NCBI GenBank assembly: GCA_036172245.1
Contig: JAYWIR010000143.1
Location: 1-64,000, forward strand
Reading direction: 5' to 3'
Source of the DNA: Raillietiella orientalis
Lineage: Eukaryota
Length of the DNA stretch: 64,000 bases
Part shown: piece after piece, positions 1-64,000 of the stretch
How positions within the stretch are numbered: position 1 is the first letter of the stretch
Layout of the letters: the number at the start of each line of letters is the position of its first letter
Program-made: the position numbers and the translations under genes
Notes under the pieces: model-generated
Database searches by the model: none
The model's input: only the letters and a program-made list of their open reading frames with translations
Told to the model about the DNA's origin: nothing

Positions 1-54
1 CGCGTCCACCCTGGAGCACGCAAAGCATTCGAAGGTGTATACCAGGAAGTCCTC

Positions 55-1990
55 TTGGAGCTCCTGGGTCGCATGGGCTTCCCACCCTCCCTGATTTCCT
101 ACCTGCGCTCTTGCTGGCGGAATGCGATGATTACCATCTCTTTCAGTGGACACAAGGTGTATGGCGTGCCGGTGCGGCGGGGCATAAGGGAGGTAGATAG
201 CCTCAGCCCCCTGCTCTTCAGCACCTACTTTGAGCTGGTGCTGAGAGCGTACAGGGTGACTTTGGCCCCATTGCCGAGCTCGTGCCCCGGCACGCCCGCC
301 GTAGCAGCGTACGCCGACGATCTTCTGCTCTTGTTGCCAATGTCCACCCCGGCAAAGGCGGTCGGAGACTTCTTCGATCTGCTCAGCCGCGGGACCGGAC
401 TGCAGGTTAACAGGGCGAAGTCGTCGGTTGTGCCAATAGGTGCGGCGTGGGCAGGGCAGCAGGTCTGGTTACGTCTGGGGATCCACACCGCGAGGTGCTT
501 CAAGTACCTTGGTGTGCCGTTCGGGGACTACTCCAATCTGGTTACGTCTGGGGATCCACACAGCGTGGTGCTTCAAGTACCTTGGTGTGCCGTTCGGGGA
601 CTACTCTCCTGCGGAAGCGTGGTCCAGCTGCCTCCAAAAAGTCGAGACGGCGATCGGCCCGTTCCTGGAAGGCAAGTTTCAGTTGCCGGAACGGGTCGCG
701 GTTTGGAAAGCTTTCGCGGCCCCCATCCTCCGCCCCTTGCTTTTTGTCTGCCCCCCCACCGTGGAATCCAAGAAGTGGACAAAGGACCTCCTCCGTATCG
801 CCCTTTGGGGCAAGGGGAGGCCCCGAGTTGCTCTGAAGGACTTGCGCGCTCCGCGTCAAGATGGCGGTCTTGGCCTCCTGACGCTGGAGCGCGTGGAGAA
901 GCAGCTGCGGTGGCGAACCCTCGCCATCGCAGCGAAGATGTGGAGCACCCCTTGGTGCACTTAGGCCCGCCTCCTGGCCAGCCGTGTGTCCCGGTGCGAT
1001 AGACTCGCGTCTTTTCTTCTGAGCCGTGGCCGGAAGATGCGAAGATGCGGCCTACTGCTCGGGCGCATAGCAACATTGGCCAAAGAGAACAGCTGCATGG
1101 TTTGCTGCCCCGCCAACTCCCCCGCCTGGCTGGAGGAGAATATTGGAACGTGGGCAGCGGTTAACCAGAGGAGCCACGAAACGTGGAATCGTCTCCGATG
1201 CAGCCCCTACGCCCGCTGCACGCTGCGGAATCTCCTGGAGAGTCCAGCAAGATGCACGTGGGCAGAGACGACCTGCCTAGCTACGGCGCTGCCCTTCCTG
1301 AGGAGGGCACTTCACAGCAGCCGGACGCCAAGGTGTCAAGTCTCCTGCTGCATCGAGGGACGCGAGAAGTTGATCAGCGGCTGGACAACAGGAGAACTGG
1401 CCTACGCCACGACCCCGAGCGTCCAGCCGCGAGGATTATTAAGATGGGGCGAGCTGCTCGCCATCCCCAGGGATCAGCTGAAGTGGCCCCCGGTGATGAA
1501 GGAGTCCAGGATCCTGCCCCTGAAGTGGCAAGAGTCGGCGTTGCTTTTGTTGCACTGGGGTCTACCCTGCAACGCGCGCCGCTTCCACTGGACGAGGGGA
1601 GCTGTGGATCCTGCGTGTGCCAGGTGCGAGGAGCGGGAGTCGCTTCTCCACCTTATTATGGATTGTGCTGCCCTCCGACCCCTTTGGGAACGGTTCGGGA
1701 CGACCCTCGGGCTCCCTACAGGGAGCACTCCCAGAGACGTTCTTCGGCCCTTCTTCGTGAAGGACGCACTGCAGCCCGCCGCAGCCATCGCAGCCTTGAG
1801 CTGCGTCCGTGGCATCGTGGCGGCATGGAGCGATGCCAACAACGAAGGAGTGGGTTCACCGGCGAGGGATGTCATCCCGTATGCCCAACGCTTCTTGCGA
1901 AGAGCTGCCGGATGGCCCCAACTGGGGAATATGCAGACAGACCTCGAGGGCTTCGTTCGACGGATGGGCCCTCCCCACAGCGACCAGTGA
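55..1990 (+). pseudogene. ORF2 fragment of A (RT C-terminal half + Cys/His finger), disrupted
   Basis: ORFs 55..1002, 440..964 and 986..1990 join into one ORF2; frameshift from a 73-bp duplication; in-frame TAG at 962-964. Confidence 0.88.
464..606 (+). repeat. 73-bp-period tandem duplication inside the RT
   Basis: tctggttacgtctggggatccacac...ggggactactc at 464-533 and 537-606, two mismatches. Confidence 0.95.
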
Positions 1991-2197
1991 TCCCTTCCCT
2001 GCCCTCCAACTTCTTTTTGTTTGTTTCTTTTTATCTTTTTCTTTTTGTCTTATCCCCATCCCCCTTCGCTGTCGGGGAGTGCCACGCCGGGCTGCGTCCC
2101 GGTGTCCCGACAGGTCGTGTGTTTACGGCCGTGGTGGGGCCTTGTACCACGCAGGTAGAGTTTATTAATAAACGCCCCTGGCGTACCCGGGTGATAA

Positions 2198-2709
2198 CGC
2201 TGAATCCCTTGGCGAGTGGACGTGGTTTTCCTCCGCTCCCGAGTGAGTCGACAGGAAGCGGTTTTTTCTTGGTGTGTGTTCGTGTGGAACATCGTTGGTG
2301 TCCGATGGCAGCGATGCCTGAGGACACCAACGATGAGACAGGCGTGCTCTGCTTAACAGTCCCACGAGAGGGAAGTCATCCAGCACGCAGTACTATTCTT
2401 GCGGAGAGCTGCCCGATGGCCCCATCTGGGAAGTATGCGGACAGACCTCGAGGGCTTCCTTCGAAGGATGGGCCCTCCTCACAGCTTCCGGTGATCCCCT
2501 CCCTACCCTCCACACTCTTTTTTTTTGGTTCATCTCTTTTATTTTTCTTTTTGTTTTTTCCGCATCCCCTTTCGCTGTCGGGGAGTGCCACACCGGGCTG
2601 CGTCCCGGTGTCCCGACAGGTTGCGTGTCTAAGGCCGCAGTGGGGCCTTATATCACGAATTATAGAGAGTTTTTTCTAAATAAACGCCCCGGGCGTACCC
2701 GGGTGGCAA
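2198..2709 (+). mobile_element. Mini non-autonomous LINE derivative K (5' UTR + 30-nt inverted ORF2 piece + 3' end)
   Basis: 2217-2335 resembles the 5' end of J (61797-61914); 2334-2363 is identical to 20520-20549; 2364-2709 is homologous to the 3' end of A (1861-2197). Confidence 0.8.
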
Positions 2710-3598
2710 CACCAAACCCGGCAGGCATGAGGTTCATAGGGAACTCGTCGCAAAACTCCCGGACCGAGCTCTTGTAGCGGTTCCAGTCCTGAAGCGTCTG
2801 CAAGCTGAAACCTCGTATGAATCCGCGGAGATGCTCCTCGGCTTCCGGAAGTTTCAGCCAGTCCCCCGGTAAGCGCCACGCAGATGACGGCGGACCCCTA
2901 TCTCGTGGGCGCACCTCGAGTACGATCTGGTCATGGTCCGACAGTTCCGAAGGTAACTTGCCGCGCCTGCCCACGCGTGAGCATAGGTGCTGGTTAAGAA
3001 ACACGTGATCTATGCTGTGGGCCATTTTCGGATCTCCCGCGAACAAGTTGCGCGTGTGCATCTCTGCGCACAGTTCGTTCACGCGGTCCCGAAGTGTGTC
3101 GGACGTACCTGACAGCAGGCGAAGGTTAAAGTCACCTGCGATTAGGATCGCTTTGCGCACTCCCACTTCGTACAGATATTCGCGCCTCAGGGTAAGAAAA
3201 AAATCTCTCCTTGCCTTTGTCCTTAGCGCGTCGCTGCCGCTTGGGGCGTACACGTTGGTAATGACCACATCGATATAGTCGGACCACCTGATGGTCAACT
3301 GACCGACGCGACCGGCACTATCGAACCGTACGCCCTTTGCCGCAGCCTCGACAGCTGGACGAAGCACGAACGCGACACCGCAAGATTTAACGGTGCCGCA
3401 ATGCCACATCAGCCGTCCACCCGAGATACGCTCGATTTCCGTTGCTTGGTCTGCGGAGATCACGTGGATCTCTTGCAGCAGCACCAGGTCGAACGATGCC
3501 AGGGTGGAGGTCACGTCTCGTCTCTTGCCGTCGTCGCTTAGCCCGTTGACGTTCCAACAAGCAATTCGCAGACGGCGGCAAGAGGCGATTCCCGGCAT
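2710..3598 (-). pseudogene. APE-type endonuclease domain of B ORF2, truncated by K
   Basis: WNVNGL, LLQEIH, NVYAP, AGDFN, IDHVF and SDHD motifs. Confidence 0.9.
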
Positions 3599-3985
3599 TA
3601 AGACTAGGAACGTGGCGTTGCAGCACCTGTCAAGGGACAGGTGCGAGGGACGAGTAAGGGGACTGCGGCCATCTCAGGCACTTGAAGCACCTGGAGCACA
3701 GCCTCTAACCTGTCTTTTCCTCCGGGGTCGCAGCGTGATGTTACCTCTCGAGGAGAGTCCCTGGAGTTCCCCACTTTCTTCGCACGCTCGCTTCCCTCAA
3801 TTATCTCTCCCTTTTCCACGAACGGGATAATTTTTCGGGTAGCCTTCTTCGGGCGACTGGCCTTCGGGTGGGAGGCTGCGATGCCGCAGGATATGTTTTC
3901 CGCCTCTGCGTCAGAGTTCGAAATCTCCGACTTCTTGACCGAGGTCGAACGCCTTAAGGCCCTTTACGCGGATTTGGGCGGATGC

Positions 3986-3999
3986 TGCAAGGACGCAGC
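3986..3999. repeat. Left copy of a degenerate 14-bp TSD of the C array (right copy 35294-35307)
   Basis: tgcaaggacgcagc vs tgcaacgacgctgc, 12/14 identical; the flanks rejoin into one minus-strand ORF1 (..KKC[S/C]V[V/L]AASAQIRVK..). Confidence 0.7.
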
Positions 4000-4053
4000 G
4001 AGCTCCTCCGCTGCTCGCTCCAAGGAGACGTCGTCGAGCATGCGTTCGACGAC
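4000..4053 (+). mobile_element. Extreme 5' tip of a C-family leader (probably of C3, separated by the C1/C2 insertions)
   Basis: cgctccaaggagacgtcgtc..gacgac matches 59658-59695 of C4, where it continues into sequence found at 15663 onward. Confidence 0.65.
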
Positions 4054-4142
4054 AACGCTGGCACGGACGTGTTCTGTGTTGCTCCACGAGCGTGATTCCT
4101 TTCCGTCTTCTTGTGTGTGGTGTGCCCGGGTCGTCCACTGGG

Positions 4143-6086
4143 ATGTCCACGGAGCCCCTGCAGCAAAAGATGGATGTGGAGGCTGCTACTGGCAGTGGAG
4201 ACTCTACTCCAGATGTCCGGTCCGCCTCTGATTCTTGTGTCTCACCATCGGCGAGAAGCTTCGCCGCCGTCGTCAAGGCGGCGGCAGCCAGCGGAGCAAC
4301 GCCCGACGAAGCGGAGCTGCAGGCATATGCAGCCCATGGCTACAAGCCTGCGCTCTGCTATCCGGTGAGTGCTGCGATCTCCGACGGGGTCGGAGAAAAT
4401 TTCTGGGACGAGCTTTTGCGCGTCAGGGTCCGACAGGACGACCTCCTGGCCGTCATGACGGTTAACGCGCTCGGACACTGGGAGGTGCACTGCAAAGAGG
4501 CATCCCTAGTCCAGCGCCTTCTCCGCACCCCGCTAAATATCCGCGGGAAAAAGGTCGTCCCGTCGGCCATGGACCAGTCGTTCGTGGTCCGATTATCCGC
4601 CGTCCAGGTGGACACGCCCGATCGCGTGCTCGTTGCTGCACTAAGTGCATTCGCCAAGGTGCACGCGCTGTGGAAAGCCGAAAATCCGATCAAAAGGATT
4701 GCATCTCTCCACAGCGGACTTGCCATGGCGCGTGTCACCATGGCGGATAGGAGGCAAATGCCTCCGCACTTGCAGGTGGGCGATGCGATCGTCCACCTTA
4801 AATTTGCCGGTCAGCGACCGGCTTGCGGCATTTGCGGTGCCGAGGGCCACCGTCCGTGGACGTGCCCTTCACGCAACTGCCGCTATTGTAAACAGCTCGG
4901 CCATTCCATCAAAGAGTGCGCCGAGCTAAAGAGAAAGAGGCAGGAGAAAAGCCGCCAACAATCGACCGCGTCCGCGCCGAAAAGATCCCCCGTTGTGCCA
5001 CGGGAGAAATCGGGCGCGAAGGGCGGGGCATCTTCGAGTGGAGGTCCCGCGAAAAAGGGCGCTGTTGCTTCAGGAGAGCCACCATCCCAGACAACCGCGC
5101 AGACGGGAAAGATGCCACGTCGCCCTGGGGGCAAATCGCCATCTTCGAAGCAGCCTAAGAGTGCGAGCACGCACTCAATCAAGGCTGCTTAACCGTCCGC
5201 GTCCGCTTGCGCGTCCAGCGGAGCACACGCGAAACCGTGCGCGGGTACCCTCGGAGCTGCCTCTGAACGGCAGTCTCCTCCTACGGCGGTGGAGATCACG
5301 TCATCCACTCCGAAGGCACGGGCAGCGAAGGCTCCAATAGCGCCTCGCGGGACGACGGCAATGACCGCCGTTTCGCCCGCATCGGCTAAGGAGCAGGTGC
5401 AGTGCGTAACTGGGACGGAGCCGTCTACCGCCGCAAGCGCGAAACGTTAGCCGGCATCTCCGGCCAAACAATTGAGGGAGGCGTCGGCCTCCCTGGAGAG
5501 CGTCCCCGACGCGGGCTGGACTCGACTCTCCAGGACGCCCACAAAGGGGAAGAAGAAGGTTGACCCTTCAATATTCCCCATCCTTAAGGTGGGTGGGAGG
5601 CAAAAGAGAAGCACGCCGAAGAAGGTGCGTACCCAGGTACGCACTACACCTGCGTGCTCTGTCTATGTCGCTTCGCGCGAGAGGGCGGCTGCGGAAGCCA
5701 AAGCTCCGGAAGCTGCGTTGGCGACTGCGACGAACCCCGCGCTGGCAGGGCAAGCGTCCACCTGCCGAAACAAAAAGAGACTGGCAAAACGCCAGTCTCG
5801 CGCCAGGCACTCGGACTCCGAGGTGGAGTCCGAGTGCAAACAAATGGAGCGCGCATCCCGGGGAAAGCCGGTAGCGCGCCGGGCTAAACTGCGAAAGCAC
5901 GAGCCTGTTGCCGAAGGCGGTTCCGGCTCCTGCATGGAGACCGAGGCGATGATCCTCGGCTCCCAGGACTCAGCTGGGAGCGATGTGGCGGCGAACGGGA
6001 GCGATTCCGCTTCCCAATCCGCTCTCCTACCAGCTGACTTCTCGCCGGACGGGGGGAGGAGCACGCCGTCATGTCCGCAGCAGTGA
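4143..6086 (+). pseudogene. C1 ORF1, Gag-like nucleic-acid-binding protein (647 codons, two CCHC knuckles), two nonsense mutations
   Basis: CGICGAEGHRPWTC and CRYCKQLGHSIKEC; TAA 5190 and TAG 5448 are sense codons in C2/C3. Confidence 0.9.
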
Positions 6087-9000
6087 TGCGTGGACTCCCG
6101 TCCGCTCGCCGCGTCAGCGTGGCCTGTTGGAATGTCAACGGGCTACGTGATGCTGACAAAAGGCGGACGGTAGCCAACGCTTTGCGCGCGTTCGATCTGG
6201 TGCTGCTGCAGGAGATACATAGCATCTCCGTACGGCAGGCATCGGATCTGGAAGAGCGCGCGGGCGGGACGCTACACTGGCGGCAAGGCTCCGCGCACAC
6301 GTGCGGAGTCGCGTTCCTCGTCCGAGGCAGGGTGGCGGAGGCGGTGCGGGACGTTTCTTTCGACGAGGAAGGTCGTGTGGGCCAACTTGTCCTCAAGTGG
6401 TCCGAATCGATCGACCTGGTCGATACGAACATCTACGCGCCGAGCGGCGGCCGGCATTACGCCCAGCGACTTGCATTCCTGGGTGGCCTGCGCAGCCGCT
6501 GGCTCGCTGACTCCGGCCCTAAAGTGGCGCACCTCCTTGCAGGAGACTTCAACGTCCACCTGCTAACAGAGGAGAGATGCCGCTTGAGGGAGAAGCAACT
6601 GGTGAGCGAGGTATGCGCGTCCGTGCGCGTGCAAAACTTGCTTGCTGGTGAGCCCGGGATGGAGACATCGCCGGACCATGCGTTCCTCGATGAACACCTG
6701 CTCTCACGAGTAGGTCGGAGAGGGCGCCTGCTGTCCGTGATTTCGGATCATCCGAGACTGAAGTTCGAGCTCCTCCCGCCTGGCAAAGGGCCTCCGATGA
6801 ATGTCTGGAGGTTGCCGGCCGACTGGCTCAGCAATTCGGAGGCGGCGGAGCATCTCCTCCAACACCTCCGGGGCTTCGCCATTTGTGATCTCGAGGACTG
6901 CGACGATCTGAAAAGATCGGTCCGCGAGTTCTGCTGCCGGTTCCTCTTGCATCTGCTTTTCCGCGGCTTCGGGGAGGGTGTCGCGAAAAGCAGATCCTAT
7001 CTCAAGGCGCGTACCTTCTCTCGATGCCCGGACGTCCGGCGTCTGGCGGAGTACAAGGCCAGGGCCGAGCGCCAGGTTTGGCAGTCTGGAGCGGCTTGTC
7101 TGCTTGATGACGCTGGCCAGGAATGCTCGGCTGCAGCCGAAGTACACCGCGTAGTCAAGCGCTACTACTCCTCTTTGTACGTGGAGGAGCCCACGGAACG
7201 CAGTCTCTCCGAGCTGCTTCTTCCGACGGGCAACCCTGCTATCGACGAGAAGGAACGCGCCAGATTGAGTTGACCCTTCACGGCGGAAGAACTATCCTCT
7301 GCCATAGCGGGCCTGAAGAGGCGTAAGGCGCCTGGGGAGGATGGCCTGCCCGCGGAGTTCTTTCAGTGCTTCGCGGCGGAGCTCGTCCCCCTGGTGCTCA
7401 GCCTTTTCTCGCTGATGCGTGAGACGGGAGATGTTCCCGCTTCTTTCCGCTCAGCAAAGGTGCGGCTCCTGCCGAAAGGCGGTGATTTGCGCCACCTCAG
7501 CAACTGGCGTCCGATCACATCGGTGAATTCGGACGTCAAGTTGTTCTCCAGGCTATGGGTCGCGCGCCTGGGGAGAATCGCGAAGTCCTTGGTAAGTCCG
7601 GAGCAGACGTATGCTGTTCCGGGGCGGTCCATGGACGCGAATCTCTTCTTCGCGCGAACATGGCTCAAGTTGTAGCAGCGCGTGGCGCAGCAGAGCCAGG
7701 CAGCCGAAATCGCCGCTGCCAAAGGAAAGCGGCGGTGTTCAAGGCACGATGGAACGCCGGGAGCCTTAGCGGTAACCGTCGATCTCTGCAAAGCGTTCGA
7801 CAGCGTAAACCAGGACCTCCTTCTGGAGCTTCTGGGACGCCTAGGCCTCCCGACGCACCTCATCGCCTACTTGCGCTCCTGCTGGTGTCACGCGTTATGC
7901 TGTATCTCTTTCAGCGGGCGTCACGTGTACGATGTTCCCATACGCCGGGGTATCAGGCAGGGAGACAGCTTAAGCCCCCTGCTCTTCAGCATCTTTTTTG
8001 AGTTGGTGCTAAGGGCGTACAGGCTTACGCTGGCCGACCTGCCGAGCTCCTGCCCGGGAACACCAGCCGTGGCCGCCTCTGCTGACGACCTTCTCCTGCT
8101 GCTGCCCATGTCCACCCCGGCGTCCAGGCTCGAGGACTTCTTCGAGCTCATTCGTCGGGGAGCGGGCCTGAGCGTGAACAGGACGAAATCAACCGTTGTA
8201 CCGGTTGGCTCTACGTGGGAGAAGCAGTCCGACTGGATCCGCCTGGGGATCCCCACGGGCAGGTGCTTGAAGTACCTCGGCGTTCCCTTGGGCGCCTTCT
8301 GTCCAGCAGAAGCGTGGTCGGACTGCCTTCACAAGGCCGAGACTGCTCTGGGCCCGTTCGAAGGCGGCAGGTATCTCCTGTCGGAACAAGCCTTCGTGTG
8401 CAACATTTTCGTTGTCCCCCTCCTCCGTCCCCTCTTTTTTGTTTGTCCCCCTCCCTACTGGGCTAAGCGCCGGGCGCAACGCCTGTTGCGTAACGCCCTG
8501 TGGGGACCGGCGAGGTCCAGGATACGCCTGAAGGACTTGGCGGCTCCTCGGCGGGATGCAGGATTGGGCATCCTGACGCTGGAGCGGATCGGACTGCTAG
8601 TGCAGTTCCGCATGCTGGCGCTTTGGGCGCAGCTCTGGACTACTCCCTGGTGTGCTCCAGCGCGGCTGCTGCTGTAACGCTGCACGGGTGGCGACGGACT
8701 ACGTTCGTTGCATCTGCGCACGGAGCGCGCCCAGAGAGGATTCGGCTTCCCTTTGAAGCAGCTCGCCACGCTTCTGGGAAAGCATGAGTGGATCTCCTGC
8801 CGGCCGACGAACTTCAACGCCTGGAGGCAGGAAGCCTTATCGTCCTGGGCAGCGCAACAGGATGTGTCCCGTTTGGAACTCCGTTGCGTGAAACTTTCCC
8901 CATACTGTCCAGTGGGGGAGGTGCTGGAAGACCAGGACCAGTGGACACGCCTAGGCGCTACGCCACTCGCCGAAGCACTGTGTGCACTGATGGTGCGAGA

Positions 9001-9650
9001 TGACAGTGACCTGCCGGCGAGGTGGGAGATCACTTGCGAAATCGCAGGCGAAACCCGACTGCTGGGCGGCTGGAGGACTTGCGAAGTGGCAGACGCTGCC
9101 ACACCTCGCATTCTTGCAAAGGGGCTTCTCCGGTGGAGTGAGCTCCTCGGGGTGCCCACCGATGAACTTGTGGTCCCTTCTGCGTGTTTGGACACGACTC
9201 TCTTCCCCCTTCGGTGGAAGCAGGACGCTTTTCTGCTGGTGCATAGGGGTTTGTACTGCAACCAGCGGACGCACCTGATTTCCGGGGGAGTTGCGTCCCC
9301 GAACTGTGTCAAATGCGGAGCGGTGGAATCGTTTCCGCATTTGCTGTTTGAGTGCGGTGCCCTCCAGGGGCTGTGGCAGCGGCTGTCTTCAGCGCTCCTG
9401 TAGCTTGGACACAGCTCACTGGATTGGATGCGCCGCTTCTACATCCGTGGCGGACTTTCTCTTGAAGCGGTCGTCGCAATCATCTGCTGCGTCCGCGCCA
9501 TTGTCAGGGCCCGCCACGTATCGCAGATGCGAGGAGTCCCAACATCGGTCCCCCGACACCGCAGCCTGCAACCTGCAAATGGCTGCTGGGTGGCCACATC
9601 TTGGAGCAGAAGTGAGGACGGAGATCGGCGGCATTCACCGCCGGTTCTGA
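6086..9650 (+). pseudogene. C1 ORF2 (APE-RT-Cys/His finger), disrupted
   Basis: WNVNGL, GDFN, NWRPI, DLCKAFD, RQGDSLSP, YADD mutated to SADD, CVKCGAVESFPHLLFEC; stops at 7271, 7673, 8675 and 9401. Confidence 0.92.
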
Positions 9651-9950
9651 GAATAGGAACGGGTAGACAGTATACCCTTGTCCCCGCCCTCCCACTCAGT
9701 TTATTTATTTATTGTCCCAGCCCCTCCCGTTCCGAACTCTCAGTGTGCCCGGACTGCGTTTAGGGAAATCTACTCCCCATTTTCTGTTCCCCTTGCCTGG
9801 GAACACAGTTCCCAGTTGATATTATACTAAACGTCCCGGCGCAACCGGGTAATAAACGACAACGGCCGCACGGACGTGTTCTGTGTTGCTCCACGAGCGT
9901 GATTCGTTTCCGTCTTTTTGTGTGTGGTGTGCCCGAGTGCATCCACTGGG

Positions 9951-11893
9951 ATGTCCACGGAGCCCCTGCAGCAAAAGATGGATGTGGAGGCTGCTACTGG
10001 CAGTTGAGACTCTACTCCAGATGTCCGGTCCGCCTCTGATTCTTGTGTCTCGCCACCGGCGAGAAGCTTCGCCGCCGTCGTCAAGGCGGCGGCAGCCAAC
10101 GGAGCACCGCCCGACGAAGCGGAGCTGCAGGTATATGCAGCTCATGGCTACAAGCCTGCGCTCTGCTATCCGGTGAGTGCTGCGATCTCCGACGGGGTCG
10201 GGAAAACCTTTGGGATGAGCTTTTGAGCGTTGGGGTCCGACAGGACGACCTGCTGGCCGTCATGCCGGTAAACGCGCTCGGACACTGGGAGGTGCACTGC
10301 AAAGAGGCATCCCTAGTCCAGCGCCTTCTCCGAACCCCGCTAAATATCCGCGGGAAGGAGGTCGTCCCGTCGGCCATGGACCAGTCGTTCGTGGTCCGAA
10401 TGTCCGCCGTCCAGGTGGACACTTCCGATCGCGTGCTCGTCGCTGCACTTAATGCATTCGCCACGGTGCACGCGCTGTGGAGAGCAGACAATCCGATCAA
10501 AAGGATTGCATCTCTCAACAGCGGACTTGCCATGGCGCGTGTCACCATGGCGGATAGGAGGCAAATGCCTCCGCACTTGCAGGTGGGCGATGCGATCGTC
10601 CACCTTAAATTTGCCGGTCAGCGACCGGCTTGCGGCATTTGCGGTGCAGAGGGCCACCGTCCGTGGACGTGCCCTTCGCGCAACTGCCGCTATTGTAAAC
10701 AGCTCGGCCACTCCATCAAAGAGTGCGCCGAGCTGAAGAGAAAGCGGCAGGCGAAAAGCCGCCAACAATCGACCCCGTCCGCGCCGAAAAGATCCCCCGT
10801 TGTGCCACGGGAGAAATTGGGCGCGAAGGGCGGGGCATCTTCGAGTGGCGGTCCCGCGAAAAAGGGCGCGGTTGCTTTAGGGAAGCCACCATCCCAGACA
10901 GCCGCGCAGACGGGAAAGATGCCACGTCGCCCTGGGGGCAAATCGCCCCCTTCGAAGCAGCCTAAGAGTGCGGGCACGCACTCAATCAAGGCTGCTGAAC
11001 CGTCCGCGTCCGCTTGCGCGTCCAGCGGAGCACACGGGAAACCGTGCGCGGGTACCCTCGGAGCTGCCTCTGAACGGCAGTTTCCTCCTACGGCGGTGGA
11101 GATCACTTCATCCACGCCGAAGGCACGGGCAGCGAAGGCTGCAATAGCGCCTCGCGGGACGACGGCAATGACCGCCGTTTCGCCCGCATCGGCTAAGGAG
11201 CAGGTGCAGTGCGTAACGGGGACGGAGCCGTCTCCCGCCGCGAGCGCGAAACGTGATCCGGCATCTCCGGCCAAACAATTGAGGGAGGCGTCGGCCTCCC
11301 AGGAGGGCGTCCCCGACGCGGGTTGGACTCGAGTCTCCAGGACGCCCACAAAGGGGAAGAAGAAGGTTGACCCTTCAATATTCCCCATCCTTAAGGTGGG
11401 TGGGAGGCAAAAGAGAAGCACGGCGAAGAAGGTGCGTACCCAGGTACGCACTACGGCTGCGTGCTCTGTCTCTGTCGCTTCGCGCGAGAGAGCGGCTGCG
11501 GAAGCCAAAGCTCCGGAAGCTGCGTTGGCGACTGCGACAACTTCCTCGCGGGCAGGGCAAGCCTCCACCTGCCGAAACAAAAAGAGACTGGCAAAACGTC
11601 AGTCTCGCGCCAGGTACTCGGAATCCGAGGTGGAGTCCGAGTGCAAACAAATGGGGCGCGCATCCCGGGGTAAGCCGGTAGCGCGCCGGGCTAAAGTGCG
11701 AAAGCACGATCCTGTTGCCGGATGCGGTTCCGGTTCCTGCACGGAGACCGAGGCGATGATCCTCGGCTCTTAGGACTCAGCTGGGCGCGATGTGGCGGCG
11801 AAATGGAGCGATTCCGCTTCCCAATCCGCTCTCCTACCAGCTGACTTCTCGCCGGACTGGGCGAGGAGCACGCCGTCATGTCCGCAGCAGTGA
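9951..11893 (+). pseudogene. C2 ORF1, frameshift near 10200 and stop at 11771
   Basis: Homology to C1 ORF1 (ORF 10043..11773). Confidence 0.9.
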
Positions 11894-14800
11894 TGCGTGG
11901 ACTCGCGTCCGCTCGTCGAGTCAGCGTGGCCTGTTGGAATGTCAACGGGCTACGTGATGCTGACAAAAGTCGGATGGTTGCCAACGCTTTGCGCGCGTTC
12001 GATCTGGTGCTGCTGCAGGAGATACATAGCATCTCCAAACTGCAGGCATCGGATCTGGAAGAGTGCGCGGGCGGGACGCTACACTGGCGGCAAGGCTCCG
12101 CCCACACGTGTGGAGTCGCGTTCCTCGTCCGAGGCAGGGTGGCGGAGACGGTGCGGAACGTTTGTTTCGACGAGGAAGGTCGTGTGGGCCAACTTGTCCT
12201 CAAGTGGTCCGAATCGATCGACCTGTTCGTTACGAACATCTACGCGCAGAGCGGCGACCGGCATTACGCCCTGCGACTTGCATTCCTGGGTGGCCTGCGC
12301 AGCCGCTGGCTCGCTGACTCCGGCCCTAACGTGGCGCACCTCCTTGCAGGAGACTTCAACGTCCACCTGCTAACTGAGGAGAAATGCCGCTTGAGGGAGA
12401 AGCAACTGGTGAGCGAGGTATGCGCGTCCGTGCGCGTGCAAAACTTGCTTGCTGGTGAGCCCGGGATGGAGAGATCGCCGGACCATGCGTTCCTCGATGA
12501 ACACCTGCTCTCACGAGTAGGTCGGAGAGGGCGCCTGCTGTCCGCGATTTCGAATCATCCGAGACTGGAGTTCGAGCTCCTCCCGCCTGGCAAAGGGCCT
12601 CCGATGAATGTCTGGAGGTTGCCGGCCGACTGGCTTAGCAATTCGGAGGCGGCGGAGCATCTTCGCCAACACATCCGGGGCTTCGCCATCCTGAACTCGA
12701 GGACTGGGACGATCTGAAAAGATCGGTCCGCGAGTTCTGCTGCCGGTTCCCCTTGCACCTGCTTCCCCGCGGCTTCGGGGAGGGTGTCGCGAACAGCAGA
12801 TCCTATCTGCAGGCGCGTACCTTCTCCCGATGCCCGGACGTCCGGCGTCTGGCGGAGTACAAGGCCAGGGCCGAGCGCCAGGTTTGGCAGTCTGGAGCGG
12901 CTTGTCTGCTCGATGACGCTGGCCAGGAATGCTCGGCTGCAGCCGAAGTACACCGCGTAGTCAAGCGCTACTACTCCTCGTTGTTCTCGGAGGAGCCCAC
13001 AGAACGCAGTCTCTCCGAGCTGCTTCTCCCGACGGGTAACCCTGCTATCGACGAGGAGGAACGCGCCAGATTGGATTGGCCCTTCACGGCTGAAGAAGTA
13101 TCTTCTGCCATAGCGGGCCTGAAGAGGCGTAAGGCGCCTGGGGAGGATGGCCTGCCCGCGGAGTTCTTTCAGTGCTTCGCGGCGGAGCTCGTCCCCCTCT
13201 TGCTAAGCCTTTCCTCGCTGATGCGTGAGACGGGAGATGTTCCCGCTTCTTTCCGCTCAGCAAAGGTGCGGCTCCTGCCGAAAGGCGGTGATTTGCGCCA
13301 CCTCAGCAACTGGCGTCCGATCACATCGGTGAATTCGGACGTCAAGTTGTTCTCCAGGCTATGGGTCGCGCGCCTGGGGAGAATCGCGAAGTCCTTGGTA
13401 AGTCCGGAGCAGACGTATGCTGTTCCGGGGCGGTCCATGGACGCGAATCTCTTCTTCGCGCGAACATGGCTCAAGTTGTAGCAGCGCGTGGCGCAGCAGA
13501 GCCAGGCAGCCGAAATCGCCGCTGCCAAAGGAAAGCGGCGGTGTTCAAGGCACGATGGAACGCCGGGAGCCTTAGCGGTAACCGTCGATCTCTGCAAAGC
13601 GTTCGACAGCGTAAACCAGGACCTCCTTCTGGAGCTTCTGGGACGCCTAGGCCTCCCGACGCACCTCATCGCCTACTTGCGCTCCTGCTGGTGTCACGCG
13701 TTATGCTGTATCTCTTTCAGCGGGCGTCACGTGTACGATGTTCCCATACGCCGGGGTATCAGGCAGGGAGACAGCTTAAGCCCCCTGCTCTTCAGCATCT
13801 TTTTTGAGTTGGTGCTAAGGGCGTACAGGCTTACGCTGGCCGACCTGCCGAGCTCCTGCCCGGGAACACCAGCCGTGGCCGCCTCTGCTGACGACCTTCT
13901 CCTGCTGCTGCCCATGTCCACCCCGGCGTCCAGGCTCGAGGACTTCTTCGAGCTCATTCGTCGGGGAGCGGGCCTGAGCGTGAACAGGACGAAATCAACC
14001 GTTGTACCGGTTGGCTCTACGTGGGAGAAGCAGTCCGACTGGATCCGCCTGGGGATCCCCACGGGCAGGTGCTTGAAGTACCTCGGCGTTCCCTTGGGCG
14101 CCTTCTGTCCAGCAGAAGCGTGGTCGGACTGCCTTCACAAGGCCGAGACTGCTCTGGGCCCGTTCGAAGGCGGCAGGTATCTCCTGTCGGAACAAGCCTT
14201 CGTGTGCAACATTTTCGTTGTCCCCCTCCTCCGTCCCCTCTTTTTTGTTTGTCCCCCTCCCTACTGGGCTAAGCGCCGGGCGCAACGCCTGTTGCGTAAC
14301 GCCCTGTGGGGACCGGCGAGGTCCAGGATACGCCTGAAGGACTTGGCGGCTCCTCGGCGGGATGCAGGATTGGGCATCCTGACGCTGGAGAGGATCGGAC
14401 TGCTAGTGCAGTTCCGCATGCTGGCACTTTGTGCGCAGCTCTGGACTACTTCCTGGTGTGCTCCATCGCGGCTGCTGCTACGGCGCTGAACGGGTGGCGA
14501 CGGACTACGTTCGTTGCATCTGCGCACGGAGCGCGTCCAGAAAGGATTCGGCTGCCCCCTGAAGCAGCTCGCCACGCTTCTGGGAAAGTATGAGTGGATC
14601 TCTTGCCGGCCGACGAACTTCAACGCCTGGAGGCAGGAAGCCTTATCGTCCTGGGCAGCGCAACAGGATGTGTCCCGTTTGGAACTCCGTTGCGTGAAAC
14701 TTTCCCCATACTGTCCAGTGGGGGAGGTGCTGGAAGACCAGGACCAGTGGACACGCCTAGCCGCTACGCCACTCGCCGAAGCACTGTGTGCACTGATGGT

Positions 14801-15455
14801 GCGAGATGACAGTGACCTGCCGGCGAGGTGGGAGATCACCTGCGAAATTGCAGGCGAAACCCGACTTCTGGGCGGATGGCGGACTTGCGAAGTGGCAGAC
14901 GCTACCACACCTCGCATTCTTGCAAAGGGGCTTCTCCGTTGAAGTGAGCTCCTCGGGGTGCCCACCGATGAACTTGTGGTCCTTTCTGCGTGTTTGGACA
15001 CGACTCTCTTCCCCCTTCGGTGGAAGCAGGACGCTTTTCTGCTGGTGCACTGGGGTTTGTACTGCAACCAGCGGGCGCACCTGATTTCCGGGGGAGTAGC
15101 GTCCCCGAACTGTGCCAAATGCGGAGCGGTGGAATCGCTTCCGCATTTGCTGTTTTGGTGCGGTGCCCTCCAGGAGCTGTGGCAGCGGCTGTCTTCAGCG
15201 CTCCTGCACCCTGGACACACCGCACTGGATTGGATGAGCCGCTTCTACACGCGTGTCGGACTTTCTCTTGGAGCGGTCGTCGCAATCATCTGCTGCGTCC
15301 GCGCCATTGTCAGGGCCCGCCACGTATTGCAGATGCGAGCAGTCCCAACATCGGTCCCCGAGACCGCAGCATGCAACCTGGAAATGGCTGCCGGGTGGCC
15401 ACATCTTGGAGCAGAAGTGAGGACGGAGATCGGCGGCATTCACCGCCGGTTCTGA
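11893..15455 (+). pseudogene. C2 ORF2 (APE-RT-Cys/His finger), disrupted
   Basis: ORFs 11878..12717, 12753..13481, 13488..14489, 14514..14942 and 14958..15455. Confidence 0.92.
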
Positions 15456-15661
15456 GAATAGGAACGGGTAGACAGTATACCCTTGTCCCCGCCCTCCCAC
15501 TCAGTTTATTTATTTATTGTCCCAGCCCCTCCCGTTCCGAACTCTCAGTGTGCCCGGACTGCGTTTAGGGAAATCTACTCCCCATTTTCTGTTCCCCTTG
15601 CCTGGGAACACAGTTCCCAGTTGATATTATACTAAACGTCCCGGCGCAACCGGGTAATAAA

Positions 15662-18600
15662 ACGGACGCCAACGCCGGCTCGCTCCCCTTTCTGTTGAAA
15701 GAGTCATCAGAGGGAGAAGTAGCGGCGAGTTCTTTTTCGCAGCGGTCGGGAATACGCTCGACGACAACGGCCGCACGGACGTGTTCTGCGTTGCTCCTCG
15801 AGCGTGATTCCTTTCCGTCTTGTTGTGTGTGGTGTGCCCGAGTGCGTCCACTGGGATGTCCACGAAGCCACTGCAGCAAAAGATGGATGTGGAGGCTGCT
15901 ACTGGCAGTGGAGACTCTACTCCAGATGTCCGCTCCGCCTCTGATTCTGTCTCGCCACCGGCGAGAAGCTTCGCCGCCGTCGTCAAGGCGGCGGCAGCCA
16001 ACGGAGCACCGGCCGAATAAGCGGAGCTGCAGGCATATGCAGCCCATGGCTACATGCTTGCGCTTTGCTATCCGGTGAGTGCTGCGATCTCCGACGGGGT
16101 CGGAGAAAATCTATGGGATGAGCTTTTGCGTGTCGGGTTCCGACAGGACGACCTCCTGGCCGTCATGCCGGTTAACGCGCACGGACACTGGGAGGTGCCC
16201 TGCAAAGAGGCATCCCTAGTCCAGCGCCTTCTCCGAACCACGCTGTATATCCGCGGGAAGGAGGTCGTCCTGTCGGCCATGAACCAGTCGTTCGTGGCCC
16301 GATTGTGCGCCGTCCAGGTGGATATGCCCGATCGCGTGCTCGTCGCTGCACTTAGTGCATTCGCCACGGTGCACGTGCTGTGAAGAGCAGACAATCCGAT
16401 CAAAAGGATTGCATCTCTCCACAGCGGAATTGCCATGGCGCGTGTCACCATGGCGGATAGGAGGCAAATGCCTCCTCACTTGCAGGTGGGCGATGCGATC
16501 GTCCACTTTAAATTGGCCGGTCAGAGACCTGCTTGCGGCATTTGCGGTGCAGAGATCCACCGTCCGTGGACGTGCCCTTCACGCAACTGCCGCTGTTGTA
16601 AACTCCATTGCTCGGTTAACTTATCAAAAAGTGCGCCCAGCAGAAGAGAAAGCCGCAGGCGAAAAGCCGCCAACAATCTCCCCGTCCGCGCCGAAAACAT
16701 CCCCCGTTGTGCCAGAAGAGAAATCGGGCGCGATGGGCGGGGCATCTTCGAGAGGCGATCCCGAGAAAAAGGGCGTGGTTGCTTCAGGGAAGCTACCATC
16801 CCAGACAGCCGCGCAGACGGGAAAGATGCCACCTGGCCCTGGGGGCAAATCGCTCCCTTCGAAGCAGCCTAAGAGTGCGCGCACGCACTCAATTAAGGCT
16901 GCTGAACCGTCCGCGTCCGCTTGCGCGTATAACGGTGCACACGGGAAACCGTGCGCGGGTACCCTTGGAACTGCCTCTGAACGGCAGTCTCCTCCTAAGG
17001 CGGTGGAGATCACGTCTTCCACGCTGAAGGCACGAGCAGCGAAGGCTCCAATAGCGCCTCGTGGGACGACGGCAATGACCGCCGTTTCGCCCGCATCGCC
17101 TTAGGAGTAGGTACAATGCGTAACAGGGACGGAGCCGTCTCCCGCCGCGAGCGAGAAACGTGAGCCGGCATCTCAGGCCAAGCAATTGAGGGAGGCGTCG
17201 GCCTCCAAGGATGGCGTCCTCGACGCGGGCTGGAATAGCGTCTCCAGGACGCTTACAAAGGAGAAGAAGAAGGTTGACCCTTCGATATTCTCCATTCTTC
17301 AGGTGGGTGGGAGGCAAAAGAGGAGCACGCCGAAGAAGGTGCGTACGCAGGTACGCACTACGTCTGCGTGCTGTGTCTCCGTCGCTTCGCGCGAGAGGGC
17401 GGCTGCGGAAGCCAAAGCTCCGGAAGCTGCGTTGGCGACTGCGACGACCCCCTTGCGGGCAGGGCAAGCCTCCACCTGCCGAAACAAAAAGAGACCAGCA
17501 AAACACCAGTCTCGCGCCAGGCACCCGGATTCCGAGGTGGAGTCCAAGTGCAAACAAATGGAGCGCGCATCCCGGGGTAAGCCGGTAGCGCGTCGGCCTA
17601 AAGTGCGAAGGCACGAGCCTGTTGCCGGAGGCGGTTGCGGCTCCTGCATGGAGACCGAGGCGATGATCCTCGGCTCCCAGGACTCAGCTGGGCGCGATGT
17701 GGTGGCGAACGGGAGCGATTCCGCTTCCCAATCCACCTTCATACCAGCTGACTTCTCGCCGGACGGGGCGAGGAGCACGCCGTCATGTCCGGAGCAGTGA
17801 TGCGAAGACTCGCGTCCGCTCGTCGTGTCAGCGTGGCCTGTTGGAATGTCAACGGGCTACGTGATGCTGACAAAAGGCGGACGGTAGCCAACGCTTTGCT
17901 CGCGTTCGATCTGGTGCTGCTGCAGGAGATACATAGCATCTCCGAACGGCAGGCATCGGATCTGGAAGAGCGCGCGGGCGGGACGGTACACAGGCGGCAA
18001 CGCTCCGCGCACACGTGCGGAGTCGCGTTCCTCGTCCGATGCAAGGTGGCGGAGGCGGTGCGGAACGTTTGTTTCGACGAGGAAGGTCGTGTTGGCCAAC
18101 TTGTCCTCAAGTGTTCCGAATCGATCGACCTGGTCGTTACGAACATCTACGCGCGGCGCGGCGGCCGGCATTACGCCCAGCGACTTGCATTCCTGTGTGG
18201 CCTGCGCAGCCGCTCGCTCGCTGACTCTGGCCCTAACGTGGCGCACCTCCTTGCAGGAGACTTCAACGTCCACCTGCTAACAGAGGAGAGATTTCACTTG
18301 AGTGAGAAGCAACTGGTGAGCGAGGTATGCGCATCCGTGCGCGTGCAAATCTTGCTTGCTAATGAGCCCGGGATGGAGAGATCGCCGGACCATGCGTTCC
18401 TCGATGAACTCCTGCTCTCACGAGTAGGTCGTAGAGGGCGCCTGCTGTCCTCGATTTCAAATCATCCGTGACTGGAGTTCGAGCTCCTCCCGCCTGGCAA
18501 AGGGCCTCCGATGAATGTCTGGAGGTTGCCGGCCGACTGGCTTAGCAATTCGGAGGCGGCGGGGCATCTTCACCAACACCGCCGGGGCTTCGCCATCCGT

Positions 18601-18856
18601 AAACTCGAGGAATGAGACGATCTCGAAAGATCGGTCCGCGAGTTCTGCTGCCGGTTCCCCTTGCACCTGCTTCTTTGCGGCTTCGGAGAGGGTGTCGGTA
18701 ACAGCAGATCCTATCTGCAGGCGCGTACCTTCTCCCGATGCCCCGACGTTCGGCGTCTGGCGGAGTACAAGGCCAGGGCCGAGCGCCAGGTTTGCAGTCT
18801 GGAGCGGATTGCCTGCTCGATGACGCTGGCCAGGAATGCTCGGTTGCAGCCGAAGT
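15662..18856 (+). mobile_element. LINE C3 segment 1 (5' UTR, ORF1, APE), interrupted by F+G
   Basis: Homology to C1; TGATG at 17798-17802; breaks after gccgaagt. Confidence 0.9.
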
Positions 18857-19871
18857 TTGTCACCCAGATATGCCGGTGCATAGCTCCTGTACCGAGTATC
18901 TTTCCTGCTGCGCGACTTTTGTCGGAGCCGACGGCTGATCCCCTTTTGTGGGGTTTATCACTATTTTTGCCTTCCCTTCCTTCTTTTGCGGAAGTTCCGG
19001 CGTTGGAGCGACGTTCATCGGGCACACCACTTTGGTGTGGCCCTTCGCGCCGCACGTTGGGCAAACTGCGTCCGGGCACTGCTTTTTCAAATTCCCGAAC
19101 GACTTACAGTTTCCACAAAATTCAGGTTTCCCCACAAACCAAATGTCGACGAACTCGTCGCCAATTTGGAGCTTGTGGGGAAGCTGTACGCTTTCTCGAA
19201 GCGTCACGTGCGCGCCTACTCGCCCACTAAATGCATTGTTCACTCCGAAGGTGTTGGGCTTTCTCCACATCGCGAAAACGCTTGCGAAATTTTCCAGTTC
19301 AGCGCGGATGGCGTTCTCATCCATCCGCACTGTTGTCCCTGTTAGGTGGACCACAATGGAGTGGTCCACCGTGTGTGGGAGTTAATTCCTGCCCTCAAAT
19401 TGTACGGGCGTGCAGAGCATCTTGTGGGTAAGAGCTGCATCCTTGCAGATGAGCTCCGCCAACTGCCCTCCGCTCCGTATAGAGAGGCAAAGAATTTCCT
19501 GGTCGGCAATGCTTATTTTTTGATGGCATTGCCGAACTTTCGCGCCCTTAACGGGGAATATAAATTGCCTACCTTGTACAGGAGGGCCGGATTGTAGCCC
19601 TCCTGGATGTAGGATTGGATTTCGGCGGCGACATCGGGCGTTTCTGCCGCTGCCACCACGCTCCGGGCCCTCGCCGTAGTGGCGGGTTCAGAAGAAGTGG
19701 TGAAGCGTGATCCCCCCTCCTATGGCTCGGGAGACGCGGTCTTCCCGCCTCATTCACCTCAAACTGCGGCGTTCACAGGCATTTCTGCCTGTCAACGGCC
19801 GCGAAACACACACGAAACACCAGAAAAGAAAAACTCCCTATCCACGGAGCGCACAACAATTGCGTCCGCCG
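18857..19871 (-). mobile_element. ORF1-only LINE derivative F (5' UTR + ORF1 5' part + terminal hairpin)
   Basis: CGNCKSFGNLKKQC and CPTCGAKGHTKVVC knuckles; ATG at 19782; ends directly in ccggcatatctgggtgacaa. Confidence 0.8.
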
Positions 19872-21050
19872 TTTGCCACCCGGATATGCCGGGGCATTTA
19901 TTATTCTAATTTTTTACAAAAATCAGAAAATAAAGTCTTTCAAAAGTTAATTGTGGGAAACACTTGCTTTTCCCACCTTGGTTGAGGTGTCTGTTGCCGG
20001 TGCATAGACCAATTAGGTCCATTCCCGAGGAGCATGGGGAGAAAAAACTTGAACAAAAATAAACAAAAAGAGAGATAACGGGGAGGGAAACAGTTGTATG
20101 GGGAGAGAAGGGGGCAGGGAAGGGATCACTGGGCGCCTGGGTCGGTCCTCCGCATCCTGTTCAGGATGCAGTCAAGTTCTGTTTTAACTCTGAAAGGTAG
20201 ACGCCACCTTGTCGCCGTCTCTAAAGAGATCGTCGTCCAGTGGATGGCGTCCCTGCATCTTGGGCCTCTTCTTCTGGCGTGCCACCTTTGCACAATGCCG
20301 CGTACGCAGCAGAGGACTGCTAGAGACGCAGCGGGGCGCAGGCCGTCACGCAGAAAGAGGAGACGGTAAATTTCTCCAGGGTCGCCTACTGGAAGATGTA
20401 GGATTGGGGCGATTGGACTCCAGAGTCCATCCAGGGCGACACACTCGAGGGTGAGATGCGGGAAGGTTTCTCTTTCTCCGCACTCGACACAGCGGGCATC
20501 CACATTTACCAGTGTCCAGTGAGACAGGCGTGCTCTGCTTAACAGTCCCCAGTGCAGGAATAGCAACGCCGTCTTCTGCCACTTCAACGGAAGTGTGCCG
20601 CAATACCAACACGCTGGGAGCCACTTCACCTCCTCCGGAGGTATTGCAAGCAGCTTTCCCCAGCGCGCAAGTCCGTGAGGCGGGACGCTCGGGGTGGCAG
20701 CGTCCGTGAGCTCTTGAGTCGTCCACGCCTTCAAAGGTTTTTTCCTGCCTCGGATAAGGCAGGACTCTCCCGACGATTCCAGCTCGTTGCTGCTCCTACG
20801 GTTTTTCAGGGAGGACAGATCGGGGGCAAGGGGACTGAAAAAAGTCCACAGAAATTTCCGGGGCGTGTTGATAATATCCTGCAGCGGCTGTCGAGCGTAC
20901 GGTCCTCGTCGTAGGCAGTTGTATTCCGCCTCGCTCTTGCCGTTGATCTTAGCCCACGCGGAAGCTGACTCCTGAAGCCAGGCAGTGCAGTTCGCGGAAA
21001 GGCAGGAGATCCAATTATTCTCCCTCATCAGGGCGAATTTTTCTTCCGTT
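19872..21050 (-). mobile_element. 5'-truncated LINE G (ORF2 C-terminus + 3' UTR)
   Basis: ORF 20126..21028 with CVECGERETFPHLTLEC; terminal aataaatgccccggcatatccgggtggcaaa. Confidence 0.88.
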
Positions 21051-21064
21051 CGCCGCCTCCGAAG

Positions 21065-21326
21065 GCGCTACTACTCCTCTTAGTACTCGGAGGAGCCCAC
21101 GCAACGCAGTCTCTCCGAGCCGCTTCTTCCGACGGGCAACCCTGCTATGGACGAAGAGGAACACGCCAGATTGGATTTGGCCTTCACGGCGGAAGAAGTA
21201 TTTCCCGCCATAGCGGGCCTGAAGAGGCGTAGGGCGGCTGGGGAGGATGGCCTGCCCGCGAAGTTATTTCAGTGCTTCGCGGCGGAGCTCGTTCCCCTAG
21301 TGCTAAGCCTTTTCTCGCTGATGCGT
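21065..21326 (+). mobile_element. LINE C3 segment 2 (ORF2 linker)
   Basis: Resumes ~15 nt downstream of the break at 18856 (RYYSS..EEPT); ends at TSD tcgctgatgcgt. Confidence 0.85.
21315..21326. repeat. 12-bp TSD of element D (second copy 32849-32860)
   Basis: tcgctgatgcgt is exact on both sides and present once in C1/C2 at the homologous site. Confidence 0.9.
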
Positions 21327-24300
21327 TTTGAACCCGGTTGCGCCGGGACGTTTATTTGTAAAAACGAACCACAATCTTCAAGGCAAATTCATCCTTTCGA
21401 GACACAAGAAACGCCCATACAGAAAGTTCAGCCCGGAAGGATCACCGGCACGCAGGTTGCCTTCCAAAATAAAGGAACGGAGATAGAGGTCTGCAGAATA
21501 AACAATACATAAGGGAACAAACAAAAAAAACAGTGGAAGGTAAGGTCAGGGATCTTTGTTATTAAACGTTCCTAATCTTTCTAGAAGCGCTGTTTGAAAA
21601 TGGCGACTTCCTTGGAGACTTTTCTGGGCAGATGAGGCCACCTGACAGCTGTTTCCATAAGGTTCGCAGCGATTCTGGCGGCGTCCGCTCGCTGCGAGCT
21701 TCCTTCTAGTTTACGGCGGGCGATCACGATGGCGCGGATGCAAGAGTTTGTTGCGATAACAGCGCCTTTATCCAGTCCGTCTTTGCTGAAGAAGCGTCGA
21801 AGCAGGTCTGTGGCAGTGTCCTGAGGACGACGAAATGCCGAAGCAAGTCCCCGCTATAACTCCCGCAAGTCACTACACTCAAGGAGCAAGTGCGTAAGCG
21901 ATTCTATCGCCCCGCACCTGAGGCAGTTCGGGGAGACGTGTCCCCCTGTAACCAAGTTTCTGCGCTTATTGCACTGAAATCCCCAGTGCAGAAAAAGAAG
22001 AACATCCTGTTTCCATCGAAGCGGGAACACGGAGCTGTCCACACACAAGGAAGGGACCACGACATCTTCGGGGAGTAATCCAAGAACCTCACTCCAGCGA
22101 AGAAGTCCCTTTGCCAGGTAACAAGGAGTGGCAGCGTCTACCAACACGCTCTTTCTGTAGCCGCTCAGCAGTCTTCTCACTCCTGCAATGCTGCAGAAGA
22201 ACTCCCACCTTGCCGGTTGGCTACTGTCGTTGTTTGCCCTGAGAGCAGACAGCGCTGCGGCGATGGGTGAGACAACTATCCGGGACCAAATCGACCAGTC
22301 CTGTAGGATCACTCCTAGCGCTTTGCGTAAGAGGACTTGTAAGGGTCGCACCTGCTGTGGGCGCACATCCAAAGTGGACGTCCAGTGCTCCAGAGCTTCC
22401 TGCTGCCAAGCATTCCAATTGGAGGGGCGGCAGGAAATCCAGGAATGGGCTAACAGCAACGAGGACAAGTGCCTCAGTGGGTAGCCAAATCCAGTTCTCC
22501 GCCGAAGTTTGCGCGGCAGCAACGAAAGCAATCCTGCACTGCCGACACATCGCTGGAGAATATGGCGAGCCGGAGCACACCAGTGACTAGACCACAATTT
22601 CCCACATAGGGATATAAGCCGGAACTGCACTTGCAGTGCAAACTTCTGGATGGTCAGGATGCCCAGGCCTGCGTCCTGGCATGGCGCCACCAAATCTTTG
22701 AGGAGAACCCTGGATCGCGCAGCGCCCCACAAGACCTTACGTAGGAGACGCTGCGGCCGGAGTTTAACCACATAGGGAGGTGGGCAAACAAAAAATAAGA
22801 AGCGGAGGCGAGGGGCAAGAAAAGTGTTCCATATGCACGCCCTTTCCGGCAAGACGAACTTGCCTTCCAGGAGCGGGCCTAGAGCCATCTCTGCCTTTTG
22901 AAGACAGGCCGACCACGATTCAGACGAGTAGAAGTCGCCCAACGGTACGCCTAGGTACTTGAAGTACCTGACCGTGGGGATCCCCAGGCGGATCCAGTCG
23001 GCCTGTCCCTCCCACAACACACCCACCGGCACGACGGAGCACTTCGCCCTGTTAACGCTCATGCCCGCTTCACGACGGATCAGCTCGAAGAAGTCTTGGA
23101 CCGAGTCCGACGGAGTAGACATGGGCAACAGAAGCAGAAGGTTGTCGGCGTATGCTGCCGCGGACGGAGTGCACGGAGAGGCGCTGGGCAGGACGGCCAG
23201 CGTCAGCCTGTACGCTTTTAGCACCAACTCAAAGTAGATGCTGGAGAGCAACGGGCTTAAGCTATCGCCCTGTCTGATGCCTCTGCGCACGGCCACTCCG
23301 TAAACACGGGAGCCACTGAAATACAAGTTGATAATCGCGTGCCGCCAGCAGAAGCGCATGTACAGGAGAAGATGATTCGGAAGCCCAAGACGCTCCAGGA
23401 GCTCCAAGAGGAGTTCCTGGTTTACGCAGTCGAATGATTTCTGCAAATCTACTGCTAGTGCCAAGGCTCCCGGCCTTTCTTCCGTCCGTCCGCATCGGCG
23501 CACGCAGTCGGCAGAAGGTCTTGCCGCTGTTCGGCTTTCCGCCGCAACGCGCTCTTGAAGCCTCCACCAGGTACGCGCGAAAAGAAGGTTCGCATCCATG
23601 GATCTTCCCGGTACAGCGTAAGACTGCTCCGGGCTTACCACGGACTCCGCGACTTTCCCTAAGCGCGTGATCCACAGCTTCGAAAACAACTTGACGTCCG
23701 TATTCACTAATGTGATCGGACGCCAGTTGTTAAGTTGACGCAGATCCCTTCCTTTCGTAAGGAGACGCACGCTTGCTGAGCACAAGGAAGAAGGGACATC
23801 GTCCGTCACCCTCATCAGCGTCGAGATTCTAAGAACCAGTTGGGCGAGTTCCGTCGCAAAGCTCTGATAGAACTCCGCGAACAGTCCGTCCTCACCTGGC
23901 GTCTTCCGTCTCTTGAGTCCTGCGATAGCGGAAGAAACTTCCTTCAACGTGAAGGGCTCGTCGAGACGATCGCGTTCCTCCTCGCCGATGCCATGTGCAG
24001 CCCGCGGCAAGAGTAGTTCGGAGAGGACTCTTTTCGTCGGGGAATTAGCGTCGAGCAAGGAGGAGTGACGCTTTAGTGCTCGCCGCACTTCGGCAGGAGC
24101 CGTGCATTCCCTGCCTTGGTCGTCGAGCAAAATAGCCGCTCCAGACAGCCAGACCTAGCGCTGTGCCCTTGCCTTGTACTCTACGAGTTGCCGTACTTCC
24201 GCACGTCTCGAGAAGGTGCGCGCCTGCAGAAATGCTCTGCTATTGGCCACGGCTTCCCCGAAGCCGCGTGGTGGCAGGTGCAGGGGGAAACGGTCGCAAA

Positions 24301-25881
24301 ACTCGCGAACCGATCTTTTAAGATGGTCCCAGTCTGCGAGTTCCCGGAAGGCAAAGCCGCGAAGGAACTGACGAAGATGCTCCGCCGCTTCCAGATGACT
24401 CAGCGAATCCGCCGGCATCCTCCAAACATTGTTTGGAGGTCTCTTGCCCGGCAAGAGTAGCTCGAACTAAAGCCTATCATCGTCCGAAAACGTAGACGGC
24501 ACCCGGCCTCTAATTCCCACTCGCGAGAGACGGTGTTCATCGAGGTAGAGGTGATCTACGCACCTTTCCAGTCCAGGCTCGCCGGCTTCCAAGTTACGCG
24601 CGTGCACCGACGCGCATGCCTCTTCCACCCGCGACCGTTCCGCCAGGGACCTCGTCTCGTCGGAAAACAGGTGGACGTTGAAGTCCCCTGCGACGAGATG
24701 CGCCACTCTGGCTCCGGAGTTTCTGAGCCATTGGCTCTCCAGCACGAGGAAGAACTCGATTCTTTCGACACGCCGATGAAAGCCGCGCGGCGCGTAGACG
24801 TTCGTTACGACGAGGTCGATTGAATCTGACCACCTGAGTACAAGTTGGCCCATTCGCCCTTCCTGGTCGAATCGAACGCTGCGCACCGCTCTTGCCATCC
24901 TACTATTGACGAGAAAACCGACTCCGCACGATTGTGCAGAACCTTCTCGCCAGTAAAGGGTGCCACTCGCGCGCTGTTCGATTTCCGCAACCTCCGCATC
25001 GGAGATGTAATGCATCTCCTGAGGGATCGCCAAATCGAAATGTTGCAGGGGGCCTAACACGCCGCGCCTCTTTTTGTCCCTGCGCAGCCCATTGACGTTC
25101 CAACAGGCTATGCTGAATCGACGAGAAAAGGTGACTTCCTGCATTAAGGCTGGGAAGGTGAGCACAGATTTCTCGCCTTGTCCGGCGAGTGGTCACGAGA
25201 CAGAGTGGTCGATCTCGGAGACTGGGAATCTCCATTCGAAGCCGCACTGCTTGTTGCCGGTAGTTCACAGGTGAGGTCTTTTCCCTCCTCTTTGCTCCCC
25301 AGCAACAGTTCCTCCTCGGCAACTACGCGCTTGCGGGTCTTTGGGAGGCGATTTCGCGGTTTCGGGCGATTGTCGCGCTGTGTGCTCTTTCTGTCGGACT
25401 CTGGATCAGAATCCAACAGTCGAGGGCGTGCCAGGCGCTGCTGCTATTTCCCGGAATTAGGGAAATCGTTCGCTGCCTCTTTCCTAGTGCTTTCTGCAAC
25501 TGCGGCTGGGACTTTCGTCCTTTTATCCGCAGCAGCAGCTTTCCGCTCTATCCGCGAGAGGACGACTGCGCAGGAGGAAAGAATCGCAATCTTTTTCTGG
25601 GAAGGTTTTGAGGGTTTCTTCCGCCCTCTCACCTTCACACAGAGCTGCTAAGACCTTGATGGTTTCTTTCTAATCATTTTCCTCACCTGCATCCAGCCGT
25701 CTTCCTTCGCGTTGCAGTTATTTTTGCCATCCTGAGATGGCGCTGCTTCCACGGATGTAAGAGGCGTTGCCTTGGCAGCCTCTTGGAGTGCTGCCTCCAC
25801 GCAGGCTTAAGAAATTCCTTTAGCGATCGCAAGAGCCATGCCCACGGGCGGTATCGCCGCCGCTGAACGAAAGGGAGGCGT
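21327..25881 (-). mobile_element. LINE D, 3' portion (ORF1 end, ORF2, 3' UTR)
   Basis: TAATG at 25146-25142; terminal aataaacgtcccggcgcaaccgggtt (reverse complement at 21331-21356). Confidence 0.92.
21581..25144 (-). pseudogene. D ORF2 (APE-RT-Cys/His finger), nonsense-disrupted
   Basis: ORFs 24467..25165, 24155..24454 and 21854..24130 (NWRPI, DLQKSFD, RQGDSLSP, YADN, CLRCGAIESLTHLLLEC). Confidence 0.92.
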
Positions 25882-26099
25882 GATTATTGCTAGTTTAAAA
25901 ATATACCCAATACCACGCCAAGGAAGTGTTTTAAACCACTGCCAAGGCAATTTTTAAGTGTGCTGAGAGGGCAATTGTTTGAGTGAACGCCAGTGTGGAA
26001 AGAGTTCAACCGAGGACCATCATCAGCAGCAGCAGCATCGCCAACAATTCCACGGTGGAAGTCCTGCAGTCGTCCCGAGCAGCCGGAACAGCTGCCAGG

Positions 26100-27674
26100 A
26101 TGCAGGCTTCTGGAGTTGGAGGAGTGATGAGGCCAACGTCCCCCATGGAAGCCATGAAGGTAACGTGCGGCAACGGCGAGGTGGCGGCAGGCATGCCGAA
26201 CATCGCGTCCGCGGCGGGCTTTGCTGCGCCGGCGGCGGCGATGCCAAGGGTCGTGCCCGCGGCGACGACGGCGGAGGACGTGCCCGCGGCGGCGACGCCG
26301 AGGATCGTGCCCGCGGCGGGGAAGGTCGCGCCTGCAGCAGCGATGCCGAGGGTGACGCCCGGGGCGGCAACGGTGGCGACGTCGAGGGTTGCGCTCGCGG
26401 TGGCGGCGTCCCAGGCGGGACCCGCGGGCGTCCAGGCGGTGCAGGGAGCGACGCCATTTTGTTCGCATGGCGTCGCTCCCTTGCTTGTTTGCCATTTTGA
26501 CCGCATTCAGGCGATCATTCCATCAAACAACGGGTTCACAGTCTTTACAGACTGTGAAAACATTAGAGAGCGATTCATCCAGAAAGGGATCAATATACAA
26601 GGACGGATGGTTTGTGGTATTGGCGAGATGCCATACACAACCGTCTTTTCAAACGGGATCTCCATCCTCACACCGCAACTAGCGGTGTGGATTTACTGGG
26701 AGCAGTTTGGGGAAGTTCTGGACCTTGATTACCAGAACTTCCCTGGAAACATATTTTCTGGCGACATGATAGCCAGGATGAAGTTGAGAGAGGGAGCGGT
26801 GATCCCTGGATTGGCCGTCATTGACGAACAATCCCAGGGAGTGAATGTGCGTTACCGGCAACAACCGCTATTCTGCACCGGGTGCAAGCAGTTCGGCCAC
26901 AGGGCCGGCGCTTGCCCAACTTGCCGCTGCTTTCGCTGCGGTAAAGTAGGACATCAAGTCCGAAACTGCATGCAGCCGGAGGTGTGCTCTTTCTGCAAGA
27001 AACACGGACATGCGAAATGAATCTGTCCGGAGTTTGAAAACTGCAGAAGGATTCGAGGTCTCTCTCCCGTGAGAGAGAGAAACATCAAAGAGGCCGAACA
27101 TCCTCAGAAGGCAGCAAGGCCGAAGAAGGTGAAAGAAGCCGTCCCAGTGTCGGCGGACGGCTTCATATGAGTGGGAAACAAGGGAAAGAGGAGGATGCTC
27201 GTCAAGGAGCAAGGAACTCCTCAAATCCTGGAAGCAGCAGAGCAGGAAGGCGAGAAGATGGAGGTAGCGCAGGAAGGCGCGAAGGAAGAGAGACAGGAAG
27301 CCACTAAAGTGTCGCAGGAGGCTCTGCAGACTACGGAGGAGTTGGCAACACTGGCGGAGCAGATCATGGAGGTGCAGAGCGGTCCTCAGCAAGAGAAAAT
27401 CTTGCAGAAGATCTGCACTGCACAAGAGAACATCAACCAGGTGGTGGAGGTCGCTGAACGCGAGAAGTTAGAGGAACAGCTTCTCGACGTGAAGGCGAAC
27501 TTCTGCGTCAAGGTCGAGATAGAGGCGCTATCTCGAAAATTGATCGCGAGGGCGGAACACTCTACGCAGGAGGCGGAAATTACCGACCTCACAGGTACAA
27601 AGAGTGACGCCGGAAGCGAGAAGCCCGCTGCTTCTTCGACGTCTGGGAGAGCACGCTTTCCCAGACAGAGGTAG
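26100..27674 (+). pseudogene. E ORF1 with three CCHC knuckles and an acidic, probably coiled-coil C-terminus
   Basis: CTGCKQFGHRAGAC, CFRCGKVGHQVRNC, CSFCKKHGHAK*IC; internal stops. Confidence 0.85.
26232..26390 (+). repeat. ~27-bp coding minisatellite in E ORF1
   Basis: AAAMPRVVP / AATTAEDVP / AAATPRIVP / AAAMPRVTP units. Confidence 0.8.
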
Positions 27675-27708
27675 CTCAGAAAGGGCAAGAAACAGGTCTT
27701 CTCCTTTA

Positions 27709-30700
27709 ATGACATCTTCCCTATCGACAGCCAGGAGGCTGAACATCGCCTTCTGGAACGTAAACGGTGTGGTCGATTAGGGAAAAAGAAGAAGGAATGT
27801 GCACACCATCGGACATCAATACATCGTGTGCCTGCAGCAGACCCACAGGATGGGTATCGAGATCAGGCAGCGAATGGAACGGCGATTCAAGGTGCAGAAG
27901 TTCGTCAGCGAAGGAGAACGGAACACGAAGCGTGTGGCGGTCCTAATCAAGAACCACTTAGCCCCCACTATTCTAGAAGTGTTCTGTCCCTAACCCGGAC
28001 GAACCATCGGCGTGCGACTGGCCTGGTCCGCAACTGTTCACCTTGTCCTGGTGAACGTGTACGGGCCGCACAGGCTAAAACATCGTTGTGCGGAGGCGCT
28101 GCATGCAGCACTTTGGCAAAAGGTCGCCCCTAAGGACGTCGTAATTGTTGCTGGCGATTTCAACATCTTGGATGAGATCATTCATTCAGAAGACGCCAGA
28201 GGAAGGACGGCGTATCGACGGCTATCCCACGAGTTCGAACTGGTCTGGCGAACAGCAAGCCACAAGCCGATCGATCACGTCCTGCACAGCACCGAACTTG
28301 GGAACCGCATCCAGGGGTTTCGGGACACTATGGCTCCGGTGACCGATCACCCCCTGGTGCGGTTTTCCTTCAGAACGGAGAATCCTCGGCGGAGGCAAAA
28401 CACCAGGGCGGCGCTCATTAGCATGCCCGCCTGGTTTGAAACCCATCCCGGACATCAGGCTGTCCTGGAGGCGATTCTAAGGGCAACAACAATCCGAAGA
28501 GTCGCCGACTGGGACAGCCTGAAACACAGGATACAACTGTTTGCGAACATGCAGTTCGGGGATAGGTGCTTGAAGCAAGACGCGTACCGGGAGCTGAACA
28601 TCCAAGATCGCTCCCTTTCAAAGTACTTCGATGAGTACGAGAGTCGGTACGTTCTCAACAACATACAAGGGGAAGTCGGCGTGCTGGAGAAGAGAAATCT
28701 GGCAACAGATATCTTCTGCATCCAGTACGACGGTCAAGAGCGACAGTCGTCTGAGGACATCGTGGATGCCTTTCACAGGGATTACACGAAACACTTCAGG
28801 CGACAACATCTGTGTCGATCTAGTCAACAGGCCTTCTTCAGCAATCTCGAGAATAAAACCGACGACCTCCAGCGGAACAGACTGGAGGAGGGGTTCTCCG
28901 AAGAAGAGGTGAAGACTGCGTTTGGGCAACTTCGCAAGGACTTGGCAGCGGGCCCTGACAGTGTACCCATCACGCACTATCAGCGGTACCTGCACGCCTA
29001 CCTGCGCTTGTTCCACAAGTTGACCCTCTGCATCCGTGAAGAAGGCAGACTAACTGAGTCCTTCTACGAGAGTAGGATGAGATTGTTGCCGAAAGGAGGC
29101 GACCCAACCCAAACCGCTCAATGGAGGCCAATCTCGATTCTAAACTCCGATGCCAAGTGGTTGGCGAAGATCAGGTCCAACTGCTTAGGCAGGTTCATGT
29201 CGAAGCTCATCTCTTTGGTCCAAACGTGTGCAGTCCCTGGACGTCACATGTCGGACAATGTCAAGTGTGCCCAGGCCACCGTCAGAGTCAGCCGATACGT
29301 CGGCGAGAATCTGGTGCTGGTGTTCACTGACATGGAGAAGGCTATCGACTCCATCGACCACGGGATACTGCTGAAGGTTCTGGAGAAGCTAGGGCTTCCG
29401 GAACACTTCAGCAACTTCGTGAGGGCGGTACTCCAGAACCAGTACTGCCGGATCAAGATCAACGGCCAGGAGACGGCAGCAATCAGGATGGAACGAGGAG
29501 TCCGACAGGGCGACTCGCTAAGTCCGATGCTGTTCGTCATCTATATGGAGGCGTTGTCGTCCTTTATCGAGAAGAGCGGACGATAAAGCGGGATTATCAT
29601 CGATGGCCAGCGTCTTACCCATCTGGCATACGCCGATGATCTACTCTTCTTCATCAATGGAGAGAAAAATCAGCGTGCGTTTCTGGATGTGGTGGACCTG
29701 AGGGAACAGGGCTTGGGCTTAAAAATCAATTCCTAGAAGAGCGAGCTTTTGCCCGTCGGAATCCTGAATCTCTCCACTCCAACGGGTAGTGGATTCCGTA
29801 CGGTGGACACGGCCAAGTACCTGGGAGTCTACATCGGCGTCGGCACTGCGTCGAAGCTGCTGTGGAAGGAAATCCTGGGGAAAACGGCCAAGGAAGCAGC
29901 CAAGTACACCCGAACGGACCTTGGGATGAAGCGAAAGGCCAACATATGGAACGGAGTACTCCTTCCGAAAGTGCTCTTCGGGGAGGCCTTTGCGAGGATG
30001 AACAAGGACACTACTAGGGTGTTCGACAAGCTGCAAAGAAAAACACTCTGGGGCCACTATCGTCCAAGAGTAAGACTGAAACACCTGTGTCGTCCCAGGG
30101 AAGAAGGCGGTTCCGGGATGAAGTCGCTTGCTCATTCCATGGAAATCATGGATACCGGACACATCCTGGACATTGCCACTTACTGGGATAACTGGCCGTA
30201 TGCGGCGCACAGGGCCTACGCGTTGTTGCTTAACAACTCGAAAGGCCTGATGACTGCGCTGCTAGGCCGAGCAGGCAAGTGGAACAAAATCGACCCCACC
30301 TGGACGAGGAAGCAACGGCTGGTGCGGAAGCACCAAATCAAGATCGTGCCGCGAAGCTGGGAACTCTGGCAGAACGAGTCCATCCTGGTGATCCCTTGGT
30401 TGCTTCCTGTCCCGCCGGACACGAGAAGCTGGATCTACCAGCGGTCCAGAGTTACCCTACTGCAATTCCAAGAGTGGAGGCGAGGAGGCTACCTACATCA
30501 ATCTCGTATACTTCGGTATACAGAGATGATGTTAGGAAGGTTTGCCCACAGGACCCGCGAAGTGTGGTTCAACCACAACGACTTCGCATGGTCGAGGGTA
30601 ACCAGAACAAACCTCCGAAGGCTCATCCAAGAAAACGACCGTGACACCAGTGCCCTCCAGGAAGCCACCGTACGCTATGGGAGTGAACGGTTCAACCTGT

Positions 30701-31177
30701 TAGCGATCGGCACGACGCTGTGGAGGAGCGACCTTCCGCCGGGCACCCAGAATGACCTCCTGATGTATTATCACGGAGGAATCCAGAGTGGGTCTTGATT
30801 GCAGCACTTCACAGGAAGACGGGAAGACCGAGACTGCGCAGCATGTGGAGACGACGACACGAGACTTCACGTCTTGACGTGTCCCACACTGCTGCATGAC
30901 TGGCTGATTGAAAAGGATCATAGAACTTACCAACAAGTCCGTTATGGAGATCCTCGCCGGCATGTTTCATGGGGATGGTAATGTTCCCTGTTACAATCCC
31001 ATGGTGAGGACGACCATAGCCCTCTTCATCGCCGCCATACTTGTGCGGTGGTGGAAAATGAGGAAAGCCAGGAGAGCCGCACCACCGATGGAGATCCTAC
31101 AAGGGCTCTTGAAGAGGGAAATCGGCATCAGGAACTGCGGGAAGATCTACGCCTGGACGTACCGATTCATCCTGTAG
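27709..31177 (+). pseudogene. E ORF2 (APE-RT-Cys/His finger), disrupted
   Basis: MTSSLSTARRLNIAFWNVNG, AGDFN, QWRPI, DMEKAID, RQGDSLSP, YADD at 29629-29640, CAAC..H..TC. Confidence 0.9.
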
Positions 31178-31334
31178 AGGATCGAGGACGACGCCCGGGA
31201 CCATCCAGCTGGAATTCCTTCCTGAAAAGCAGAACTCTAGTGCAACCCAAGGAACCCCAAGTGCAAAATGTTTGTATTCAGTGAATGAGAGCGCGAATGT
31301 AAATATTGTATTTTTATAGAAAAATAAACTTACC

Positions 31335-32848
31335 TCACCCCTTGTGGGACTTGGGGAATCTTAGCGATCGCGACAGGCGCTGCCTCTTCCAGATCGGAGG
31401 GTTCATGCGTTGCCTTTGCGACCGTTGGTGGCTCTGCTGTAGCGGTTGTGCTCGCCCTAGCAGTTCCTTCCTTGGCCGCAGTAGGCGCTGCGTCCGCGCG
31501 CGAGGACTGCGGGTTTGCCGGCTGTTTCTTCGCGGCACTCGGTGCCTGGGGCACCTTGGCCGCGGTAGCTTCAGACGGCGCGGTGTTCTTTGCCCGCGGC
31601 CGCGTTTTCCCGTATCGGGCGAACGACCGCTTTCCGCGCCGCTCGTCGAGGCCTTGGTACGAGGCTCCGCGGTCGTTATAACGACAGTACGAGGCTCTTT
31701 GACCTTCGGCACAATGTCTCCTGCATTCAACAATTGGCTGCGAGGTCTCGTAGAAAGGTCACATTCTTCGCGAGGTTCCTTCAGGTCGATAGCCGGAGGC
31801 TTTGCCGCGACGAATTTTTTTGTGTTTTTCACCCCTTCTCTGTGGTGGCGAGAAACAGTTTTCTGCACGTGCGTGGTCGCGGTTTTTGCAACGCTTTTCG
31901 GAGCTTTGATGTTTCTTCCTCTCGATTTGCGGCGATTATTCCGCAATTCGGAACGCGATTCGTTCCTGTGCTTTTCGTTTTTTAAAAGGAGCTCCGGGCA
32001 CGTTCCTTCATTGTGCCCGTGCTCGTGGCAGTAACGGCAAGCAGCCGAGGGACACTTCGTAATGCGGTGACCCTTCTGCCCCCATTCCACGCATACGCGC
32101 GTTTGCCCGGCAAACCACAGGCGGACGGTCATTCCATCCACCTGCAGTCGCGTGGGCATTGCACGGCGATCCGTCATCGTCACTCGCACTTGCGCGAGCC
32201 CGCTGTGGTGATCTTCGAACCCTTCAGCAGGGTTTGGCAGCCTCCAAAGCGCGTTTACGGTAGCAAATTTTCCAAGGCCATCCACGACCCGGCGGTCCGA
32301 AAGTCCCTTACACACTCCACTGAGCCGGACAACGAATGACTGTTTCGTTGTGACAGGGAGTATTTCCTGCCCACGCATGAGCACGGCGTGTGCCGCAAAC
32401 GCTGCGTAAAGAGAGCGTCCTTACTAGACACTTCCCAGTAGCCGCACCCACTTATGGGCATGATGGACTCCAGTTGGTATTTTTGAACTCCAATCCGTCG
32501 GAGTTCCTGGCCAAACTCGCGCCCAACCCGCTCAGGCATAAGGACACTTACCTTATATCTGAGTGCAGGCGTGAAGCCATTTGCTACCTTCGCCTGCAGC
32601 TCAGAATTGTCGGGCGAAGGTTCCATCGTAGCCACGAGAACAGCGACCTGGGCGAACGTCCTCGCCGTCGGCGAGGACAGAGGCTCCTTGCTAGCAGCCG
32701 AAGCAGCCATCTCAGGAGCAGGATGCGTTCCCTTCTTGCGGCTGATGTTCTTCCTTGCTCCCATTGCAGCACAGAAGCACAGCAGAACAAAAACACACAA
32801 GAGCCAATCTACCGCGGAGCGACGCAAGAGCACGTCCGTACGCGACCG
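31335..32848 (-). mobile_element. LINE D, 5' portion (5' UTR + ORF1)
   Basis: ORFs 32255..32833 and 31335..32384 are homologous to C ORF1; ATG at 32764; bounded by the TSD at 32849. Confidence 0.9.
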
Positions 32849-35293
32849 TCGCTGATGCGTGAGACGGGAGATGTTCCCGCTTCTTTCCGCTCAGCACAGG
32901 TGCGGCTCCTACCGAAAGGCGGTGATTTTCGCCACCTCAGCAGCTGGCGTCCGATCACCTTGGTCAATTCGGACGTCAAGTTGTTCTCCAAGCTATGGGT
33001 CGCGCGCCTGGGGAGAATCGCGGAGACCTTGGTAAGTCCGGAGCAGACGTATGCTGTTCCGGGGCGGTCCATGGACGCGAATCTCTTCTTCGCGCGAACA
33101 TGGTTCGAGTTGGAGCAGCGCGTGGCGCAGCAGAGCCAGGCAGCCGAAATTACCGCTTCCAAAGGTAAGCGGCGGTGTTCAAGGCACGATGGAACGCCTG
33201 GAGCCTTAGCGGTCGCCGTTGATCTCTGCAAAGCGTTCGACAGCGTAAACCAGGACCTCCTTCTTGAGCTTCTGAGACGCCTAGGCCTCCCGACGCACCT
33301 CATCGCCTACTTGCGCTCCTGCTGGCGCCAGGCGTTATGCTGTATCTCTTTCAGGGGCCGCCACGTGTACGGTATTCCCATACGGCGGGGTATCAGGCAG
33401 GGAGACAGCTTAAGCCCCTTGCTCTTCAGCATCTTCTTTGAGTTGGTGCTGAGGGCGTACAGGCTGACGCTTGCCAACCTGTAGTGCTCCTGCTTGGGAA
33501 CTCCGGCCGTGGCCGCCTATCGTGACTACCTTTTCCTGCTGCTGCCCATGTGCACCCCGGCGTGCAGACGCGAAAACTTCTTCGAGCTTATTCGTCGGGG
33601 AGCGGGCCTGAGCGTCAAGAGGACAAGATCTATCTTTGTACTGGTTGTCTCTACGAGAGGGGGCAGTCCTACAGGAAGCGCCTAATGATCCCAACATGCA
33701 GCTGCTCCAATTACCTTGGCGTTTAATTGGGCGCTTTCTGTCAAGCAGAAGCGTGGACGGTATGTATTCACATGGCCGAGACTGCTCTGGGCCCGTTTTC
33801 AGGCGGCAGTCTCGTCCTGTCGGACAGGGCCCAGAGCAGTCTGTGAAACATCTTCGCCTGAAACATTTTTGTTGCTTCTATCCTTTGTCACCTATTTTTT
33901 TGTTTATGTTCTCCCTACTCAGTTAGCGTCGGGCAAAACTCCTCTTGCGATACGCATTTTGGAGACCGGCGAAGTCCAGTATCCGCCTGAAGGACTAAAC
34001 GGCTCCTCGAGGGGTGCAGGATTCGGCATCCTGACCCTGCAGCAGATCGGACTTCTAGTGCAGTTTTGCATGCTGGCACTGTGCGCCCAGCTATGGACCT
34101 GGTCTGCTCCAGCGCGGCTGTTGCTGCGGCGCTGCACGGATGGTCACGGACTTTTTTCGCTGTACCTGCGCACGGAGCGCGTTCGCGAGGATTCGGCTTC
34201 CCTGTGAAGCAGCTCGCCTCACTTCTGGGAAAGCATACTTGTATCTCCTGCCTGCCGACGAGAATCAATGCCTGGAGGCAGGAAGCCTTATCGTCCTGGG
34301 CAGTGCAAAAGGATTTGTCCCGTTTTTAACTCCGTCGTGTGAAGCTTTCCCCATACTGCCCAGTGGGGGAGGTGCTCAAGGACCAGGACCAGTGGATATG
34401 CCTAGCCGCTAAGCATCTTGGAGTAGCACAGTCTGCACTGATGGTGCGACACGACAGTGCCCTACCGGCGAGGTGGGAGGTCTCTTGCCGAATCGTAGAC
34501 GAAACACGACTGCTGGGCGCCTGGAGGAATCGCAAGCTGCCAGACGCTGCCACGCCTCTCATTCGTGCCAAGGGACTTCTCCTGTGGAGTGAGCTCCTAG
34601 GGGTGCCTACCGATGAACTTGTGGTCCCTTCTGCATGTTTGGACGCGACTCTCTTCCCCCTTCGCTGTAAACAGGACACTTTTCTGCTGGTGCATTAGTG
34701 TTTGTACTGCAACTAGCGGGGGCACCTGATTTCCAGTGGAGTTGCGTCCCCGAACTGTGCCAAATGCGGAGCGGTGGAATCGCTTCCGCATTTGCTGTTT
34801 GGATGCGGTGCCCACCAGGAGCTGTGGCGGCGGCTGTGTTCAGGTCTCCTGCACCTCGGACGCACAGCAATGGATTGGATGCGCCGCTTCTTCACGCGTG
34901 GTGGTCTTTCTCTTTGAGCGGTGGTTTCATTTATCTGATGCGTCCGCGCCATTGTCAAGGCCTGCCACGTATCCGAGTGGTCCCAACATCTGTCCCGACA
35001 CTGCATCCTGCAACCTGCAAATGTCTTGCGGGTGGCCCCACCTTAGAGCAGAAGTAAGGACGGTGATTGGCGGCATTCACAGTCGGATCTGAGAATAGAA
35101 ACTCCTGGACAGCGGTAACCTATCTCCTCCCTATCACCTTATTTATTTATTTATTGTCCCCCTTCTCCCGTTCCGAACTCTCAGTGTGCCTGGCCTGCAT
35201 GTTGGGAACCCTACTGCGCATCTTGTGTTCCCCTTGCCAGGGAAGGCAGTTCCCAGATGACATTACTGAACGTCCCGGCGCAACCGGGTAATA
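32849..35293 (+). mobile_element. LINE C3 segment 3 (RT to 3' end), more decayed than C1/C2
   Basis: Homology to 7409-9855; terminal cgtcccggcgcaaccgggtaata. Confidence 0.9.
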
Positions 35294-36498
35294 TGCAACG
35301 ACGCTGCATTTCTTTATGATCTCACTACCTTTTGTTTTTTTTGTTTTGGTAGGCTAACTTTTTTTCAGGTCGGCGTTCTTTTTCGATCTATTTTCTGTTG
35401 TAGCTTCTTGCCAGCCAGGCTTCTGGCCGTTTCCTTCTACATTTTCGGCGTTCTTTGCCGGTGTCTTGATTGCAGCCTGGACCATGGACGCGGGTGGCAC
35501 AGCTGTCGCGGCTGCTTTCGCCGCCAGGCTTTTTCTGTAGCAACCAAGCTCGTTTTATAGAGTTTCTTTCGGAAACCAGGCACACAGAAGCTTGTGAGCA
35601 CACTTCCCTCGTGTGGCCCATTGTACCGCATACGAAGCACTGCACGTTGGGGTACCTCGTTTCGAAGTGGCCTGACGTGTTGCAGAAACCACATTATTTG
35701 AACTTCCCCACATACCAACGGTCGACGGTTTCGCCGCCGAGCACCAGTTTGTGGTGTAGAAAGGTGCCCTCGCGGACGGTTACGCGTCAGCCGTGAGGCC
35801 GCATTGCAGTCTAGTGTAGTTCTCAAAGGTACTAGGCTTGGTCCAAACTGCATGGACCGTTCCGTGTTCATCTAAAGCGGCGCGTACTTGTTCTTTCCGC
35901 ATCCGCGCTATAACCTTCAACCGGTTTTCCACCATACTGGGGTCCGCCGTAATGGGAAGGAGCCTGCGTGTCCCCATCGCCACGGTGTTTTTGAGCTGAC
36001 GCTGGGCCAGATCTGCCTGTTTGCAGTTCAGCTCAACGTACTACCCCCGCTACGCATGGTCACAGCGCAGAGCTACTCCTTCTGTATATTGAGAGCACGC
36101 ATCCCTTTAGAGAATTGGCGAGCACTCTCAGAACAATATAGATTGCCTACCTTGTAGAACAGTGAGAAGTTATATCCTTCCTCCACATAGGCAGACAATT
36201 CCGCCGCGATTGCAAGCAATGGCGCCGCCATGACGGCGCTCCACGCCCGCGCTGCTGCGGGGATCGATTCTGTGGGGGCGGATGTCCCCACCTCCATCGC
36301 CTCTTAGGGCGACGTTGCCTCCGCCCCCTGGTACTCCTTCGCCTCTTGGGGCGACGTTCCCGCGGCCTCCTGGCACTCACTGGTGATTGTCTCAGGCATC
36401 GCTACCTGATCGACCACTGGACCATTGAACGCGAGCACTGAGGGAGGGGTGGTTCTGGCACGAGGAGCACAAACAAAAAACGTTCGCCCTAGGGCGCA
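35294..36498 (-). mobile_element. LINE H: 5' UTR + ORF1 N-terminal part (same element as B)
   Basis: ATG at 36399; ARAWSAVMAAP..AYVEEGY..LFYKVG; CFVCGTMGHTREVC knuckle. Confidence 0.82.
36292..36378 (-). repeat. 42-bp tandem duplication in H ORF1
   Basis: ctcc(a/t)tcgcctctt(a/g)gggcgacgtt..cctgg(t/c)actc twice. Confidence 0.8.
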
Positions 36499-38582
36499 TA
36501 AAGAGGTCGACTGCGTGGACCAGGATCTCCTGCTGGAGGTCTCCGTCACATGGGCTTTCCACCCACCTATATTACCTAGCTACTCTCCTGCAGTCGCAAT
36601 GCGCTGATCACGCTTTGTTTTAGTGGACAAAAGGTGTATGGCGTTCCTGTGCGGCGGGGCATAAGAAAGGACGATAGTCTCTGTCCCCTGCTCTTTAGTA
36701 CCTACTTTGCTTTGGTGCTGACAGCGTACAGGGCTGCTTTGGCTCCCTTGGCGAGCTCGTGCCTTGGCACTCCCGCCGTTTCAGCGTATGCCGTCGATCT
36801 TCTGTTTTTTTTTCCTATGTCCACTACGGCAGCGACAGAAGGGGACTTCTTTGATTCGCTTATTAGCGGGACCGGACTGCTCATTAACCAAGCTAAGTCA
36901 TCGGTGGTGCTAATTGGAGCGACGTGGGTAGGATGGCCTCACTGGATCCTTTTGGCCAGGCACCTGAAGAAACTAAGCGTTCTGCTGGGGGACCTCTGTC
37001 CCACAGAAGCTTGGTCAGGTCGTATTCAAAAAATGGAGTTGGCGATCGGCCCGTCCCTGGAAGATAAGTTTTACTTCCAGGAACATTCCGCGCTTTGGAA
37101 CGCCTTCGCGGCCCCCATCCTTCATCCTCTACTCTTTGTTTGCTTCGACCCGTAGAAATAAAAAAAAGGACCAATGAGATCCTTCGCATCGCCCTTTGGG
37201 GCTAGGGTAGGCCCTGAGTCCCTTTGAAGGACTTGTGCGCTTCGCGTCGTCGCAGCGGTCTTAGCATCCCGACACTGGAGCGCGTGGAGATTCAGCTGCA
37301 GTGGCGAACAATGGCCATCGCAGCGAAGATGTGGTGGACACCTTGGTGCATTTTGTCTCGACTCGTTGCCAGCCGTGTATCTCGAACCGAGAGACTCGCA
37401 TCTTTTCTTCTGTGTTCATGCCGGAAGATCCGAAGATGCGGCCTACTGCTCGGACGCATGGCAGCCATGCCGAAGGAGAACAGTGGATGCTTTGCTGCTT
37501 CTTCAACTTCCCCGCTTGCCTGTTGGAGAACATCGGCCCGTGGGCATTCCTAAACCAGAGGATACACGAGACGTTGATGCACCTGCGACGTGGCCCCTTT
37601 GCCCGCTGCACTCTGCGGAACCTTCTGGAGAGTCATGCCAGAAGCACGTGGACAGAGACAACCTGCCTAGCTACGGCGCTGCTCTTCCTGAGAAGGGCGC
37701 TTCACAGCAGCCGGACGCCAAGGTGGCAAGTCTCCTGCTGCATAGCGGGACGGGAGAAGATGATGAGCGGATGAGAGAGCTGGCTGACGCCACGACCCCG
37801 AGCGTCCAGCCGAGAGGACTTTTGCGATAGGGAGAGCTGCTCGCCATCCCGATGGAGGAGCTGAAGTGGCCAACGGTTTCAAGAGAATTCAGGATCCTGC
37901 CCCTTCAGTTGTAAGAGTCGACGTTGCTCCTGTTGCACTGGAGTTTACCCTGCAACACTCACCTCTTCCATTGGACAAGGGGAGCTGTGGATTCTGCGTG
38001 TGCTGGATGCGGGGAGCGGGAATACCTCCGCCAACTCATCGTTCACTGTGCTGCCCTCCGACCACTTTGGGAAAGGTTTGGGCCGACCGTCGGGATCCCG
38101 ATGGGCAGCACCCCCAGAGACGTTCTCCAGTATCTCTTGGTGTGGGACGCCCTACAGCCAGTCACTGTCCTAGCAGCATTCTGCTACGTTCTAGGCATCG
38201 TGGAGGCTTAAAACGACTCCAACAACGAAGATCGGGACATGAACGAGAGGTAAGCCATCCAGCATGCTGTATGCTTCCTGTACAGACCTGAACGATGACT
38301 CCATCTGGGGAATATGCGGATGGGCATCGAGGGCTTCCTTAGACGGATGGGTCCTCCTCCGAGTGAACTTTGATTTCTTCTCTTCCTTATAACTTCTTTT
38401 TGTTTTGTTTATAGTATATTTTTGTTTTTGATTTTTTCCCATATCCCCTTTCACTGCCGTGGACAGTTACTCCGGGTTGCGTCCCAGCGTCTATGCACGT
38501 GCGGTGTCTATGGCCTTGAGCGCAGCCTTGTATTTCGCTTTTGTGATATTTAAATAGACCCTCCGGCTTACCCAGGTGGCAA
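36499..38582 (+). mobile_element. LINE L: decayed A-family 3' half
   Basis: Colinear with 21-2197 (ARCTLRNLLES, RGAVDSACAGC); decayed terminal hairpin at 38561-38582. Confidence 0.88.
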
Positions 38583-39400
38583 CCTCTGTACCGCGTGAAG
38601 GGTTCTAATTCCGCCTACATGTTTATCAGTTGTTTGACGTAGATCTGCGGCTTGAGGTCTAAGAGAACAACTACAAAAGACTCGCCCATCGCGGTGGGAA
38701 ATACTTTTTTCTTACGGATGGACAAGGTTGTGCAAAGGAGCCCCTGCATAAGAGCGGCGTGATTGCATAGCACCTTGACATAGCCCAATGCTGGAACAGG
38801 CATGAGTGCGATCAGGTCCTCCTCTTGCACTCCCACACGAAATGGTTCGTCAACATACTCAACCCCAGGTGTACGTACTCCACTTACGTTATAGCAAAGA
38901 GCAGGTTTGCAGCCCTGGGCTACATATGCCTGCAACTTCTTCTAGTCGGAGAGGCGTCCTTCTACGGCTGCAGAATCAGCCACGTCCGCGAAGTTCCTCG
39001 CGGTTGGCAGAGGGTTCGCACAGGTTATCGTTAACGTTGCAGCTGTGGGAAGTTGAGGAAGCACCGGCACTCCTACTTCCACGTTGCGGTGTTCACTGCT
39101 CATCTTCAGGACTAGGCAGTGGGACGCATGAACACAACCAAACAGCAGATCAACGGAGCGACACGAATTCACTTCCGTCTCCCATGAAAGCGAACGTTTG
39201 AATCGCCTGCAACCAGATGGGCATTCCGCCCTCCTGCTCTGATCATCCAGTCGTCGCCGGAGGGCAAGGAAAAATTCTTACCTCGCCCCCCTTGTCGTCA
39301 GGTCCGTGCCGCTCGAAGCGTGCACGTTCGTGACGATCAGGTAGATGGCGTCGGACTACCTGAGAATCCGCTGGCCGACACGATCGTCAAACCGCTTTAG
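38583..39400 (-). mobile_element. LINE I: 5' leader + ORF1 N-terminus (C-related)
   Basis: QAYVAQGCKPALCYNVS resembles QAYAAHGYKPALCYPVS of C; 5' motif at 39177-39155; outer boundary approximate. Confidence 0.75.
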
Positions 39401-39419
39401 CTCCAACTCACGGAATTTA

Positions 39420-42400
39420 AAACCAAAGCCATTATTCTCCACTTTTGTTTGCACATCATTATCAGCATTTGAATATAAGTAATTGAAGATGCAACATTCG
39501 CGTTTCTCGTATCAATTCATGTATTTTCATAGATGCTTGCCATCAGTGTAGAGCCGCGACTGCTTCTGCATCGCGGATGTTATCCAAGCTGATCAGCTTC
39601 GTTCTCTTCCGTCCATTCATTGCTATTGGGCAGCTTGCCGCAAGCTGCAGATTCTGGAAAGGCACCCGTCGCTGCGTTTGCTTCCAAACGGCGAAGCTGC
39701 GAGTTCGCTCTCCATTCATCGAGCAACACTCTGCGCTTCTGCCGAGAAATATCTTCGTAGGGAGCCATCAGCTAAGCCCATCTGCATAGCTTTCAGCAAT
39801 AGTACTGAATTCTGTGCAGTAACAGGTCAGATGATCAGATGACCTTTACTCGCACGCACCGCGCTTGCGACCTGGCTTCATTGTGTGCACTGCTGTTTGT
39901 GGGGACTCGAGACGAAAGACATGGATACGGTGGTCTTTCGTTTAAAGCTATGAGGATTGATGGGCGTCCTCGATGGTTCCTCTATTTTAGGAAATGAGAA
40001 TGAATAAGAACCATAAACTCTTTATTTCATCATCACAAAATTAAAAAACGATAAGTTCTTCTCTTATTATCAGTCCGTTTCCTCGTCTTCGTATTCGTCT
40101 GTAAAGACATATGGCGTGAATTCCAGCCAGCAAGTGGATTTTGAAGGAAATTGACATTCTAAACTGAACGGCGTTGATATTGTACGGATTTCCGTCATTT
40201 CTGTCATCTGACTGAAATAAATAAAGTTTTTGTTAAAATAAAAACCATGCTTTTTGAAAGAGAAGGCTCTCTATCGATGGTGCGATGGGTGCTTTCGTGC
40301 TGGGATTTATGTGAACGTAACCGATGATTCTCATGAGAAGCTTGGATTGGGACTTTTGCATTTGCAACTCAAAAATTATATTGAGATTAGGAAAAATCGT
40401 AATTTGAAGTTTGCCACGTTGAGCCACGCAGTCAAGTTGATAACCGTTGCAAGGATCCATTGCCTTGAAAGCTTATCAGTGATAGAAAAACCATTAAAAG
40501 TTCGCATCACCGATCAGCAACATGCTTTCATGCCTTTCAAAATGCGGAAGATGGAAAGTACTGAGTTGAGCAGTCATCTTGTGATGAAAATCGCATCCGG
40601 ACTCCGGACAGAAGTCCCCGTTTGAATTGCATGTCGCATTTGTGAGGAAATATCAGTACGAAGGGGGCGAAGCAACGCCAATGCTTCGATGCCGAAATGG
40701 GGAAGTCTCTTACCCGTTTTCAGGTGTGAATGTGCAAACACACTGATTGGGACCACCAGTGATGATGACGGTTATTTCTTCAGGGATTTCACGTTCATTC
40801 TGACAAAACAGTTATGACATTTCTCGAAGCAAATTGTCATCCTACCGTGACATCGACAGAGCATCGTTCTAGACGTTCTGTTGGCTGTACGTCGGGGCCC
40901 CATCCTTGCTTGCAAACATCCATAGGCTCACTGTAACCACTTGGAATTTCGAGGACAAATGAACAGTTCCCAGTGGGATTCCGGAATTTCAAGTCACTTT
41001 TGTGCAGGCGGGGCTTCAGAGAGTTTGCTGCAGACATGTTCATTCCCAAGAAAAGAACTATCGCCTGCAAGAGCAGCTGAAACGTATGATTTATCTCGTT
41101 GCGAAATTTTCCATCGTGTTGCACTATCTCTGGAAGGACCCACAATTCGTTGCAGCAAAAGAAACGAGTTGTCATGCACCCTTTTCGATTCACCATGCGC
41201 GTGGAATCTCCGAAGGAAACGAAGAGTGCGTGTCGATATGGCAGCACAGAGCATTGCTTGAAGTTACACTTTAGCAAATCAAGAATTTCTGTAAGACGTC
41301 TACTTCTGCATCCCTACGCTTTCGAGACTCCTACGACATCATCCCGAGATGCACCCTTATCTCAGAAACCTTCTGAAATTTTGCCTTTCACCGATAAGGC
41401 ATCGCGATCATCGGACTGCTTTGCGATGTGTCTGCTGCTCTTAATGGCTTCCCTTCTTCAGCTTTGAACCCGCGAGCGCACCTTTCGGATTAACCTAAGA
41501 GTTAACAAGAAACGTCCTTAATCACACTTCTAACTCATGGTGATGCAATCGAGTAATAAAGATGAGCTTGGCCCGCATCTCGCGATGCTACTTCTGAGTA
41601 GTGGCAATACGCGTGCGGCGATTCGAGAAACGGTTTGAAGTCGCGATCCGCAAATCAGAAGCGAGCTGTCACCTGTCGCAAATCGCGGTTGGCAGGCCTG
41701 AAAGTAGGAGTCTCCTACTGCGCAAACCTCCCAAGGTGCAGGCCGAGGAGCATGGATTTGCCCTTATTGCGTCGTTCAGGTAGAAAGGAGGACAACCAAG
41801 CGACCAGCCGAAGGTGCACTCGCATGAGCTCGTTCCTCTGAAGAGTGGCCAGGAGGGCTTTTTTCGTTTGCCTGACTGAAGAGTAAGTAATGCAAAAGAC
41901 TCTCACCATGTGCATCCTTGGAAGAATCATTTCGCTTGATTTCTTGTGGATTGCCTACTGATGCCTACTGGGGACTCAAATGCAGCAGCAAGACGCAACG
42001 TAAACTGAAAAGCTGAACTGCGAGGTGACGCTTTTTCTTGAGAATAAATGCAGATTCCGCCGTTCTGCAGGTGTTTCCGTGTTTTCGGTTGCGTAATGAG
42101 GTGATCTTACATGCACTTATCACGAATTGCTTAAACCTGGACGCAAGTGCTGGGAAGAAAAATCCGGCGTCATCTTCACAGATGCCAATTGGATTTCCTG
42201 AGATGCGTTTGTTACTCGTTGAAGAGAATCCTCGCAATTGTTTCGGGTCCACAGCTGCATTTTTTGGCTTAGTTTGTCAACATTTATCTTTGCGTGGCCT
42301 GGGAGTAGCACTGCTCTTACACGTTCCGTGAAAGCAGCAACTCATCCAAAGCACCCCAATATAGAAGGTGATCGCCGAACGAGAAGATTTCTGCCTTACG

Positions 42401-45400
42401 TAAGGAGAAAATATGTTTTCCAGCTATTCCGCGGTGCATCAACTGGATTTCGAAGATCTCACTTTTCAGGAATTCTTCTAGCAGATTTGCCTCGCTGCAA
42501 TGTGGTTGAGGGAAAAGTATCGAACCACCACGTATTGGGATCCGCTTCCGTTGTGCCCTCATGAAATTTCTTTTAAAGACATAAGTGTTCTTCAAAGCAC
42601 GCGGTGTAACAAGCAAGTAAATCTACTGTAAGGTTTTACGTTCAAAGGAGTCAGTCGTACTTCCAGCACTTGCTGAGCCAGGTCTTCTCCTTTGAACAGC
42701 AGCAGACCAAGTGCTGCGCAGAACAGAGTGGTAAATAGCTTCTCCGTTAAAATTTACGTTGAAGGATTGATGATTCTTCTCTTTGACAACCAGCCTTTGG
42801 AGTTCTTTTTCCTTCCACTGCTTAGGCAGAAGCTCCTTACAGTCCTGCCTGCGCTAAGAGGAATACCTTCAGCCGGTAAGATAGTGCTTCTTCCGAATGA
42901 TGGGAGGTGCGGAAGCAGCTCACGGTCGAGGAGCCAGGGAGCTGGCAAACGCTACAATTCCACATTCTCGGAAAATGGGATCCCCTGTGGTGGTTGGGAG
43001 TGTTGCATCGTGCTGTACAAGGAACGCCTTTTCACCAGTTTGTTTTCGAGCGGCGAGCGTGTCTATCACTCTCCCTGTGGCTGATCCCACAGAGTGAGCA
43101 ACAGCATTTTATTCCAAGTGAGACCTGGATAGCGTAGAGAGCTTTCACATTCTGGATTACCCTTAAACGTGATTTGACTCACCTGCAAATTTCAAAAGTT
43201 GGGAATGGCGAATTCCCTGTGACAAAAGTCGCATTGGAGACTTCTCCGGAGGCAGTGGTTGCTTCAACGAGTAGGGATAAAACCATAAGCTTGCTAACCA
43301 GGACTTCTTTTCTCCATGGCTGCAGCAGTTATCCTTAAATGCAAGTAGATCTGATATGAAAATCCTTTTCTATTTGGTTCCTTCAGGAATTTCAACATTT
43401 CCGAGTGCGCTCGACGAGTGCTTGTAACGCCTGCAAGCGGCAGCTGAGGAGAGCTATGAAGTACAAATGTAGTCTTGGGCCACCGCCTACTCAAGTCGAC
43501 AATGTGTGTAGAAAGCAGGGATGTGACCCTTCCTATCCCCAAGGGCGAATTCGTGTTGATCCATCCTAGACAGGTTGCTGCCGATGTGCAGATGGATGAG
43601 GTAATGACCGAACTATCAAGGTTTGCTTCCGTTTGTGCTGATTAGCGTAGAAGTGCTATGATTGCCCCTCAGCAGAATTAGTGGGCTGAAAGAAACGCGT
43701 ACGCGCGTAGAAAACACGTTTACCAGCTTACAATAACTGTACATCAACAATGGAATCGCCCACATGTAGTACGAGACGAGGCCTAAGGCTGCGCACTCTG
43801 CAAAGTCACGAGAAACGTAAATCAAGCTCACTCGATGTGGTCAAGCTGCCATAATTTGGCATTTGCAGGCTGCGTGGCAAACTATTGCAAGATAAAAGGA
43901 TGCACGACAAGCACAATTTCCAGGAAAAAGAACGTGGGCATAAAAAAGGTACTAGCCCTTAAGTCGCCTAAGGAATTGGAGGATGCAATGGATGTTTCGG
44001 GCTCAAGTAGGAGTTAAATAATCTTTGAGAAGTGAAAAAAATAACTTAACAAATTCAGAAAGACAAAAGCATTCCAGAAAAAGCATTCAAGACGAAGAAA
44101 ATAATGCCGCGAAGGGTACGAAGGAGGAAAGTGCACGACGTGCAATGCGAGCAGAAACGACCAAGACGATGCCTAGGGAGGAAACCAAATAAAGTCATTA
44201 CTGATATATTTCTCCTTGCACGCGACCTTCTGCGAGGTGGCGCTGCCGAAGGGAGAAATATCTTCTTACCAAGGCCTTCACGGGCTCTGGAGCAGCAAAT
44301 AGCTTTGCGTAACTCGGAAATGAAGTAATTCAGCGCGACAAAATCGCTTGGACCTTACCGGGGAGGGCACCCCTAGGTTAGTAGGAGGAAATTGGCTTCC
44401 AGTTAGAAAGAGTTGGGAAGCGTACGAGTATCTGACGGAATCGTGTTCGGCCACAGCCTTGTCTCCTCCGAAGATGAGTCCCTCGCTACTGTTCCTCCTG
44501 CGGCTATGCGACCTACCACCCAGGTGGAAAGGCTTGCAAGCCGCATTCTTCTTTGGAGACACACTGAGAAGACCAGCCTCTGTGACCACCTTTGGCTATC
44601 CCTTTCCGAACCTCCCAAAGGTGTTCCTATTTGCATTTTTGTTGCTTTTGTTTCATTTTCTTGCCCCTTATCCCTATGCAGCCGAATTGAATTTGTCTGG
44701 TCTGCGTCCCGGCATGTCGGCAGGTTTTGCATGTGATGAACGTGACAGAACCGAGCGTGCTGCCACACTTTGGTACGCTTCCTTTTTCAAAAAAGGAAAT
44801 GAACACACCGTCGCAACCGGGTGGAAAAACACCGTCAACACAACCCTCGATAATGCGTGTAGCATCAGCGGCCTGCGTGCAAGAGCACCAAGAGTTAAAT
44901 GCAAGTGGATCACCTCCGGAATTCCCACATTATGCTCCTGCAGGAGGTGCACTCTCTCTCCATGCAGATCATTTGCGAGGTCGAACAATGCTCAGGAGAA
45001 ATCACTTGAGGTAAAGTGCGATTTTGCATACATCTTTGGAGTCACATGCCTATTCCTGATCCTCACCTGAGTTGGATGATGCCACTTGCTTTCATCGACG
45101 AGGACAGACGGACAGGTCGTCGGCGATCCACTGACCTCGCGCAATAAACCTCCTCATAATGAGCGAGTACGCTCCCTTCTTCTGTCGATAGAATCAAAAC
45201 AAGTTTGACTTTCTGGAGTTGAAGTGATCCTTCATTGCAGCCAATGCACTCTGGGATGACATCATACGGCAGGGAAACTCCCTTCTGATTTTTCTGCATT
45301 TAGAAGGAGCGCTTTCCGAGTCCGCGCCTAGAAGTCAATAAAATGTTAAAATATGTGTGCAGGTGCACGTCACTAATCCGCTGGCAGAGAAGCGTGAAAG

Positions 45401-48400
45401 GTACGACTCTTTCAACCAGGCATACCCCGGTGCCAACCTCTGTTTGGGAATGAGATGACCAGAAAAAATCCCCCTCGTGAGATGATAACGGCATGGAGTT
45501 TGTTCAGGCTACTGCGGAAAAGAAGACACGGAGGATGTCCGAAATCTGGATGAGCCATTGGAAGGGTAAGAGGAACTGCGAACGATCCAGACGGGCTGTT
45601 CTATAGACATGGAAACGGACAGAGATCGACTACAATGATTCTGTTGGGGTGGCATTTTTCGCGGAAAAAAAGCGTGTCAGTGTAGCTTTTTGCAAGAGCT
45701 TTGAATTTTTGGAGGGCAGCCAGATGTTGCCAGGTCTGTTGCCTCGCCGGGACAACAACCCTGAAAGACGGTGCAGCAGGCCTCCAGAACCCTGATGGTC
45801 CATTCTGATGTGCGACAAGGCACGCAGGTCGCGAGGTAAAACAGCATTGTGAGCAAGTGCTCCTCTCGATCAGGAATGAGCTACAGAGCCGCTGGAGGCA
45901 GTCATTCGCAGGATGACGGTGGAAGTGGCTTCTAGCTAGCTTGCCGATCAAACGAATGCAGCGGCCATTCGAGGGTGGAGAGGAAAATTTCCTTCCCCGC
46001 GCCCGAGCACTTCGCAGAATTTGCGAAACTCTATGCAGCAGAACTCGCTCACACGGATTGGCGCTAAGGATCGGGAGACGGGTCAAGTTCCTGACTCCTA
46101 CGCATCAGCCAGCTATCCACTGTTGGTGAAAAAGAACGACCAGGAATGTTTGACCAACTAACGCTTTACATCTCAGTCGTTAACTCTGAGAATTTGCTCT
46201 GCTCAGTGTGAAGAGCAAAGTTGCCATCAAAATGCGGACTAAAGACTTCTTCACGGGAGTTCTACTGGGTGCACAGAAAGGTCCCGTGTTCCACTTGTAG
46301 AATTGTGTGTTGCACGCTGAAATGGTGGACCCAGCTTTTTTACGCTCGAGAGATTAAAGCTACAGCTAGAGTTCAGAGAGCTTGCCCTTGTGGTGAAGTT
46401 AGGGACCACGCAATGGTGAGCACAGTAAGAAGGATCTCGCTGGAAGAGCATCCTCATGCAAGGTACTCTCGTCGATTCCCGTGGCGAACGAGATTAGCCT
46501 GAGGCCATACTGCCATCGGCTGCAGAAAATGGTTCCTTCGATGCAAGAGAACACCTGGATTCCTCTAATCTTAGCCAACTGCACTGCCAGGATTCACGAA
46601 GCAGTTACGGTGTGAAAAAGATTTACGGCTGTAGCAGGTCGGAGTACGCCTGGCTCTGGAAGAAGAGGCGCTGTCGAAAGCCACCACAGGAAATGGGATG
46701 CACTTCCCACGCAAGCTGCTTTGGATCTCGTTTACACCACTTGCTGCAGAGCTGCTCTCCCTCATCTCAAGCGGTGCGACTCAACCTGCAAAATGGGAAG
46801 TAGCCTGCCTGCTTTAAGGCAGAAAGAAACTGCAAGAAGCGGGACGAGCGGCGTCTTCAGTGGCAGCGGCTGGGCGCTTGGGGCGGTGATCGCAGCTCTC
46901 TGGCGCACACTCGGCTCTTCTTTCTGGTTGACTCATTCACATCAATCCGAGGTGGTGGGTATATTATAACGTTATCGATTCAGCTGTATCCTCGAGTTGC
47001 ATTGAACAGTTGCGAAGTACATGGAAAGATTTATGTACATCAAAAACAGAATTCGTTCCAGTCATCGGGTACGCAGGTGAACAGCAGAAGATTTGAACGT
47101 GATCCCAAGAAGGATAGACCGCATTTTATTTCAAAAGAGAACACAAAACTGAGTGCAGCATACGAATTTCTCACTCCTGGTCTTCGTTTGCTTCGCAACG
47201 AAAAGCTAGAAGGCTGGCTGCCTCGAGGTGGTGTGCCCATGTCACTGCAAGTCTGCGAGTGAGACGTACAAAAGTAGTCGATTCGCACGCCAACATTTTT
47301 TCTCCTACCTTAGTGCATCCATCCACACGGTTCACTTCTAGGCATCTTCTGAGTCTGCTTTATACAGTGGACTTGTAGCAGGAAACGATTGCAAGCCTCA
47401 TCGACCCCGAATTCAAAAGGGGACACCGCAAAAACCGAGCTTTGTAATTTTAGCAGCAAGGAATTCCGCTTGCTTTCATGATTACACCCGAGGGAGAAAA
47501 TTGGGTAACATGATGTTTTTGCAGCAATGTTGAATTTTATATTGGCTCCAGGGGATGGTTCATTTCATCAGCTATGATTAATTTCATCAGCCATGCCGTG
47601 CTGTTGGCAATTCCTTGATAGGTTGCGAGAAACATAATTCACAACTTTCTGGTTTTCCTTTACAGGTTTACTTTGTTGTTTTATTAACTGAATCTGTCTG
47701 GTCACCTGCATCACTAAGATAGCTGGTGAGTTAGAGGCACGCGAATCCAAAACTTAGGTTAGAGTAATCGAAAAGCCACTACCCGAGGAAACTTCATTAG
47801 GTGCTGCATGAATCCCTCATTAATTCCCATCAGCAACTTGCAAAAAAGTAACATGAATCACGTGAATCAGATTTTTCTAGAACATTTGTTACAAATGTGC
47901 ACGTGGAAAAAAATTTTTCGAATGATCTCTGGAGAAACGCATACAACTTGGTCTGTGTGCATTCTCAAGATGAATGTGCACTTTTTGCTGCATCTACTTA
48001 CTCCTAAACGTGGCAGTAATTCGCACGCAAGTACTACAAACAAAATGCACCCCAGTCAGTGTTTTCACATAGGAATACAAGATTCCCATTTCAGCAAACG
48101 AAATCATGCATGTGTTTATTGGATTCCTCGTGAATAATTTCCGAATTCGAGTATCGGTGTTTCGCAGCATGCTAGTCGTGAAGAGTCCTATAAAGTGTTA
48201 CGATGCAATGGGCGGAATCGTGGGATGTCCTGAAGGTGGATTCCCATTTGGACGGTTTGTGATGACAACGACGAAATGGAGTCTTGAGGGGCAAAGCATT
48301 CGAGGTCATGGAAAATTTCAATTTGGGAGTCGCAAAGAAATGAACACTTAGACGGAAGCGCAAAGATGCATTGGCACACCAAAGAGGGGGAACGCATGGA

Positions 48401-51400
48401 TTCCGTTTTTCACGGGATCTGCACGTTACTATTTCCCGTCAAAACGAAGACGTCGTTCCAGAAGAAACTTTGGTTCGCTCCGAAGCACATGAATTCCTTA
48501 AACGGTAGCGAATCCATCACCTCCGATTTCGAAAGGACATGTGCAAAGGAAATTGGAGGCTTCAGGGGGTTTCCATTGCTGGCAATCAGCATTACTAGCG
48601 TTTGCGTGTCAATTGAAGAGCCATAATGGTAAATCCAGAAACGATCAGGAGTAGCATATGTGACTTAATTCCAATTGGGATACACAGAGTGAAATGCCTG
48701 CAGCATGTCAACGGCTCCTCTTCTTGATCTCTTCTGATGCGACGGAAATTGACCTTCCAGCATGCGGTGTCGTGGAAATTCGCGTTCCGCTTGATCGTGG
48801 AGAGTGACGGAGATTTATGCGGACGTCCTTCCAAAGAATAGAAAATGCAGTGCGCAAGTTCATTGTTCAAGGAAATATGCACACATTCCTATGCATCTTC
48901 CTCTGCCAATTCATTTGGAATCCATGCGCAGACAAGAAGCAGTCTCATCATGAGAAAGGGAAGCAGACGAAAGGCAAACAGAAGAATAGAAACGCACTGT
49001 CTTGGAAACGCGTGCAGAGATTTAAGATAAAAGAGAGCGCGAACGAGAAGTCGGAGTAGAAAAATGCGAATACAGCATAAAGACGCAACACTGAGATGAA
49101 TACGGGTGAAAGGGAAGGGCGACGGAGGAAGAGGCAAAATGGAGAGTGAGAATGGTTTGGGAATAGCAACACATTGGAATGGAAAAAAGAAGAAGGAAGA
49201 AATCCAGGAGGAAAACGAATTAGGAATGTGAAGGTGAACACAAGAAAAAGGACAGTGTTTGGAGCGATAACGATAGTCGAAGGAGGGAAAAAAGGAATAA
49301 GGTGTGCATATGACATGAGGAAGGGCAAGATCATGAATGAGCTAATCCGCTGTGGAGCGAGGGTGGGACGACGGCGAAGGGATGCTGAGGCTGTAGAAGT
49401 AAGTAAAATGACGGTGATGGAGACGCAAAGAGGGAAGACACACCGAGAACTCAACCCAAACTTACACCGAATGTGATCCAAAGAATCCGAGGTATGCAGG
49501 CTTGTGGATGTCTGTAAAAGCAAAGATTACGAGTTGCGTACCAGCGCGCTGAGCGGCGTGCATCCTGAGAAAAAACAAAGGTGCGCGCACGCAATGAAGA
49601 AAGAGGGCTGCTTGCCTTCCTTTTACATTCGCATACTTTTAATTCAGTAGCGCACGCCTCTCCGAAGTGACCAATCAACTTGCATTCGTTTTTCACACTT
49701 CGCAACGTTTTCGCCGCGCTTATAAGAGAGCGCTTGGAAGCACAAATCGAAATGTACATCAGAGGGACTCTAGAGAAGGAAGTACGTGCGCTTCTCGAGG
49801 ATGCTTAGGAAATCAACGGTCAGTGCTACAGACAGATGGAATTAGAGTTTCTGCTTGCAAACCGAGATATCAGAAAGATCATCGGAAACAGGTGATGCGA
49901 ATTCTCCTGTTGCCACGAATGCGGAAAAATAGGTGGAATTATATTTAGGGAGGCACATGTTGCAAACATCACGAAAGATGAATGTGCATTCGATGAGTGC
50001 ACAGCCATACCCATGGCACTCCGGTAAATCAGAATGCAAGAGAATTCTCTTGCGAACGTCAACACACGAAAAAATAAAATCACTGTGAACGACGATGCAG
50101 AAAAGGAAAATATGTAGAGTTGCTCTCACACGCTCTTACGTTGGATACACCCGCATGGATTCTAGAATCCGGTAATCAGGGCATTAAGTGCAGCAATCTC
50201 CAAAAGATGACGCTTGCTATTTGTTGTAACCCTCCTCTTCCCGGTAAAACCATTACGTTAGAAGCAGTTCCAGTTGTCGATCACTAGATAAAGCAACAAT
50301 GCAAAGGAGGAGTAGAAGACGAAGGAGGAGGATATAGAGGAGAATAAAGATGGGGAAGATCTCGCAGAGTGGAAGAGATGGACAGTGTATGGAAAAGAAG
50401 AAGAAGAAGCGTGCTTAAAGAAGAGATGGAGTGAAATGATTGCTGTCGAACAAAGAGGACTAGAGAGTGGAGCAGAAATTGGACAATAAGGGAAAATAGA
50501 GAGTGAAAATTTATAGAATTCTGCACTTCGAAATAAAGACAGAGGCTGTTGAGACAAATGGGACATCAAGTTGAGGAACGCCTCCATGTAGACGGAAAGT
50601 GCAGGAGCTTCTTTTTAGACATCAGATGGTAGGTGGACATGAGACGTGAAAACTATGAAGGCTTCCTGCCATAGAAAAGAAGCGTACGCTCCCAATGAAG
50701 AAACAGTGCTTCTTCCGTTACTTTTTGGTTTTAGAATTCTGTTTTAGTGGTTTCCAGAGGGAGAAGTTGGACGAATACCTAAAATGCAGGTTGAACTGGA
50801 GCCCAGGGAAAGACCTCGAGGCGTTCGCCACAGTTCCCATATCACTTGAAGATTTCGTGCAGGAAACACCAGGGGACTCAGAAAGCGACGCTTCAGCGTT
50901 ACAAGCTAGACGAGGCTCTTATTCCCCGACAGGAAGTCATCCCGCACTACAGAAGCTTGGAAATGTGAATTTCCTCCGAGCAGACGTTGAGCTGCCCAAT
51001 TTGAGACGATCCAGATACACGTCGCGATCAGAAAGTCCATCCCAGAGACCTCAGCACGGAGATGCAGATTGGATGCGCATCTTCGAGTCAATGACTTAAG
51101 ATCAGTTTCTCCAGGCTTAGAACAACAAGCTCCAAGAAACCTGCCAACGTTACTTTTCCTGGTCCAGGCGACAAGATGCTGAAGCTGTCTCATCTACGTC
51201 CACTGGTTCCCGATTTCGAAGGCGTTCAGACCAAAATGGGTGGGTGGATGAAGAGACAGGGAGTCCTTCCCTCTTCCTCTCTCGTTCTCGTTCTTGTCCT
51301 AAACTGGTGGACTGAGGTGCGGATGTCGCGGACTATAGAGACATCTCTTTGTAAGTGCGTGAGCGGTCAGCCGACCGAACCATCAGTTGCAGCCTGCTAG

Positions 51401-54400
51401 CAATTCTTGTCGATCTCGTCGTTTCCTGGATCGCATGGACTGTCAGGTGATTGCATCCGGCTTCTCCGTTCGCCACGTCCACTTCTCCTGCCAGCGACCA
51501 ATCCAAAGAGGTCGATCAACGGTAATATAGAGATACCTGCATTTTCTGGGAAGGCTCCTGAGGATGCGTTTTGGTGCTGAGACTGCTCCTTTTGCCTTAA
51601 AGCATCCAACTAGCTATGGAGGACGAAAGCAAAAGTGTACCACTGAGGAGGATTTGACGGGACATTCCTTACCTCGAATGCTTCTTCTTTTTTCGAGGCT
51701 GCTTTCGAGATGAGGATACAGCCGAAGCAAACAAACACAGGCTCGAACGAGGGATGCGCTTTCCGATCTGTGGAGATGGCGGGTGGTCCCCCAATGCAGA
51801 ACGTGGCGTTGTAGTTTTACATTCTACCTGGATGGCCGAAGATCACTATCACCTTCGGTTCCTTCGTTTTCCAAGAAATCAAATCGTTGTCTACTCTTGT
51901 GTTTCCTTCCTCCATTCACACGTAAAAGCCACCCCTGTCTGCACGGCAAGAGCCCTGTGCAAGAAGCGTGCGTTCCTTGAAGGGAAGATCATAAAAAACA
52001 AAGGAACTCGCAAAGCCTGTTTTTTACCCTTTTATCTCACTCTGTTTTTTCCATTCCTGCGTTGCCAAGGTTGGACTTTCAAATCCATTCTCAAAAGAGT
52101 TGTTTCCTTCTTTTATTTCTTGGTCGCTGGCGTGCTTGGAAGGAGACCTTCTCAGTCTGGATCGGCGTCGACTGATAAGTGGCGCTTTTGAAATTCGCAT
52201 CCCTCATCCCAGTTAAAACCCACGCTGTGCGGCCTCCATGCTGTCTGTGTTGCAAACCAAATAGAAAAAAATTCAAAGGAAATAGAACGAGTTGGGGCAC
52301 GAAATCCCGTGAAGCGTCCACTTTCCTTTCTTCCTCATTCCTTTCCTTCGGTTTTTTGTTTTCAAAGTCCATTCCTTTCATCGTTTTCTTTCTCAACTTC
52401 TTTTTTCTCTTTTCTGCGCGTCCTCCTGGGTAACTATTACTTCTTCTTAATTACTATTAGTATTGACCTCCTCCTTCCCTCATTCTTGCGTTCTCTCCTT
52501 GCTTCCCTATCGTCCTCCTCTATCTACCTCTCTTGGTTCCTCCTTCTCTCGATTGTCCTCTTTTGCACCTCAATCCTCTTCTACAACAGCAGCACACCTC
52601 TTGGAATCCTATCTGCATCATGCGCCTTAAACAGACCTTTCCAGCCCCGCCTCACATCATGCAACGCGATCAAAGGAAGCGCAACCTTCTGCATCCTGGG
52701 CACTCGCTCTAAAAATGGACATCCATGAGAAGCGCGCACTGACCCGGGCACGCTGATGTCATGATATTTGCCGGCAAAGACGGCATGGAAACGGCCATCA
52801 TGCTCATCCTAGACCGACGGTTACTAAGCAGCTAAAATTCCGTGGGATGACAAAAGCCGGATTTTCAAGAGAGCTGTACCTTCTGTAATTCGTCCTGGGC
52901 TGCAAAATGTTGCGTTTAACTGCGTAAACGGTACAGCATGCGGGTTGATTTGAATCCGTGCGGCGTCAGGTTCCCACAGAGGTGTCCGATCATCGTGCGG
53001 CAGGGAAAGCAGCGATGTTCCCGCAGAATTCTCCCCCGGTTCTCGCCCCACTTGAGTGCATCACAGCCGCAAATGTACGAGAAATGCGCCAGGAGCTGCT
53101 TGCGTGGCTTACTGTCAAGCAGCCTTGGACCACTCGCCAGATTTGTTCCGGTGCACATGCGCGTTTTGCGACGACAAAAGAACGTGCTTGCAGAAGGATT
53201 TCCAAGCGCGAATTCGTGGTCTTCCAGCGGATTGGCAGGTGATATTTCGATAAGGCTCAGAGTGTGCATTAGCAATTCATTTCCGAAATTTCTTCGTCTT
53301 CAATGCAAAAGTTCACGCGCTGGAAGCTCATCCCCTTTGCACTTAACGAACGAGTCCACAGTTTCGAAACTTGACAGTCTGTAGACAAAATCAGTCAGCG
53401 ACAGCACTCTTCAAGCTCTCTGTTTATGCACGTGAGATTTTTAGGATAGAAAAACGCAGCTCCGTCATTGTGGGACGAGTGACGAACGTTGCAGTGTTCT
53501 TGATAATGATAGTGTCCAGACTGCAGGAGCGCTGCATGCTGATTGCTCTTTGAAACTCCACATAAATAGACTTTATCTGTCAATTGAAATGCACGTAGGA
53601 ATATAGAAACAAGAAAACGGTATACGCGTGTTTGAGCACCTTGGCCTACATATTTGTAAACCGTGTCAACATTCTAGTCGGACTCCAGCCTTGAGCTGCT
53701 ATAGGCGACGTACAGTTCCGAAAGAAGGAATCTTGGAGCAACACCAGGAAATGTCGTCTGATACTCTTTCTAATTTTGAGATGGTCTTGCAGATCATTTT
53801 GAAGCAGCCATCACGCGAAGTACACGTAGCTGAATACGTTATGAAAACCAACCCGGGCATAGGTCGTCATCAGGGAGTGCAGGTCAGATTGCAGGAAGAA
53901 TTTTGTGATCGAGAATCTACAGATCTTTCCAAATAAGCAATCGTTAAAATGCTAAACAAAGTGGAGATGCCTGTCTGAGATTCTGTGCACTATCTGCTCC
54001 GAATAGCAATGTCTGGAGAAAGCAGAGAAGTGCCTCATATCTCGACAACCTGGCCACATGAAACACAAGACAACAACAGAAGCAATAAGAGAACATCCGA
54101 AGACTATATAGAAGTGGATTGCGCTGACACGTGCAACAAGATAACTCGGAAAGACGCGAACTCAATGGTGTTTGTTTAGGAGACGATGTATCAAAACATA
54201 GCATCCTCACGAAGAAGAAATAGGAGATCCCAAACAGATGATGATGGCTGTCGGAATGTAACGTCTGAAGCGTATGCATACAAAGGGGATTCCCTACTTT
54301 ACATTCTACTTCAAAATGCGATGCTTTTCTACCCTGTTGCCTTGAAACGTTTATTAACAATTCGGATCATTTGGGGACATGGATCTCAGGCAAAGGGAAC

Positions 54401-57400
54401 AAAATATCGGAGAGAAGGCTCCCGACACGAAAGGAGGACACAAGAAAATGCGATGCTCGGAATTTTCGACTTGAATAAGTTTTTGGCGATTTACAATTGA
54501 AACGAAGAGTATGTCGTGAGCTGTGAAGAGTGCTATTAGCAATAAATCGATATTGAGAAGACGTGGAAGCACCCTGAAAAATCGTGTTAGAACATGTAGG
54601 AATGATAAAGCGGACGCTAGGGCAAAGTACGAGAAGTACGTTCGCAGCAGAGCGCTTGCAGAGGTCGCGACCGAGCTGCAGGGCTGCTGCAGGGCTGCTG
54701 CAGCTCCTTCAACACTCGTTGGTCAACCATGAGCTCTCTTCTCGCTGTTCCTGGAAAAGAAGAGAAGGCGACGACGAGCAAGCAGTGCTGTATGCTGGTG
54801 GGACAGGCGAACAGGCAGCAAAGAGGGAAGTCGTTCCGAAAGTATCAAGTAGAATGACGGATCGGCAGAATATGGAGATCTTCCAATATCCTTTGCGAGT
54901 TCTTGTAGCGAGAAACGAAGCGCTATGAAGGTAATTATGTTCGTACAACTGCTGTATTCAGGCTGGCACCTCGGTTGAGGACGCATCTGTCGCTGTCGTT
55001 GCGAGAAGAATAACTGCTTTGTGCGATGGTTCCTCGTGCAGATGAAATCGGATCGTCATCAACGCACTCCTGCCTTGTGGGAGAACTACTCACTGGCATA
55101 AAAAAGCCTCAGTTTACCTTGAAACCGCACCCAATACCCCGCGTGAACTTCGTGGCATTGCTCTGCCTCATCAGCACCGCTACAGGGCAAGTGATCTTAT
55201 ATAGAGACAGCTCTCGCGAGCCAGAAAGCGGTTTGTGTGGAGTACGCAGCAGGAGCATCTCTCGAGTCCGCACTCTTTGCTTTGAAAAACACGAGAACAA
55301 AATGGTCAGAATCCAGAGCAGGGCCATCAGCAAAGACGTTTGCTTCGTCTGGAAGTGTTAAACACGGTTTTGCAGGGGCATTACATATTATTCAGTAATG
55401 TCCCGTGCTCAGATGTGGCGAAGCAGTTGGTTGCATCATCATGTGCACGCAAGTTGCCATGACCGCCACGTAGAGGGATGAGCCTCATTTGTAGAGCAAC
55501 AGGGAAGAAAAAACCCGAAAAGAAGAAACCAACAAAGAATGCAAAATGAAGAAATAAGTTTCAACGGGGGGCGAGAGGAGACAGTAAAAGTGGTCACAAA
55601 TTTCTCGGGAAACGATCTCAGCATTCTTCATATCAGGCCTAGTTGTTTACGTATCTCTCACAAATGGCACCATCTCGAGAGGGTGATCCAGAAGATTGCT
55701 GCCAAGTGGATGGCGTCTTCACCATTTCTATCTTTTCTGCTTGTGCACCACGCCACCAGCACACCTCAAAGACAAAAGGGTCACATATTTCTATTTATAC
55801 ACCATTATCAAAAAAGAAACAACCATTACATATCCTAGAAACAGAAAACACCTATCTTGCAAAACAAACAATACAAATCACTCTATTCCTTCCCAACCCC
55901 ATTGACGATCATTTCATGAATGCTACTCGATTCCAAAGAATAATTCATAAACTCACACTCACAACTACCTACCTAACCAACACCACTATATACTTCGAAA
56001 CCAAAATCCACGTATATTACCACAAATAGTTATTGTTACTGCGATGAAAAAAGCTGGAGGTAGTGCGGGACGCGAGAAAAGGCGTTTGCAAATATCTCTT
56101 GAGTCTCCAGCCGGGATTCTTGGAGTCGCCGAGAAGCTATTCTCAGAGAAAGGGAGTGCAACACAGTCTAAAGAAGAAACACTCCCATCTCTAAAGAAGT
56201 CACCTGCCATTGCCCTCCAATAATTAAAAAGAACTGCGGTCAAAGGTGTGAAGGAGGCACCTTTCTTCTTCCTCAGCAATAGCCAACCGTCCTCGGTCAC
56301 ACTTTAGCTCTCCGCCTGCTTCGCCACTGCGGACGTGCGCTTGCCGACGGGCGTGGGTTTTTGCTGTTTTGTGCTCCTCCTGAATCGCCTCTTGTCATCA
56401 GAAGAGGACGCTGTTTGCGTAGAACACACCCGCGACATCCGCACTTTCTTTCCGCACAAGAAGCGGAATGCTGGATGCTGACGACATCTCTTCTTGAGGT
56501 AACCTGTGGCTTCGCAGTTCCCTCAGTATTTCCGTTTCCCCACACACCACAGATCGACATGTACCTTGCCGATCTATAGTCTGCTTAGTGCCCCACTGCT
56601 CTTCCGAGCGTCACACGCTTTGCGACAACCCGATTGCAAGCTGTCGAGAGAGCCCAGGCGCTTTTGCAGTTCAACTCCACAAGCTGCAGCCCGCTACCCG
56701 CAGAAAGAATGACTACCTACCACATCCTCGAAGAGGTTTCGCTTTCTGAGCCTTTGGAGGAAGAAGCAAAAAAGAATATAGGATGCCTACCTTGCACAGT
56801 AGGGACGGGGTGTACTCGTCGGTTTCGTACGCCTGCTGATCCGTTGCAAGAAGGCTGGAGAAGCCGCCTCCGCAAAAGCGCCGCGAACCCTCGCAGGAGC
56901 GGGGTACCATTTCGTGGGTGCGCTTGTCCTCCTTTCCATACGTTGAGAAAACGAAATGCCTCTGTTCTGTTTAGCCGAAGAAGATGCGTAATCCGGCATC
57001 TTAGCTCTCAAAGGACCGCAAAGGGCATACAAACTTAACCTAAACTCACCGTTGCGGTACGAAAAAAAAAAGGCCGTTCGAGGCAGCCCAAGGAGAATTC
57101 AGTTGCGTAATTTAAAAGAAGGCGTCTTTTCGCATAGAACCAGGGGACCGAGTGAGTTGCGAAGGCAACCGTGCGGTTCGAAGGCAAGCTTGCGGGTTGG
57201 GGCGAACTGGGGATCGTGCCAGGACCGCGTTTCACCAGCATGTGATTTGGCTGGCTGGGGCGTGCACGTGTGTGCTGCTGCGCACCAGCTTGATGGACAC
57301 AGTCGCCCACCGAAAGGCGATCAGGAGCACCGATCGGACTCATGGATTCGCTTTCCAGAGTGTGCACGCACCTCGCACACCTGGCAGGCAAACGCGCCCG

Positions 57401-59640
57401 CACTTTGCGCCTGCAGGTCAGGCACCCGTGACCGGCGAATCTTGTTCGTGAAGAACGCAGCCCACCTCGCCTGCGCTGTTGCTCAACAGCGCGAACTGGC
57501 ACACACGTCCACGGGGAGCAGCTCGCACGTGCAACCAGCCATGGTCTCAGAGGCGGAGGCCATCTTGTCCTCCCGGGAAGTTGCTCGCAGACAATTATGA
57601 CTGCCTGGGACGATCAGTGGAAGGAAGACAGACGACTCCGTTGGCAAACGCTCTTGATACCCGACATTTGCGGATCGTGCAAATACTCCTAGTCCTTAGG
57701 AGACAGCGATGGAGGGGAACGCGCATAGCTCGTGAAAAGAGGTCAGGGTCCTCGCTACACCCGTGAGGCTTGGGATACGTCTGACAGACAACTTAAAGAT
57801 AAACATCGTGCGTCTGTGTTCGGTGGACGTTGTTGTCGATATTATCCCCCACTATGGGACTAGCACTGTGACCCTTTCTTTGGTAAGTTCCAAAACTTGT
57901 TCGCAACGGATTACCACATGTCTGTGAGCAAGATGGAGACAAAAGACTTTCGTCGAAACTTTAAGAGATTCGTGGCTGTGTGCGGCAACAATCATTCCGA
58001 TTTATGTAAGAAATGCACGCTCCTGTTGCAAAGAATGTTTCGTTACACTCCTCTTTACGGAGACATACAGAATACGAACACACCGTCGGAGTACGTTGCA
58101 TTTGATGCCATCCACGAATATAGCATCTTGGTGCATGCAGACGTGAGAACCGAAAATAGCAACTAGAGAGCACGAGAGAACAAAAATTTGTAGGCGTGTG
58201 TTTTCTTATCACGCACCTACTCTCTCCCTTGGCCCTTCGTGACGAAAGCGTTCCTGAAGAAAACGTGATCTGCACAAGTCTGGAAGCTACGAACGTCATC
58301 CTGCCCACATTGTGAATAAGGAATTCTTCTTTTTCTTCCGTATGCTACTTTCGCCTCTCTGGGAAATACAAGAAAGCGTTCGAGGGTGAAGCATTGCATC
58401 TGCAGATCCTGCAGAATTCGGTTGATGGAATAGCTCTGCTGCTGTTGCTGCTATCTTCAGCGCAGAGAAGTGCCTCCAGGGGAGTCTTCGGCGAAACCGC
58501 TGGATCTACACAGAATGCAAATCCTTGCTTTGGGGCGTTCAACATTAGAGAAAGATTTCCTAATGTGAAAGGCTCTCAAAGATGTTTCCGAGGATTGGTG
58601 CAGTTGTTCGCGCTTTGGTGCCTTTTCCCGAGATGCAGCTGTCTTTGGCAGTGCAAACCTGTGAACTCACTTCGCGGCCACAATTATCTTGCTGCACGAA
58701 AGCGTGTTTTTCTGTTTTCGATGAAAACAGAAGGCTCTGTTCGCAAGGATCGGGATCTTCTTTTCGGCGTCGGTCGTTTCCGCGTTCAAGCAATTTTCCA
58801 ATGTGGATTTGTGGAAAACACAGCGACAGCGTGGCGGCATGCCGCCAGGATCCTGCGTAGGCAGCATACGCCCGATGGAATGCCAACGGCCATTCGCTCC
58901 GTTGCCTCACCTATCGAGCCACGAGCTATAGGTCCTGAAGCTTGACAATTTGTGCGCGATTTCCCGCATGCCGTTGTCCCCTTGCGCCCTCGACTTGCAC
59001 TTTACCTGTGGACTTCTCCGCTTTAGATGAACTACGGTTTCCGTCATCTTCCAGTGCACATTACTCCTTTTTTTTTTCTTCCGTATACATTTTGAAGGAA
59101 CCCAAGAATATCGGATACTGCGATACGGAAACTCAATACGATGCCTAATTTCAACGCGATACACAGATTAGGGAGCGGCGACCTTCACGATAGATGCCGC
59201 TAAGAGGGATGTTCTCTGGGGAAAAAGTTCTCTGCAGTCTTCCCCTCAGAAAGAGCGCACTCATCCGATCGATTGCGAAAGCTGTAAGGCGCACGAATGT
59301 ACCAACGTACACTGAACGGAGAATCGACGTCCACACAGCAAAACCAAAAAGGGTTGACTCTTTGGAATTTCAACTATAGCTCAAGCAGCGGTTTATTTCG
59401 GAGCAAGCGCCCGACCAGGGTGTATGGACGCTTCTTTCAAGCGTAGTATCGTAGTGGTCGTCGCCGTTTCTTCTTCACCAGTGTGCAGAAGATGCCATCC
59501 TTGCGTGAAACCACATGCAGCATCGAATACTATGCTGCTCTCGCCACTCGACACCGACGAATGAACGCATCGGAGACTAATTCACTCAAAACGACGTTTG
59601 CTGACATATCCGATAGGTTCCCACTTTGAATTAGAAAACG
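39420..59640. other. ~20-kb lower-GC interval with no recognisable gene or LINE
   Basis: Longest ORF in the track is 240 aa; no motif I can recognise; may hold spliced or decayed host genes that I cannot resolve. Confidence 0.5.
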
Positions 59641-59649
59641 AGTATTTCG

Positions 59650-61020
59650 CCACGGCGCGCTCGAAGGAGACGTCATCGAGCGTGGGTTAGATGACGGACG
59701 CCGCCGTTAAGCTCCCCTCCTTGTTGACTTTGTCAACAGAGGGTTGAGCAGTGGCAGAAGCGAGTTTCATTGTGCCGCATACGTTGATGGCGGGAAACCG
59801 CTCAACGACGACGCTGGACGGACGTGTTCTGTGTTGCTCGGGAAGCTTGATTCCTTTCCGTCTTCTGTGCGCGTGGTGTGCCCACGTGCGTCCGCTAGAA
59901 TGTTCACGGCGTCCGTACCGGAGAAGATGGATGTAAAGGCTGCAGCGGGAAACGGAGTTTCTACCCCGGATGTTCGGCCCGTCTCTGATGCCTATGTCTC
60001 GCCACCGGCGAGAAGCCTCGCCACCGTCGTCAAGGCGACGGCAGCAAACAGAGCACCACCCGACGAAATGGAGCTGCAGGCATATGCAGCCCATGCCTAC
60101 AGGCCTGCTCTCTCCTATCCGGTGAGTGCTACTATCTCCGACGGGGTCGAAAAAATTCTCTGGGAAGAGCTTTTACGCGTCGGAGTCCGGAAGGACGACC
60201 TCCTCGCTGTCATGCCTGTCAACGCGCTGGGAAACTGGGAGGTGCACTTCAAAGGGTCATCCCTATTCCAGCGCCTTCTCCTCACCCCGCTTAACATACG
60301 CGGGAAGGAGGTCGTCCCGTCGGCCATGGACCAGTAGTTCGTGATCCGATTGTCCGCCGTCCAGGTGGACACGCCCGATCGCGTGCTCGTCGGTGCACTT
60401 GGTGCATTCGCCACGGTGTACGCAATGTGGAGAGCAGACAATCCCATTAAAAGGATTGCATCTCCTCACAGCGGACTTGCCATGGCGTGCGTTACCATGG
60501 CAGATCGGAGGGACATGCCTTCGCAATTGCAGGCAAGCGATGCAATCGTCCACCTTAAATTTGACGGTTAGCGACCGGCTTGCGGCATTTGCTATGCAGA
60601 GGGCCACCGTCCGTGGACGTAACCTTCTCGCAACTGCCGCTATTGTAAACAGCTCGGCCACTTTATTGAAGGGTGAGCCGAGCAAGGGCGCAAACGGCAT
60701 GCGAGAAACCGTTAACAATCGACCCCGTCCGCGTCGAAAAGATTCCCCGTTGGAATGGGTGAAATCGGGCGCGCAGGGCGGACCTTCATCGAGTGGCAGT
60801 CCTGCAAAAAAGAGCGCGGTTGTTTTGGGAAAGTCACCATCCCAGACAGCCGCGCAGGCGGGAAAAATGCCATGCAGCCCTGGGGGCAAATCGTTCATTT
60901 CGAAGCAGCCCAAGAGTGCGGTCAGGCACTTAATGAAAGCTACTGGACCGTCCGCGTCCTTTTCCGTGTCCAGGAAAACACACGGGAAACCGTGCGCGGG
61001 AGCCCTTGGAACTGCCTCTC
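59650..61020 (+). mobile_element. LINE C4: long 5' leader + ORF1 5' part, decayed C-family copy
   Basis: ORFs 59744..60337 and 60341..60571 are homologous to C1 ORF1. Confidence 0.88.
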
Positions 61021-61790
61021 AAAGTCCGTGTCTCAATAAGGTCGCGAAGATCTTTATTCTCTTTGACTTCGCTTTGCACATGAAACCATGTCTGGCGAAG
61101 AAAAGGTTATCCCCAGTACTTAGTCCAGGAACAGCGTAAGTCTGCTCCGGGCTAAATACGGATTTAGCTGTCTGTCCGTGCCGCGCAGTTCACAGTTTCT
61201 CGAACAACTTGACGTCCGTGTTCATGACTGTGAACGGACGCCAGTTCTTTAAATCCCTGAGTTTTCCCCCTTCCGGTAGGAGCCTGACTCTGGCTGACCG
61301 AAGCGAGGCGGGAACATCGCCTACATCCCGGATCATCTGTGTCAACTTATGCACCAAGGGGGTCAACTCTGCCGCGAAGCCTTGAAAAAACTCTGCGGGC
61401 AGGCCGTCCTCCCCTAGTGCCTTCTGCCTCTTGAGTCCTTTTATTGTGGTGAAGCTTTCACCGCTAGTAAAAGGCTCGTCGAGGCTTTCCTTCTCTTTCT
61501 CTCCTATGGCCAGGGCTCCGTCCAGGAGCAGCAGTCGCGAGGCGTCCTGCTCCGAAAGCGCCCTGGCGTACAAGGAGGAATAAAATTTTTTCCCGATGTG
61601 TCGAATCGCGGCAGAAGCCAAATGTTCCCGGTCCTAGTCGTCCAGCAGGGTGGGAGGCTTGAACTGCCAGGTCTGGATCTCAGCCCTGGCTCGGTACTCG
61701 GCCAAGCGACGGACGTTGGTGATCCTCTCTTAACGACGGGCGTATAAATACGCGTTTTCGTTGCGAGTACCTATTCCAATCCCGGCTCGT
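61021..61790 (-). mobile_element. LINE N: ORF2 fragment (post-APE linker to RT start)
   Basis: ORF 61190..61621 with KALGEDGLPAEFF and NWRPFTVMNTDVKLF. Confidence 0.85.
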
Positions 61791-62819
61791 CGACAGCGGA
61801 CCTGTTTTTCCGTCGCTTCCTCAGCGAGGCTTGAGAAGAGTTTTCTTTACGAGTGTTTGTGCTTTTTCACATCGCCGGTGTCCGATGGCAAAGATGCCAG
61901 AGGACACCGCGATGGAAGTAGGCGTGGAGGAGGCTAGTTCTCCCTTACAGCCTACTGGATTGTAAGCATCAGCCCCACAATCGTCTTCGCCGCAGCAGGT
62001 GAAGACATGGAGCGCCATGATGGAAGCGCCCAGCGCAGAAGCCTTGGCGGAACAAATGGCCTACCGGGAAGCAGGATATAAACCTTCGCCCATATATAAG
62101 GTAGGACCATTATTTGATTGGCGGACTGCACGCGCCTTCTCGAAGGCGCTGTGCCGCTTGCCGAACGCAAGAACCCTTGGCGAAAGGGGTTGCGTAGACC
62201 GGCAGCGGCTAAACTGGCCCCCGCAGGTGAGTCGGACCGGGAGGCCGGAAGTGCATCCTCCTCTGCGGAAGCACCACCAAGGAAAGCGGGGCGAAAATCC
62301 CAGAAACCCCGAAGGTGCAATCCGCCTCCGCGCGAAGGGGATCCAATGGAGGAGGAAAAAGTGGATGGCAGCGTGGGAGCCCAAGTCCTGCATCACCCAC
62401 TTGCGGAAGCCGACGAGTAGGCGACTCCAATGGAGGAGGCTAACCAGGGGTCAGCAATGTCCCCTGAAACCGCCGAACCTAAACCACCCGCACCAATGGA
62501 TGTGGGCAGTCGGGTACGAGCAACACCCCCTCCGCACGGGCAGCCGGAGACGCCGGCACTTAAAAAGGATGGGGAGTTGGTGGGCAACACGCCAACCCCG
62601 TCCAGCGACCTGCCCCAAAAGGTAGCGGGAACTTCACCGCCAGGTTCCCAAGAATAACACCTGGACTCGCCTGTTGCCGTCGGATCCGCGCGGCCAGTTC
62701 GAATGTCAACCGACTGCGTGACGACGGAAACAGTCGAGATACAGCCGCCACCTTGCGAGATTTCGACCTGGTGCTTTTGCAGGAGATCCACGTGATCACT
62801 ACAAAAGACTCCCAGGAGA
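61791..62819 (+). mobile_element. LINE J: 5' UTR, internally deleted ORF1, APE start
   Basis: KTWSAMMEAP..AYREAGYKPSPIYKVG; FDLVLLQEIHVI at ~62762-62797; knuckle region missing. Confidence 0.8.
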
Positions 62820-64000
62820 TTTCTCACCCGGTCACGCCGGGGCGTTTAATCCATATAACATAACAAAAAAAACCATTATACAAAATATACCAGTTGGGAA
62901 CCAAACTCCCAACCGACGACTGAACAAGAATGAAGAGAATATTGCTGGCACGCAGGCCAGACTAACAGTTTTACGAACGGTGTTTGTGGGCGGGGAACAC
63001 AAAGAAAGCCAAATAAAATAAAAACAATGAATAAGGAGGACGGGATAAGGGTCTTTGGCATCGCTCTGGAAGACACGGGAATCAAAGCATGGACACCGGA
63101 AATTTTACCGAGCGAACGGGGACAGGGTATGAGTGGGCGAGAGGTCGCAAGAGTCAGCGGATTACGACGTTCTCAAAGGTTTGTAAACCAACGATGAATG
63201 CCGGTGATGTCCTCATTCACCTTGTCACGAAGATGAGACCACCTTGAAGCCTTCACCATGAATTGAGCTGCAAGCAGGTGAGCCTCCCTTCGCTGCGCTG
63301 ACAACTCCAGGGCGATGCGGGCCTTCACGATGGCGCGAACGCAACACATGGTTGCGACAATCGCGCCATCCGAAAGTCCATTTCTGCTGAAGAAGCGCCG
63401 CAGCACATCAATGGCAGTGCCTCCTTGTGGCATGATAACCGAAGTGAGCCTTCGCCACAGTTTTAGGAGGTCACCGCAGTCCAGCAAAAGGTGCGGAAAA
63501 GACTCGATCTCTCCGCACCTTAAACAGTTTGGCAAAGCAGCTCCCCCGGAAACGATGCTTTGCTGCCTATTACAGTGTAATGCACAATGTAAAAAGAGCA
63601 GCACATCTTGTTTTCACTTTACAGGCAACACTGAGCTCTCCAAACAAACGGGGGGAACCACTATCTCTCCGGGGGGCACACTTCAATGTTCGCTCCACCG
63701 AAGCAGGCTCTTCGCCCGATTCCGAGAAGTGGCGGCTTGCCCCAGCTCCTTTGTCATCCAGCTGCCGAAGAGCATACTGACTCCCGCTATTTTGCAGCAG
63801 AACTCCCATTCCGCCAGTAGGCAACCGTCGTTGCTTGCCCTGAGGGCGGACAGCGCTGCGGCCAGTGGTGTGGCGGCCAGACGATCCGACAACTTCTTGT
63901 CCTGCATGAATTCGTCCATTTGATGTCTGAGGAGAAGTCGCAGGGGTCGAAGTTCTTCCGAGCGCGTTCCTTCGGAAGCATCCCACGATGAAAAAGATTC
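62820..64000 (-). mobile_element. LINE M: ORF2 C-terminus + 3' UTR (runs off the window)
   Basis: CLRCGEIESFPHLLLDC; terminal attaaacgccccggcgtgaccgggtgagaaa. Confidence 0.88.

What the first reader, a model, noticed from the sequence alone, without database searches (positions are those of the whole stretch)
1..39400. Self-targeting LINE guild with a two-mode orientation pattern
Seen: every resolvable insertion into the body of another element is antisense to its host: K in B, C3 in B/H, F+G in C3, D in C3, E in D, L in I, M in J. That is 7/7 (one-sided chance 1/128); N/C4 and J/N are also opposed. All four same-strand joints (A>K, C1>C2, C2>C3, G>F) are head-to-tail, within ~20 nt upstream of the downstream element's CGGACG motif. 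No copy is visible in the neighbouring 20 kb. Known: Zepp (L1 clade, Chlorella) integrates into itself. Inference: several families target each other, with position-dependent orientation. The cause could be the integration machinery, strand-biased endonuclease sites, or removal of same-sense nests by recombination. I do not know of this pattern being described, but I cannot check novelty.
Basis: partly seen in the sequence, partly recalled or inferred. Interest (0 to 1): 0.85.

Follow-up and report, generated by a model that had tools for sequence, protein, structure and literature searches.

The report
Nested LINE island, inserts mostly antisense
This stretch is an island of LINE retrotransposons inserted into one another like Russian dolls, a kind of cluster already known from green algae, and the striking rule that each insert lies backwards in its host is real in this window but rests on too few events to be called a law.

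Summary
Window 1-39.4 kb, and again from 59.66 kb, is a GC-rich island built only of L1-type LINEs (APE endonuclease, RT, zf-RVT, CCHC ORF1). At least six lineages about 70% alike share conserved 5' and 3' ends.

The nesting is real. Target-site duplications prove D in C3 (12/12), E in D (11/11) and the C1-C2-C3 array in B/H (12/14). F+G sits in C3 with a 16-nt target deletion.

I count 9 antisense internal joints of 10 (4 seen on both sides, 5 on one side). The exception is same-strand: N>J at about 39,180. One-sided binomial P is 0.011 for 9/10 but only 0.06 for the four two-sided events.

All four tail-to-head joints are confirmed and are within-family. Each array carries one target-site signature and no unit-level duplications. 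This fits concatemers made by RT template jumping better than targeted insertion at a CGGACG site. That motif is simply a conserved feature of the elements' 5' ends.

Self-nesting LINE clusters (Zepp, ZeppL) are known. A host-relative antisense rule was not in any passage I could read. No genome or reads were available, so the genome-wide test was not possible. The finding is suggestive and moderately interesting.

The parts
1..2197 (+). A: LINE, RT to 3' end. The 5' part lies off the window. Tail CCCTGGCGTACCCGGGTGATAA.
   Evidence: Pfam RVT_1; tblastn; tail. 76.5% identical to I.
2198..2711 (+). K: internally deleted A-family copy (163-nt 5' UTR plus about 345-nt 3' end). It is joined tail-to-head behind A.
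   Evidence: 82.5% identical to the A 3' end.
2712..3999 (-). B: EN and ORF1-end part of host element B/H. On the left it is cut by the K tail at CCAAACCCGG. On the right it ends in the TSD copy at 3986-3999.
   Evidence: Pfam Exo_endo_phos.
4000..9856 (+). C1: full-length C-family LINE (ORF1 with two CCHC knuckles, EN, RT, zf). It is the first unit of the array.
   Evidence: 96.2% identical to C2.
9857..15661 (+). C2: C-family LINE that starts 14 nt before CGGACG. Its ORF1 of 577 aa is intact.
15662..18856 (+). C3, part a: 5' end with an extra 113-nt 5' monomer, ORF1 and EN. It is cut by F+G.
18857..19872 (-). F: internally deleted G-family copy (5' UTR, part of ORF1, 3' hairpin tail).
19873..21064 (-). 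G: 5'-truncated LINE 3' part (zf-RVT). Its tail is joined to the 5' end of F.
   Evidence: Pfam zf-RVT 2.6e-5, below the gathering cut-off.
21065..21326 (+). C3, part b. It ends in the TSD copy TCGCTGATGCGT.
21327..25830 (-). D, 3' part: tail, ORF2 (RT 766-aa frame, EN) and the end of ORF1. It ends at the TSD copy of E.
25831..31360 (+). E: LINE of a distant lineage (24-30% aa identity to the others), with CCHC ORF1, EN and RT.
31361..32848 (-). D, 5' part: ORF1 start and the 5' terminus (CGGTCGCGTACGGACG...).
32849..35293 (+). C3, part c: RT to the 3' tail. It starts with the second TSD copy.
35294..36490 (-). H: 5' UTR and ORF1 part of host B/H. It starts with the TSD copy at 35294-35307. 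The 5' terminus lies near 36,490.
36491..38585 (+). I: A-family LINE, RT to a decayed tail. Its left edge abuts the 5' terminus of H.
38586..39180 (-). J: 5' UTR and ORF1 start of a further element, cut by the tail of I.
39181..39405 (-). N: 225-nt EN fragment (motifs VTNVHASSG and AGDSN). This is the edge of the island, and N lies on the same strand as J.
46243..46829 (+). Decayed solo RT/zf relic in the spacer.
   Evidence: tblastn E 3e-6 and 7e-7.
59655..61056 (+). C5: 5' part of a C-family copy (83% identical to C1). This is the left edge of the second island.
61091..61785 (-). R: middle/RT fragment of a B-like host. It ends in CCAATCCCGG.
61786..62819 (+). Q: 5'-complete element with a K-like 5' UTR, cut in EN by P.
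62820..64000 (-). P: 3' part of a D-like element with a hairpin tail. It runs off the window.

Best explanation
Shown. The window holds a Zepp-like LINE island: a Russian-doll nest, N(-)/J(-) > I(+) > B/H(-) > C1-C2-C3(+) > D(-) > E(+), with side nests A+K in B and F+G in C3. A second island starts at 59.66 kb. The elements are L1-type (CCHC ORF1; APE endonuclease, RT and zf-RVT in ORF2) and belong to at least six lineages about 70% alike. They share a 5' box (CGGACG, 10-13 nt, GCTCC) and a 3' end (AATAAAC, small CCCGG/CCGGG hairpin, 4-7 A-rich bases, no poly(A)). They integrate by target-primed reverse transcription with 10-14-bp duplications, mostly as 5'-complete copies, and land in each other.

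Inferred, step 1. The tail-to-head same-strand joints are concatemers laid down in one integration. The RT reaches the 5' end of one RNA and jumps to the hairpin 3' end of another RNA of its own family. Later unequal exchange or gene conversion may remodel the arrays.

Inferred, step 2. Internal insertions are antisense because the nick that primes cDNA synthesis is taken, or survives, on the host element's sense (non-template) strand. This would be a bias at the insertion step of the kind reported for human L1 in transcribed genes. It would be strong here because most hosts are 5'-complete, promoter-bearing copies. Step 2 is the weakest link: the bias itself rests on 9 of 10 joints in a single window.
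For: Island and nest:
- GC 55-62% against about 46% in the spacer.
- Domains. Segment map.
- TSDs 12/12, 11/11 and 12/14, with 0, 0 and 10 of 20,000 shuffles as good.
- Shared 3' block at 10 of 10 visible 3' ends of the A-P lineages, 9 by the pattern search and I by eye.
- 5' box found by my degenerate pattern in 10 of 13 tested 5' segments.

Concatemers:
- 4 of 4 tail-to-head joints are within one family.
- The downstream unit is 5'-complete or nearly so.
- A single TSD brackets C1-C2-C3, and a single 16-nt deletion brackets G-F. 0 of 4 joints carry a copy of the target site. This argues against double insertion as in Drosophila tandems (passages of PMC5932611).
- R2 protein makes head-to-tail products by template jumping (passages of PMC11371274).

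Antisense bias:
- 9 of 10 internal joints are antisense, one-sided P 0.011.
- Absolute strand of the ten inserts is 5 plus and 5 minus, from my tally of the map. So a fixed replication-direction bias or one cluster-wide transcript does not explain it.
- Hosts C2 and D show no purine or RRRA strand asymmetry (206/211 and 310/247).
- Every host whose 5' end is visible is 5'-complete: C3, D, B/H, J, Q.
- Human L1 shows an insertion-step bias against sense orientation in genes, tied to transcription-coupled repair (abstract of PMC5717806).
Against: - Only four nests are seen on both sides (P 0.0625), and five rest on one junction.
- The N>J joint is same-strand and internal.
- K|B and R|Q may be one event counted twice.
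- The pattern was noticed first and tested afterwards on the same data.
- No transcription data exist for this locus. No sequencing run could be listed, so the transcription link is pure analogy.
- The human bias is reported for genes, not for LINE-in-LINE nests.
- C1 and C2 are 96% alike, with a 100% identical tract of about 900 nt, while C3 is 84-92% alike. The array has therefore been reshaped by gene conversion or unequal exchange, which could also have made or enlarged it. ZeppL arrays do expand and contract that way (passage of PMC9977147).
- The 3' hairpin is too small to stand out from shuffles (z -1.0 to +1.2; the stem is predicted in 7 of 10 ends).
Confidence: 0.5

Rival explanations
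1. Chance and non-independence. Orientation of internal inserts is in truth near 50:50, and this window happens to show a run. The run is inflated by one-sided joints and by a pattern chosen after reading.
For: Only 4 events are resolved on both sides, one-sided P 0.0625. One exception already exists. Q/R and A+K/B may be the same event.
Against: 9 of 10 gives P 0.011. Even the conservative 7 of 8 gives 0.035.
Confidence: 0.3
2. Sequence-specific mutual targeting. Each lineage's endonuclease recognises a particular sequence inside another lineage, as R1 and R2 do in rDNA. Orientation is then fixed per insert-host pair and the 'rule' is a by-product.
For: The K tail meets B at CCAAACCCGG (2712-2721), and R meets the Q 5' end at CCAATCCCGG (61776-61785). 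These are the only two matches to CCAAWCCCGG in the window, at the homologous host position, on complementary sides and in the same orientation. All nests are cross-family.
Against: - The third A-family insert, I, sits at an unrelated site in the ORF1 of J.
- The five known nick contexts share no motif beyond a weak purine preference after the nick (read).
- The coincidence could also be one event seen twice, if the region is duplicated or the window is a permuted view.
- Fixed orientation per pair would still leave each pair a coin toss.
Confidence: 0.2
3. Filtering after insertion. Same-sense nests place direct repeats of related sequence side by side and are lost by recombination. Antisense nests and terminal tail-to-head joints survive.
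For: Recombination is active in the island. C1 and C2 are 100% identical over about 900 nt while differing by about 5% elsewhere, and C3 is a mosaic. There is an internal-to-internal joint between C5 and R. ZeppL arrays change by unequal exchange (passage of PMC9977147).
Against: Insert and host are only 66-73% identical in all the observed nests, which is poor substrate for homologous recombination. The filter would act on within-family nests, of which none of either orientation is seen.
Confidence: 0.1
4. The machinery targets a site just upstream of the CGGACG motif of a resident element and inserts there in the same orientation, one element at a time.
For: 4 of 4 same-strand tail joints lie 1-19 nt upstream of the motif. 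CGGACG occurs only about once per 1.5 kb per strand (83 hits on both strands of 64 kb).
Against: The motif marks the natural 5' end of the elements, as at the TSD-defined 5' ends of D and Q. Any joint to a 5'-complete unit therefore lies there. There are no TSDs around single units and one signature per array. All four joints are within-family, although the island holds six or more lineages.
Confidence: 0.15

Closest known systems
Zepp (Chlorella vulgaris C-169 / Coccomyxa subellipsoidea) and ZeppL-1_cRei (Chlamydomonas): L1-clade LINEs in nested clusters at putative centromeres
   Same: - LINE-only islands made by insertion into resident copies.
- Tens of kb in size (Coccomyxa clusters are 1.5-42.3 kb).
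- More GC-rich than the surrounding genome (61% against 53% there; 55-62% against 46% here).
- Nested and tandem arrangement.
(Passages of PMC3446292; PMC8226300; PMC9940879; PMC11005252.)
   Different: - Several lineages (at least six) nest in each other, rather than a single family.
- Most copies are 5'-complete, whereas Zepp arrays are described as 'mostly the 3' end' through frequent 5' truncation.
- The 3' end is a hairpin plus a short A-rich tail. That Zepp ends in poly(A) is my recollection and comes from no call.
- Kinship of the RT to Zepp could not be tested, because no Zepp sequence was at hand. The nearest named relatives are plant L1s at 21-27% identity.
- Chromosomal position is unknown.
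Antisense bias of human L1 insertions in transcribed genes
   Same: The insert lies antisense to a transcription unit, and the bias arises during insertion (abstract of PMC5717806).
   Different: That bias concerns genes, and it is a skew rather than a near-rule (the latter is my recollection). Here the 'genes' are other LINEs. Transcription of the hosts is not shown.
Template jumping by non-LTR reverse transcriptases (R2) giving head-to-tail products
   Same: Tail-to-head units of one template type. In vitro the jump goes from full-length cDNA to another RNA carrying the cognate 3' UTR. Head-to-tail transgene repeats are seen in cells (passages of PMC11371274).
   Different: This is shown for R2 protein, not for L1-type elements. 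Here it is inferred only from junction anatomy.
Tandem dimers of non-LTR elements by double insertion, and later unequal exchange (Drosophila R1, jockey)
   Same: Same-strand tail-to-5' joints of one family (passages of PMC5932611).
   Different: Double insertion leaves a target-site copy in the joint, and many such joints are tail-to-internal. Here 0 of 4 joints hold a target copy, and the downstream unit is 5'-complete.

Membership tests
L1-type (APE) LINE | ORF2 with an APE-type endonuclease followed by a reverse transcriptase | tested here: met
   PF03372 and PF00078 in B, C1-C3, D, E, A and I. Both lie in one frame in E, 27994-29586. The order EN, RT, C-terminal part is shown by tblastn.
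L1-type (APE) LINE | ORF1 with CCHC zinc knuckles and a C-terminal zf-RVT region, as in plant-type L1 | tested here: inconclusive
   CCHC motifs were found by pattern in the ORF1 of C2 (2), E (2), D (1) and F (1). PF13966 scores 25.2 bits in G, below its cut-off of 27.5. The relatives found carry PF13966. No RT tree was built.
Zepp / ZeppL | RT groups with Zepp and ZeppL inside chlorophyte L1 | not tested
   No Zepp or ZeppL sequence was available from a tool. The best relative is an unnamed metagenome protein at 55-56% identity. Named hits are plant L1s at 21-27%.
Zepp / ZeppL | Insertion into resident copies, giving nested and tandem clusters, with few or no solo copies | tested here: met
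   Nest with TSDs. The 20-kb spacer holds only one decayed relic. This covers only this window.
Zepp / ZeppL | Arrays made mostly of 3' ends through frequent 5' truncation (as summarised in PMC8226300) | tested here: not met
   Complete or nearly complete 5' ends are seen in K, C1, C2, C3, C5, D, F, H, J and Q. Clear 5' truncation is seen only in G, I and N.
Zepp / ZeppL | One cluster per chromosome, at the centromere | not testable with these tools
   No genome is held.
Site-specific LINEs (R1/R2-like logic) | One defined target sequence occupied in one orientation | tested here: inconclusive
   Two A-family joints lie at the homologous 10-mer, and a third A-family insert lies elsewhere.
Uni-strand small-RNA cluster (flamenco-like) | Inserts share one absolute orientation, antisense to a single long transcript | tested here: not met
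   The inserts are 5 on plus (E, C array, A+K, I, Q) and 5 on minus (D, F+G, B/H, J, P), from my tally.
Twin-priming inversion | Two inverted pieces of one element within one pair of TSDs | tested here: not met
   The opposed pieces belong to different lineages (66-73% identity). The host sequence resumes exactly after the insert.

The most novel reading that the evidence does not exclude
A guild of sister LINE lineages uses one another's bodies as landing sites under a strict rule. Internal integrations are always primed from the host element's sense strand, so every generation lies antisense to the one before (here six levels deep). RT template jumping adds same-family concatemers at 5' ends. 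Such obligatory alternation would build islands full of convergent promoters and long inverted homologies. That could be what makes these islands silent, recombination-poor and fit to serve as centromere cores.
Probability: 0.2. Interest if true: 0.75.

Novelty: new variant of a known kind. Interest (0 to 1): 0.45.

Why it matters
LINE islands of the Zepp type are the presumed centromeres of several green algae. How they grow, and why they stay confined, is not understood. A host-relative orientation rule would have three consequences:
- It would point to a concrete step of target-primed reverse transcription, namely which strand is nicked or which nick survives, as the organiser of the islands.
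- It would link them to the insertion-step antisense bias known for human L1.
- It would predict convergent transcription and double-stranded RNA from every nest.

The junction anatomy here also gives natural, in-genome evidence bearing on template-jump concatemers in an L1-type element. If the rule fails genome-wide, this is simply one more Zepp-like cluster.

Tried and rejected
Searches for more data:
- Whole genome: not held.
- Sequencing runs: none was listed for 35001-45000, and no RNA holder was listed.
- Metagenome scan with an RT alignment: 21 loci, all at or below 32% identity apart from one 24-residue match at 63%. They are of no use for nests.
- Earlier findings of this scan: nothing by place, by sequence or by words.
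A 'longer' homologue search gave only plant L1 names.

Tests that gave nothing useful:
- Open frame across the rejoined B/H junction: no long frame. The host is too decayed, so the test is uninformative.
- Strand asymmetry of purines and RRRA in hosts: absent in C1, C2 and D, present in E and B+H. It cannot explain the nests in C3 and D.
- Thermodynamic support for the 3' hairpin: z-scores from -1.0 to +1.2, not significant. The stem is predicted in 7 of 10 ends.
- Spacer 39.4-59.6 kb: 0 Pfam families in 76 frames of at least 90 aa. No tRNA. No telling tandem repeats. The organism stays unidentified.

Ideas considered and dropped:
- Similarity upstream of C5 and C1 (41 nt at 83%). I considered it as a shared B-like host site. 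I dropped that in favour of a shared C-family 5' leader, because nothing further upstream matches and no TSD-like copy is present.
- Replication-direction bias: rejected, because the absolute strands are 5:5.

Papers:
- Higashiyama 1997, Yamamoto 2003 and Noutoshi 1998 are not held.
- The Paramecium Helitron preprint is irrelevant.

Full report
Scope and limits. No genome is held for this window. No sequencing run could be listed. A metagenome scan with an RT alignment returned only distant LINEs (21 loci, at or below 32% identity apart from one 24-residue match). The scan's earlier notes were empty. Everything below therefore rests on the 64 kb itself plus the literature.

What the region is. 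GC is 55-62% from 1 to about 39.4 kb and again from about 59.7 kb. Between them it is about 46%. Long frames in the GC-rich parts carry PF00078 (RT) and PF03372 (APE endonuclease), and one carries a sub-threshold PF13966. ORF1 frames carry one or two CCHC knuckles. A tblastn map with the window's own frames shows nothing but LINE pieces on alternating strands. The nearest database protein is an unnamed metagenome protein at 55-56% identity. The named relatives are plant L1s at 21-27%. Names for the closer unnamed hits could not be fetched. The elements fall into lineages that are 66-73% identical in nucleotides: A/I/K (76-82% among themselves), C1-C3 and C5 (80-96%), D, P, G/F, B/H, R, J and N. 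E is a distant outlier at 24-30% amino-acid identity.

Except for E, the lineages share their ends.
- The 3' end reads AATAAAC, then CCCGG, a 5-nt loop and CCGGGT, then 4-7 A-rich bases, with no poly(A). The pattern search found it at nine 3' ends, and I carries a decayed copy.
- The 5' end carries CGGACG, 10-13 nt, then GCTCC, within 1-25 nt of the terminus. My degenerate pattern found it in 10 of 13 tested 5' segments.
- The hairpin is too small to differ from shuffles. The stem is predicted in 7 of 10 ends, with z from -1.0 to +1.2.

- A(+) 1-2197.
- K(+) 2198-2711. This is an internally deleted copy.
- B(-) 2712-3999.
- C1(+) 4000-9856.
- C2(+) 9857-15661.
- C3(+) in three pieces: 15662-18856, 21065-21326 and 32849-35293.
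- F(-) 18857-19872. This is an internally deleted copy.
- G(-) 19873-21064. It is 5'-truncated.
- D(-) in two pieces: 21327-25830 and 31361-32848.
- E(+) 25831-31360.
- H(-) 35294 to about 36490.
- I(+) from about 36491 to 38585.
- J(-) 38586 to about 39180.
- N(-) from about 39181 to 39405.
- Second island: C5(+) 59655-61056, R(-) 61091-61785, Q(+) 61786-62819 and P(-) 62820-64000.
This rests.

Proof of nesting.
- D in C3: the host resumes exactly, and TCGCTGATGCGT stands on both sides.
- E in D: TTAGCGATCGC stands on both sides.
- The whole C1-C2-C3 array in B/H: TGCAAGGACGCAGC against TGCAACGACGCTGC, 12 of 14.
- Matches as good arose in 0, 0 and 10 of 20,000 shuffles respectively.
- F+G in C3: 16 nt of host are missing, and CCGAAG stands at both joints.
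These four events are seen on both sides, and all are antisense.

Five more joints show one side only, and all are antisense:
- The K tail against the middle of B.
- The 5' terminus of H against the RT of I.
- The tail of I against the ORF1 of J.
- The 5' terminus of Q against R.
- The tail of P against the EN of Q.

One internal joint is same-strand. The EN fragment N(-), with the motifs VTNVHASSG and AGDSN, runs straight into the 5' terminus of J(-). It is either a sense nest or a 5' chimera made by template switching. The joint between C5 and R is internal to internal and looks like a later deletion.

The count is therefore 9 antisense of 10. One-sided P is 0.011, and the lower 95% bound of the true fraction is 0.61. 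The four fully resolved events alone give P 0.0625. A cautious 7 of 8 gives 0.035.

The same-strand joints. A>K, C1>C2, C2>C3 and G>F are tail-to-head. They lie 19, 14, 1 and 4 nt upstream of the motif, which is TGGACG in K. The motif also sits 10 nt inside the TSD-defined 5' end of D and 13 nt inside that of Q, and neither of those is a tail-to-head joint. It is therefore a mark of the natural 5' end and not a landing signal.

Four observations bear on how the arrays arose:
- All four joints are within one family, although the island holds six or more.
- Each array has one target-site signature, and no joint holds a target copy. Double insertion would leave such a copy, as in Drosophila tandems (passages of PMC5932611).
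- Two of the downstream units (K and F) are short, internally deleted RNAs, on which an RT soon reaches the 5' end.
- The C family has a 113-nt 5' monomer, present in C3 and C5, and a 41-nt leader shared by C1 and C5. This explains the different start points of C1, C2 and C3.

R2 protein is known to jump from finished cDNA to another RNA with its own 3' UTR, and it gives head-to-tail repeats in cells (passages of PMC11371274). I therefore read the arrays as concatemers from one integration.

There is a caveat. C1 and C2 share a 100% identical tract of about 900 nt, and C3 is a mosaic. ZeppL arrays are reported to expand and contract by unequal exchange (passage of PMC9977147). Later remodelling is certain, and it may have added units.

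Why antisense? The explanations I weighed:
- A fixed replication direction or a single cluster transcript is excluded, because the ten inserts lie 5 on plus and 5 on minus.
- A simple strand asymmetry of composition is excluded for hosts C and D (RRRA on sense/antisense 206/211 and 310/247; purines 50-51%). The five reconstructable nick contexts share only a weak purine preference after the nick.
- Sequence-specific mutual targeting has one striking point in its favour. CCAAWCCCGG occurs only twice in the window, at the K|B and R|Q joints. These lie at the homologous host position, on complementary sides and in the same orientation. This is either site preference or one event seen twice, through a duplication or a permuted view. 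The third A-family insert (I) lies elsewhere.
- Loss of sense nests by recombination is possible in an island that visibly recombines. However, insert and host are only about 70% alike.
- An insertion-step bias is what remains. In every antisense nest the priming nick was on the host's sense strand. All hosts whose 5' end is visible keep it, and with it the presumed internal promoter. Human L1 shows a bias against sense insertion in transcribed genes that arises during insertion through transcription-coupled repair (abstract of PMC5717806). I adopt this as the most likely mechanism, but it is an analogy and not a result.

Known or new.
- Self-nesting LINE islands are known. Zepp is described as targeting resident copies and forming nested and tandem arrays. 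It occurs in one cluster per chromosome in Coccomyxa, with clusters of 1.5-42 kb and 61% GC against 53% (passages of PMC8226300; PMC3446292).
- ZeppL clusters mark the Chlamydomonas centromeres (passages of PMC9940879; preprint 10.1101/2025.03.28.645958).
- L1 clusters occur in other green algal centromeres (passages of PMC11005252).
- In five full-text searches and the passages I read, I found no statement of a host-relative antisense rule for LINE-in-LINE nests.
- The original Zepp papers are not held, so the point may be in print there.
- The island differs from the published description of Zepp in three ways: its many lineages, its mostly 5'-complete copies, and its hairpin tails.

Verdict. 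The anatomy is real and well resolved. The island is a new variant of a known kind. The CGGACG 'mode' is better explained by 5'-complete units in concatemers. The antisense rule is suggestive (9 of 10) but under-powered and unexplained. It is worth a genome-wide count, which would settle it quickly.

Noticed in passing
about 7650-8550 and 13456-14356: C1 and C2 are 100% identical over about 900 nt (alignment columns 3600-4500), while they differ by 2-7% elsewhere. This looks like a recent gene-conversion tract inside the array.
   Followed up: partly
32849-35293 (C3, part c): The 3' third of C3 is a mosaic. Identity to C1 and C2 falls from about 92% to 69-85% in alignment columns 3900-5800, lowest at 4200-4500.
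   Followed up: no
15662-15774 and 59696-59818: C3 and C5 carry an extra 113-nt 5' unit that starts with its own CGGACG...GCTCC box. This resembles the 5' monomers of mouse L1. C1 and C5 share a further 41-nt leader.
   Followed up: partly
30700-30709: The 10-mer of E's target-site duplication (TTAGCGATCG) occurs a third time, inside E's own ORF2 C-terminal region. That makes 3 matches in the window against 0.11 expected. It is unexplained.
   Followed up: no
2712-2721 and 61776-61785: The only two CCAAWCCCGG sites in the window are the two A-family/B-type junctions. They lie on complementary sides, as if they were the two ends of one insertion, although they are 59 kb apart and in the 'wrong' order. 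A large duplication or a permuted assembly is possible.
   Followed up: partly
2198-2711 and 18857-19872: K (514 nt) and F (1016 nt) keep both termini but lack most of the body. They may be non-autonomous riders of their families.
   Followed up: no
61056-61091: C5 (at its position of about 1400) is joined to R (RT region) with neither a tail nor a 5' end at the joint. It looks like a deletion or rearrangement scar.
   Followed up: no
39406-59654: The spacer has about 46% GC, no Pfam family in 76 frames of at least 90 aa, no tRNA, and frames that look non-coding. Its nature is unknown.
   Followed up: partly
464-606; 26228-26319; 36292-36378: Small tandem duplications lie inside elements: 73 nt x2 in the RT region of A, 27 nt x3.4 in the ORF1 of E, and 42 nt x2.1 in H.
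   Followed up: no

Follow-up and report, generated by a model that had tools for sequence, protein, structure and literature searches.

A conserved 3' block of about 34 nt (AAUAAACGY / CCCGG / 4-5-nt loop / CCGGG / U-NNN-A(1-4)) was observed in this study; it is element-encoded, and the families of one L1-like LINE clade terminate in it. Based on the comparison of these ends, we lean towards the view that the block is a 'stringent-type' 3' RNA handle for the ORF2 protein (ORF2p), with a probable poly(A) signal built in. The whole evidence base is one window, that is, the complete 64-kb stretch of DNA analysed, in which L1-like non-LTR retrotransposons (endonuclease + RT + zf-RVT) form a nest, with at least 12 LINE units within 1-38.6 kb.

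Distribution of the terminal motif

Ten hairpin sites had been listed in the earlier note, and each of them was recovered at its position. The pattern CCCGG-N(3-6)-CCGGG gave seven matches in the 64-kb window (2688, 9835, 15640, 19879, 21333, 35274 and 62827), against a chance expectation of 0.33 on average and 3 at most, with seven or more in 0 of 100 dinucleotide-preserving shuffles. All seven perfect motifs of the CCCGG-N5-CCGGG type are element 3' ends; frequent occurrence away from such ends, which the earlier note had named as evidence against its reading, was not encountered in this window (0/7). The remaining three sites comprise one bulged hairpin (2176), where one extra T is present and a 5-bp stem can still form with a bulge, and two decayed ones (18863 and 38561).

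An independent check was made by tblastn, the query being the only RT/C-terminal ORF that is intact (element D, 766 aa). Eight non-E ORF2 C-termini were returned (A, C1, C2, C3, D, G, L and M), and the motif lies 450-617 nt downstream on the coding strand in 8/8 of them. A covariance model of the tail, as the earlier note had proposed, was trained on seven ends and scanned over both strands of the window. The eight intact ends scored 41-49 bits, and just five other matches were obtained, all weak (10-18 bits), namely the decayed L and 18863 sites, two further decayed tails (44795 on the forward and 54325 on the reverse strand) and a match at 25979 on the forward strand, which is taken as noise. 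No strong match away from the intact ends was detected on either strand of the 64 kb. Rfam, which holds the UnaL2-type LINE 3' element, the histone 3' stem-loop and the R2 element RNA, gave U4 as the sole match in the whole window at gathering scores and none for the tails, and lenient Rfam scans of two tails returned only chance-level bacterial sRNA/snoRNA matches (E at least 0.2).

Elements and their 3' ends

Element A, whose ORF2 C-terminus ends at 1684, carries its block at 2164..2197 on the forward strand (AATAAACGC; CCC(T)GG-CGTAC-CCGGG, TGATAA; model 44.7 bits), and is adjoined head-to-tail by the K unit (2198-2709; block at 2676..2709, forward, 41 bits). The last ~340 nt of K are an A-like 3' UTR, and its first 167 nt have no assigned origin. 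C1 (about 4033-9856) ends in the block at 9823..9856 (forward; ACTAAACGT; CCCGG-CGCAA-CCGGG, TAATAAA; 49 bits), and C2 (9857-15662), which lies head-to-tail behind C1 and ahead of F, ends in that at 15628..15662 (forward, 49 bits). C3 (block at 35262..35295, forward, 43.6 bits) is the 3' part of F, an interrupted C-like element (15663-18855, 21065-21325 and 32849-35293) in which D and G are nested, with E nested in D.

Element D spans 21326-25819 plus 31372-32848 and bears its block at 21326..21359 on the reverse strand (AATAAACGT; CCCGG-CGCAA-CCGGG, TTCAAA(A); 46.1 bits); the two copies of its target-site duplication lie inside F at 21315..21325 (TCGCTGATGCG) and 32849..32859. G (19872-21064) is 5'-truncated, with its block at 19872..19905 (reverse; AATAAATGC; CCCGG-CATAT-CCGGG, TGGCAAA; 44.8 bits). 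Head-to-tail behind G stands an ORF1-only unit (18856-19871) whose decayed G-type tail at 18856..18881 (reverse; ACCGG-CATAT-CTGGG, TGACAAA; 10.2 bits) has the hairpin and tail without AATAAA; the unit shares with G only about 27 terminal nt, G's loop included. The site at 18863 had previously been read as the own end of F, and it is really the tail of this minus-strand unit, inserted in the C-like element. Small derivatives in the window are this ORF1-only unit and K, a mini unit; in both, the loop is that of the presumed parent (A for K and G for the ORF1-only unit), each unit being seen once.

L (36481-38582) ends in a decayed A-type tail at 38550..38582 (forward, 12.5 bits). M, which runs from 62820 to beyond 64000 and is an antisense insertion in the endonuclease region of another LINE, has its block at 62820..62853 (reverse; ATTAAACGC; CCCGG-CGTGA-CCGGG, TGAGAAA; 44.7 bits). 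A candidate old tail in low-GC DNA at 44795..44828 (forward; 18.1 bits, E 0.3) has a decayed 5' arm with the CGCAA loop and 3' arm intact, and no target-site duplication was found around it. A 5'-truncated C-like tail of 120 bp at 54325..54444 (reverse, 12.2 bits), with a perfect 12-bp duplication, has hairpin arms that are not intact and differs from the C type at 7/15 hairpin positions; it may have been copied from a stem-less master.

The distant LINE E (about 25% identity) forms one unit with a U4 snRNA (25831..31360, forward). The U4 copy (25834-25973) is full-length and lies at the 5' end of E, and an 11-bp target-site duplication (25820-25830 and 31361-31371) brackets the U4-E unit as a whole. 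The 3' end of E consists of AATAAAC, N8, a different GC hairpin and AATC with no poly(A), and the shared CCCGG/CCGGG motif is absent from it.

Conservation of the block and structure of the termini

Across five families (K, C1, D, G and M), the last 34 nt show a mean identity of 74% (69-83%) against 45% in shuffles, whereas the next 300 nt upstream are at 44-51%, which is the shuffle level (45-50%) and agrees with the earlier observation that the rest of the 3' UTR differs between families. The last 181 aa of ORF2 are 30-49% identical among the motif-bearing families. They are divergent, as the earlier note held, but less unrelated than it implied, since they form a single clade of L1-like LINEs (A/K/L, C, D, G and M).

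The five stem pairs (both arms, 10 positions) and the flanking bases are invariant in 7/7 aligned intact ends, while 4/5 loop positions vary and the loop length is 4 or 5 nt, bearing out the earlier description of a constant stem with a variable loop. The loops go by family: CGTA in A/K, CGCAA in C/D, CATAT in G and CGTGA in M. No covariation was observed, as no stem pair varies among the intact copies; the only two-sided stem difference is an extra G...C, which gives a 6-bp stem with a 4-nt loop in K against 5 bp and 5 nt in C, D, G and M. With no covariation, stem conservation therefore does not separate an RNA hairpin from conservation of the primary sequence or from a DNA palindrome.

An AAUAAA-like hexamer lies 2-3 nt ahead of the stem and about 25 nt ahead of the terminus. 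It is canonical (AATAAA/ATTAAA) in 5/10 ends and a one-off variant in 4/10, so the hexamer is usually there as described earlier, with one end of the ten having none. The T-RRY said to follow the stem was found in 8/10 ends, D (TCA) and M (GAG) being the exceptions. All ten ends have A-runs of 1-4 nt as previously stated, and no poly(A) tail was found at any of them, the longest A-run being 4.

The 11-bp duplication of D, a full-length copy, begins directly after TTCAAA(A), and the 12-bp duplication of the 54325 copy (54313-54324 and 54445-54456) directly after A4. Homology among C1, C2 and C3 ends at the tail, and the downstream flanks of the ten ends are all different and mutually unrelated. 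Because the duplications lie outside the tail and the flanks differ, the motif, observed directly at true termini, belongs to the element and not to a host target. In mammalian L1, T-rich primers anneal to poly(A), so that duplications are expected to start with an A-run. The duplications here start with CGCATC.. and GCATCG.., and with TTAGCG.. for E, and none starts with an A-run. Four head-to-tail junctions, in which a tail is joined directly to the next start, were recorded (A to K, C1 to C2, C2 to F, and G to the ORF1-only unit).

Folding of the block

Folding energies of the 34-nt block range from -8.1 to -13.2 kcal/mol, and the block is stabler than 95% of shuffles in 5/8 intact ends, with A (0.056), C3 (0.066) and M (0.176) not significantly so. 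The hairpin is part of the 70-nt minimum-energy fold in 7/8 intact ends. Longer folding contexts weaken it: among the four ends measured (K, C1, C3 and D), the hairpin pair probability is at least 0.45 in 4/4 at both 60 and 100 nt, in just 1/4 at 150 nt and in 0/4 at 300 nt, where the best value is 0.37.

Classification and comparison with known systems

Matches to Exo_endo_phos (45-54 bits) and RVT_1 (54-71 bits) exceeded the Pfam cut-offs, and that to zf-RVT was slightly under its cut-off. With an APE-type endonuclease followed by RT in ORF2 and a separate ORF1 (577 aa) upstream, the elements have the layout of the L1 clade (sensu lato, including Tx1). Among solved structures, the best match of the RT was human L1 ORF2p (5e-30), followed by R2 (1e-12), in keeping with the L1/Tx1-like character put forward earlier. 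The relatives of the RT that have names are L1-like RTs of plants (21-26% identity), and one Atlas cluster is named TX1. The single specific repeated target of the Tx1 group was not observed, as flanks and duplications all differ, nor was the poly(A) of the L1 clade at the ten ends (1-4 A). Poly(A) is not a strict requirement of that clade, because 13/15 green-algal L1-clade families are described as lacking (A)n, with 5/15 described as lacking any 3' repeat (PMC3747384).

Signals of this sort have precedents in the conserved 3' hairpins of monocot L1s and in tail-less L1-clade families of green algae. In the monocot-1a plant L1 lineage and the Chlamydomonas L1-1_CR/SINEX-3_CR pair described by Ohshima (PMC3747384), the last ~45 nt are likewise hairpin-forming and far better conserved than the rest, and these tails are taken there as evidence of stringent recognition within the L1 clade. 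However, both examples are reported to end in poly(A), and the plant stems to have compensatory changes with a conserved loop (UCU) and flank (CGAG) (PMC3747384), whereas here no tail exceeds A4, the stem is invariant and the loop varies.

Stringent LINEs are described as needing their 3' stem-loop (PMC4176376), and the L2-clade tails (eel UnaL2, ZfL2-1/ZfL2-2) resemble the present ones in having a short 3'-terminal stem-loop, no reliance on poly(A), a shared stem and a lineage-specific loop (PMC4176376, PMC3747384). They carry short tandem repeats at the end, for example (TGTAA)n (PMC3747384), in contrast to the absence of a 3' repeat here, and the present elements further differ from UnaL2/ZfL2 in their L1-like RT, the AAUAAA-like hexamer abutting the stem and the lack of an Rfam family match.

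Mammalian L1, a relaxed type, is alike in its APE and RT, being the closest solved RT, in 5' truncation, in variable 11-12 bp duplications and in a chimeric snRNA-LINE retrocopy inside one duplication, although U4 is found here and not the usual U6. Mammalian L1 depends on T-rich nick sites. It is also described as dependent on poly(A) (PMC3747384), and the present elements differ from it in having no poly(A) and duplications that do not start with A-runs. R2 has a structured 3' UTR to which its protein binds, as proposed here, and primer-template annealing is not needed for its priming. Unlike the present elements, it cuts with a restriction-like endonuclease and inserts at one target only, in rDNA, and the match of its RT to D (1e-12) is far weaker than that of L1 ORF2p (5e-30).

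Proposed function and alternative explanations

From sequence evidence, the motif may be an RT-recognition and/or a 3'-processing signal. The block would act at the RNA level, the GC hairpin being the handle that the element's ORF2 protein would bind, and ORF2p would then start target-primed reverse transcription at a fixed point 7-11 nt beyond the stem, needing neither a poly(A) tail nor annealing of the target primer to the template. The AAUAAA-like hexamer would probably double as the cleavage/polyadenylation signal that makes the RNA end. The stem would be the clade-wide part, and the family-specific loop may set the protein-RNA match. It is important to note that we infer the in vivo RNA fold, the ORF2p binding and the role of the hexamer as a poly(A) signal.

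In the zebrafish ZfL2-1/ZfL2-2, ORF2p is described as recognising the stem in a general way and the loop specifically, with only the cognate tail accepted (PMC4176376). By this analogy, mobilisation is predicted to stay within each family where the stem is common and the loops differ, C and D being a possible exception, and the loop differences would argue against free cross-mobilisation. The suggestion in the earlier note that the shared hairpin allows cross-mobilisation is thus unsupported as stated, given the family-specific loops, the derivatives carrying their presumed parent's loop and the ZfL2 analogy.

It is possible, though unlikely, that the main role of the block lies in 3'-end formation, the hexamer and a structured spacer fixing a cut, and perhaps polyadenylation, about 25 nt downstream through host machinery and not RT. 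A canonical or one-off hexamer stands 2-3 nt ahead of the stem in 9/10 ends, although AAUAAA may not be the host's signal, and the terminus falls within the usual 10-30 nt between a poly(A) signal and cleavage. The unrelated E is laid out in the same way around a hairpin of its own, which accords equally with a constraint from host 3' processing and with RT recognition. However, the 1-4 A are left unexplained, since polyadenylated RNA primed in the L1 style would give long A-tails in young copies, yet D, with perfect duplications, has A3-4; moreover, the ORF1-only unit (18856) keeps hairpin and tail without AATAAA.

That the block has no specific function, and reflects common descent or 3' module exchange by RT template switching among sequences not yet diverged, is very unlikely. 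Template switching does take place here, as evidenced by the U4-E chimera, and the invariant stems give no positive proof of selection on pairing. Nevertheless, with the 3' UTR at random level and ORF2 at 30-49%, the 10 arm positions and flanks remain invariant in 7/7 while the loops between them have diverged, and a recent exchange would have brought the loop along unchanged.

It is hardly probable that the palindrome is a DNA homing site at which incoming elements integrate into resident tails to build arrays and nests, for although the four direct tail-to-start junctions are far above random insertion into 64 kb and the Zepp L1-clade LINEs are described as targeting existing copies to build tandem arrays (PMC8226300), unrelated sequence follows D, K, L, M, the 54325 copy and the ORF1-only unit, no part of the motif falls within the duplications around D and around the 54325 copy, D's target inside F had no motif before insertion, each copy has exactly one hairpin with no doubled tail at tandem junctions, and homing would explain the landing place but not the block at every copy's own end.

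With the block read as an RNA handle for ORF2p, we regard it as doubtful that the hairpin is also an acceptor handle for template jumping, so that the cluster would have grown by concatenation and not by targeted insertion. Having finished one RNA, ORF2p would move on to a further element RNA by gripping its hairpin-bearing 3' end, and occasionally to an snRNA. R2 is reported to jump from finished cDNA to the 3' end of other RNA, with head-to-tail repeats and fusions to U6 as the products in cells (PMC11371274). If true, a single integration event would lay down a head-to-tail string of LINEs, and Zepp-like (centromere-type) clusters would arise in an L1-like lineage with no need for poly(A) or primer-template annealing. 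In the green-algal Zepp/ZeppL, copies of one LINE group are clustered in nested and tandem fashion, and the same arrangement was found here (at least 12 units, three nestings and four head-to-tail joins). Zepp is listed among the (A)n-ending L1-clade LINEs (PMC3747384), unlike the present elements, and the likeness drawn here is one of cluster structure. Zepp clusters are reported to reach 42 kb in Coccomyxa, with a GC content of 61% vs 53% in the surroundings (PMC3446292, PMC8226300), and the cluster of this study is similarly above its surroundings, at about 55-62% vs 45-50%.

The conserved 3' tail and its carriers

The pattern CCCGG-N(3-6)-CCGGG was found seven times in the window, against a mean of 0.33 in shuffled sequences, and none of 100 shuffles reached seven. 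All seven perfect matches lie at 3' ends for which the earlier note had claimed a common hairpin, namely the ten ends of the LINEs other than E (a distant LINE without the motif), and this claim is upheld: the end of A carries one extra T and can still form a 5-bp stem with a bulge, and the L site and the site at 18863, the tail of an ORF1-only unit, are decayed. When the ORF2 C-termini were located with the D protein, independently of the motif, all eight non-E cases were followed by it on the coding strand, 450-617 nt downstream. A covariance model trained on seven ends and run over both strands scored the eight intact ends at 41-49 bits and every other match in the window at 18 bits or less; the five weak matches comprise L, the 18863 site, decayed tails at 44795 (+) and 54325 (-) in the low-GC part, and one probable noise match.

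The tail analysis rests on this one 64-kb window. No Rfam family fits the tails, and a full-text literature search returned no description of the present tail. A scan for AAACGY-CCCGG-N5-CCGGG-T gave six matches in viral contigs and at least 120 in prokaryotes, one per contig, which we estimate to be at chance level (about 140 expected in 596 Gb). Contigs of one sequencing run (X1, possibly DNA, word share 0.23) aligned to 1800-21500 only as short diverged pieces with no usable ends, and a metagenome scan with an alignment of D, P0001 and A gave six loci, all with distant RTs (19-63% identity in short segments) and none with usable tails.

The units were mapped by self-comparison and tblastn. 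The plus strand carries A (1-2197, its 5' end outside the window), the short A-like unit K (2198-2709), C1 (about 4033-9856), C2 (9857-15662), which is 96% identical to C1 and head-to-tail with it, and the C-like F, split into three pieces (15663-18855, 21065-21325 and 32849-35293), the third of which is C3 of the earlier note. Within F sit the ORF1-only unit (18856-19871) and the 5'-truncated G (19872-21064), both on the minus strand, as well as the minus-strand insertion D (21326-32848), itself interrupted by E (25831-31360, plus strand), which has about 25% identity to D in the RT. L (36481-38582, plus strand) is A-like and 5'-truncated, and M (62820 to beyond 64000, minus strand) is an antisense insertion in the endonuclease region of another LINE. 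Minus-strand pieces at 2660-4030 and 35300-36480 were considered as one element split by the whole array, an idea rejected since they lack collinearity with a related copy.

Coding regions in these elements comprise a 577-aa ORF1, an APE-type endonuclease (Pfam Exo_endo_phos, 45-54 bits) and an RT (RVT_1, 54-71 bits), with a C-terminal zf-RVT match just below the Pfam cut-off in one copy; D holds the sole intact RT/C-terminal ORF, of 766 aa. Among solved structures, the D RT best matched human L1 ORF2p (5e-30; R2, 1e-12), and the endonuclease likewise best matched that of L1. In the protein collection, the D protein has one close relative, an unnamed metagenome protein (56% identity), and its named relatives are plant L1-like RTs (21-26%); an Atlas search returned generic RT clusters only. 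Because both RT and endonuclease best match L1 and the named relatives are plant L1-like, we regard the elements as L1-like in a broad sense; to this extent the proposed L1/Tx1-type affiliation stands. In the RT region of A, a 73-bp tandem duplication (464-606; two copies, 97% identical) was also observed.

Conservation and folding of the tail

Alignment of the last 110 nt showed that similarity between families is limited to the final ~35 nt. Mean pairwise identity over the last 34 nt was 0.74 among five families (K, C1, D, G and M), and in five windows further upstream it was 0.44-0.51, equal to shuffled controls (0.45-0.50), which agrees with the statement that the rest of the 3' UTR differs between families. 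Over the last 181 aa of ORF2 the families share 30-49% identity. The two arms, together with the AA.G in front of them and the T behind them, were invariant in seven of seven intact ends, and the loops fell into four types, CGTA (A and K, with a 6-bp stem), CGCAA (C and D), CATAT (G) and CGTGA (M), so that the description of a kept stem with a variable loop is borne out. The finer details of that description apply less uniformly: the triplet following the T conforms to RRY at eight of the ten ends and deviates at the other two, and the preceding hexamer is canonical AATAAA/ATTAAA at five, a one-off variant at four and absent at one. The A-runs, by comparison, measure 1-4 nt at all ends, as had been reported. 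Pairing of positions -2/-1 with +3/+4 would lengthen the stem in K, G, L and C but fails in A, D and M, and this extension was dropped; a 6-nt complementarity between a motif of the 5' UTR and bases preceding the stem was too short to be meaningful.

The 34-nt block has a fold energy of -8.1 to -13.2 kcal/mol, better than 95% of shuffles in five of eight intact ends, and the hairpin is part of the 70-nt minimum-energy structure in seven of eight. For four ends in register (K, C1, C3 and D), pair probabilities were 0.45-1.0 at 60-100 nt. At 150 nt three of these ends dropped to about 0, and at 300 nt none exceeded 0.37. Since pairing is strong in short contexts and falls at 150-300 nt, the modelled hairpin is judged to be local and plausible, though not robustly predicted in long contexts.

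Element termini and junctions

The tail coincides with the true end of the elements. D is bounded by an 11-bp target-site duplication of the split F sequence (21315-21325 and 32849-32859) directly after TTCAAA(A), and at the 54325 copy, a 5'-truncated tail of 120 bp, a perfect flanking duplication of 12 bp follows immediately on the A4. The likeness among C1, C2 and C3 ends at the tail, and the ten downstream flanks all differ, consisting of other LINEs in either orientation or unique DNA. That the motif might be a host target sequence is contradicted because the duplications start after the tail and the ten flanks differ. Target-site duplications sought for L, K, the C1-C2-F array and the 44795 copy were not convincing.

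Four head-to-tail junctions (2197/2198, 9856/9857, 15662/15663 and 19872/19871) were recognized, in which the A-run abuts the first base of the next element, and no duplication was found between the joined copies. Simple tandem duplication is excluded because the second copies of the pairs differ in their 5' starting points. The junctions could reflect double insertion at resident tails, a source described for such junctions (PMC5932611, PMC8226300), or, by analogy, template jumping onto the hairpin end of another RNA, as R2 is described to jump onto the 3' end of another RNA (PMC11371274).

A full-length U4 snRNA copy (25834-25973; Rfam RF00015, 74.8 bits) lies at the 5' end of E. A single target-site duplication of 11 bp (25820-25830 and 31361-31371) encloses both parts, a mark of RT template switching, and the whole unit lies in D. 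The chimeric snRNA-LINE retrocopy (25820-31371) carries U4; the snRNA of such retrocopies is usually U6.

Loop types and derivative elements

The loops track the families, and K carries the loop of A. K is 512 bp long and has no ORF; an A-like 3' UTR (82% identical) makes up the final ~340 nt, and the initial 167 nt have no counterpart elsewhere in the window. The ORF1-only unit spans 1 kb, with a 5' leader and an ORF1-like frame containing a CCHC-type zinc knuckle, and this frame extends into the terminal hairpin, where the TGA in the tail ends it. Only ~27 terminal nt, among them the G loop, are common to the unit and G, and the hexamer is missing from the unit, which occurs once and represents a 'half-LINE' derivative. 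A resemblance by eye of the 5' ends of K and this unit to the C/D 5' UTRs was not significant (z at most 4).

In ZfL2-1 and ZfL2-2 the loop is described as conferring cognate specificity (PMC4176376). Because of this precedent and because the loops track families, family-restricted use of a common stem appears to fit better than the free cross-mobilisation that the earlier note had envisaged, which is also countered by the two derivatives carrying the loop of their presumed parent. C and D, with the same loop, could be an exception. Mobilisation in trans of K and the ORF1-only unit, each a single case, is a candidate process.

Proposed template recognition

Taken together, the invariant arms, the free loop, the constant spacing to the terminus, the lack of a tail repeat and the random-level UTR upstream match the signature known from stringent-type LINEs, whose ORF2p has to bind the 3' stem-loop (PMC3747384; PMC4176376). 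We lean towards reading the hairpin as such an RNA handle. The window's three duplications start with CGCATC.., GCATCG.. and TTAGCG.. (the last that of E); primer ends produced by the nick are therefore unable to pair with an A-tail, whereas those of mammalian L1 do. The template would then be positioned by protein-RNA contact rather than by primer annealing, and the hexamer ~25 nt before the end probably also generates the RNA 3' end.

The block could serve as RT handle, as RNA 3'-end signal or as both. An explanation of the block as a 3'-processing signal stays alive because E, unrelated in sequence, has the same layout: its single-copy tail (31320-31360) consists of AATAAAC, 8 nt, another GC hairpin and AATC, without poly(A), and its last 34 nt fold at -10.2 kcal/mol. 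A palindromic DNA site is possible on the sequence, and evidence from covariation is absent because the stem pairs never vary. For the handle reading, the one ill-fitting observation against a strict stem requirement is the 54325 copy (54313-54456, minus strand), a C-like tail whose arms are broken despite its perfect duplications, with 7 of 15 hairpin positions unlike those of the C type; either fast CCGG/CpG decay or a stem-less master copy would account for it.

Comparison with known elements and cluster structure

Within the L1 clade, a conserved 3' hairpin is described for a monocot lineage, and a common tail for L1-1_CR and SINEX-3_CR of Chlamydomonas (PMC3747384); both end in poly(A), in contrast to the window tails with their 1-4 A. 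Table 3 of the same source lists five of fifteen green-algal L1-clade families without any 3' repeat, and Ohshima raises there the question of whether the L1-type ancestor was stringent (3' structure) or relaxed (poly(A)) (PMC3747384). The window offers a clean, compact L1-like case, in which at least five families with a protein identity of only 30-49% keep the same 5-bp GC stem, and it adds family-specific loops and the lack of any tail repeat. Stem and loop would bear on how an L1-like ORF2p picks its template and how non-autonomous derivatives hitch-hike, and, if the U4 chimera and the head-to-tail joins are considered as well, on the formation of dense LINE clusters. The kind of 3' hairpin signal was already known, and no new principle is revealed.

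With 55-62% GC, the initial 38.6 kb and the final 4 kb of the window are almost wholly made up of non-LTR retrotransposons; the intervening stretch has 45-50% GC. A Pfam search of 16 ORFs from 40.8-58.9 kb gave no matches, leaving no recognisable gene in the low-GC stretch, and a tRNA search of the window found none. A 21-nt motif of the dinoflagellate spliced leader was likewise absent. The contrast between 1-38600 and the LINE-free 40000-56000 recalls the GC-rich Zepp clusters of Coccomyxa; the hallmark described for Zepp/ZeppL is the clustering of GC-rich L1-clade LINEs in nested and tandem copies (PMC8226300, PMC3446292). The 5' ends of the elements fall into two classes: F (15663) and the 59.7 kb copy (59694) start ~100 nt further upstream with identical first bases, and C2 (9857) and the duplication-defined D (32848, minus strand) start further downstream, at most 7 nt apart. 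A pair of transcription start sites, or a leader that is optional, may account for these classes.

Follow-up and report, generated by a model that had tools for sequence, protein, structure and literature searches.

Three antisense copies of an L1-like LINE within ORF1 of a related LINE in Raillietiella orientalis: an array probably built by re-insertion at a duplicated target

Organization of the array

The window analyzed here, a 64-kb stretch of a Raillietiella orientalis contig, contains three same-strand copies (C1, C2 and C3) of an L1-like LINE, termed C, which sit antisense within ORF1 of a related LINE, termed T. The array reads T1 flank, C1, ACGACAACG, C2, T2 spacer, ACGACAACG, C3, with T1 and T2 denoting host subfamilies (Table 1). 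Its probable origin is the re-insertion of C at the 5' target duplication of an older copy, the route known from R1, in a host that was itself a T1/T2 chimera. The three copies exist as an earlier note on this DNA had described them, and so does the 9-bp ACGACAACG on both sides of C1; a further copy of these 9 bp precedes C3. What was taken for a head-to-tail trimer is a pair followed by a separate copy, because about 100 bp of host DNA lie between C2 and C3. A microhomology TCGACGAC proposed for the start of C2 is absent there; this sequence occurs at 4046 and 15758, before C1 and C3.

Table 1. Coordinates of the array, its host sequences and related copies in the window.
Feature	Position	Strand	Basis
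Host LINE T1, interrupted at site A: ORF2 start with APE domain, 3' part of ORF1	2710..4053	-	1,344 bases at 91% identity to empty T1 loci L036 and L040; translation
PF03372 (APE) match in T1 host, E 3e-14	2660-3670		Pfam
T1 cut point, codons ...S-V-V^ of 'ASVVERM'	site A		translation
Left ACGACAACG: ACGAC is T1 target DNA, AACG is missing from empty T1 sites	4049..4057	+	
C1, full-length but dead APE-type LINE with stops in both ORFs; 2.7% divergence from family majority	4058..9855	+	
1,177-bp block, C1 and C2 identical, 21 alleles private to the pair	7408..8584; partner 13214-14390	+	
267-bp 3'-terminal block, C1 and C2 identical, 6 private alleles	9588..9854; partner 15393-15659	+	
ACGACAACG at the C1/C2 head-to-tail joint, a target duplication	9856..9864	+	register as at the C31, C53 and C76 joints and at ordinary 3' junctions
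C2, full-length but dead; 2.7% divergence from family majority	9865..15660	+	
Atypical 3' junction of C2 (without ACGAC) and 17-base block common to T1 and T2, likely T1-to-T2 crossover	15661..15678	+	
'Leader': T2 ORF1 coding segment, site A to site B	15662..15760	-	12 empty T2 loci, 82-91% identity
ACGACAACG at T2 site B, main C target (antisense of 'CSVVVER')	15761..15769	+	
C3, 5' half, 5.9% from family majority; interrupted at 18856 by antisense LINEs	15770..18856	+	
C3 continuation, same normalized age (2.5)	21065..21326	+	
3' half of a C, C3-like in age for about 600 bases, of an old subfamily from about 33450, then a different T flank	32849..35293	+	
C4, an old copy with 14.8% divergence from the majority, in a third T subfamily (site B); preceded by host ORF1 DNA	59650..61022	+	

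Architecture and classification of C

C is an APE-type non-LTR retrotransposon of the L1 group that inserts sequence-specifically with a target site duplication (TSD). Its ORF2 encodes an APE endonuclease followed by a reverse transcriptase (RT), and both PF03372 and PF00078 are matched in pieces of C1 as well as in a 917-aa frame of another copy. In C2, ORF1 possesses two CCHC knuckles, and ORF2 consists of APE, RT and a C-terminal CCHC. The end motif of ORF2 is CX2CX7HX4C, while the Pfam zf-RVT match is weak (E 0.019, below the cut-off); no Pfam match was obtained for ORF1. Among solved structures, where other APE clades are barely represented, the RT lies nearer to human L1 ORF2p (E 3e-38) than to R2 (E 5e-13). 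A protein homolog search with C yielded 13 relatives, none of them classified to a clade, the best with 56% identity and the rest with 22-27%. C is not a member of the R1 clade proper: its flanks are LINE ORF1 and not 28S rDNA.

Host sequences at the array

The earlier note interpreted the DNA upstream of C as the element's own 5' leader, into which newcomers had inserted just upstream of a CGGACG motif, each inheriting the old leader. Two observations speak for such a model, namely that the segment stands before C at most full-length copies and that joining 4053 to 15664 gives a sequence resembling the DNA upstream of C4. The segment is, however, antisense ORF1 of T: it runs uninterrupted, without any C, in all 12 empty T2 loci that were read (14 counted), with an open frame and no stop in the three translated. 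Nor is it detached from T2 upstream sequence anywhere else, since T2 ORF1 precedes it in 29 of the 29 other loci found with it; it is thus not the 5' UTR of C. The model is refuted as stated because empty sites hold the segment without C, and we give hardly any credence to it; in a weaker version, C RNA would sometimes begin 100 bases upstream, within T2. C1-type short starts on a T1 flank also occur independently at five other loci, the finding that the note itself had named as refuting its model. As a landing cue, CGGACG was rejected: its distance varies (about 15 bases past the end of C1 versus about 2 past that of C2), and the motif is absent from the 3' flank that C usually has.

The two outer flanks of the C1/C2 pair are not halves of one target. 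The left piece is of T1 type: six empty T1 loci are 88-91% identical to it, compared with 49-61% for 12 empty T2 loci. The right piece is of T2 type, with 82-91% identity to T2 and 63-65% to T1. The flanks come from different T subfamilies, and therefore one added recombination is needed. The base after GGACGCC in the window is an A, which 13 of 14 T1 copies share but none of 20 T2 copies (1 of 100 in a larger T2 listing), although this is a single base within a segment that is about 9% diverged. The DNA upstream of C4 belongs to a third host subfamily, neither T1 nor T2. Hence the claim that positions 4016-4053, joined to 15664 onward, reproduce the DNA upstream of C4 holds as a similarity but not as a reproduction, three different host subfamilies being involved: 32 of 38 bases match between 4016-4053 and 59658-59695, and 78 of 102 aligned bases, with 19 gap columns, between 15664-15769 and 59696-59812 (in both cases, 0 of 1000 shuffles reached the score). 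What 4053 joined to 15664 restores is probably the state before insertion, though of a T1/T2 chimeric host. An empty T1/T2 chimera elsewhere was sought by pattern search with 0 matches; such counts are lower bounds, as the search for filled T1 sites recovered only the window's own and missed known ones, and another search likewise missed the C53 joint.

Target site and two-way targeting

C inserts at CG(C/T)TC(G/C)^ACGAC in ORF1 of T, mainly at T2 site B and sometimes at T1 site A. As derived from the junctions, this motif is the antisense strand of 'S-V-V-V-E-R'-type codons, and the C endonuclease itself presumably reads it; nicking by its APE is predicted to be strong at CGCTCG^ACGACAACG, medium at CGTTCG^ACGACGGAC, weak at TAATAA^ACGACAACG and nil at T2 site A. 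The 55 distinct 5' junctions, a sample enriched by the choice of loci, comprise 37 at T2-like site B, five at T1 site A, four at a C 3' end, and nine others, mostly T variants. On the 3' side, 28 of 48 junctions begin with ACGAC and 14 more are one base off (hand count). All four C-C joints, i.e. C1/C2 and those on contigs C31, C53 and C76, begin in the ACGAC nick register. The 3' junction of C2, by contrast, lacks the expected ACGAC, so that the outer right junction of the pair is atypical. None of the 100 listed copies (of 153 counted) has a C at T2 site A.

T1 site A is filled at six loci, and at all six AACG or GACG follows ACGAC. T2-type bases appear within 20 nt upstream of three of these six filled sites versus none of 17 empty ones (p 0.011). 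C seems to carry target-derived 5' tags. T1 5' ends, in turn, adjoin C-type ORF2 at one site in four of six loci and at a related site in a fifth. We tentatively consider a closed loop, possible but not the likelier case, in which C enters T1 ORF1 and T1 enters C ORF2, while the target-derived 5' sequence of the C RNA lets the cDNA pair with and overwrite the DNA upstream of weak sites, each full-length insertion upgrading its own landing pad. In the strongest form of this reading, the RNA of C3 would have borne the entire 100-base T2 segment, and its cDNA would have invaded T1 site A, producing the chimeric host before C2 and C1 arrived.

Age and kinship of the copies

Over about 3,080 bases, C3 differs from the family majority at 182 positions, C1 at 83 and C2 at 79 (Fisher p 4e-11 for C2 vs C3), which bears out that C3 is the most decayed copy, 2.5 times older than the other two. 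C1 and C2 are equal in age, with 118 differences each in 4,348 bases. The age test suggested earlier, in which equal age speaks for template jumping and graded age for serial insertion, consequently gives one answer for C1/C2 and the other for C3. Outside two identical blocks, C1 and C2 diverge by about 5% and carry 62 and 66 private alleles; in 4,348 bases outside the blocks they share 10 majority-deviating alleles, none of them strictly private. They are therefore not a local duplication, and a tandem duplication of one C was rejected. Unequal crossover between C2 and C3 was likewise dismissed as the source of C1, given that no spacer separates C1 from C2 and only 2-3 alleles are strictly shared with C3. 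The identical blocks measure 1,177 and 267 bases, and the next longest identical run among 267 piece pairs is 465; gene conversion or assembly homogenization could account for them. In the three other dimers, the upstream copy is always the younger (normalized ages 1.15 vs 2.05, 1.19 vs 2.33, and 0.69/0.84 vs 1.13/1.24), the gap in the C76 dimer being clear in only one of its two shared regions (17 vs 36 of 929 bases, against 15 vs 17 of about 480 in the other).

Proposed history and alternative explanations

According to the explanation we favor, C3 would have inserted first, at T2 site B, in line with the observed age order. Either earlier or later than the next insertion, a crossover within the 17-base block at site A would have turned the host into a T1/T2 chimera; the mismatch of flanks is observed, and the crossover is a plausible mechanism for it. 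C2 would then have entered a T1-type site A, its 5' end, presumably from the RNA, supplying AACG and so converting ACGAC into ACGACAACG; this step requires a further loss of two bases, because the 3' junction of C2 is without ACGAC. The left junction would have retained its upstream CGTTCG, so the target persisted, and C1 may have inserted there in the same burst, duplicating 9 bases. Gene conversion may later have homogenized the two blocks. Target duplications separate the copies at C1/C2 and at the three other joints; C2/C3 is not such a joint. The serial insertion of the earlier note hence survives in that C3 came first and that newcomers do land on the 9-bp motif marking the 5' tip of an older copy (four joints), without its own-leader target. 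C1 and C2 are of independent origin, and the newcomer is upstream in three of three other dimers; against our explanation, the equal age of C1 and C2 means that this pair gives no order.

The pair could instead stem from one event, the RT jumping from the 5' end of a C2 RNA to the 3' end of a C1 RNA, with the 9 bases as an RNA-borne tag. Template jumping of the R2 kind could yield equal-aged head-to-tail copies, and C1 and C2 are indeed equal in age with different sources; moreover, C 5' ends appear to bring ACGAC-AACG tags to T1 sites, so that a jump could mimic a TSD. It predicts, however, neither an exact nick-register spacer nor age-graded dimers, whereas all four joints start exactly in nick register and the other three dimers are graded. 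The other dimers share the joint and have the younger copy upstream, and re-insertion at the 5' target duplication is therefore favored; jumping is unlikely for C1/C2. For C2/C3 it is inapplicable and was rejected, in view of the 2.5-fold age gap and the host spacer; a template-jump concatemer should have joined copies of equal age and a single TSD around the whole, but equal age holds for C1/C2 only, and the outer right junction is atypical.

Somewhat less improbable, though still not likely, is that re-insertion of C1/C2 occurred but that the flank mismatch arose by recombination between C copies: priming of the 3' part of C2 would have been off-target, at T2 site A, and the T1-flanked 5' part would have come in through a crossover within C. 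Crossovers within C are common. Among T1-left copies with both ends seen, three of four have a non-T1 right flank (C10, C36 and the window; C26 matched), whereas none of nine T2-left copies is mismatched (post hoc Fisher p 0.014); this count omits C9, C35 and C48, where the end was not reached or the host subfamily was not assignable, and the right flanks of C90 and a second C53 locus were not found. In addition, the last 800 bases of C36 carry old-subfamily alleles, and in C60 the precursor form is seen, with T1 lying within a C that has T2 at the end of its 3' half. No 5' half of a host C was found left of T1 within the stretches examined at the C10, C36, C90, C26, C53 and C60 loci. What weighs against such recombination is that it requires T2 site A as a priming site, of which none of the 100 listed T2 copies and no other of three matching junctions gives an example, that it leaves the T1-type A after GGACGCC unexplained, and that no age step runs along C2.

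That collapsed or mis-polished copies produced the identical blocks or the T1/T2 join, making the array partly an assembly product, strikes us as very doubtful. In its favor are the two identical blocks, a short contig (67.6 kb) consisting of repeats, and the finding that no read bridges any junction; none of 26 short contigs from one public run (0.20 of sampled words) over 9600-16200 did so. Yet C1 and C2 differ outside the blocks, the same joint occurs on three other contigs, and no locus fetched from elsewhere is at least 98.5% identical to the window over 250 bases. A public contig also equals 13096-13457 without difference, extending from C2-specific bases into the long block, which speaks for C2 only.

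Comparison with known systems

As such, the array is what site-specific insertion with target duplication, plus recombination among nested repeats, would ordinarily yield. Less ordinary are its target, conserved codons in ORF1 of a sister LINE, and the insertion of this sister back into C ORF2. We found no report of a LINE targeting the ORF1 of a LINE in the literature searched; Repbase reports and subscription journals were outside its scope, and supplementary target tables may list LINE targets. If borne out biochemically, the system would explain how LINE islands free of genes expand internally with no host gene as target, and would offer natural pairs of APE endonuclease and target for specificity studies.

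A close parallel is found in Drosophila rDNA, where, as Stage and Eickbush (2009; PMC2718515) describe, R1 tandems formed by insertion into the 5' TSD of an older copy. Like R1 as portrayed there, C is an APE-type site-specific non-LTR element with tandem copies separated by the TSD; unlike R1, it targets antisense ORF1 of a sister LINE rather than 28S rDNA, and its TSD has 5-9 bases or more rather than 14. Its nearest solved relative, also unlike R1, is L1 ORF2p. The same source mentions for melanogaster-type R1 that some transcripts extend by 6-28 nt into the upstream target, as observed at non-canonical sites; target-derived 5' tags in C would be a second, independent case of such 5'-end joining. 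According to McGurk and Barbash (bioRxiv 10.1101/158386), head-to-tail dimers of transposable elements arise in a burst because site preference and the TSD preserve the target, whereas C also seems to improve a weak site by target-like 5' bases.

Nested LINEs are likewise known from Zepp, which piles up in clusters within its own family (Blanc et al. 2012, PMC3446292), and from Cnl1 arrays, where a LINE inserts in its own copies in tandem orientation (bioRxiv 10.1101/2022.06.10.495668). C differs from both in entering a different family, mostly antisense, and meeting itself only at a rebuilt target. In the Tx1 clade, according to the accessible part of Kojima (2015; PMC4494074), Tx1 targets Tx1D, Tx1-Mar and SINEU-3 target Mariner-N4_AMi, and Tx1-8_Crp and Tx1-4_AMi target LTR elements. 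The targets named in that part are DNA transposons, LTR elements, snRNA genes and microsatellites, with neither LINE ORF1 nor two-way targeting among them; C nevertheless shares with this clade its L1-group architecture, a mobile element as target, tandems around the TSD, and an orientation often opposite to the host.

The "leader" belongs to a host LINE

Translated on the minus strand, the DNA left of C1 encodes the last part of an ORF1 and then an APE domain, by which this DNA is assigned to a second LINE family, T. The stretch of about 100 bases upstream of C3 (15662-15760), which the earlier note had taken for a leader of LINE family C itself, is likewise assigned to ORF1 of this host. T ORF1 sequence extends upstream of the stretch in all 29 other loci matching 15662-15900. 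The empty-site pattern has 14 matches, and the 12 that were read all continue uninterrupted, without C; an open frame with CSVVVER and ASVIDT is present in the three empty-site loci translated (3/3). The sequence features described in the note largely hold, but the leader is part of the host element. Its join across the array resembles the DNA upstream of C4 (matches at 32 of 38 and 78 of 102 bases) because both represent the same T ORF1 region: the DNA upstream of C4 translates to this region of a third T subfamily and is 76-77% identical to subfamily T2 over about 100 bases. A further fixed site lies in T2 ORF1, some 80 bases before site A, where many T2 copies hold the 5' end of another LINE.

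Features and loci of families C and T
Feature	Position or loci	Remark
C1	4058-9855	96.2% identical to C2 over 5.8 kb
C2	9865-15660	96.2% identical to C1 over 5.8 kb
C3	15770-18856	about 92% identity with both C1 and C2
Long identical block, 1,177 bases	C1 7408-8584 / C2 13214-14390	21 alleles in no other copy
Short identical block, 267 bases	C1 9588-9854 / C2 15393-15659	6 alleles in no other copy
T2-type bases directly upstream of C at T1 site A	L116 (C90), L035 (C53), L118 (C36)	
T1 5' ends at C ORF2 site near 2,832	L139 (C60), L046, L081, L038	
C copies broken by antisense LINE ends	L115/L180 (C10), L119 (C9), L109-L110 (C76), L121 (C70), L122-L123 (C89)	
Other LINE's 5' end near T2 site A	L004, L005, L009, L011, L021, L022, L024, L027, L098, L101, L102, L107	

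Structure and target site of C

ORF1 of C has two CCHC knuckles; ORF2 encodes APE and RT domains and a terminal CX2CX7HX4C motif, and its closest solved structure is human L1 ORF2p (E 3e-38; R2, 5e-13). The 3' terminus is GGGTAATAA, and stops are present in C1, C2 and C3 alike. Searches of the same genome with two C end regions returned 454 and 439 first-look candidates, 40 of each being scored; host sequence was part of the first query, and the figures do not represent copy numbers. Antisense LINE ends interrupt C copies at a small set of fixed positions in the ORFs (about 1,530, 3,085, 3,360 and 3,740).

Among 55 distinct 5' junctions of C, a non-random sample drawn from the analysed loci, 37 lie at T2-like site B, five at T1 site A, four behind a C 3' end and nine elsewhere, mostly in T variants; a sixth filled T1 site holds a C copy with an internal deletion. 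By hand count, 28 of 48 3' junctions start with ACGAC, 14 differ from it by one base, and six, including that of C2, depart further. Filled and empty sites combined yield the consensus CG(C/T)TC(G/C)^ACGAC, with ^ marking the point of insertion. The target duplication comprises nine bases at site B, and five at T1 site A in the sole matched locus (contig C26). On contig C207 (G000:C207:25387-25421), a C 3' end is followed by sense-direction T1 near site A with the motif on that strand too, which suggests that the motif dictates the orientation of C.

Filled T1 sites contain AACG or GACG, absent at empty T1 sites, and T2-type bases reach up to about 16 nt farther upstream in three of six filled versus none of 17 empty sites (p 0.011; a small, post hoc comparison). 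These T2-type bases suggest that C RNA may bear target-derived sequence at its 5' end (the tag model); recombination between T1 and T2 at similar motifs could also be their source. T1 in turn inserts back into C, the host family thus returning the targeting: on contig C60 a T1 5' end adjoins C near base 2,832, and four of the six T1 5' ends found adjoin that C-type ORF2 sequence.

Origin of the C1/C2 pair

The C1/C2 joint reads TAATAA-ACGACAACG-GCCGCACGG, and its register recurs in C-C joints of contigs C31, C53 and C76. Only the left junction retains the upstream half of the motif, CGYTCS, after insertion; hence, newcomers are expected to land upstream. The upstream copy is indeed less diverged in all three dimers (1.15 vs 2.05; 1.19 vs 2.33; 0.69/0.84 vs 1.13/1.24), in multiples of the regional median divergence of 41 reference pieces outside the window; for C31 and C53, this normalised comparison is between different regions within each pair. 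On the same scale C3 stands at 2.51, and C1 and C2 are equal in age (0.97 each; 118 vs 118 differences outside the identical blocks). Outside these blocks, C1 and C2 have 10 deviations in common in 4,348 bases; because none is strictly private, the two are independent insertions.

The best reading takes C1 and C2 as a double insertion into a target that had been duplicated, treats C3 as older and inserted separately, 100 bases away, and regards the flanks on either side of the array as recombinant. A template jump fits the equal age of C1 and C2, but the joint register and the age-graded other dimers favour re-insertion, and equal age also fits two insertions in one burst. The earlier note had the array grow by insertion into C's own 5' leader. 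With the double insertion, the newcomer does sit on the older copy's 5' tip; if the tag model holds, this tip consists of nine target-derived bases rather than a 100-base leader, and the arrival of C2 would have reconstituted the complete site-B motif.

Given how often C1 and C2 mismatch elsewhere, the chance per start position of the two identical blocks is about 1e-26 (1,177 bases) and 1e-6 (267 bases). Once mutations had accumulated, one of the copies was overwritten by the other, through gene conversion or as an assembly effect. An exact match to 13096-13457 in one public contig, running from C2-specific bases into the long block, supports the C2 version alone.

Mismatched flanks

The left flank of the array is T1 (88-91% identical to six T1 loci, 49-61% to 12 T2 loci) and the spacer before C3 is T2 (82-91% to T2, 63-65% to T1); serial insertion into a single intact host cannot yield these flanks. 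T2 site A is without C in all 100 copies listed, and of three junctions matching the C end plus GGACGCC, the two outside the window are T1. T1 and T2 share 66% identity across about 2.1 kb; with 16 of 17 bases in common, the site A block ranks among their six best. In the window it carries a T1-type A, directly followed by T2 sequence. The simplest reading of this sequence is that C2 would have inserted at a T1-type site A, the host would have crossed over from T1 to T2 inside the site A block, and the right duplication would have lost two bases. Two points count against the host crossover: a search for an empty T1/T2 chimera found none, and one base speaks for entry at a T1-type site A. The rival explanation combines a crossover within C with priming off target, at T2 site A. 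Crossovers inside C copies do occur in this family: the right flank is foreign in three of four resolved T1-left copies versus none of nine T2-left ones, the copy on contig C36 becomes old subfamily over its last 800 bases, and the probable C3 continuation at 32849 changes to an old subfamily near 33450.

Other nested insertions

Inside C3, two minus-strand LINE pieces (18857-21064) meet head-to-tail near 19870 with the host bases GT between them. Where this family has inserted singly into C, the same bases lie at its flanks, so that this joint, the one further head-to-tail joint examined, fits re-insertion too. A 1.9-kb inverted counterpart, 92.5% identical and with the same joint, lies just past the window end (L135, contig bases 64001-67618). 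A roughly 12-base duplication, TCGCTGATGCGT, at 21315-21326 and 32849-32860 flanks nested insertions totalling 11.5 kb within ORF2 of C; this site, where other C copies are also struck, is where the long block of C1 and C2 begins (7408). Non-C patches of 17-25 bases (GTTCGCCGCCTCCGAAG...) separate a minus-strand element from resumed C at 21048-21064 and L142:163-210, where C lacks 15 and about 100 bases, respectively; they may be comparable tags or scars left by recombination. Near the contig start, another LINE has short direct repeats at its ends (464-606 and 1864-2705; 70 bases at 97% and about 330 bases at 83%). The locus pairs L040/L041, L070/L071, L099/L100 and L159/L160, with identical junction sequence on different contigs or positions, are recent segmental duplicates or unmerged haplotypes.

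Comparison with known systems

For a sister LINE's ORF1 as target, together with return targeting, we found no match in literature mostly outside subscription journals and Repbase. Already known are tandem growth at target duplications and Tx1-type elements targeting other transposons. The extra bases at filled T1 sites resemble the case of melanogaster-type R1, for which transcripts with upstream target sequence have been proposed (PMC2718515). The same double-insertion model is proposed for tandem R1 (PMC2718515), for TE dimers in general (10.1101/158386) and for SINEU-3 (PMC4494074).
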